Below are positions 1 to 32,438 of a stretch of DNA of 32,438 nt, one piece after another (positions within the stretch are counted from its first letter, which is position 1; each line of letters opens with the position of its first letter). The stretch is taken from IMG/VR virus record IMGVR_UViG_3300005573_001594, positions 1-32,438 of that record. One strand, written 5' to 3'. Position numbers and translations under genes: made by a program. The notes under the pieces are model-generated. The model did no database searches, was not told the origin of the DNA, and was given only the letters and a program-made list of their open reading frames with translations. The stretch is from a virus. Its lineage: Duplodnaviria; Caudoviricetes.

Positions 1-213
1 ATGCGACCCGACGACGACCCCGCCTTCCTGACCGCCGCCGAACGCTTTCGCGAGCTGGCCGGTATCCTGGCCGCGGGCATTCTGCGCCTGCGCGACCGCG
101 CCGCGCTCGCCGCCGATCCGGGCGAGCATTCTGCCCCGAAAAATTCAGAGGAATCCGGCGACAGTTGCCTTGAGCTTTCGGCGAAAACCGTGCTCAGTGT
201 CCACGGTGGTTAA
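1..213 (+). CDS. Small hypothetical protein preceding DUF2924/recombinase
   Basis: 70-aa ORF (ERFRELAGILAAGILRLR) with backbone-like codon usage, in the usual position upstream of DUF2924. Confidence 0.6.
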   Translation: MRPDDDPAFLTAAERFRELAGILAAGILRLRDRAALAADPGEHSAPKNSEESGDSCLELSAKTVLSVHGG

Positions 214-245
214 CCGTTTCCGAGACTCCGAGAAAGGAGCACCGC

Positions 246-746
246 ATGGACCTGAACGTCGGCAAAGAGGTCGCCGCGCTGCAGCGGCTGACCGTCAAGG
301 AACTGCGGGCGAGGTACGCCGAGGTCTTCGGCGAAGAGACCCTCGCCCAGAACCGGACCTGGCTCGTCAAGCGCATCGCCTGGCGGCTGCAAGCGCTGGC
401 CGAGGGCGACCTGTCCGAGCGTGCTCGCCGCCGCGCCGCCGAGCTGGCCAACGACGCCAACCTCCGCATGAACCCGCCCGCCGCCAAGCCGGTCACTGCC
501 ACAGCCGAGACCATGACCAGGACGCGCTCGCTGCGCTTCCAGCCGGACGACCGTCTGCCCCCGCCCGGCACAGTCATCACCCGGCGGTACAAGGGCGAGG
601 TGCTGCAGGTGAAGGTTCTGCCGCAGGGCTTCGAATATGAGGGCGAGGTCTACGGCTCGCTCAGCGCCGTGGCCAGGGCGATCACCGGCTCGCACTGCAA
701 CGGCTACCTCTTCTTCCGCCTGGGCGAGAAGGGAGGTGACGCATGA
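246..746 (+). CDS. DUF2924 domain protein
   Basis: [11 protein letters not shown]...[11 protein letters not shown]...[10 protein letters not shown]...[20 protein letters not shown]...NGYLFF. AAGGAG RBS upstream; ATGA overlap with the recombinase. Confidence 0.9.
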
Positions 747-1120
747 AGCGGAATCACAGGAACGGGACGCCAGCGACGCTGCCGATCGTCCGCTGCGCCG
801 TCTACACCCGCAAGTCCACCGAAGAGGGCCTGGAGCAGGAGTTCAACTCGCTCGACGCCCAGCGCGAGGCCGGCGAGGCGTTCATCAAGAGCCAGACCGG
901 CGAGGGCTGGACGTGCCTGCCCGACCGCTATGACGACGGCGGCTTTACCGGCGGCAACATGGAGCGGCCCGCGCTCCAGCGACTCCTGGCCGACATCGAG
1001 GCGGGCAAGATCGACTGCGTGGTCGTCTACAAGGTGGACCGCCTGCCGACTAAGGTCGCCTATGTCGGCAAGGTCCGCTACAAGGATGAGGTTGGGTGCA
1101 GCCAACTTCTCTGGGGGTAG
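743..1120 (+). pseudogene. Large serine recombinase (integrase), internally deleted and 3'-truncated
   Basis: Catalytic domain RCAVYTRKS...SLDAQR...[19 protein letters not shown]...VVVYKVDRL jumps directly to a recombinase-domain-like fragment ([12 protein letters not shown]), then ends in a MITE. Only 125 aa. Confidence 0.85.
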
Positions 1121-1197
1121 GGTCTGAACCCGGTCATTTTCTGCCTGGACGGGCCGAAAACCCCGCCCCAAAGCTCCCATAGAAGTTGGCTACACCC
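1094..1197. mobile_element. 104-bp MITE / internally deleted IS remnant
   Basis: 24-bp terminal inverted repeats GGGTGCAGCCAACTTCTCTGGGGG / CTCCCATAGAAGTTGGCTACACCC (3 mismatches), flanked by 8-bp direct repeats ATGAGGTT (1086-1093) and ATGGGGTT (1198-1205). Confidence 0.75.
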
Positions 1198-1258
1198 ATG
1201 GGGTTGGCGACTTTTCAAAGCTCTGGATTTTTCGCGGAAATGTCGTTAAACTACGGTC

Positions 1259-2218
1259 ATGAATCCACCAATCGCTTTCTTCGCACTTGGGTTCCAGCAC
1301 GTCCAGATCGGGCAATCGCTGCTTATTCACGCTGATTGCCTGGAGTGGCTTCGCCGCGCGCCGGAAACGAGTATTCACGCGATTGTGACCGACCCTCCCT
1401 ACGGTATCAAGGAGTATGATAATGACCAGTTGAAAAAACGGGCCAACGGCAATGGGGGTGTGTGGCGTATCCCGCCGTCTTTTGATGGGCATGAACGGGC
1501 CCCCCTGCCGCGCTTCACGGCCCTTGATGACAAGGACCGTGAACGCATGCGCCAGTTCTTTGAAGAATGGTCACGTTTGGTTCGTCGCGTCCTGCTTCCT
1601 GGTGCGCACGTCTTTATTGCCACGAACGCATTCATTGCGCAATTGCTCTATGAGGCTGTCGTCGCAGGAGGACTAGAATTTCGCGGACAAGTCATCCGCT
1701 TAGTGCGCACACTTCGCGGTGGTGATCGACCCAAAAATGCCGAAGGCGAGTATCCGAACGTCTGCTCACTGCCGAAAGGATGCTATGAACCGTGGGGGCT
1801 TTTTCGCAAGCCACTGCCAGCGAGCATGACCGTTAAAGAATGTTTGCGTCGTTTTCAAACCGGGGGCCTGCGGCGTACCGCAACGAACAAGCCCTTTGAA
1901 GATGTCATTCAAAGCGAGCGAACTCCACGACGGGAACGCCAAATTGCCGATCATCCCAGTCTGAAACCGCAATCGTTTCTCCGGCGAATCTGCCACGCTG
2001 CTTTGCCGCTAGGCGAAGGTGTCATCCTTGATCCTTTCGCTGGCAGTGGTTCAACCGTAGCAGCGGCCGAAGCGGTGGGTTTACAATCTATCGGTGTCGA
2101 ACGATTCGTTGACTATTACAAGATGGCATGTGCCGCCGTACCCCGTCTCAAACAGATCGAGGTACCCATTGTTGATTCGGAAACCGCAGCAAAGACTGGT
2201 CAACCGAGCTTATTCTGA
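1259..2218 (+). CDS. Amino (N6A/N4C) DNA methyltransferase, beta class; R-M cassette A
   Basis: IVTDPPY near the N-terminus; HPSLKP and ILDPFAGSGST near the C-terminus; lower GC than the backbone. Confidence 0.93.
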   Translation: MNPPIAFFALGFQHVQIGQSLLIHADCLEWLRRAPETSIHAIVTDPPYGIKEYDNDQLKKRANGNGGVWRIPPSFDGHERAPLPRFTALDDKDRERMRQFFEEWSRLVRRVLLPGAHVFIATNAFIAQLLYEAVVAGGLEFRGQVIRLVRTLRGGDRPKNAEGEYPNVCSLPKGCYEPWGLFRKPLPASMTVKECLRRFQTGGLRRTATNKPFEDVIQSERTPRRERQIADHPSLKPQSFLRRICHAALPLGEGVILDPFAGSGSTVAAAEAVGLQSIGVERFVDYYKMACAAVPRLKQIEVPIVDSETAAKTGQPSLF

Positions 2219-2845
2219 AGCACGGTATATCCAATTCGCTTCCATTTTCTCAAACCCACTCCGTTTGACGCTCGCAGTGATGGTTCGCCGGCTAGTGCTT
2301 GAGCGACCGGAGAACTGCCAGTCGGATTTCTCCAACTTCGCGCCGACTACTTTCACGAACGCGAATGGTTTCGGCTCGATGCCAAGCGCCTCGTCGCGTG
2401 AACTGTTTGCATCGAATACGAACACCATCAGCCAAACATCTTCAGGGTTATGACCCTGCCAGCCGCTCGCGTGTCTAGACGCTTTGAGTTCGATGCCCTC
2501 AGCTCCATGTAACACGGAGTCGTCTGGATAGTGTCCCTTTGGCAGCAGATCGGGATGTCCGTTATGGTAACGGTTCTTGACGACGGTTTTGCAGTACTTT
2601 GGAATCGCTGCGGCCATGAATTCTCCCACCATGCTGCTGAAATTAGCCGGCATGAGAAAATATTCGAGTCTCTGGATATTCTTTGTCCTCAACTGTGTGT
2701 TGATGAAACCGAGAAAATTGACGAAGTCCTCCATCGCTTTCCGAAGATGAGTTGTCGTCAATCCATACGGAATATTTGCATTTGGATTGAATCCCTCAAG
2801 CTGAACCGGAAGAGGTTTGCAAGCCAGTGCTTCCTTGTCAGTCAT
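2210..2845 (-). CDS. Putative type II restriction endonuclease (PD-(D/E)xK fold); R-M cassette A
   Basis: HPDLLP...GIELKAS motif; convergent with and overlapping the MTase by 9 bp. Start placed at ATG 2845 behind an AAGGAG RBS. Confidence 0.75.
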   Translation of the reverse strand: MTDKEALACKPLPVQLEGFNPNANIPYGLTTTHLRKAMEDFVNFLGFINTQLRTKNIQRLEYFLMPANFSSMVGEFMAAAIPKYCKTVVKNRYHNGHPDLLPKGHYPDDSVLHGAEGIELKASRHASGWQGHNPEDVWLMVFVFDANSSRDEALGIEPKPFAFVKVVGAKLEKSDWQFSGRSSTSRRTITASVKRSGFEKMEANWIYRASE

Positions 2846-2956
2846 CGCTGCTCCTTTTCGGCAATCCATTGCCGACTTCCAGGCGCTCTTTACCACAATT
2901 ACCGCAGTTACGGCAAGACCATCTTCTAGCGCACACAATCGACATCAGCACTTGTA

Positions 2957-3361
2957 CAGCACCTGTTCGGCGACGAGGACTTCTTCCCCGGCGACAGCAA
3001 GTACACGCTGAAGCCGCTGCTGACCCGCGGCGAGGGAGTGCTGGCATGCGTGGACGTGCCCGGTATGGAATGGGTCCGCCTCCGAGAGGTTCACTTCTTC
3101 CTGGGCGGCCCGTCCAACGAGGTCGAGGTCCACCGGGCGGAAGATGTCTTCGAGGCATTCCGCTCGCGCGGCGGCAAGCCACCTGACGGGGCGCGGATCG
3201 TCCGCGCGGTCTTCCAGGTGAAGTTCACCGACTCCAAGCGGCCGCGCTCTGTGACGATCCGGCCGTCGAACATCGCGCACTACACCCGCGACGATGATGC
3301 GGAGTTGGTCGAGGAGTGGCTGCGCCGACGGGGGTTCATCCTTGCGGGTGCGAACACGTGA
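2957..3361 (+). pseudogene. C-terminal remnant of a prophage hypothetical gene (5' part lost)
   Basis: Backbone-like codons resume at QHLFGDEDFFPGDSKYTL; in-frame TAG at 2927; no credible start codon or RBS. Confidence 0.65.
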
Positions 3362-3374
3362 AAGGAGGCGAGCT

Positions 3375-4418
3375 ATGGGACTCTGGCAAGCGCTTGAAGC
3401 GATCCCCGGCCCGGCAGCGGTGCTGGCCGAGTGGCGCCGGCTCGTGGGCGCGGAGCTGGACTTCCTCACGCCCTATCTCCAGCCGCGGCAGCGGTTGGCG
3501 GCCTCCTACCCGCGCGTGGTCGGCGGTGAGCCCACATATCCGTATGAGGTCGTCGAACACGGGCCGAACGATTTCGTCGGCATCTGCCCCGAAACCGAAG
3601 ATCGGATCGTGCTCACCCGGAACGACCTGATCGTCTACGAGCTGGACTGGCCCCTGTTCCTGGCCGACATCGCGGCCGTGCTGGGGTTCGAGCGCCGAGC
3701 AACAGACCCGGACGAACTGCCGCCGCTGACGCGCCTGGTCGGCGACTACCGGCCTGTCGCGGGCTATTCATTCTCGGCCTACCTGACCGTGCCACTGGAG
3801 TCTCGCAGCTCGACGAGCGCGGTTTGCATGCTCGTCTCGCTGAGCGACGCCGCGTTCGTCTTGTTGACGCCGACCCGGCACCGGCTGCGGCCGGACGCGC
3901 AGCAAATCCTGGAGCGGAAGAGGTGCTGCTTCCTTGCGCTGGAAGACTCCCTGGCCGCGATGGGGCCGAGGCAATGGCAGGCCACGGACGCGGCCGTTCG
4001 GGCGCTGCGCGACTTCACCGGTCTGCACGTTTCATCGACCGACGCCGACAACGGGATGGTGTTCTTCCCCACGCCGGCGGGTGCGACCTGGGCCGACCTC
4101 AGCATCCGCTTCGCCGATGGTCATTCCGTCACGGTTCGGGTCGGGGCCGCTGGTGGGACGTACCACTACGCGCAGCTTGGCATGGCCGATGGCCGCAACA
4201 CGAGGCCGACGAAGCAGTGGGAACTGCTCCAGGCACTGGCCCGGAACCACGGCGTGCTGACCTGGAAAAGCCCGGATGCCGGCCGGAAGAACAAGAAGCG
4301 GCGGGAGTTGTTGGCTCGCGACCTGAAGGCGTTCTTCCGCATCGATGGCGAGCCGATCGTGGCGACCGACGACGGCAAGGGCTGGCGGACCTGCTTCGCG
4401 CTGGAGGCGGATGGGTGA
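3375..4418 (+). CDS. Hypothetical protein with a possible C-terminal winged-helix DNA-binding domain
   Basis: AAGGAGG RBS before ATG 3375; C-terminal PTKQWELLQALARNHG...LKAFFRIDGEPI...KGWR resembles OmpR-type wHTH (inference). Confidence 0.75.
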   Translation: MGLWQALEAIPGPAAVLAEWRRLVGAELDFLTPYLQPRQRLAASYPRVVGGEPTYPYEVVEHGPNDFVGICPETEDRIVLTRNDLIVYELDWPLFLADIAAVLGFERRATDPDELPPLTRLVGDYRPVAGYSFSAYLTVPLESRSSTSAVCMLVSLSDAAFVLLTPTRHRLRPDAQQILERKRCCFLALEDSLAAMGPRQWQATDAAVRALRDFTGLHVSSTDADNGMVFFPTPAGATWADLSIRFADGHSVTVRVGAAGGTYHYAQLGMADGRNTRPTKQWELLQALARNHGVLTWKSPDAGRKNKKRRELLARDLKAFFRIDGEPIVATDDGKGWRTCFALEADG

Positions 4419-4427
4419 CGCGGACTG

Positions 4428-4455
4428 GCCCAGTGATTTTTCGCTGGGCTTTTTT
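4428..4455 (+). terminator. Rho-independent terminator
   Basis: GCCCAGTGA-TTTT-TCGCTGGGC stem (one G-U pair) followed by T6, 10 nt after the stop at 4418. Confidence 0.8.
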
Positions 4456-4712
4456 GTTGGCCCGCCGATTTTTTCCGCCTCCTCTCCGGCTCTGCATCTT
4501 CTTGTTCCACCTTCAATTGCGTCAACGCCACTCGTGAGGCTGGTTCCCGTCCCCTCGTCTGCCAGCGATTTCTCGACAGTCGGGGGCGACGGGTCTGGCG
4601 ACCGCGACAGCGATTCTTCTTTCCGCAACCGCGGGCCAAGAGCCACGGGCAGTATTCACGCCGGACCTGTCGCCCGTGGGCTACCTTTGGCCCCGACCTT
4701 TGGAGGTCCGGC

Positions 4713-5042
4713 ATGCCAATCCCCATGTCCAAGGCAGCTCTGTCTCCGGCCCGGCGCCGGCTGGTCGAGCTGCTCCAGCAACTCAACTTCGGCCGCGTGG
4801 AGGGCCTGAGCTTCCTCGACGGCGACCCAATCTTCGACCCGCCGCCGCGCCTCGTGCGCGAGGTCAAGTTCGGCGGTGAGAACGGCCCGCGACCCGAAGC
4901 CGCCGCGGCCGACTTCCCGCTGAAGTCTCAACTCGTCGAGCTGTTCCAGTACTTCGACGAGATCGGTGACGGCACCATCGACGTGCTGGAGATCAAGCAC
5001 GGTCTGCCCTTCCGCATGGTCGTCGCGGAGGCCGCCGCCTGA
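4713..5042 (+). CDS. Prophage hypothetical protein
   Basis: GGAGGT RBS; 109 aa; clean backbone codon usage. Confidence 0.8.
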   Translation: MPIPMSKAALSPARRRLVELLQQLNFGRVEGLSFLDGDPIFDPPPRLVREVKFGGENGPRPEAAAADFPLKSQLVELFQYFDEIGDGTIDVLEIKHGLPFRMVVAEAAA

Positions 5043-5241
5043 CCGCGGGCTCGGCCCCCGCTCGGACAACAGCGTTCTTTCCACCCATCACCTGACATTT
5101 TGCCGGCCGCGCAGCGGAGGCGATTGTGGGCGACGCCGATTCTGGCGTACCGCGCATCGCCTCCGCTTCGCGTTGGCTTGCCTCTCCTCGCCGGTCGTCG
5201 TGGCCCACGCCTGCTCCTCCGCGGCCGGGAGGAGCTTACTT

Positions 5242-5781
5242 GTGATTCACGACGACAAGATCGTTCTCGACCGTTTCTGCTGGGGCATCATCCGGCGCAA
5301 GGCCCGGCAGATGGTCGGCCACGCCGGGATCAAAGAACAAGACCATGAAGACCTCGTGCAGGAGCTGATGCTCCGGCTGCTCAGGAGCCTGCGGCTGTTC
5401 GACGCTGCCCAGGCCGACCGCAAGTCCTTCGTCACCGCGGTCGTCGAGCGCAATGCTGCCAAGATCCTCCGGGACCGGCGGGCCAAGAAGCGCAATGGCG
5501 GCCGGGTCGAGTCGCTCGATGTGCTGCTGGAGAACCTGGACGAGGAGCCGCCCGACCTGGCAGTCGATGACCACGCGGCCGAGCAAGCCGACCTAGCCAT
5601 CGACGTTGCAGACCTGCTCGCCCGGCTGCCGGCCGAGCTGCGCGACCTGGCCGAGCGGCTCAAGACGCAGACGCTGTCGCAGGTCGCGCGGGATATGGGC
5701 ATTCCGCGCTCGACACTACAGCGCCGCGTCGCGCGCCTGCGGCGGCACTTCGAGGATGCCGGGCTGCGGAATTATTGCTGA
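5242..5781 (+). CDS. Phage-encoded sigma-70/ECF-like sigma factor
   Basis: Region-2-like EDLVQELMLRLL...FD...SFVTAVVERN and region-4 HTH LPAELRDLAERLKTQTLSQVARDMGIPRSTLQRR. GTG start at 5242 after GGAGGAG. Confidence 0.85.
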   Translation: MIHDDKIVLDRFCWGIIRRKARQMVGHAGIKEQDHEDLVQELMLRLLRSLRLFDAAQADRKSFVTAVVERNAAKILRDRRAKKRNGGRVESLDVLLENLDEEPPDLAVDDHAAEQADLAIDVADLLARLPAELRDLAERLKTQTLSQVARDMGIPRSTLQRRVARLRRHFEDAGLRNYC

Positions 5782-5853
5782 GCCGTGCGTCAATTCCGCC
5801 GCCAACTGGAAAGCTCTTCCTGTAGGGAGCTGTTTCCTCGCCAAGAGGCCGCG

Positions 5854-6159
5854 ATGACGAAGGAACTCTACCGCTACGCTTTCCACCCGCACGTGCCGCT
5901 CGAAGAGATCGCGGCCTCACTTCTCCTGGCGGTCTGGGGCGCCGTCAATCTGCACGGCGAAAACCGCGTTGCGGCCGACGCGGCCCACTCCCTGGACCCG
6001 AACCGGCGTGCCTGCGTCATCGACGCGGGCACGCCGGCCGGCCGCGACGTCAACCGCCTGTTCGCCCACTTCGTCCGCCGCGAGTTGAGCGCGGACTGCT
6101 ACCGGGTGGACCGCATCGTTGCCGATCCGAACCACACGACCGACGAGGCACACGCATGA
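5854..6159 (+). CDS. Hypothetical protein
   Basis: ATG 5854 after AGAGG; ATGA overlap with the next gene. Confidence 0.75.
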   Translation: MTKELYRYAFHPHVPLEEIAASLLLAVWGAVNLHGENRVAADAAHSLDPNRRACVIDAGTPAGRDVNRLFAHFVRRELSADCYRVDRIVADPNHTTDEAHA

Positions 6160-7004
6160 ACCAACCTCTGGCCTGGAAGCGCTCGAAGAACGGCGACAGT
6201 GGCCGGCTCGATCCGCTGGCGTTCCTGATCCGCGAGCCGGCCGAAGTGTACCACGCGAAATCCAAGGAGCACCTGACCAGCCACGCCCTGGCCGACTTCC
6301 GTGAGGACCCGCTCTTGTATCGCAAGCGGCAGCTCGGCCTGGTCGTCGAGGAAGACCGGCCCGCCTTCCAGGTCGGCCGGGCCGCGCACACGCTGATCCT
6401 CGAAGGGCGTGACGCCTACCGGCGGCAGTACGCCTTCGGCGGTCCAACCAACCCGGCGACCGGCAAGCTCTTCGACAGCCGCAGTAAGGCCTACCAGGAG
6501 TGGGCCGAGCGCCAGGCCAAGCCAGTGCTGACCGACCGCCAGGCGGCCCTGATCGAAGAGCTGGCCGCCGCCGTCCAGCGCCATCCCGTCGCCAGCGAAC
6601 TGCTCGCCGAGGGCGTGCCGGAGGGCGTCGTCCGCCGCGACTACCGCGGCGTTCCCTGCCAGGCCAGGTTCGACTGGCTCAATCCTGACAAAGGTCTCGT
6701 CGATCTCAAGACCTGCGACCACCTCAAGTACCTCGAAGCCGACGCTCGCTCGTTCGGCTACCTGCACCAGCTCGCCTTCTACCGCGCCCTCCTGGCGCTC
6801 CAGACCGGCGAAGTGCTCCCGGTCTACCTGATCGCCGTCGAGAAGCGGGAACCTTATCGCTGCGGCGTCTGGCGGATCGACCCCAACGTCCTGGCCGTCG
6901 CGGAGCAGGACAACGAGGCCGCCCTGGAGCGCCTGGTGCGCTGCCGGCAGCTTGACCACTGGCCGACTGGCTACGAGGAACTGCGCGTTTTCGACCACAT
7001 TTGA
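6156..7004 (+). CDS. PD-(D/E)xK exonuclease, RecE/DUF3799-like
   Basis: FQVGRAAHTLILEG...PEGVV...CQARFDWL...LVDLKT...YLHQLAFY...IAVEKREPY. Confidence 0.88.
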   Translation: MNQPLAWKRSKNGDSGRLDPLAFLIREPAEVYHAKSKEHLTSHALADFREDPLLYRKRQLGLVVEEDRPAFQVGRAAHTLILEGRDAYRRQYAFGGPTNPATGKLFDSRSKAYQEWAERQAKPVLTDRQAALIEELAAAVQRHPVASELLAEGVPEGVVRRDYRGVPCQARFDWLNPDKGLVDLKTCDHLKYLEADARSFGYLHQLAFYRALLALQTGEVLPVYLIAVEKREPYRCGVWRIDPNVLAVAEQDNEAALERLVRCRQLDHWPTGYEELRVFDHI

Positions 7005-7019
7005 TCCGAGGAACCGACC

Positions 7020-7790
7020 ATGAGTCTCCTGGCACAAGTCCAGAGCGGCAAGCGGGCGGCCCCCCGGCGCGTGCTGCTCTACGGCACCCACGGCATCGGC
7101 AAATCGACCTTCGGCGCCGGCAGCGACCGGCCCGTGTTCGTCCAGACCGAGGACGGCCTGGGCGAGATCGACTGCGACAAGTTCCCACTGGCCCTGAGCT
7201 ACTCTGACGCGCTGAAGGCACTGGAAGCTCTCTACACCGAGCAACATCCCTACCGCACGGTGGTTGTCGATTCGCTCGACTGGATGGAACGGTTGATCTG
7301 GGCCGAGGTCTGCCGGCAGCGCTCGGTCGAGAACATCGAGGACATCGGCTACGGCAAGGGCTATGTCTTCGCCCTGACATCGTGGCGCGAGTTCCTCACC
7401 GGCCTGGACGCCCTGCGCAACGACCGCGGCATGACCGTCGTGCTGATCGCCCACTCGCGCATCGAACGCTTCGAGAACCCCGAGACCGACAGCTACGACC
7501 GCTACGTGCCAAGATTGCACAAGCTGGCCTCGCAGATCATCCAGGAATGGTGCGACGAGGTGCTGTTCGCCACCTACAAGGTCTACACCAAGCAGACCGA
7601 CGAGGGCTTCAGTCGCAAGAAGACCAAGGGCATCGGCACCGGCGAGCGCGTCCTGTACACGACCGAGCGCCCCTCCCACGTCGCCAAGAATCGCCTGGGC
7701 CTTCCCGACGAGCTGCCGCTCGACTGGCACGCCTACGCTTCCTTCTTCCACCAACCCCACACGCAGAACGGAGGACTGACCCATGGCTGA
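7020..7790 (+). CDS. AAA_24 NTP-binding protein (Sak4-like recombinase)
   Basis: Walker A GTHGIGKST, Walker B VVVDSLD, LIAHS and AKNR motifs; lies between the exonuclease and DUF669. Confidence 0.88.
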   Translation: MSLLAQVQSGKRAAPRRVLLYGTHGIGKSTFGAGSDRPVFVQTEDGLGEIDCDKFPLALSYSDALKALEALYTEQHPYRTVVVDSLDWMERLIWAEVCRQRSVENIEDIGYGKGYVFALTSWREFLTGLDALRNDRGMTVVLIAHSRIERFENPETDSYDRYVPRLHKLASQIIQEWCDEVLFATYKVYTKQTDEGFSRKKTKGIGTGERVLYTTERPSHVAKNRLGLPDELPLDWHAYASFFHQPHTQNGGLTHG

Positions 7791-8244
7791 CCTGCACGGT
7801 TTCAACGCGAACGAAGTCGATCCGACGACCGACCTGGAGCCGATCCCCGCCGGCAAGTACCTGGCGATGATCACCGACAGTGAGATGAAGCCGACCAAGA
7901 ACGGCGACGGCCGCTACCTGCAGCTGACCTTCCAGATCCTGGAAGGTCCGTGCAAAGGCCGCTTCGTCTGGGCGCGGCTGAACCTGCACAACCCCAACGA
8001 GACGGCGGTGAAGATCGCGCGGGCGGAGCTGTCGGCGATCTGCCGGGCGGTGGGCGTGCTGACGCCCAGGGACAGCTGCGAGCTACACAACCTGCCCTTG
8101 GTGATCACGGTCAAGCTGAAGAAGCGCGAGGACACCGGCGAGATCGCCAACGAGATCAAGGGCTACAGCAAGAAGGAAGCACCGGCGTTGGCGACCAGCG
8201 CGCAGCCGCAGGCCAACAGTACGCCCCTGTGGAGGCGTATGTAA
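7783..8244 (+). CDS. DUF669 phage ssDNA-binding-like protein
   Basis: PIPAGKY...SEMKPTKNGDGRYLQLTFQILEG...NEIKGY, with a PxW tail. Confidence 0.85.
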   Translation: MADLHGFNANEVDPTTDLEPIPAGKYLAMITDSEMKPTKNGDGRYLQLTFQILEGPCKGRFVWARLNLHNPNETAVKIARAELSAICRAVGVLTPRDSCELHNLPLVITVKLKKREDTGEIANEIKGYSKKEAPALATSAQPQANSTPLWRRM

Positions 8245-8291
8245 TGTTCAAGGTCGATCTATCCTACCTGCTCAAGGTCAACCACTTCTGA
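8244..8291 (+). pseudogene. Decayed 5' stub of a RusA-like Holliday junction resolvase
   Basis: TAATG coupling to DUF669; MFKVDLSYLLKVNHF* resembles the RusA start MxxxxLPYPPSVNHYW; expected gene position. Confidence 0.5.
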
Positions 8292-8296
8292 CAGCA

Positions 8297-9583
8297 TCAA
8301 TCTTCTCTTCGCATGAAGACAACAGCTTCGTAGAGTCCCGACTTGCTCTGTCGTTTTCTCATCCGCTCAATTCCTTCGATCCGGAACCCAAAATATTTGA
8401 AGATCGATGCTAGGATTTCATCGCTCGGTAATGGGTGATTGTAAAACTTGCTATTGCCGATGACGTAAGCCAAGCGGGCTCTGGAAGCACACACCTCGGC
8501 AATCTGGCCGGCATGATCATACATGTCGTTGAAATATTTGACGACGTAGTTCGCCATCAAATGTCCGCTATTATGAATACCATGCAGATGCGGCTCAAGG
8601 AGGTCTTTGACGAGCTTGTTCTTCGGAGCGATCCCGTGGGCCAATACGGAAGTGGCCTTCCCCCAAGTTCCACCGATGGCATCGGTTTCAAGCTGTCCGA
8701 CCGCTCGTGCGCTCTTGATGAATTCAAAGAAGAACAAATGAGGTCGGGTCTCACGGGCGTAGCTAAATCTGTTGGGATAAGGGGGGGAGGTGATGACGGC
8801 AGTAACTCTGAAAGTGCCACGAAGCACCTTCGATAGTTCTTTGCTGTTGCCTTGAAAGATCGTCACCTGCGCGGGGGTAAGGTCTGCAACCGCTCGAAGG
8901 TCTTCAACCATATTCTCCATTTGCCGCTCAAGAATGGCGGCGACATTCACTGTTGGCAACGGCTTTTTGGCGAATGTCAGGGACACATGGTTGTGCTTCG
9001 CGTTGCTCACCGGAACGAGAATGCCGAGGACGGCCATTTTGAGAAGGCCATTCTGCAACTCCGGAACGTCGTACGAGTCCATGAGCTTCCGCAAGCACAC
9101 CAACTGTGCGAGGTTGCCCGGAGACCACCAACGGCTCGGATGGTTGATCGGCGGAATTGAGGCGGCGTTGTCGCGCAGATAGTCCTGCGGCTTCGTCTGG
9201 AACGGAACATCTTCAAGAGCAGCTCGAAACCGGGAAAGGAACCGAGTAAAGCAAGCCTCGATGGAGCCGATGTCAGTGTAGTCACGGGTCTTCACGGTTC
9301 CGACGAAGTGGAGAAACGGGTTCAGTTCAACGGAGCAGGCAGGGATGCCTCGATACTTCATGCAAAGCGGGACCGTGCCCACGCCGCTGAACGGATCGAG
9401 CACGAAGTCATCAGAAGTCAAGCCAAAGTGGTCGGCGATGTCATTAGCCAGCTGCGGCGAGAAACTGGGGGTTAGCCGATACCACCGGTGAATGGGCAGG
9501 TCCAGCTTGCCTTGAAAAGTAACTGACTTTGTTGTGCGATTGATGAAGGTCGGCCCTTCATCGAACAGGGTTGGCTGTTTCAC
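8297..9583 (-). CDS. N4-cytosine-type DNA methyltransferase, alpha class; R-M cassette B
   Basis: VLDPFSGVGT at the N-terminus and ITSPPY downstream; GTG start overlaps the stop of the upstream gene. Confidence 0.9.
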   Translation of the reverse strand: MKQPTLFDEGPTFINRTTKSVTFQGKLDLPIHRWYRLTPSFSPQLANDIADHFGLTSDDFVLDPFSGVGTVPLCMKYRGIPACSVELNPFLHFVGTVKTRDYTDIGSIEACFTRFLSRFRAALEDVPFQTKPQDYLRDNAASIPPINHPSRWWSPGNLAQLVCLRKLMDSYDVPELQNGLLKMAVLGILVPVSNAKHNHVSLTFAKKPLPTVNVAAILERQMENMVEDLRAVADLTPAQVTIFQGNSKELSKVLRGTFRVTAVITSPPYPNRFSYARETRPHLFFFEFIKSARAVGQLETDAIGGTWGKATSVLAHGIAPKNKLVKDLLEPHLHGIHNSGHLMANYVVKYFNDMYDHAGQIAEVCASRARLAYVIGNSKFYNHPLPSDEILASIFKYFGFRIEGIERMRKRQSKSGLYEAVVFMRRED

Positions 9584-10365
9584 TTCATCAGACCTCGCAG
9601 GAGTGTGATGACTGGCTTACGGAAATCTTCCCGATTACGCTTCAAGAAGTCATAGAAGTCAAACCCAGAACAGGTCTTCACGGCGTCGTAGGCTTCGATG
9701 CCTTGCTTGATGACCCACACGCTTTTGTATCGGCTGATGATGCCAGGATTGCTTTGATTGCAGAACAACGGCATGACAGGCAAGATACCGCTCAGAAGCA
9801 AGTGCCTTGCCATCGCCTCATCCGCCTGGGTTCGTTTGCTGTCGCCGGTCTGGTAGCAGTGTCGAACTTCCATGCCGACGCCGACGAGTGTGATGTTCGG
9901 CGTGGCGGTGAGCTTAGCGACTTCGGCCTTACAATACTCCGACACTCGCTTTCGGGATTCCGAATCGAGCCGATCAAACTGCAGGTGGGCATCGACGCTC
10001 CTGGTTTCTTCCTCATCTCCGCTACGGATGATCGTGCTGTATGTCACGTCGGTCGGCGATTGGTTCAACGATTTCATGAAGATCGTCTTGACGCAGGCTT
10101 CGTAGATGTCTCCGATCTTCCGGTGAATGCTGGTAACCGTGCCCCCAGCAAGGGTAGCGCCAAGGTATTCCTCGGCGTCCAGACCGAAAATGCTGAACAC
10201 GGGGTCTTTCTGATACGCAAGAAGGAGCTTGTCCCGAGTTCCCCTCTTCTTGATCGGCCCCGAAACATACGCGGCGAGTTTCGCCAGATGCTCCATCGTC
10301 AAGTTGTAGAGCAGCTTCTCAAGTTCTTCACGCACATCTGGCACTTTTCGTCCTTGCTTCGTCAT
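9580..10365 (-). CDS. Putative type II restriction endonuclease; R-M cassette B
   Basis: 261 aa, translationally coupled to the MTase; GGTVTSIHRKIGDIYE...VDAHL...MEVRHCYQTGDSKR fits a variant PD-(D/E)xK nuclease. Confidence 0.7.
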   Translation of the reverse strand: MTKQGRKVPDVREELEKLLYNLTMEHLAKLAAYVSGPIKKRGTRDKLLLAYQKDPVFSIFGLDAEEYLGATLAGGTVTSIHRKIGDIYEACVKTIFMKSLNQSPTDVTYSTIIRSGDEEETRSVDAHLQFDRLDSESRKRVSEYCKAEVAKLTATPNITLVGVGMEVRHCYQTGDSKRTQADEAMARHLLLSGILPVMPLFCNQSNPGIISRYKSVWVIKQGIEAYDAVKTCSGFDFYDFLKRNREDFRKPVITLLRGLMK

Positions 10366-10474
10366 GTCGCCATCCGTCGAAGATCATTTCGTGCAACTCC
10401 CACGATTCTCAAATTTTACACAATTTCGGGCTGTATGGCGAAACGCCACCGGACAGTTTGGCGGACGCGATTGA

Positions 10475-10525
10475 TCTCCGGTCGGCTACAACGCGGTCGC
10501 CGCGGAGGAGGAGATTCCGTGGTGA
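10475..10525 (+). pseudogene. 3' stub of a deleted gene (probably the phage helicase)
   Basis: ...YNAVAAEEEIPW* is an acidic-aromatic tail whose TGA overlaps the primase GTG (GTGA). Identity inferred from position only. Confidence 0.4.
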
Positions 10526-12411
10526 CGCCGGCCGAACTGCTGTCCGCCGCTCTCCGCTACGCCGAACTGGGCTACCGAGTGTTCCCCTGCGCGCCGGGCA
10601 ACAGCACGCCGCTGACCGACCACGGCTTCTTCGACGCGACCACGGAGGTTGAGCAGATCGAGCGGTGGTGGGGGCAGCACCCGACCGCGAACGTCGCCAT
10701 CGCCACCGCAGGGCTGCTCGTCGTCGATCTCGACCCGGCAGAAGGGAACGCGGCCAACCCGTGGCTCAAGGACGACCCGGACAAGCAGCTCGACCTGGCG
10801 GCCGCACCGACGGCCATGACGCCGCGCGGCGGCCGGCACCACGTCTTCCGCAAGCCAGCGGGGAAGGGCTGGCGCTGCACCGCGAGCCGGCTGGCCCCGA
10901 AGGTTGATACGCGCACGGACGGCGGCTACATCGTCGTGCCCCCGTCCTGGCGGCCGGACGGGGCATACTCCTGGGTGCCGGGCCTGGAACTTGACGGCCC
11001 ACCCGAACGGCTCCCCGAGCCGCCATCGTGGTTAGCCTCGTTGCTCGACGCCTTGGCCCAAGAAACGCCCACGTTGGCCCACGTCGCGGCCGGAGGGGGC
11101 CAGGCGAACCCGATCCCGGAGGGCCAACGCAACGCGACCCTGGCGCGCCTGGGCGGGAATATGCGCCGGGTCGGGATGACCCTGGCCGAGATCGCCGCCG
11201 CCTTGCTCCAGACCAACAAGGACCGCTGCTTCCCGCCGCTGTCGCCCCGCGAGGTCGAGCGCATCGCCGCCAGCGTCGCCCGGTACGAGCCGGACCAGAT
11301 CGCAACCGCGATGGCCGAGGGGCACTGGGACCAAATGATGCTGGCCCAGGCGCCGCAGCTGGCCCCGATCAGCCTGGCCGACCTGGTGGCGCGCTACCCC
11401 GACCTGCGCCGGCCAGTGATCCACGGTCTGCTGCGCCAGGGCGAGACGATGAACGTCATCTCCGCCCCAAAAATTGGAAAATCTTGGCTTGTCACCGACC
11501 TGGCCCTGGCCGTCGCCACGGGACGGCCCTGGCTCGACATGTTTGAAACAGTGCAGGGCGATGTGCTGATCATCGACAACGAACTTCATGGCGAGACCTC
11601 GGCCAACCGCATCCCCAAGGTCGCGGCGGCGCGACGGATCCGCCTGGGTGACGTCGGCCAGGGTGTCTTCGTGCAGAACCTGCGCGGGCACTGGCAGGAC
11701 ATCTTTTCGCTCGGGCCGTACTTCGGCGCGCTGGAGCCGGGGCGGTTCCGGGTGATCATTCTGGATGCCATGTACCGCTTCATGCCGCGGGAGATGGACG
11801 AGAACGACAACGGCACAATGGCCAACGTTTACAACGCCATCGACCGCTACGCCGACCTGCTGGGCTGCTGCTTCGTGCTGATCCACCACACCAGCAAGGG
11901 GAACCAGTCCGGCAAGGCGATCACGGACGTGGGCGCAGGTGCCGGTAGCCAGAGCCGGGCGACCGACACGCACCTGGTCCTGCGGCCGCACGAGGAGGAC
12001 GACGTGGTCGTGCTGGAAGCGGCCGTGCGTTCCTGGCCGCCGGTGATGCCGAGGTGCCTGCGCTGGGCTTTCCCGGTGTGGCTGCCAGCCGACGACCTCG
12101 ACCCGACTCTGCTGCGGAGCGAACGTCCCAGGCGGGCACGCAAGGCCGAGGCGGCCGTGGACGAAGCGGAACAACCCGAGCCCACCTGGGACGCGGAACG
12201 GTTCGCGGCGACGTTCGTGACGAGCAAACCCAAGACGCGCGACGCGATCCTGGCTGAAGCCAACGCTGTCGGGCTGTCCGACTGGAAGGCGGAACGCCTG
12301 TTGCGCCGGGCAGAAGGGTTGGGTCTGGTCCACCGCTGGGCGAGCGGTCGCAACCGCCCGTCGGCCTACGCGAACGTTCCACAAGCCGCCAACGAGGAGG
12401 TTGCCGAATGA
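10522..12411 (+). CDS. Bifunctional primase/polymerase (Prim-Pol, PriCT) fused to an AAA_25 helicase
   Basis: ALRYAELGYRVFPC, ANVAIATAGLLVVDLD, TPRGGRHHVF, DTRTDGGYIVVPPS, IPEGQRNATL; Walker A SAPKIGKS, IILDAM, LIHHTSK. GGAGGAGG RBS. Confidence 0.92.
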   Translation: MTPAELLSAALRYAELGYRVFPCAPGNSTPLTDHGFFDATTEVEQIERWWGQHPTANVAIATAGLLVVDLDPAEGNAANPWLKDDPDKQLDLAAAPTAMTPRGGRHHVFRKPAGKGWRCTASRLAPKVDTRTDGGYIVVPPSWRPDGAYSWVPGLELDGPPERLPEPPSWLASLLDALAQETPTLAHVAAGGGQANPIPEGQRNATLARLGGNMRRVGMTLAEIAAALLQTNKDRCFPPLSPREVERIAASVARYEPDQIATAMAEGHWDQMMLAQAPQLAPISLADLVARYPDLRRPVIHGLLRQGETMNVISAPKIGKSWLVTDLALAVATGRPWLDMFETVQGDVLIIDNELHGETSANRIPKVAAARRIRLGDVGQGVFVQNLRGHWQDIFSLGPYFGALEPGRFRVIILDAMYRFMPREMDENDNGTMANVYNAIDRYADLLGCCFVLIHHTSKGNQSGKAITDVGAGAGSQSRATDTHLVLRPHEEDDVVVLEAAVRSWPPVMPRCLRWAFPVWLPADDLDPTLLRSERPRRARKAEAAVDEAEQPEPTWDAERFAATFVTSKPKTRDAILAEANAVGLSDWKAERLLRRAEGLGLVHRWASGRNRPSAYANVPQAANEEVAE

Positions 12412-12414
12412 ACA

Positions 12415-12600
12415 GCGTGTGTGGTGAGAGCGTCGTGCCGACCACTCCTCGCAGCGCGTGCTGTGTGGTGAGTAGTCGCACCACACAGCGGAAACGCTGT
12501 TCTGTGTGTGGTGTGAGTCCCCCTAATGCCCCCTGCGTGTGCTCACGCCACAAGGCGTGAGCACACGCTGTGTGGTGAGCATAGCCTCACCACACAGACG
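12415..12600. repeat. Cluster of TGTGTGGTG(AG) direct and inverted repeats with perfect hairpins; candidate replication origin
   Basis: Direct copies at 12418, 12462, 12505, 12569; inverted copies at 12479, 12586. Stems: 11 bp (12460-12489), 15 bp (12535-12568), 12 bp (12568-12597). Confidence 0.8.
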
Positions 12601-12606
12601 GCCGAT

Positions 12607-12680
12607 AGGTACTTCCCGGGCGTCCTTCGGCCCGGCCCCGCGGCGGGAACAGCCGCCAACGTAAGGACAGTTTTATTTCC
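12607..12680 (+). other. Candidate cos/packaging site
   Basis: AGGTACTTCCC resembles lambda cosQ (GGGTCCTTTCC), followed by a GC-rich stretch and a T-rich tract, at the start of the packaging operon. Confidence 0.4.
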
Positions 12681-12705
12681 CGGTCCGAACTTTTGAACGG
12701 AGAAG

Positions 12706-13794
12706 ATGGCCATGAAAATCGAGCTTCGCAACCTGTCCGACATCAAGCCCTACGAGAACAACCCGCGTCACAATGACGACGCCGTGGACACCGTCGCGGC
12801 ATCGCTGCGCGAGTTCGGCTTCCGCCAGCCGATCGTGGTGGACGCAGAGGGCGTCATCGTCGTCGGGCACACCCGCTACAAAGCCGCGCTGAAACTTGGC
12901 CTGGAGAAGGTGCCGGTCCACGTCGCCAAGGACCTGACCCCCGAGCAGGCGCGGGCCTACCGCATCGCCGACAACAAGAGCGCCGAGTTGTCCGACTGGA
13001 ACTACGACCTTTTGCCCATCGAGCTGGCCGGGCTACAGGAGATGAACTACGACCTGGGCCTGCTCGGCTTCGACCAGGACGAGCTGGCCAGGTTGCTCGA
13101 CCCCGGCGTGAAGGACGGCCTGTGCGACCCCGACGAGGTGCCAGAGCCGCCCGACGAGGCGACCACGCAGCCGGGCGACCTGTGGCTCCTGGGCGACCAC
13201 CGGCTGCTGTGCGGCGACAGCGGCAAGGCCGAGGACGTGGACCGGCTCTTGGGCGGCGCGGCCATCCACCTGGTTAACACGGACCCGCCGTACAACGTGA
13301 AGGTGGAGCCGCGCTCGAACAACGCCATCGCCGCCGGCCTGTCGTCGTTTGGCGACTCCAATACCCAGCCTCAGAACCATCACCAGTCCTTCGATGTCGC
13401 GCGTCAGGGGCCAAAGGCGCCGACGCACAAGAAGCTGCGGCCCAAGGACCGGCCGCTGGCCAGCGACTTCGTCTCCGAGGAAGCGTTCGACCGGATGCTG
13501 CACGCCTGGTTCGGCAACCTCGCTCGCGTGCTGTTGCCGGGCCGAGCGTTCTACATCTGGGGCGGCTACGCCAACTGCGCCAACTACCCGCCGGTGCTGA
13601 AGGCCACGGGGCTGTATTTCTCCCAGGCGATCATCTGGGTGAAAGAGCACCCGGTCCTGACCCGCAAGGACGGGAGGGGCACCCGTGTGGAGCGGGTGGG
13701 GTTCTGCTGGAAGCGAGGTGTCGTCCACCCGACGATGAGAAGGACGGGCACCGCCGAACCGAAATGGATTGACAACCCCGCCCGTGACTTATAA
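12706..13794 (+). pseudogene. ParB-N/DNA methyltransferase fusion, 3'-truncated
   Basis: ParB motifs PYENNPR, EFGFRQPIVV, VGHTR, YRIADN; MTase GDHRLLCGDS and NTDPPY. Similarity fades after VLTRKD (~13670) and the SAM-binding FxGxG motif is missing. Confidence 0.85.
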
Positions 13795-13800
13795 GCTACG
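13769..13800 (+). promoter_or_regulatory. Sigma-70 promoter of the cassette C MTase, overlapped by a C-box-like operator
   Basis: TTGACA (13769)-17 nt-TAAGCT (13792); near-palindrome CGTGACTTATAAGCTACG (13783-13800) contains GACTTATA. Confidence 0.6.
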
Positions 13801-13839
13801 GGTTGACCGCCCGGCGACCCGAAACAGCAAGCACGAACA

Positions 13840-15180
13840 ATGCCGAATCGCAACCGCAAGCCCGGTAAAGCCACGAGGCGAGCGAGTCGACTTTCCGAAG
13901 GCACAACGCCCCGGCCGCTCGACTACGAGTTGGTCTACACTGGCAAGCACTCTATCACCGAAATCCTCAAGGGTGCTCGATGTAGTCCCCAACTGCGGCT
14001 GTCGGTCACGAAGCAGACCGAGGGGATTTGGCGGAACCGGCTTTACTGTGCCGATAACCTCGGCGTGCTGCGGACCCTGCTCGACGACCGGGACGTGCGT
14101 GGCAAGGTCAAGCTGGTCTATATTGACCCGCCCTTTGCGACGGGCGGGGTCTTCGAGTCACGGAACGGCCAGCGCGCCTACGACGACCTGGCCTACGGAG
14201 CTCACTTCCTCGAATTCCTTCGGCAGCGGCTCGTGGTCCTCCGCGAACTCATGGCCCCAGCTGGCTCGATCTACGTCCATCTCGACGAAAAGATGGCTTT
14301 TCCGGCGAAGGTCGTGATGGACGAAGTCTTTGGGCCAGCGAACTTCCGCAACTGGATCACCCGGAAGAAGTCCAACCGGAAGAACTTCACCCGGAAGCAG
14401 TACGGAAACATCTCGGACTACATCCTCTTCTACACCAAGACCGACTCCTACACGTGGAACAGACCCTACGAGACATGGACGGACGAGTGGTGCAAGCGGG
14501 AGTACCAGTACGTCGAGAAGGGCACCGGCAGAAGGTACAAGAAGGTTCCGGTCCACGCGCCGGGCGTCAGGCACGGAGAAACCGGCCAACCGTGGCGCGG
14601 CAAGCTGCCGCCGCCCGGCAAGCACTGGCAGTACCCGCCGAGAGTCCTCGACGAACTCGACGCCAAGGGAGAGATCTACTGGTCGCCAAATGGCAACCCT
14701 CGCCGCAAGATCTACTTCGACCAGAGCAAGGGCATCCCGGTTCAGGACATCTGGCTCGACTGCCGCGATGCCCACAACCAGAACATCGAGGTCACGGGCT
14801 ACCCCACGGAGAAGCCGCTGGAGCTACTGCGCCGCGTCGTATCGGCCTCGTCCGACGCGGGTGATTTAGTGCTCGATTGCTTCGTGGGATCGGGGACGAC
14901 ACTGGTTGCCGCCGAGGAGTTGGGCCGCAAGTGGCTCGGTGTGGATTCCAGCGTCGAAGCTATAGCCACGACGATCACGCGGCTGGCGGCTGGCTCGGAG
15001 CCGATGGGGGATTTCGTCCGTGGCAAGAAGGTGAAGCAGCCCACGCTCTTCGGCCACCCCAGTATGCTGCGCACTAGCTTTGACCTTTGGACGGCGGAAG
15101 GACCAGCGTGTCCTTCCGCCGAGATGATCCAGGCATGGGCGCGTCAGTTTCCTCCGGGTTCGGCGTCGGTAGTGGAGTGA
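13840..15180 (+). CDS. N6-adenine DNA methyltransferase, beta class; R-M cassette C
   Basis: VKLVYIDPPF, GSIYVHLD, GYPTEKP, VLDCFVGSGTT. Confidence 0.93.
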   Translation: MPNRNRKPGKATRRASRLSEGTTPRPLDYELVYTGKHSITEILKGARCSPQLRLSVTKQTEGIWRNRLYCADNLGVLRTLLDDRDVRGKVKLVYIDPPFATGGVFESRNGQRAYDDLAYGAHFLEFLRQRLVVLRELMAPAGSIYVHLDEKMAFPAKVVMDEVFGPANFRNWITRKKSNRKNFTRKQYGNISDYILFYTKTDSYTWNRPYETWTDEWCKREYQYVEKGTGRRYKKVPVHAPGVRHGETGQPWRGKLPPPGKHWQYPPRVLDELDAKGEIYWSPNGNPRRKIYFDQSKGIPVQDIWLDCRDAHNQNIEVTGYPTEKPLELLRRVVSASSDAGDLVLDCFVGSGTTLVAAEELGRKWLGVDSSVEAIATTITRLAAGSEPMGDFVRGKKVKQPTLFGHPSMLRTSFDLWTAEGPACPSAEMIQAWARQFPPGSASVVE

Positions 15181-15184
15181 CAAG

Positions 15185-16093
15185 TCAGGCCGATTTCTCG
15201 CTCGTAAGCCACTCCAGAGTCACCCGCTTGTCCGCCAGCTTCAAGGTGGTCACGCGGACGTTGCCGTCCCACATTCCGTCGAGGTTTACGGCCTCGCGCC
15301 ATGTATCACGGTTGGCGAGGCCAGGGCCGTCCGCCAAGAACAGGATGCGCAGCGGCTTCTTCGTGCTCTGGCAGAAATCACGGATCATGTAGACCTTACC
15401 CCTGTTGCCGCCCGTCCGGTCATCGGACTGTGCGCCGCCTCGCGTCGAGTCGTACCGCGCAAACCCCACCGCCACAACGCTGCGGTCGAGCTTCTTGCGG
15501 ATGATGAAGTCGCAGGGGCACGAGCCTTGGAAGCCGGGGATGACCGTGCTTAGTTCAACGTCAGGACCGGCCCCTCGTGGCCCTTCGATGGTCAGGTGGT
15601 CCTCGAATTGCTCCTCGAACCAGTCGAAGAACTGGCCGGTCAAGACGTAGCCCTGCTGCCCCCGGTTGTCATACTCGCCGATGGACACGGCGAGAACCGA
15701 GACGAACACGTCTGACAGGTCCGCGAACTGCTCCTTCAGCTTGGAGATCGGCTTGAAGGTGCTCCCGTAGTTGTCCACCAAGCTGCGGGTGGAAATGGTC
15801 GTGATCTTCTTGGTAGCCTCGGTGTCGCAGACTCCAGAAACGCAGCGGCGAAAGATCTTAAGCAGTGCCATCCTGCGGTCGGCGGGGATCGTTGGGGTGC
15901 GAATAAGCTCAAGCAGATTGTCGCTGCTGCTGGCTTGCTCGACGAGGGACGCGAACTGGCGGATGGCTGCCTCGTACTTCTCCCGCATTACGGGCACTAC
16001 TTCGGGGAACCGAAGCCCGCTATCGATGGCGGTAATCACCGAATGTGGATCGGTGAGTGTGGCCAGGAAAGACGTTCGTTTAGCGCGTGCCAT
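15185..16093 (-). CDS. Type II restriction endonuclease, BstEII-like; R-M cassette C
   Basis: GFARYDSTRGGAQSDDRTGG and LFLADGPGL motifs recalled from BstEII-like enzymes; coupled to the C gene and convergent with the MTase. Confidence 0.75.
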   Translation of the reverse strand: MARAKRTSFLATLTDPHSVITAIDSGLRFPEVVPVMREKYEAAIRQFASLVEQASSSDNLLELIRTPTIPADRRMALLKIFRRCVSGVCDTEATKKITTISTRSLVDNYGSTFKPISKLKEQFADLSDVFVSVLAVSIGEYDNRGQQGYVLTGQFFDWFEEQFEDHLTIEGPRGAGPDVELSTVIPGFQGSCPCDFIIRKKLDRSVVAVGFARYDSTRGGAQSDDRTGGNRGKVYMIRDFCQSTKKPLRILFLADGPGLANRDTWREAVNLDGMWDGNVRVTTLKLADKRVTLEWLTSEKSA

Positions 16094-16314
16094 TACAAGC
16101 CCCGAGTCAGTTCCGAAATCGAGACGCCGAGGGCCTTGGCGATTACTTCGATGTTTCGAAGAGATACGTTCCGCCTACCCCGTTCAATGCCGCTGATGTA
16201 CGTGCGGTCCAGGCCGCACTTGACAGCGAACGCTTCCTGGGACAAGCCAACATTCTTGCGTAGCTGCCGCAGCCGGTCGCCAAAGCGCTGCGCGATGTCA
16301 GTGTTCCGAGGCAT
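16093..16314 (-). CDS. R-M controller (C) protein, XRE HTH
   Basis: [20 protein letters not shown]...[28 protein letters not shown]; stop overlaps the REase start. Confidence 0.92.
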
Positions 16315-16331
16315 GGAGAAAGGATAGTTTA

Positions 16332-16366
16332 CTGTAGTTCATCAGCCCACGGACTATGAGTCACAT
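16332..16366 (-). promoter_or_regulatory. C-box operator
   Basis: Minus strand ATGTGACTCATAGTCCGTGGGCTGATGAACTACAG matches the AhdI/Esp1396I-type layout: strong GACT-N3-AGTC site, CGTG spacer, degenerate second site, just upstream of the C start. Confidence 0.85.
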
Positions 16367-16500
16367 ATATCTCGAACAGGAGCTTGGGCTTGCTTGCGGG
16401 CTCCGGCTCATGCAACGGCTGACCGCCGCGAGGCCCGCAAAGCCCAGCGGATACAGGCGAACCACCCGCATTGGTAAAAAAACTGGACCCCGCCCTTACG

Positions 16501-17829
16501 AATGGGTTGTCGGCCAACGCCGCCAACAGCGCCGAGGTGCGCCGTATCCTGCGCAACCGCGCCCGCTACGAGGTCGCCAACAACAGCTACGCACGCGGCA
16601 TCGTCTTGACCCTGGCCAACGACGTGGTTGGCACCGGGCCTCGGCTGCAAATGCTCACGCCAAATGCCGAGGCCAATCGGCGGATCGAACAGGAGTTTGC
16701 CCGCTGGTCCAGGGCAGTCGGCCTGGCCGAGAAGCTCCGCACCATGCGCATGGCCCGGGCGCAGGATGGCGAGGCGTTCGCCATCCTGACCAGCAACCCC
16801 AAGCTGCCCACGCCGGTGCAGCTCGACTTGCGGCTGGTCGAGGCCGACCAGGTCTGCACGCCGGACCTGAACGCACGGACGGAAAACGCCATCGACGGCA
16901 TCGTGTTCGATGCGGCCGGCAACCCAGTCGAGTACCACGTGCTGCGGGAACATCCCGGCGAGACGTCACGGAACTTCATCCTCGACTATGACCGCGTGCC
17001 GGCCGAGTCGATGCTGCACTGGTTTCGGGCCGACCGTCCCGGCCAGGCCCGCGGCATCCCAGACATCATGCCGGCGCTGCCACTGTTCGCCCAGTTGCGG
17101 CGCTTCACCCTGGCCGTGATCGCGGCGGCCGAGACGGCTGCCGACTTCGCCGGCATCCTTTACACCGATGCCCCGGCCGGCGGCGAGGCGGATGCCGCCG
17201 AGCCGTTCGAGCCGATCGAGCTGGAGCAGCGGGCGCTGGTGACCATGCCGGGCGGCTGGAAGATGAGCCAGCTGCAGGCGGAGCAGCCGGCCACCACCTA
17301 CGCCGAGTTCAAGAAGGAGATCCTCAACGAGATCGCCCGCTGCCTCAACATGCCCTTCAACGTCGCGGCGGGCAACAGCTCGGGCTACAACTACGCCTCC
17401 GGCCGGCTCGATCACCAGACCTACTTCAAAGCGATTCGCGTCGATCAGGCGCACCTGGAATGCGTGGTGCTGGATCGCATCCTGTCCGCCTGGCTCGATG
17501 AGGCGGCCCTGATACCGGGGCTCTTACCCGCGGACCTCGGCCCGTTCGCCGATTGGTCGCACCAGTGGTTCTGGGACGGCCAGGAGCACGTCGATCCCGC
17601 CAAGGAAGCCTCGGCCCAGGCCACGCGCCTGGCCCATCACACCACCACGCTCGCACACGAATACGCCCGGCAGGGCCGGGACTGGGAAGAGGCCCTGCGC
17701 CAGCGGGCCAAGGAAATCGCGCTCATGCAGGAGCTGGGGCTGACGCCGGCGCAGGCCCAACCAACGGAACCGAAGGAGAGCGACGACGATGAAACCGACG
17801 AGTCGGAAGCCCAGTGGGCAGCCGCTTGA
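16501..17829 (+). pseudogene. Lambda-family portal protein with a damaged or missing N-terminus
   Basis: LRNRARYEVANNSYARG, DGEAF, RPGQARGIP, SGYNYASGRL, HVDPAKE. No good start or RBS; backbone-like sequence starts at NGLSANAANS. Confidence 0.8.
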
Positions 17830-19156
17830 GACTGGCGTGCCCGGCCTGCTCAACCTGAGCGCGACGGCCACGATTGAGCTCACGGCCGACGGCAGCGGCG
17901 AAGCGAACAAGGGCCTGCCGCGCTTCCGCATGGTCGCCTACACCGGCGCCCCGATGCGGATCGCCGGCTGGCGCTATCCAGTGGTTCTCGACCTGGCGGG
18001 GCTGACCATCCCGTCGCAATCGCGGCCGATCCGCTTCGGGCACGATCCGCTCTCCGGCGTGGGGCACACCGATGCCATCCGCATCGAGGATGGCCAGCTC
18101 ACGGCAACCGGCGTGGTCTCCCGCGATACGGCCGCGGCCCGCGAGATCGTCATCTCGGCCAAGAACGGCTTCCCCTGGCAGGCGTCGGTCGGCGCCGGCG
18201 TCGAGGAGTTCGAGTTCATCAAGGAGAACCAGAAGGTCGTGGTCAACGGCCGGGCACTTACCGGCCCGCTCAACGTCGTTCGCAAGGCGACCTTGGGCGA
18301 GATCAGCTTCGTCGATCTCGGGGCCGACGGCCAAACCAGCGCGATCGTCGCCGCGACCAACCCGCCGGGAGATGCACCCGTGAACACCGCAGACGCCAAC
18401 ACCGATGTCGCCGGCACGGTCTCGCCCCAAGCGCCGGCACCTTCGGCGGACCCGCAGCCGACGGTTGAGGAGGTCCGCGCCCAGGCGCTGGCTGAAACTA
18501 GCCGCATTGCCGCCATCCGCCGGGTCTGCGCCGGCCGGCACGCGGACATCGAGGCGCGGGCCATCCAGGAGGGCTGGGACGCGACCCGCTGCGAGCTGGA
18601 AATCCTCCGCGCCGACCGCCCGCGCTCCCCGGCCGTCCACATCGCCGACAACACGATCACCGCCACGGTGCTCGAAGCGGCGTGCTTGCTCACGGCCAAG
18701 CTCGGCCAGGTCGAAGAGCTGTACGAGCCGCAGACGCTCGACCTGGCCGCCCGGCGATTCCGTGGCGGCATCGGCTTGCAGGAGCTGCTCCTGGAGGCGG
18801 CGTGGGCTAACGGCTACACCGGCCGCAACTTCCGCGACCACCGCGCGGTCCTGCGCTTCGCCTTTGCCCGCGGCATCGAGGCGTCCTTCTCGACCATCGA
18901 CATCGGCGGCATCCTCTCCAACGTCGCCAACAAATTCCTACTCGAAGGCTTCTTCTCGGTCGAGCGTACCTGGCGGAACATCACCGCCGTCCGCAACGTC
19001 AGCGACTTCAAGACCGTGACCAGCTATCGCCTCATTGGCAAGGACCAGTACGAGCTGGTCGCCCCCGGCGGCGAGCTGAAACACGGCACCCTTGGCGAAG
19101 AGAAGTACGAGAACCGGGCGGACACCTACGGTTTACTGCTGTCCATCGACCGCCGC
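17789..19156 (+). pseudogene. Prohead protease-major capsid fusion, 3'-truncated
   Basis: Protease-like HD...VGH...PWQASVG...EISFVDLGAD, then capsid-like ILSNVANKFLLEGF...VSDFK...GGELKHGT...TYG..LSIDRR. Cut at 19156 by the CARF gene; the frame runs on to 19243. Confidence 0.85.
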
Positions 19157-20476
19157 CTATGGGCGATAGGGACGCAGCAAAGCACTCAACCCGTTCTCGA
19201 AGGTGTCGCACTGAAACTGTTCAGGTGGTTCGGCATTGGGTAGCTGGTACGTCTCGGGTTGATTTGGCCAGGTAAACGGTAGGACGAGTTGGTGTCCCAA
19301 TTGATCTTGAAGGAGAAATCGAGTCGAATGGAGAGCCATAAACCAGGGAGTGTGGGCACAGCGGGTGAAGATCGGCACAACCACAACGGAACGGGCCAGT
19401 TGGGATCCCGCTTGCCTCAACCGATAAGTATTCACGTCCAGCTCGCGCCGGTCCACGTTTGCCGATTTACATTCGAGATGAAACAAGATACCGTTCTTAA
19501 GCACTATCAAAATATCAAACTCGGCATCAACGTTCTGAGGTTGGGTTTCCCGTGCAATTTTCACCCCTGTCCAGACCGATTGCACCGCTGGGTGCGGGTT
19601 CTGTTCCAGCCAGCCCCTCACTCGTCGAGCCACGGCACGTTCGAGCGAATCGCCGATGCGTGCGGATGGCTGCTCGACTCCAGCGGATCGAAGCGCGGCC
19701 GCTCGGCGGGCGTTATCCCCCAGCTTCAGCGTGCAGTTGTACGTATTCCTGAGGTTTTGCGGGTTCATAGCGTGACACAATTGCTCTAGTGTGCGTTGCC
19801 AGCGCTTGTACACTTCTGGCACAAGCTCAGACAATTCTTCAAAGCGAACGCGTTGTTCCTGTCCCGAAACAGATGCCCATTCATAATGTTGAGTGTGCAA
19901 CTGGTATGTGTATTGCTCATCCACACCATACCGTTCTTGACGCAGATCCGGTGGAAGCTCAGCCGGCCAGATCCGTTGCTGCATACTGCCTGTCGCAAAC
20001 GTGAAGCCATTTAGTCGCAGGATGTCTGCCAGGTCGAGTCGATGACGAGTGTAAGGGGCAACTTGAGGAGGCTCACGCAATCCCGATGGAAAAATGCCGT
20101 ACATCGCTGGGCGTTCATCACCATACAGAAGACGAGGAGCACAGGATTGAAAAGCATGGAGCAAACCAATCGGCGTGTGCTTGGTTCCGCCATTGGTCAC
20201 CAGATAGATCGCCTCGTATCGATCGGCGGCTGATTGAGCGAATAGATCCAGAGTTGTGGTTAACAGAAACGGATCGTTGACGTGGCTCAACCGAGCTACG
20301 TTTGCCGTGACGAGACCATATTGTTCCAGCACGGCGCGAGGTGCTGCGGTCCAGTCACGCTCATGGGCCTCTTGGCTTTCGACCCAAAGAATTTGATCAC
20401 CCGGTTGTGCAATCTCCAGAACGGGCGGAAGATTCGCCACCTTCTGGCCGGTCGAAACAAGCACGAACAGATTCAT
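19157..20476 (-). CDS. CARF-domain PD-(D/E)xK nuclease, Card1/Can2 (DUF1887)-like
   Basis: N-terminal VLVSTGQKVANLPP, CARF signature YLVTNGGTK, LADILRLNG, C-terminal EFDILIV...LFHLECKS. GGAGAAGG RBS; lower GC. Confidence 0.8.
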   Translation of the reverse strand: MNLFVLVSTGQKVANLPPVLEIAQPGDQILWVESQEAHERDWTAAPRAVLEQYGLVTANVARLSHVNDPFLLTTTLDLFAQSAADRYEAIYLVTNGGTKHTPIGLLHAFQSCAPRLLYGDERPAMYGIFPSGLREPPQVAPYTRHRLDLADILRLNGFTFATGSMQQRIWPAELPPDLRQERYGVDEQYTYQLHTQHYEWASVSGQEQRVRFEELSELVPEVYKRWQRTLEQLCHAMNPQNLRNTYNCTLKLGDNARRAAALRSAGVEQPSARIGDSLERAVARRVRGWLEQNPHPAVQSVWTGVKIARETQPQNVDAEFDILIVLKNGILFHLECKSANVDRRELDVNTYRLRQAGSQLARSVVVVPIFTRCAHTPWFMALHSTRFLLQDQLGHQLVLPFTWPNQPETYQLPNAEPPEQFQCDTFENGLSALLRPYRP

Positions 20477-20559
20477 TGTACCTTCTCCGGATGACTCATC
20501 TCATCCTCTGCCGTCTCAGGAGTTGCTGTGGTCGTCAGTATACGTTCGCAACTCGGTCA

Positions 20560-20806
20560 CTTCAACATCGGCAACCGGGTCAATTTGGTGGTACAACGCA
20601 AGATCGAGCCGACGGCGGGGGACCTCAATGCGCTCATGGAACGGGTCGAGGAGATCGCCGACCTCTTTCGGACGCAGCCCTTGGCGGGCTTTCCCAGCGC
20701 CCGCTGCACCGAGGTGAAGAACGAGCCGGTCTACGCGCTGGAGCACCTCGACGAGCTGCGGCAGTTCACCAGCGTCGTCACGCTGACCTTTCGGGCCTGG
20801 AGGTGA
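20560..20806 (+). pseudogene. 3' remnant of a tail-terminator-like gene
   Basis: VQRKIEP...LMERVEEIADLF...QFTSVVTLTFRAWR* in backbone codons; 5' end decayed or replaced. Left boundary approximate. Confidence 0.6.
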
Positions 20807-20809
20807 GCC

Positions 20810-21241
20810 GTGATCGGCATGACGTTCCAGGCCGCCAAGGGCGGCTTCTTCGACCGCGACAAGGTCATGCGGTCGGTGGACGCCGGCACGCGGAAGGTGC
20901 TGTCGAAGTTCGGCGCGTTCGTGCGGCAGCGGGCCAAAACCTCGATTCGAAAGCGCAAGGGGACCAGCCCGCCGGGCCAGCCGCCTCATTCGCACGTTGG
21001 CCTGCTGCGGCGGTTCATCCTGTTCGCCTACGACCCGCAGCGCAAGAGCGTCGTCATTGGCCCGACGCTGACGAAGGAAGGCTCGCCGGCGCCTCGCCTC
21101 CTGGAGCACGGCGGCGACGCGGTGATCGAGGATCGCGGCAAGGCCCGGCACGCGCGCTACCGGCCTCGGCCGTTCATGCAGCCCGCCTTCGCGGCGGAAC
21201 AACCCAGGCTGCCGGTCCTGTGGCGCGATTCGGTTCGCTAA
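20810..21241 (+). CDS. Neck/tail-completion protein (HK97 gp10-like)
   Basis: AKTSIRKR...SPPGQPPHSHVGLLR...LLEHGG...PRPFMQPAF; GGAGG RBS. Confidence 0.75.
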   Translation: MIGMTFQAAKGGFFDRDKVMRSVDAGTRKVLSKFGAFVRQRAKTSIRKRKGTSPPGQPPHSHVGLLRRFILFAYDPQRKSVVIGPTLTKEGSPAPRLLEHGGDAVIEDRGKARHARYRPRPFMQPAFAAEQPRLPVLWRDSVR

Positions 21242-21253
21242 GGAGACACGCTC

Positions 21254-21694
21254 ATGGCGGTCAAACTCGGCCTCGACGCCAAGCTGTATCGCAACACGGG
21301 CACCTTCGCTGTCCCCGTTTGGAACGAGGTCAAGAACGTCAAGGATGTGACCCTCAACCTCGAAGCCGGCGAGGCGGACGTGACCACGCGCGGCAACGCC
21401 GGCTGGAAGGCGACCGTTGCCACCCTCAAGGACGGCTCCATCGAGTTCGAGATGGTCTGGGACACGGCCGACGATGACTTTGGCGCGATCCGGGACACCT
21501 TCCTCAACCGCGGCGCGATGGAGTTCGCGGTCATGGACGGCGACATCACCGTGGCCGGGTCGCAGGGCCTGCGGGCGACCTGCATGGTGACGAACTTCAG
21601 CCGCAACGAGGCGCTGGAAGAGGCGATCACGGTCAGCGTCACGGTGAAGCCGACGTATGCCGCCAACCCACCGAGCTGGATCGTCGTGCCGTAA
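21254..21694 (+). CDS. Major tail (tube) protein
   Basis: 146-aa beta-rich acidic protein, EADVTTR...GWKATVATLKDGSIEFE; AAGGAG RBS; canonical position. Confidence 0.8.
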   Translation: MAVKLGLDAKLYRNTGTFAVPVWNEVKNVKDVTLNLEAGEADVTTRGNAGWKATVATLKDGSIEFEMVWDTADDDFGAIRDTFLNRGAMEFAVMDGDITVAGSQGLRATCMVTNFSRNEALEEAITVSVTVKPTYAANPPSWIVVP

Positions 21695-21707
21695 TCGGAG
21701 GATGCCA

Positions 21708-22001
21708 ATGAAACGATGGCCTGCCTTGGTGATTGCGCTTTTGCTGATCACGGCCGTACCTGCCCATGCGGGCGACGATCCTGAGCACAAGGCGCCGGCA
21801 GACCTTGCTGCCCAGAAGGAACTGCTTGACGAGGCCCGGAGTTTCCTGCGTGCAGCGCGGGCCAGCATGGAGAAGTGGGACAACGTTCCCGATCAGCTTG
21901 GCTCCGCCGTGTACTACGCGGGCGTCAAGGATGGAGCGCTCGGCGCGGCCGTGGCCCTGGTCGTGATCTACCTGGTTTTCCTGCATCGGAAGACGCCATG
22001 A
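21708..22001 (+). CDS. Small membrane protein (signal peptide plus C-terminal TM helix)
   Basis: MKRWPALVIALLLITAVPAHA signal; GAAVALVVIYLVFL TM segment; GGAGG RBS. Confidence 0.7.
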   Translation: MKRWPALVIALLLITAVPAHAGDDPEHKAPADLAAQKELLDEARSFLRAARASMEKWDNVPDQLGSAVYYAGVKDGALGAAVALVVIYLVFLHRKTP

Positions 22002-22615
22002 GACAAGCTTTGTTGATCTTGGTCTGCGGCGCCATCGGCGCTTCTGTCGGCGGCAACAAGGCCCCCGACGGCACCGAGGTCCACTGCGACCTGCCGGGCG
22101 ACCTGCACCGCCGCAACACCACCTCACGCGGCCAGGGCTGCTGCGTGTGGACCTCGATCCACCACGCTGCCGTCTGGCAGAACGTGCCCGCCTACGAGGA
22201 AGCGCCCAAGTGGATTCAGAATCATGGCATTCCCGGCGGGGCCTACCCCGGCGCGGTCCAGAAGCATTTGCCGCAGATGGCCAAGGAACGGGGTCAGGCT
22301 GATGCTCCATCATTCCTCAACTACGAGGGAAGCGACCTGGAACTCTTGAAGCTCGCCTGTCGGACGGGACGGATGCCGGGTGTGACCTACTCGTTCAGCC
22401 CGACCGGGCGCTACGGCGGCTCGCGGATCGCCCACATGGTGAGCCTGGTCCACGCTGATGACAGGTGGTTTGCCGTGCTGGACAACAACTACCCCGGCGC
22501 CAACTTGATCGAGTGGATGACGCCGCAGGAGTTCCAGCGGACCTGGACCGGCATGGGCGGGGGCTGGGCCGTGATCCTGCTCGCCCCGCCGCCCCCGCCC
22601 CCGCCGACGAACTGA
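21998..22615 (+). CDS. Secreted papain-fold (C39-like) cysteine peptidase, putative
   Basis: Hydrophobic N-terminus; QGCCVWTS (Cys), HMVSL (His) and VLDNN (Asp/Asn) in papain/C39 order; poly-Pro tail. Confidence 0.65.
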   Translation: MRQALLILVCGAIGASVGGNKAPDGTEVHCDLPGDLHRRNTTSRGQGCCVWTSIHHAAVWQNVPAYEEAPKWIQNHGIPGGAYPGAVQKHLPQMAKERGQADAPSFLNYEGSDLELLKLACRTGRMPGVTYSFSPTGRYGGSRIAHMVSLVHADDRWFAVLDNNYPGANLIEWMTPQEFQRTWTGMGGGWAVILLAPPPPPPPTN

Positions 22616-22623
22616 GGTGAATC

Positions 22624-23616
22624 ATGCACGCGTTTCTGCTTTCGCTGGTGATCGGCCAGTGGGTCGGGCCTGATTGCGCCACCCGTGCGGTGGAGACGCA
22701 GGCCCGGCCGGCGACCATTCGCCTGACCGTGGACCCGCCCAACGGCGAGGTCTGGCTCGACGAGCACCACGTGCAAAGCCGGGGGCCGGTCCGTGTCCTC
22801 GTCACCCCACCGCTGCGGCCCGGCTACCGCTACTCGTACCGCGTCACGGCCCGCTGGGGCACGACGGAGCAGCAATGGACGCTGGAAGTGGAAGCGGGCA
22901 AGACCAGTACGCTCACGCTCCGGCCGGACCCGGAGGGTTGTCGTCGGTGTCCGCAGGGCTGTCGTTGCCCGTGCCGGGGCAGCTGCTGTCCCTGTCGTCA
23001 GGGCCAGCCGTGCGGGGGCGATGGTTGCCACTGCACGGCGCCGACGTCGGATGACGTATTCGGCGACCTGCCGATGGTCGAGCAGGACGGCGTCAAGAAC
23101 TTCGGCATCGACCGCGCGCAGCTCGGCCAGATGCGCGAACACATCACGCTGGGCGGCCGGGAGATCACGCACGCGGAGGCCAAGCAACTTCTCGAAGCCA
23201 GCGGGCTGAGTGATGACAGCGGCAAGCTGCGGCTGACGATCATCGGCTCCGAGGCCGACCGCAAGCGCGTGCTGGACGACCTCAAAGGCCCGCTCGCTGA
23301 TCTGGCCGGCGGCTTCCTCGTGCAAAGCTATGCCCCGGACCACTGGGCCGTGGCGCGAGCGGGCTTCCACACCGCCGGCAAACCGACGCTTTACGTGCAG
23401 GCTCCGTCCGGCAAGGTGCTGCACCGCCAGGACGATTACGCCGACGGGGCCGATGGCCTGCGGCGGGCGTTGGAGGCCGTCCGCAAACCCGACCCGAACT
23501 ACGACCCGGCCAGGGACCGCGACCTGCGCCGGCCGAGCGCGGAGCTATCCACCTGGGCCGTCCTCGGCCTGGCCGGCGTGCTGTTTCTGCTCGCACTCAG
23601 AAAGGAGACCTCATGA
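22624..23616 (+). CDS. Exported TIGR03000-domain protein with a Cys-rich segment and C-terminal membrane anchor
   Basis: ATIRLTV...GEVWLD...RVLVTPPLRPGYRYSYRVTARW...VEAGK; 11-Cys stretch; WAVLGLAGVLFLLALRK tail. Confidence 0.75.
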   Translation: MHAFLLSLVIGQWVGPDCATRAVETQARPATIRLTVDPPNGEVWLDEHHVQSRGPVRVLVTPPLRPGYRYSYRVTARWGTTEQQWTLEVEAGKTSTLTLRPDPEGCRRCPQGCRCPCRGSCCPCRQGQPCGGDGCHCTAPTSDDVFGDLPMVEQDGVKNFGIDRAQLGQMREHITLGGREITHAEAKQLLEASGLSDDSGKLRLTIIGSEADRKRVLDDLKGPLADLAGGFLVQSYAPDHWAVARAGFHTAGKPTLYVQAPSGKVLHRQDDYADGADGLRRALEAVRKPDPNYDPARDRDLRRPSAELSTWAVLGLAGVLFLLALRKETS

Positions 23617-23963
23617 ACTTCGCCAACGTTCCGCAATGGGCCTGGATTCTCCTGGGGGTCGGGGCGGTGTTCTTCGCCCTCCGCACCGGCTGGCTGGAGA
23701 ACCTGTTGAAAAAGCCGGTGAGTGGAACGGCCGGTGCCACGCCAGGTGCGTCGCTGTCGCTGCTCGACAGCCTCCAGGGCTACAAGACCAAACTGGCCGC
23801 GCTGGTCGTCGCCGTGCTGGCCGCCAATGAACTCTGGCACTTCGTTCCCGAGCAGTACGTCAGCATCGTCGTGTACCTGGCCGGTGCCCTGGGCCTTTAC
23901 GGCTTGCGCGATGCCGTGGAGCGGCTGAAGCAGAAGGTGGACCAGCTTCCCGCGAAGAGTTGA
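23613..23963 (+). CDS. Holin-like membrane protein
   Basis: Three hydrophobic segments, GYKT...ALGLYGLRDA, and a charged C-terminus. Confidence 0.55.
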   Translation: MNFANVPQWAWILLGVGAVFFALRTGWLENLLKKPVSGTAGATPGASLSLLDSLQGYKTKLAALVVAVLAANELWHFVPEQYVSIVVYLAGALGLYGLRDAVERLKQKVDQLPAKS

Positions 23964-23966
23964 TCG

Positions 23967-24161
23967 ATGGAACCAACCGCCGCCCAGTTGCCGTCGCTGC
24001 GCTATCTGGTGTTCGCCGATCACAATCGGCGGCACCTCCTGGCGGCCTTCGCCGTGGACGGCGAGGCGCGGCAGTACATGCACCTGCACTGTCCGTGCTC
24101 GGGAGAGTTGGTGGATCGCCGCGAAGAAGAGCCCTCCGGCTGCATGACCCAGGAGCAGTGA
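23967..24161 (+). CDS. Small hypothetical protein
   Basis: 64-aa ORF that fills the gap between tightly packed neighbours. Confidence 0.55.
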   Translation: MEPTAAQLPSLRYLVFADHNRRHLLAAFAVDGEARQYMHLHCPCSGELVDRREEEPSGCMTQEQ

Positions 24162-24162
24162 C

Positions 24163-24663
24163 ATGCACACCTTCACTGACAACGCCGGGCGCGTTTGGAC
24201 CATCGCCGTCAACGTGGCGACGATCAAGCGTGTCCAGGGGCTGCTCAAGGTCAACCTCTACAAGCTGCTCGACGACAACTTCAAGGGCCTGGGCGAGTTA
24301 CTGGGGGACATTATCCAGCTCGTGGACGTGCTCTACTGCCTGTGCAAGGAAGAGGCTGAGGCCCGCAAGGTGAGCGACGAGGATTTCGGCCGTGCCATGT
24401 TCGGCGATGCGATCCACCAGGCCACGGAGGCCTTCCTGGAGGAGCTGATCGATTTTTTCCCCGATCCGAAGGTACGGCGCAGCCTGCGGAAGATCATCGC
24501 CGAATCCAGGAAGGTGCGCGGCCGGATGCTGGACCGGGCGGAACAGGTCCTGGAGAGCTTCGACGCCGACCGCGAAGCGAACAGGCTGCTCAGCTCATAT
24601 GGCATTGCGCCGGAATCCTCGGACTCGACCCCGGCCCTTTCACCCTCCGGGAACTCTGCCTGA
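24163..24663 (+). CDS. Tail assembly chaperone (gpG-like)
   Basis: MHTFTDNAGRVWTIAVNV...EELIDFFP; AGGAG RBS; contains slippery site TTTTTTC. Confidence 0.75.
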   Translation: MHTFTDNAGRVWTIAVNVATIKRVQGLLKVNLYKLLDDNFKGLGELLGDIIQLVDVLYCLCKEEAEARKVSDEDFGRAMFGDAIHQATEAFLEELIDFFPDPKVRRSLRKIIAESRKVRGRMLDRAEQVLESFDADREANRLLSSYGIAPESSDSTPALSPSGNSA

Positions 24664-24812
24664 TGGCCGAGGCCCGCTGCCGAGAACGCTGGGCGCATAC
24701 CAGCGCCGTCTTGGCACTTATCGCCAACGTCCATCGCGATCCGAAGCGGTCGCGGGTTTTCAAGCCGGCCGACTTCAACCCGCACCAGCGCAACGCGCCA
24801 CCTCCGACATAA
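24453..24812 (+). CDS. -1 frameshift extension of the tail chaperone (gpT-like)
   Basis: The -1 frame is open from the slippery site to TAA 24810-24812 and encodes IWHCAGILGLDPGPFTLRELCLMAEAR...DFNPH. Confidence 0.7.
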   Translation, partial: FFPRSEGTAQPAEDHRRIQEGARPDAGPGGTGPGELRRRPRSEQAAQLIWHCAGILGLDPGPFTLRELCLMAEARCRERWAHTSAVLALIANVHRDPKRSRVFKPADFNPHQRNAPPPT

Positions 24813-24867
24813 GCAAGATCGAAGAACGAACCGCAGAATGCGGCACTCAATCCCAGTGCATTGTCCC

Positions 24868-25809
24868 TCATTTGGCAACTTCACGTATAAGCTCCAGAAG
24901 GATCGTTCCCGTCTTATCCTCTGGCGCGCCCAGAAGACGATTGGCGCTGAGGTGATCTCGCCCCTCCAGCAGCTTGGATGTGGCCTTGCCTCCCGCAGCG
25001 ACGATCAATCCCGCCAGCCGCTCTGATGCCTTGTGGGATGGATTCCCGCGTTCGACAGAGACGAAAAGAAATGCCGGCCCATTCTTGACCTCTTTCGTCA
25101 CATGAGCCATAGGAGAAGCGTCCCTTTGGGCATCCTCCGAATCCCCAAAGGCTTTCTTGATGTGGTCAGCATAAAAGCCACCAGCCTTGACTTTATCGAC
25201 CAGATCGTAAGCTCCGCCACTCCAGGCGACCACGCCGCGAAGGTCGGCGGGTCGGAGCTTGACCTCGGCCAGGTATCGCGGATCGAGGGCCACGAGTGTC
25301 GCCAAGTGGCAGCCGGCAGAGTGGCCCATCAACACGATCTTCTTCGGATCGCTCCCGAACTCCGCGGCGTGCTCGCGTATCCAACCGACAGCGGCCGCCA
25401 CGTCGCTGACGTGAGCCGGATGGGTCACGGCGGGCGTGAGCCGGTAATTGATGCTGACGAAGACGATGCCGTTTTCGTTGAAAAACTTGGGCTTATAGCT
25501 CACCTCCGCCTTGTCCCGTCGGGTCCATTCCCCACCGTGGACGAAGACGACCACGGGGGCTTCCTTCACACCTTTCGGGGAATACACGTCCAGCCGCTGC
25601 TTGTCGTCCTTGCCATAGGGCACGTCAGCCCGCACCACAGTGTTCTTTGCCAGCACCGCTTTTTCAGATGGGGGTTGCTTGGGTGAATCCTTGGCTGGTT
25701 GCTTGGCCGACGGTGTGTCAGCCATGACTGGGTTGAAAGCGATTCCGGCAGCGGCAACCAGGGCAACCGCCCCGGCCAGCATCACGACTCGAAGATCGAT
25801 CCGAAACAT
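24868..25809 (-). CDS. Secreted alpha/beta hydrolase (HSL-like esterase)
   Basis: Signal peptide; LDVY, VHGG, INYRL and the GHSAG nucleophile elbow. ATG 25809 after GGAGG. Confidence 0.9.
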   Translation of the reverse strand: MFRIDLRVVMLAGAVALVAAAGIAFNPVMADTPSAKQPAKDSPKQPPSEKAVLAKNTVVRADVPYGKDDKQRLDVYSPKGVKEAPVVVFVHGGEWTRRDKAEVSYKPKFFNENGIVFVSINYRLTPAVTHPAHVSDVAAAVGWIREHAAEFGSDPKKIVLMGHSAGCHLATLVALDPRYLAEVKLRPADLRGVVAWSGGAYDLVDKVKAGGFYADHIKKAFGDSEDAQRDASPMAHVTKEVKNGPAFLFVSVERGNPSHKASERLAGLIVAAGGKATSKLLEGRDHLSANRLLGAPEDKTGTILLELIREVAK

Positions 25810-25868
25810 CTTCTCACCTCCAGAAAATCGAGAACACGGCCCGGTTCGACAAGAAACGGGGCCAAGGA

Positions 25869-26297
25869 TCACTTGACGTAGAACGGCTCCAGTTCGTTGG
25901 GCTGTGCGTGAATCTCGACCTGGAGAGGCGTTCTCTGGGGGTCCGAGTAGCGACCTTTCAGTCGATCTGGACCTGCGGGAGTTCCGTCTTCCTCCTTGAC
26001 GACGTCTGAAGGCCACAGGATGGTGACTGCATACTTTCCCGGTGGAGCACCGTCGTGCTGCACGTATGTGCTCAGGCGAAAGGCCCCGTTCTCTTCAACG
26101 GTCGCCTGAGGGAGAGGCCGACCGCTCTCCGCGGTTCCCAAGGGGTGGAACACGACCCGCGCCCCGGTCGCGGGCCTGTCCTTGTAAAGCACTATTCCCC
26201 GGACGGGGTAGACCTCCACAGGGCTTCTCTGGCTACATGATGTCAACAGCACAGCCGTAACCAAGACCACGATAGTCGCCCGAAACCTCATAACCAT
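25869..26297 (-). CDS. Planctomycete lipoprotein, carboxypeptidase-regulatory-like domain
   Basis: Lipobox LTSC; YPVRGIV..., GAFRLSTY...GAPPGKYAVTI; usual partner of DUF1559 genes. Confidence 0.85.
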   Translation of the reverse strand: MVMRFRATIVVLVTAVLLTSCSQRSPVEVYPVRGIVLYKDRPATGARVVFHPLGTAESGRPLPQATVEENGAFRLSTYVQHDGAPPGKYAVTILWPSDVVKEEDGTPAGPDRLKGRYSDPQRTPLQVEIHAQPNELEPFYVK

Positions 26298-26325
26298 CAA
26301 TCCCTCGCAGATGTGCGGCTCGGTG

Positions 26326-27261
26326 TTAGTAATCGGCGTTGACCACTTCTCCGCCCGCCCGAGTGACCAGTGCAGCTAGCGTTCGAGGGGAAGTTGCATT
26401 TGACAACATGCGAACCGACCCGTCCGCAAATGCCACGTTCGCCCCGCTCGGGTGAAAGCTGTACACCGCGAACTGGTTGAAACAATTGACGGCACACGCG
26501 GTTCCGAACCAACTCCCATCCGCCAGGGACGTCGAGATGTTGTGGGCGTTGTTGTGCGCCCAGAAGCCGAACCCATAGGTTCGCGGGTTAGCCCATGCAG
26601 GTGCACTCGTCGATCTCTGCTTGTTGGGGAGATACCAGTACGGACGGCCCGACATTTCAACCAGCAGAATCGTGTTCGAGGTGCCATCCGTCACTCCGGC
26701 GATCTTCCCCAGCGCGCCGACTTGCATGGGCGCGGTAGTGTCCGCGATCCCCGGCGGGTACAACTGGGCGTAGAGCGTGGAGTTGAACGACGCGGCTGCG
26801 GCATAGTCGGCTGTGGCTGCAGTGAATGTTGTCCCCGTTGAATCCGTCAATGTCAGTACCTGGCCGCCAACGGGACTGGAGGGACAAACTTGTACCTTGA
26901 TGACCGTACTCACAACAGGTGTTAAAGCGGGTGACTTCCAGTTGGTGCCGTTCGGGTCGAGGCCGGACGGCCAGAGATTGGCGAGGTTATCCTGCTCGAT
27001 GTACGGCAGCACGGCGGTTACCCACCCCGGCTGGTTGGCAGTCAGGTACACCGGTGGGAAACCGCCTCTTGCGCTCTCAAAGTTGTGACACGCCAGAGCG
27101 AGTTGCTTGAGGTTGTTCTGGCACTTGATGCGGTTGGCGGCCTCGCGCACTTTTTGCACGGCCGGCAGCAGCAAGCCGATCAGGACCCCGACGATGGCAA
27201 TGACGACCAACAATTCGATAAGCGTAAAACCACGCCTTTGCTCTGCCTGAGCGTAAAGCAT
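26326..27261 (-). CDS. DUF1559 prepilin-type N-terminal cleavage / H-X9-DG protein
   Basis: [67 protein letters not shown] 27261 after GAGGAG. Confidence 0.95.
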
Positions 27262-27448
27262 GACCTGACTCCTCGAGGACGACGATGACCACGCGATTAT
27301 CGCGGCACGGGAGGAGCAAATATGATGCCCAAGATTCCACACACAATTGAAGTCAAGGCAGAAAAAGGAGTTATAGCGGAACAAGGCTTAGAAGGCTGGG
27401 GGGAGCTGAATACCCAGTGACCGGGACTGGTTAGCCCGTAGCCAAGTA

Positions 27449-27769
27449 ACCCTCTTCTCCCTCACCGGCAAGGTCAACGCCGCGCCGTTCAAGGGGTTCG
27501 CGCCCGGCGAGGTGCTTTTCCAGGGCGATTCCGGCTCGCAGCGCGGCCAGGAAGACTGGGAAATCACCTTCAGCTTCGCCGCTAGCCCGAACGCGACCGG
27601 GCTGACCGTCGGCGACATCACCGGAATCGACAAGAAGGGCTGGGAATATCTCTGGGTCCGCTACCAGGACGCCGAGGACGCCGACGTGCTGGTCAAGCAG
27701 CCGGCGGCGGTCTACGTGGAGCAGGTCTACCCGTATGGGGATTTCGCGCTTTTGGGGATTGGCACCTGA
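27449..27769 (+). pseudogene. 3' remnant of a tail gene
   Basis: Backbone codons resume at TLFSLTGKVNAAPFKGFAPGEVLF; no start codon or RBS; TGATG coupling to the next gene. Confidence 0.65.
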
Positions 27770-28467
27770 TGGCTGGCGACGCCTTCAAGAAGGTCCAGCC
27801 GGGCCAACGGCTGAAGATCACCGCCGAGGCGTTCAACGCATTCCTCGACGCGGCCCGCGCCGTGCGCGAACACAAGCAGTTCGGCACCGAGGCGTCGCAG
27901 TCCTTCCGGCAAAGCGGCATCGTCAAGGTGCGGAATGCCTCGGGGGCGGACCGGGGGCGGTTCGCCGTGCTGGGCCTGACCGAGCCGATCATCCTCCCGG
28001 CCGACAACGAGAGCGAGTTCAAGCGGCAGGTGACGTTCGAGGGCGTCGTTCCCGCCAAGAATGTTCACAAGGGGAAGTTCGCTGTGCTGCTGGAGCCGGT
28101 CGCGGACGGCAAGATCGGGCTGGCGGTCGTCGCCGGCGTCGTGCCGGTGCGCCTGCAGGTCGATCCCGAACAGCTCTACGACTGCGCGGAAATCATCAAC
28201 GGCGACACGCAGAAACTCCAGAACCTGCCGCACGGTTCCGCGCGGGTGCTGTGGGTTCAGCCGCCGGACCCCTCAGACCCGAGCACGCAGTACCTGCGCT
28301 GGGCCGTCGTGCGGCTGGACGACGGCGACTATCAGGCCCATGTGCTGATCACCAGCAACGTGCCCGACGACGATGGCTATTACCCCGGCGAGGTGCAGCG
28401 CTACGACGTGGCGACGAAGGCCTGGCAGACACTCTTCGAGTGCAAGGTGGTGGACATCAACCAATGA
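27769..28467 (+). CDS. Putative minor tail protein
   Basis: 232 aa, coupled on both sides, in the distal tail position. Confidence 0.7.
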   Translation: MAGDAFKKVQPGQRLKITAEAFNAFLDAARAVREHKQFGTEASQSFRQSGIVKVRNASGADRGRFAVLGLTEPIILPADNESEFKRQVTFEGVVPAKNVHKGKFAVLLEPVADGKIGLAVVAGVVPVRLQVDPEQLYDCAEIINGDTQKLQNLPHGSARVLWVQPPDPSDPSTQYLRWAVVRLDDGDYQAHVLITSNVPDDDGYYPGEVQRYDVATKAWQTLFECKVVDINQ

Positions 28468-30254
28468 TCCTGCAGCAGCGATACCTGGCGCGCTTCGTGG
28501 GACCGAAGAACGGCGTGCCCGTGTACGCGCTCGGCTGTCCTGGATCGGGGTCCGGGCCCGCGGCGATTCACTCGTCCGTCCCGCGGGTGCTGGCGCGGTT
28601 CCTGGGGCTTGCCGACGGCGTGCCGCTTTACGGCTATGCGACCTGCGAATTCCCGAAGATCGGCCGCTACCTGATGCGCTACGTGGGCATGACGGCGGAC
28701 GGCGTGCCGGTCTATGCGGTCGGCTGCTGCCCGGAAGGTTCGAGCGGCTCGTCGGGCTCCAGTGGTTCTTCGGGAGAGAGCGGATCATCGGGGGAAAGCT
28801 CGGGGACGTCGGGCGAGAGTTCGGGCTTCAGCGGGTCGTCAGGGGAAAGCGGATCGTCGGGTGAAAGCTCTGGCTTCAGCGGTTCGTCTGGCGAAAGCGG
28901 ATCGTCGGGGTCGGGCGTCAGCGGCTCGTCCGGCGAAGGCTCCGGGGCCAGCGGTTCATCGGGCGAGAGCGGATCGTCCGGCGAAGGCAGCGGCTCTTCG
29001 GGAGAAAGCTCGGGGATCAGTGGGTCTTCGGGGGCAAGTGGTTCCTCCGGCGAAAGCTCCGGCCTCAGCGACTCGGGAAGTGGTTCATCGGGAGAAAGCT
29101 CTGGCATGAGCGGCTCGTCCGGCGCGAGCGGCTCGTCCGGTGAAAGTTCCGGGATGAGCGGTTCGAGCGGGGTCATTTCGGGGCTGAGCGGGAGTTCCGG
29201 TGAAAGCGGCGCGTCGGGAAGCTCGGGGCTCAGCGGATCGGGCAGTGGCGAGAGCGGATCGCAAAGCGGCAGCGGTTCGATTGGCTCGACGGGATTGAGT
29301 GGATCGTTGGAAAGCGGCGGCTCCGGCAGCGAGAGCGGGTCGGCCAGCGGAAGCGCTTCGGGCTCCGGCTCGCTTTCCGGGTCTGGATCGATTTCTGGTT
29401 CTGGCTCGGTCTCTGGTTCTGGCGAAGGTTCTTCGGGCAGCGGCTCGGCATCCGGCAGCGCGAGTGGTTCGGTGTCCGGGTCCGGGTCAGCTTCAGGAAG
29501 CGGCTCGGCCTCCGGCAGTGGAAGCGGATCAGCGTCAGGAAGCGGGTCGGCATCGGGGAGCGGAAGTGGCTCTGCGTCGGGATCAGTTTCCGGCTCAGCC
29601 AGTGGTTCCGCAAGCGGAAGCGGCTCGGCATCTGGCAGCGCAAGCGGTTCGGTGTCGGGTTCGGGGGTCTCGGGGTCTGGATCGCTTTCGGGTTCCGGTG
29701 CTGGCTCGGCTTCGGGGTCAGTAAGCGGCAGCGGTTCTGCGCCGGGGTCTGCATCGGCCAGCGGCAGCCAAGCATCGGGCTCGGCAGGCAGTGCCGGAAG
29801 CGGGTCGGCTTCGGGAAGCAGCTCAGGCTCCCCATCGGGATCGGGAGTTTCCGGTTCCGTGAGCGGCAGCGCCGCAGGCAGTGGAAGTGGCCCGCCCTCG
29901 GGAAGCGTTTCAAGTCCGGGGTCGGTGCCGGTATCCGGCTCAACCAGCGGTGGCTCGGTTCCTGGAAGCGCAAGTGCTCCTGGCTCTGGGTCGGTTCCGC
30001 TGCCAGGAAGCGGAGGCGGGTCTGGGGCATCCGGCAGTGTTCCCGGTTCGAGCAGTTCCACTGACGGGAGCGGAAGCGACTCAGGGGTGGGCACTGGTTC
30101 CGGCAGCGGCGGGAGCGCAGCCGGCGCCACCTCTGGCCCCTCGGGCGCTTCCAGTCCGGGAGGAAGCAGCGGCCAACCTAGCGGCTCCCCTCCCGGCAGT
30201 GTCACCGGATCACCAACCGGCAAACCCAAACAGACCGGCATCGGCGACCAGTAA
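28464..30254 (+). CDS. Ser/Gly low-complexity protein (~596 aa) with three N-terminal repeats; candidate glycosylated tail fibre
   Basis: ATGA overlap at 28464; three RxLxRxxG-x3/4-GVPxY..C repeats, then ~490 aa of SGSSGES / SGSASG repeats. Confidence 0.85.
   Translation: MILQQRYLARFVGPKNGVPVYALGCPGSGSGPAAIHSSVPRVLARFLGLADGVPLYGYATCEFPKIGRYLMRYVGMTADGVPVYAVGCCPEGSSGSSGSSGSSGESGSSGESSGTSGESSGFSGSSGESGSSGESSGFSGSSGESGSSGSGVSGSSGEGSGASGSSGESGSSGEGSGSSGESSGISGSSGASGSSGESSGLSDSGSGSSGESSGMSGSSGASGSSGESSGMSGSSGVISGLSGSSGESGASGSSGLSGSGSGESGSQSGSGSIGSTGLSGSLESGGSGSESGSASGSASGSGSLSGSGSISGSGSVSGSGEGSSGSGSASGSASGSVSGSGSASGSGSASGSGSGSASGSGSASGSGSGSASGSVSGSASGSASGSGSASGSASGSVSGSGVSGSGSLSGSGAGSASGSVSGSGSAPGSASASGSQASGSAGSAGSGSASGSSSGSPSGSGVSGSVSGSAAGSGSGPPSGSVSSPGSVPVSGSTSGGSVPGSASAPGSGSVPLPGSGGGSGASGSVPGSSSSTDGSGSDSGVGTGSGSGGSAAGATSGPSGASSPGGSSGQPSGSPPGSVTGSPTGKPKQTGIGDQ
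28737..30220 (+). repeat. Coding low-complexity Ser/Gly repeat tract
   Basis: Imperfect peptide repeats encoded by strongly mixed Ser and Gly codons. Confidence 0.9.
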
Positions 30255-30293
30255 CCCGCGTTCTCGCGGGAACACGACGATAGGAGAAAACCA

Positions 30294-31604
30294 ATGGCAA
30301 ACCTGAATCCAGGTTCAGCACGTCAAGACATGACCGTGGACGAGATGATCCATCTGATCGAGAACGCCCCGCCCGGCCCGTGGCCGCCGGGGTGGGCCGG
30401 CTGGGCCAATGTCAACGAGGCCCATCGCCGCATGGCCGTGGCATTCGCCGAAAGTCTCAAGCCTGGCCGGCTGGCCTATCCCGAACAGCGCGGCATCGTC
30501 ATCGCCGGCGGCGGCCTGAAATACTTCCCCAGCGTCTGGGTCGGCGTCCACCTCGTGCGGCATTTCGGCTGCAAGCTGCCGATCCAGCTCTGGCATCTCG
30601 GTAAGGGCGAGATCGATCCCTACCTGCGCCGGCTGTTGAAGCCGCTCGGCGTCGAATGCGTCGATGCCCGCGAGGTGGAAAAGGAGCATCCTTGCCGGAT
30701 TCTCTGCGGCTGGGAGTTGAAACCCTTTTCCACGCTGCATTCGCCGTTCGAGGAAGTCCTCTTTCTCGACGCCGACTGCGGCCCCTGCCGCGACGTGACC
30801 GAGGTCTTCACCTGGCCGGAATACCTGGACAAGGGGGCGATCTTCTGGCCCGACTACGGCTGCTGGCAACTCAAACGCGATGTCTGGGAGATCTTCGACA
30901 TCCCCGAGGTCGCCGCGCGCTGGCAGTCGGAAGTCGCCTTCGAGAGCGGCCAGTACGTGATCAACAAGACGTGCTGCTGGCGCGAGCTGCGGATGGCGCT
31001 TTGGTACGCCGAGCACTCCGACTACGTTTTTCGGATCGTGTACGGCGACAAGGAGTGCTTTCACCTGGGCTGGCGCAAGCTCGGCAGCGAGTACGCCATG
31101 CCCAGCAAGGCACCCGGCTGGAACCAGCACACCATCGTCCAGTGGGATTTCCGGGGCCAGCAGATGTTCAACCACCGCTGCCAGGACAAGTGGAAGCTCG
31201 GCGGCGGCAACCGCCGCAACAACTCGCTGGCCAACGAGGAACTCTGCTTCAACCTCCTGGCCGACCTGCGCAAGCGCTGGGACGGCGTCCTCTGGCACAA
31301 CCCCGACCCGACACCGGAAGAACAAGAGGTCATTGCCACGCTTTGTGGACGACGCTTCCTTTACCGTCGTGTCGGCCACGATGAGCGGCCGATGCGCCTG
31401 GAGCGAACCGGAAAGGTTGGGGAAGGCGCAGCAGAGTGCGAGCGTCGCTGGGACGTGAACATCGACGAGGGCCGGACGATTCTCACGCTGGGTCGCCTGG
31501 ATCGGCCGACGTGTCATTTGCAGCGCCACGGCGACGGCGTCTGGATGGGCCAATGGCTTGAACACGAGCGCATGCCCGTCGAGTTCATTCCCCTGGAGGG
31601 CTAG
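30294..31604 (+). CDS. GT71-family (Mnn2/Mnn1-like alpha-mannosyltransferase) glycosyltransferase with an extra C-terminal domain
   Basis: RGIVIAGG, LPIQLW, SPFEEVLFLDAD (DxD), GAIFWPDY, FESGQ, YGDKECF; AGGAG RBS. Confidence 0.85.
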   Translation: MANLNPGSARQDMTVDEMIHLIENAPPGPWPPGWAGWANVNEAHRRMAVAFAESLKPGRLAYPEQRGIVIAGGGLKYFPSVWVGVHLVRHFGCKLPIQLWHLGKGEIDPYLRRLLKPLGVECVDAREVEKEHPCRILCGWELKPFSTLHSPFEEVLFLDADCGPCRDVTEVFTWPEYLDKGAIFWPDYGCWQLKRDVWEIFDIPEVAARWQSEVAFESGQYVINKTCCWRELRMALWYAEHSDYVFRIVYGDKECFHLGWRKLGSEYAMPSKAPGWNQHTIVQWDFRGQQMFNHRCQDKWKLGGGNRRNNSLANEELCFNLLADLRKRWDGVLWHNPDPTPEEQEVIATLCGRRFLYRRVGHDERPMRLERTGKVGEGAAECERRWDVNIDEGRTILTLGRLDRPTCHLQRHGDGVWMGQWLEHERMPVEFIPLEG

Positions 31605-31607
31605 GCG

Positions 31608-32438
31608 ATGGCCTTGGCGAATCATCTGGTCAGCAGTCGTTTCGAGCTCGAGGAGGTGAGCCGGCGCAGGGCGGTGGGGGTTTACTACGGCGAGCACCGG
31701 ATGCTCTGCCGACTCCTGGGCGAGTACCTCGCCTTCGTGGACACTCGCGACTTCATGCTCGCCCCGCGGCTCGTGCTCGACGGTTTCTGGGAAGCATGGG
31801 TCACGCTGGCCTTGGCAAGGTACATTCAGCCAGGTTTTCACTGCGTCGATGTCGGGGCGAATTACGGCTACTACTCCGTGCTCATGGCCGCCGCCTGCGG
31901 GCGCGGGGGCCGCATCCTGGCGTGCGAACCGAATCCGCTGCTGGCCGAAACCTACGTGCCAGGGAACTTGGCGTTGAATGGCTTTCGGGACCGCGTCGAG
32001 ATCTGCCAGAAGGTGATCGGCAACATTAACGCCGAGAGCGTGGAATTCGTCCTGCACCACGGCGACTACGCGACGTCGTCCCTGGAACGCTGGGCGTATC
32101 CCCACCGAGCGGAAAACATCCAGGTCCCCGCGATCACGCTGGACAGCGCGCTGGCCCGGTGGGAACGCCTCGACCTGGTCAAGATCGACGCCGAGGGCGC
32201 GGAGGCCCTGGTCTGGGACGGCATGCAGGAAACCTTGAGGCGGTTTCCGCACGCCGCCGTCCTGGTTGAGCTACACCTTCAGCGCGACCCGCCGCAGGTG
32301 ACGAGCTTCCTCCACCAGATGGAGCGCGGCGGCTACGTCTTGCGCTACCTCAACTACGATGGTGACATCGCACCGACTGACGCGGCGACCATCGTCGCCA
32401 ACCCGCAGGAGCACTGGATTCTCTGGCTCCAGCGGTAA
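31608..32438 (+). CDS. FkbM-family SAM-dependent methyltransferase
   Basis: VDVGANYGYYS, ACEPNP, ITLD, LVKIDAEGAE. Confidence 0.92.
   Translation: MALANHLVSSRFELEEVSRRRAVGVYYGEHRMLCRLLGEYLAFVDTRDFMLAPRLVLDGFWEAWVTLALARYIQPGFHCVDVGANYGYYSVLMAAACGRGGRILACEPNPLLAETYVPGNLALNGFRDRVEICQKVIGNINAESVEFVLHHGDYATSSLERWAYPHRAENIQVPAITLDSALARWERLDLVKIDAEGAEALVWDGMQETLRRFPHAAVLVELHLQRDPPQVTSFLHQMERGGYVLRYLNYDGDIAPTDAATIVANPQEHWILWLQR

Follow-up and report, generated by a model that had tools for sequence, protein, structure and literature searches.

How does a prophage come to carry blocks of foreign genes in the very places where its own core genes should be? We think it probable that the window examined here, a stretch of 32,438 nucleotides analysed as a whole, is a defective lambda-like Planctomycete prophage in which five segments have been replaced by DNA of mixed origins, with a satellite behind slot 3 and a transfer between phages behind slot 4. 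Mapped against intact relatives, the breaks lie at 1093-2957 (slot 1), 8291-10459 (slot 2), 13672-16501 (slot 3), 19157-20570 (slot 4) and 24792-27447 (slot 5). The losses are, respectively, most of the serine recombinase, c14 and the N-terminal part of c33; RusA and the helicase; the C-terminal half of a ParB-methyltransferase, TerS, TerL, gpW and the 5' end of the portal gene; the C-terminal part of the capsid protein, the cement and the head-tail joining genes; and the tape measure. The backbone has a GC content of 0.668 and the cassettes of 0.53-0.61, and only one of 124 related viral loci (L063, over slot 4) aligns into any cassette. The initial annotation had described five cassettes bounded by broken backbone genes, with nine of the eleven cargo genes antisense to the phage, and both the boundaries and the count stand. 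We also agree with it that these are replacements and not moron insertions. P2/P4 hotspots sit between intact core genes, and moron or P2-type cargo generally has intact neighbours in a functional phage, whereas here each of the five slots has truncated or missing core genes.

Genes retained in the backbone keep their full length and match those of intact phages locally at 95-100% identity, and clear decay was seen in only two of the ten cassette-flanking arms. All on the forward strand, the backbone pieces comprise the intact left end with a 70-aa ORF and DUF2924 (1..746), an intact early block with a sigma-like gene, exonuclease VIII, a Sak4-like recombinase and SSB (3375..8244), the 3' tail of the helicase with an intact Prim-Pol/AAA primase (10460..12411), a portal gene lacking about 44 N-terminal residues followed by a protease-capsid gene that breaks off at residue 456 out of about 661 (16502..19156), a tail block with the end of c6, c8, tube, chaperone and a c19 remnant (20658..24791) and a C-terminal remnant of c22, with which the backbone restarts (27448..27769). 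Scans for tRNA genes and Rfam families gave no match. The initial annotation saw no transposase, integron site or cassette-wide target duplication. Direct repeats spanning whole cassettes were indeed not found, but mobile-element ends are present in two features described below, an attachment site at 13669-13692 and a MITE at 1094-1197 with an 8-bp duplication.

The most informative junction is the left end of slot 3, which starts exactly at the left attachment site of a separate element. The N-terminal half of the ParB-methyltransferase gene (12706..13671, forward strand), the target of this element, runs on into the C-terminal peptide of the element's recombinase and stops at 13794. The attL site (13669..13730, forward strand) has a GAC core at 13669-13671 and an arm at 13677-13692; no attR arm was found elsewhere in the window. 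The stretch 13672-13728 could be taken for a decayed remnant of the methyltransferase gene, but it is the satellite end, and that reading was dropped. Five complete copies of the element, 10.2-11.0 kb long, share one order: attL, variable cargo, a sigma-type HTH gene, a protease-capsid gene, a primase gene, a HARE-HTH gene, a large serine recombinase gene and attR. Their AAA_25 and Phage_capsid_4 domains belong to two genes that are absent from the window, and the recombinase has Resolvase, Recombinase and Zn-ribbon domains. The elements split the ParB-methyltransferase or TerL gene of this Planctomycete phage family at fixed bases, with a GA(C/T) core at both ends and arms that form inverted repeats (9-15 of 16 positions complementary). 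Attachment sites of serine integrases have just such a short shared core flanked by inverted-repeat arms. In the five complete copies the recombinase reads in frame through attR into the C-terminal half of the target; since the site lies within the 3' end of the integrase gene, integration makes integrase-terminase or integrase-methylase fusions. Fusions of 704-712 and of 1044-1048 aa were seen, and both fusion domains occur together in at least 24 among the 120 proteins listed. In L269 and L270 TerL is split at about residue 293 by a co-oriented element.

Is the window then only one case among many? The same left break, at the identical base and with different cargo behind it, was found in 13 other elements, a set enriched by our search with the att motif; the initial annotation had proposed recurrence of a slot with other cargo as a check. 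In the window, L234, L066 and L074 this break is followed by a common non-phage arm. The motif is present in 7 viral stretches, one of them the L001 record, and of 252 family genomes 12 contain it, at 19 sites in all (1 site for the reversed control). An L160 match with two mismatches was dropped as lying within c22, and L004 and L190 were dropped as att sites because their in-frame insertions lie further on. The 26 distinct sites, the window included, fall in the methyltransferase (14), TerL (7) or other sequences (5); 5 hold complete elements, 1 is cut by a contig end, 11 are relics, by which we mean that helper genes resume within 3.7 kb, and 9 are uninformative. The slot 3 cargo (13840..16314), a methyltransferase on the forward strand with a predicted restriction enzyme and a control protein on the reverse strand, occupies the cargo position of the satellite. 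Its length of 2.83 kb compares with 2.6-3.5 kb in complete elements, and restriction-modification (R-M) cargo also follows attL in L269 and L282. No HMM matched the endonuclease, whose Atlas neighbour is named bstEII; a promoter scan of the slot gave nothing, and no remnant of the satellite's core turned up at the right junction. In the satellite itself, AlpA had no match among the ORFs scanned, which covered part of the small ones. The embedded element is likely a parasite of the phage, a predicted satellite which would excise to restore the helper gene and would borrow the helper's terminase, portal and tail. In the window, the satellite core was likely deleted after integration, and a single deletion would have taken the recombinase, attR and the terminase region of the helper; this would lock the C-R-M cargo in place and leave the prophage defective. 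As only attL survives, however, the C-R-M genes could have arrived after the deletion.

Slot 4 tells a different story. Its single gene (19157..20476, reverse strand), whose stop codon abuts the capsid break, encodes a nuclease with both CARF and PD-(D/E)xK domains (PADLOC CARF_PDDEXK, E 1e-12). CARF nucleases require a type III CRISPR signal; homologues adjoin Cas6, Cmr1 and Cas10 in three of four neighbours scanned, and no Cas10 signal source was found among the ORFs of the window. L063 carries a CARF gene 79.6% identical to that of the window at the same junctions, with an intact terminase-portal region, and the two portals fall in separate supported clades, so that cargo and junctions do recur in another backbone, as the initial annotation had suggested looking for. 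Relics of the cassette are present in L183 and L184. The capsid arm of L063 is 100% identical to intact L073/L077 and that of the window 95% to L004. On the other side, the cassette-linked c6 arm (20571..20657, forward strand) is closest to L063 and L183 (the top 2 of 46) up to a crossover near 20657, after which identity to L051 is 100%; over 20644-22249 the window shares 98.6% of its bases with intact L051, an exchange that may have run in either direction. Arms of such different ancestry argue for transfer by homologous recombination, and the cassette likely moved between backbones in this way, perhaps via arms of 20-90 bp, by RecA or by the retained exonuclease-Sak4-SSB set. The L063 gene has an internal stop, which shows that the cassette can also be lost. 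A metagenome scan with the CARF gene returned 2 loci, neither of them new, each being known before or identical.

The remaining slots probably contain DNA of host type. In slot 1 the phage's large serine recombinase (530 aa in relatives) survives as a remnant (743..1092, forward strand) cut at 1092 and shortened by a 441-bp microhomology deletion at 1044/1045. Next comes a MITE of 104 bp (1094..1197), which belongs to a family of host repeats and lies between two copies of an 8-bp duplication (1086-1093 and 1198-1205) that match at 7 of 8 positions, the left copy being the final recombinase-like bases. The family (103-120 bp) is non-coding, has terminal inverted repeats and several copies, with 8-bp duplications in L289, L292, L300 and L303 and matches in 9 of 252 genomes. 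As both copies of the duplication survive, a plain deletion adjacent to the MITE does not fit as the cause of slot 1; a microhomology join and a later insertion are both compatible. The cargo (1259..2938) is a type II methyltransferase on the forward strand (E 2e-95) and a convergent predicted restriction enzyme on the reverse strand (weak, E 9e-5), and the C-terminal remnant of c33 (2958..3361, forward strand) starts at nearly the same point as the break in L280, an element with other cargo, the two differing by no more than 2-3 bp. Slot 2 holds a type II methyltransferase and a restriction enzyme (8297..10365, reverse strand) next to a decayed 5' arm of RusA (8245..8290, forward strand), in which 13 of 50 conserved columns differ over 8231-8290 against a background of 2.7%. 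In all three R-M units a methyltransferase adjoins an endonuclease, as in type II systems; both assignments are strong in slot 2, and the endonucleases of slots 1 and 3 are weaker. Slot 5 is a host-type cluster of an esterase, a small predicted lipoprotein and a DUF1559 prepilin-type protein (24868..27384, reverse strand), and is not a defence cassette. The junctions of slots 2 and 5 were shared with 0/8, 0/16, 0/27 and 0/26 homologues and recur nowhere in the sample; nine apparent shared breaks at the left end of slot 5 were dropped as diverged gene ends. The three R-M units and the esterase have homologues in family genomes (15, 10, 5 and 6 of 252; 27 and 8 loci examined) with no phage arms within their 1.5-kb flanks, and viral scans with cargo from slots 1, 2, 3 and 5 gave no matches beyond the same record and contexts outside phages. 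Slots 1, 2 and 5 would likely be illegitimate replacements by host-type DNA, later moved as slot 4 was.

Could such an arrangement be a product of assembly, with several phage copies and host DNA joined? This phage family is multi-copy, the slot 1 junctions and the 441-bp deletion were seen in the window only, and for the right junction of slot 2 the one bridging record is L171, possibly the source of the window itself. Seven of the ten junctions are nevertheless bridged in other records or runs, which makes a chimera unlikely. L001 is 100% identical from the left junction of slot 3 to the right junction of slot 4, and L081 across both junctions of slot 4. Contigs of runs X2, X12 and X13, from three studies (4 of 21 listed runs examined; X2 may be the source of the window), bridge the left junctions of slots 2 to 5 and the right junctions of slots 4 and 5, and homologous junctions are present in diverged elements. 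We give this explanation almost no weight. That slots 1, 2, 4 and 5 are likewise relics of embedded satellites, at other target sites and eroded to their cargo, also seems very improbable to us, given that these junctions have no att arm and that no complete element was found at those sites in the mapped loci.

Two further explanations deserve more credit, and we hold each of them to be unlikely to the same degree. The initial annotation proposed a single domesticated platform in which a mechanism common to all five slots serves to exchange their contents. The intact exonuclease-Sak4-SSB set and the recurrence seen for slots 1, 3 and 4 speak for it, as does a similarity in length, noticed post hoc, between the four non-satellite cassettes and the segments replaced (1866 against 2119-2145, 2170 against a median of 2170, 1467 against a median of 1803 and 2658 against a median of 2536 bp). 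No motif common to the cassette ends was found, though, slot 3 has its own recombinase-bearing element, slots 2 and 5 are unrepeated in the sample and the signal for the CARF nuclease is not encoded in the window. The replacements are real, with at least three origins and no single exchange system. Vertical decay of one old cryptic prophage, by random indels with junctions inherited in common and now and then a patch acquired from a superinfecting phage, accords with the deletions and foreign genes in many relatives, with the 441-bp deletion and with portal and CARF identities to L063 that are both about 80%. It is refuted for slot 3, where att sites recur to the exact base in two genes and chance is no explanation, and fits poorly with retained genes that are full length and nearly identical to those of intact phages and with backbones of the window and L063 that are not sisters.

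We therefore return to replacements of mixed origin. Their net product likely acts as a non-mobile island of predicted R-M systems, and the slot 3 relic likely shows one route from a dead virus to a defence island. The relic series, 11 of 26 sites, makes visible how a satellite can turn into a grounded defence island, which accounts of prophage domestication usually take for granted. In slot 4 a defence cassette has passed from one phage backbone to another at the expense of the capsid gene. Perhaps there is a cycle of prophage grounding in Planctomycetes, in which a serine-integrase satellite, its integrase spliced to the terminase or methylase of the helper, seeds cargo, and short-armed cassettes of near-wild-type length home, through recombination, into new intact prophages, kill them and stack defence genes. 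We offer this as a tentative idea that we would rather doubt than accept. The element also offers an integrase that can be assayed on two attB sites occurring in nature.

In lambdoid mosaics, exchanged pieces have homology at their borders, divergence is tolerated and remnants of defective prophages act as donors (De Paepe et al. 2014, PMC3945230), much as here; those mosaics involve Rad52-like recombinases and viable recombinants, whereas here a Sak4-like enzyme, not mentioned in that paper, is present and essential genes are destroyed. IMEs in ICE genes (PMC11389934) are hitchers inside a helper that split off before transfer; they are conjugative, and the Planctomycete element bears a capsid gene. 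P2/P4 defence hotspots (PMC9122126; PMC13586616) likewise hold defence genes that vary at one fixed place and are exchanged by recombination, but the cargo of the window stands in for core genes of a phage that is dead; the satellite's own cargo zone is the closer counterpart. The closest known system is the helper-embedded PICIs of Enterobacterales (Tommasini, Mageeney, Williams 2023, PMC10111431), a paper whose text contains neither 'serine' nor 'Planctomyc'. These too are satellite-sized, co-oriented elements inside a gene of the helper prophage, with their own capsid and primase, with terminase among the targets and with integrase-target fusions noted. Our element lies within their range of 10-20 kb, often with a capsid gene, and its TerL insertions (L269, L270) are in a late gene. 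It falls outside their clade in having a large serine recombinase where they have tyrosine integrases only, and the layout is reversed, with int/AlpA upstream in the former and cargo upstream and recombinase downstream in ours. A recombinase 3' end split by the att site, a second target in the ParB-methyltransferase, an upstream cargo zone with R-M genes and many grounded relics are further features of the Planctomycete element. If our reading is true, helper-embedded satellites would have arisen a second time, independently, with another class of recombinase and in a distant phylum.

The window, which is the entire virus record, belongs to a lambda-like phage family that was delimited by Pfam, PHROGs, PADLOC and NCBIfam scans and 125 related viral loci. 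Breakpoints were mapped with 22 longer records; relatives are unbroken at slots 2-5 (G005, G006), 1-3 (G003) and 4-5 (G110), and this comparison bore out the five breaks and the lost backbone genes described in the initial annotation. Left (L) and right (R) junctions 2L, 3L, 3R, 4L, 4R, 5L and 5R are bridged by loci L001 and L081 and by contigs of sequencing runs X2, X12 and X13. The sole record bridging 2R is L171, possibly the window's own source, and no second bridging record was found for the slot 1 junctions among the compared records and run contigs. An X12 variant over positions 23465-25567 spans junction 5L at about 97% identity and has three more bases in the c19 arm. The host is likely a member of the Gemmataceae, because a MAG titled Planctomycetota contains an exact match to a window junction and CARF homologues carry the names Thermogemmata, Gemmata or Gemmataceae. 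Inverted repeats directly 3' of the primase (12462-12594) are a possible origin. At 28464-32438 a long Ser/Gly-repeat ORF precedes genes for a mannosyltransferase-like protein and an FkbM methyltransferase; these genes are conserved in relatives and possibly encode a glycosylated tail part.

The strongest result of this work is the embedded satellite and its series of relics, which became visible at slot 3. The expectation that one slot would recur with different cargo was confirmed here: the ParB-methyltransferase gene is broken at the identical base in the window, L234, L066 and L074, and the break is followed by the same non-phage motif and then by unrelated cargo. L066 and L074 had been found by a portal scan, prior to any motif search. 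The motif is present in seven viral stretches; of 252 family genomes, 12 carry it, at 19 sites in all, compared with one site for the reversed control. The 26 distinct sites lie, in our reading, in the methyltransferase (14), in TerL near residue 293 (7) or elsewhere (5). Around a GA(C/T) core, the arm of attL is the reverse complement of that of attR, an arrangement to be expected of the attP of a serine integrase. The motif itself is the coding tail of a recombinase, now joined to the N-half of the target gene, and the window carries this fusion. In L004 (2071-2891) and L190, an insertion of 820 bp preserves the methyltransferase frame; it lies a few codons past the satellite target site and may be intein-like.

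Complete elements of 10.2-11.0 kb occupy five of the 26 sites and contain cargo, a sigma-type HTH, a protease-capsid, a primase, a HARE-HTH and a large serine recombinase. Their protease-capsid is 35-37% identical to that of the helper phage carrying the target genes, and their recombinase is only about 25% alike, over one stretch. The recombinase frame stays open across attR and continues in the C-half of the target, giving fusions of 1044-1048 aa with TerL or of 704-712 aa with the methyltransferase, the latter architecture occurring in 24 of 120 proteins among the matches listed. We infer that this element is a satellite dependent on the helper and that it brought the C-R-M into the window; R-M cargo lies behind attL in two of six complete or near-complete copies, and other copies carry transglutaminase-like or Calx-beta genes. 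Relics occupy 11 of the 26 sites: there the helper genes start again no more than 3.7 kb further on, at differing points, in the window at portal residue 45; at nine other sites the stretch is too short for a complete-versus-relic call. In L274 (14949-17381), attL and 344 bp are followed by TerL residues 200-755, so that residues 200-292 are duplicated, and this arrangement may restore a terminase. Genomes G125, G074 and G040 have two to four attL sites each, with prophage shreds interleaved with cargo, which places them late in this course of decay. A helper module (70-aa ORF, DUF2924, recombinase) lies directly after TerL in G004, G014, G030, L086 and L280, and G004, G015 and G025 have the early region in inverted orientation; such a recurring rearrangement may be driven by the helper recombinase.

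At slot 4 the same cargo with identical junctions was found in a different backbone, as had also been anticipated. The CARF gene of L063 is 79.6% identical to that of the window and has both junctions in common with it, the left one falling at the stop codon of CARF; L063 keeps intact terminase, gpW and portal genes, and its portal falls in a separate supported clade. The tube tree, whose bootstrap is unsettled, groups the window with intact L051. The capsid arm of L063 matches intact L073 and L077 at 100% identity, and that of the window matches L004 at 95%. Among 46 c6 arms the nearest to the window's are those of L063 and L183, but near 20657 the closest match switches to L051, at 100% identity. 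The arm ancestry and this switch require recombination within about 20 bp to the left and 90 bp to the right of the slot. For lambda, the portions consulted of PMC3945230 demonstrate homology-driven, divergence-tolerant exchange with prophage remnants. More distant CARF relatives retain a c6 arm (L183, 63% aa) or a decayed capsid arm (L184, 61% aa), and five other family genomes have CARF without phage arms, in some cases adjoining type III CRISPR genes. An internal stop in the L063 copy counts against steady selection. L063 has a second cassette (3030-3950), an R2K ATP-grasp protein in place of capsid residues 36-370, again of near-equal length.

The proposal of a domesticated platform with exchangeable slots thus holds in part: the replacements are real and recur at slots 3 and 4, but slots 2 and 5 have no junction in common with any cargo homologue compared, and, on the sequence comparisons made, slot 4 is the only one for which cassette homing has good support. 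Cargo homologues also occur in chromosomes without phage arms. The left arm of slot 2 is decayed, differing at 13 of 50 columns against a background of 235 of 8613, which suggests an old cassette within a younger backbone. The left end of slot 1 is a 104-bp MITE from a host family whose members have 8-bp duplications; the window's duplication pair matches at 7 of 8 positions, and its left copy is phage sequence. Among 27 locus rows, c33 is otherwise broken only in L280, and the right break of slot 1 lies within 2-3 bp of that one. As a post hoc observation, the four non-satellite cassettes measure 81-105% of the median replaced length and slot 3 about half; this match could be explained by a packaging-length limit, from general knowledge, or by double illegitimate recombination (10.1101/2023.11.22.568220). 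Elsewhere in the family, early genes between c14 and SSB are swapped for DruA, NurA and HerA homologues (L137:11266-15331, record G007, where an ECF sigma cassette also cuts the tape measure), and an antisense DUF1559 gene after c28 in L153/L154 (G017) is a plain insertion at another place than slot 5, with the tail region otherwise intact.

The genes for excision, packaging, the head and tail length have been lost, so the element cannot produce particles by itself. The three predicted R-M units probably confer protection on the host, and probably also stabilise the locus through post-segregational killing. Action of the CARF nuclease would depend on a host type III system, and the slot 5 cargo is host-type, not defence. 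In the literature searched, mostly without subscription papers, no account of a serine-integrase satellite in Planctomycetes was found, and the main text of a survey of large serine recombinases (10.1101/2021.11.05.467528) names no terminase or methyltransferase target, although its supplements may list these enzymes. Hotspot turnover is described for working phages in the sections consulted of PMC13586616 and PMC9122126, and those of the review PMC11389934 mention satellites carried within prophages, and IMEs within ICEs. Judging from part of PMC10111431, the closest kind are the helper-embedded PICIs; the element described here works like these but is not a member, because they use tyrosine integrases in Enterobacterales, whereas it has a large serine recombinase and resides in Planctomycete phages.
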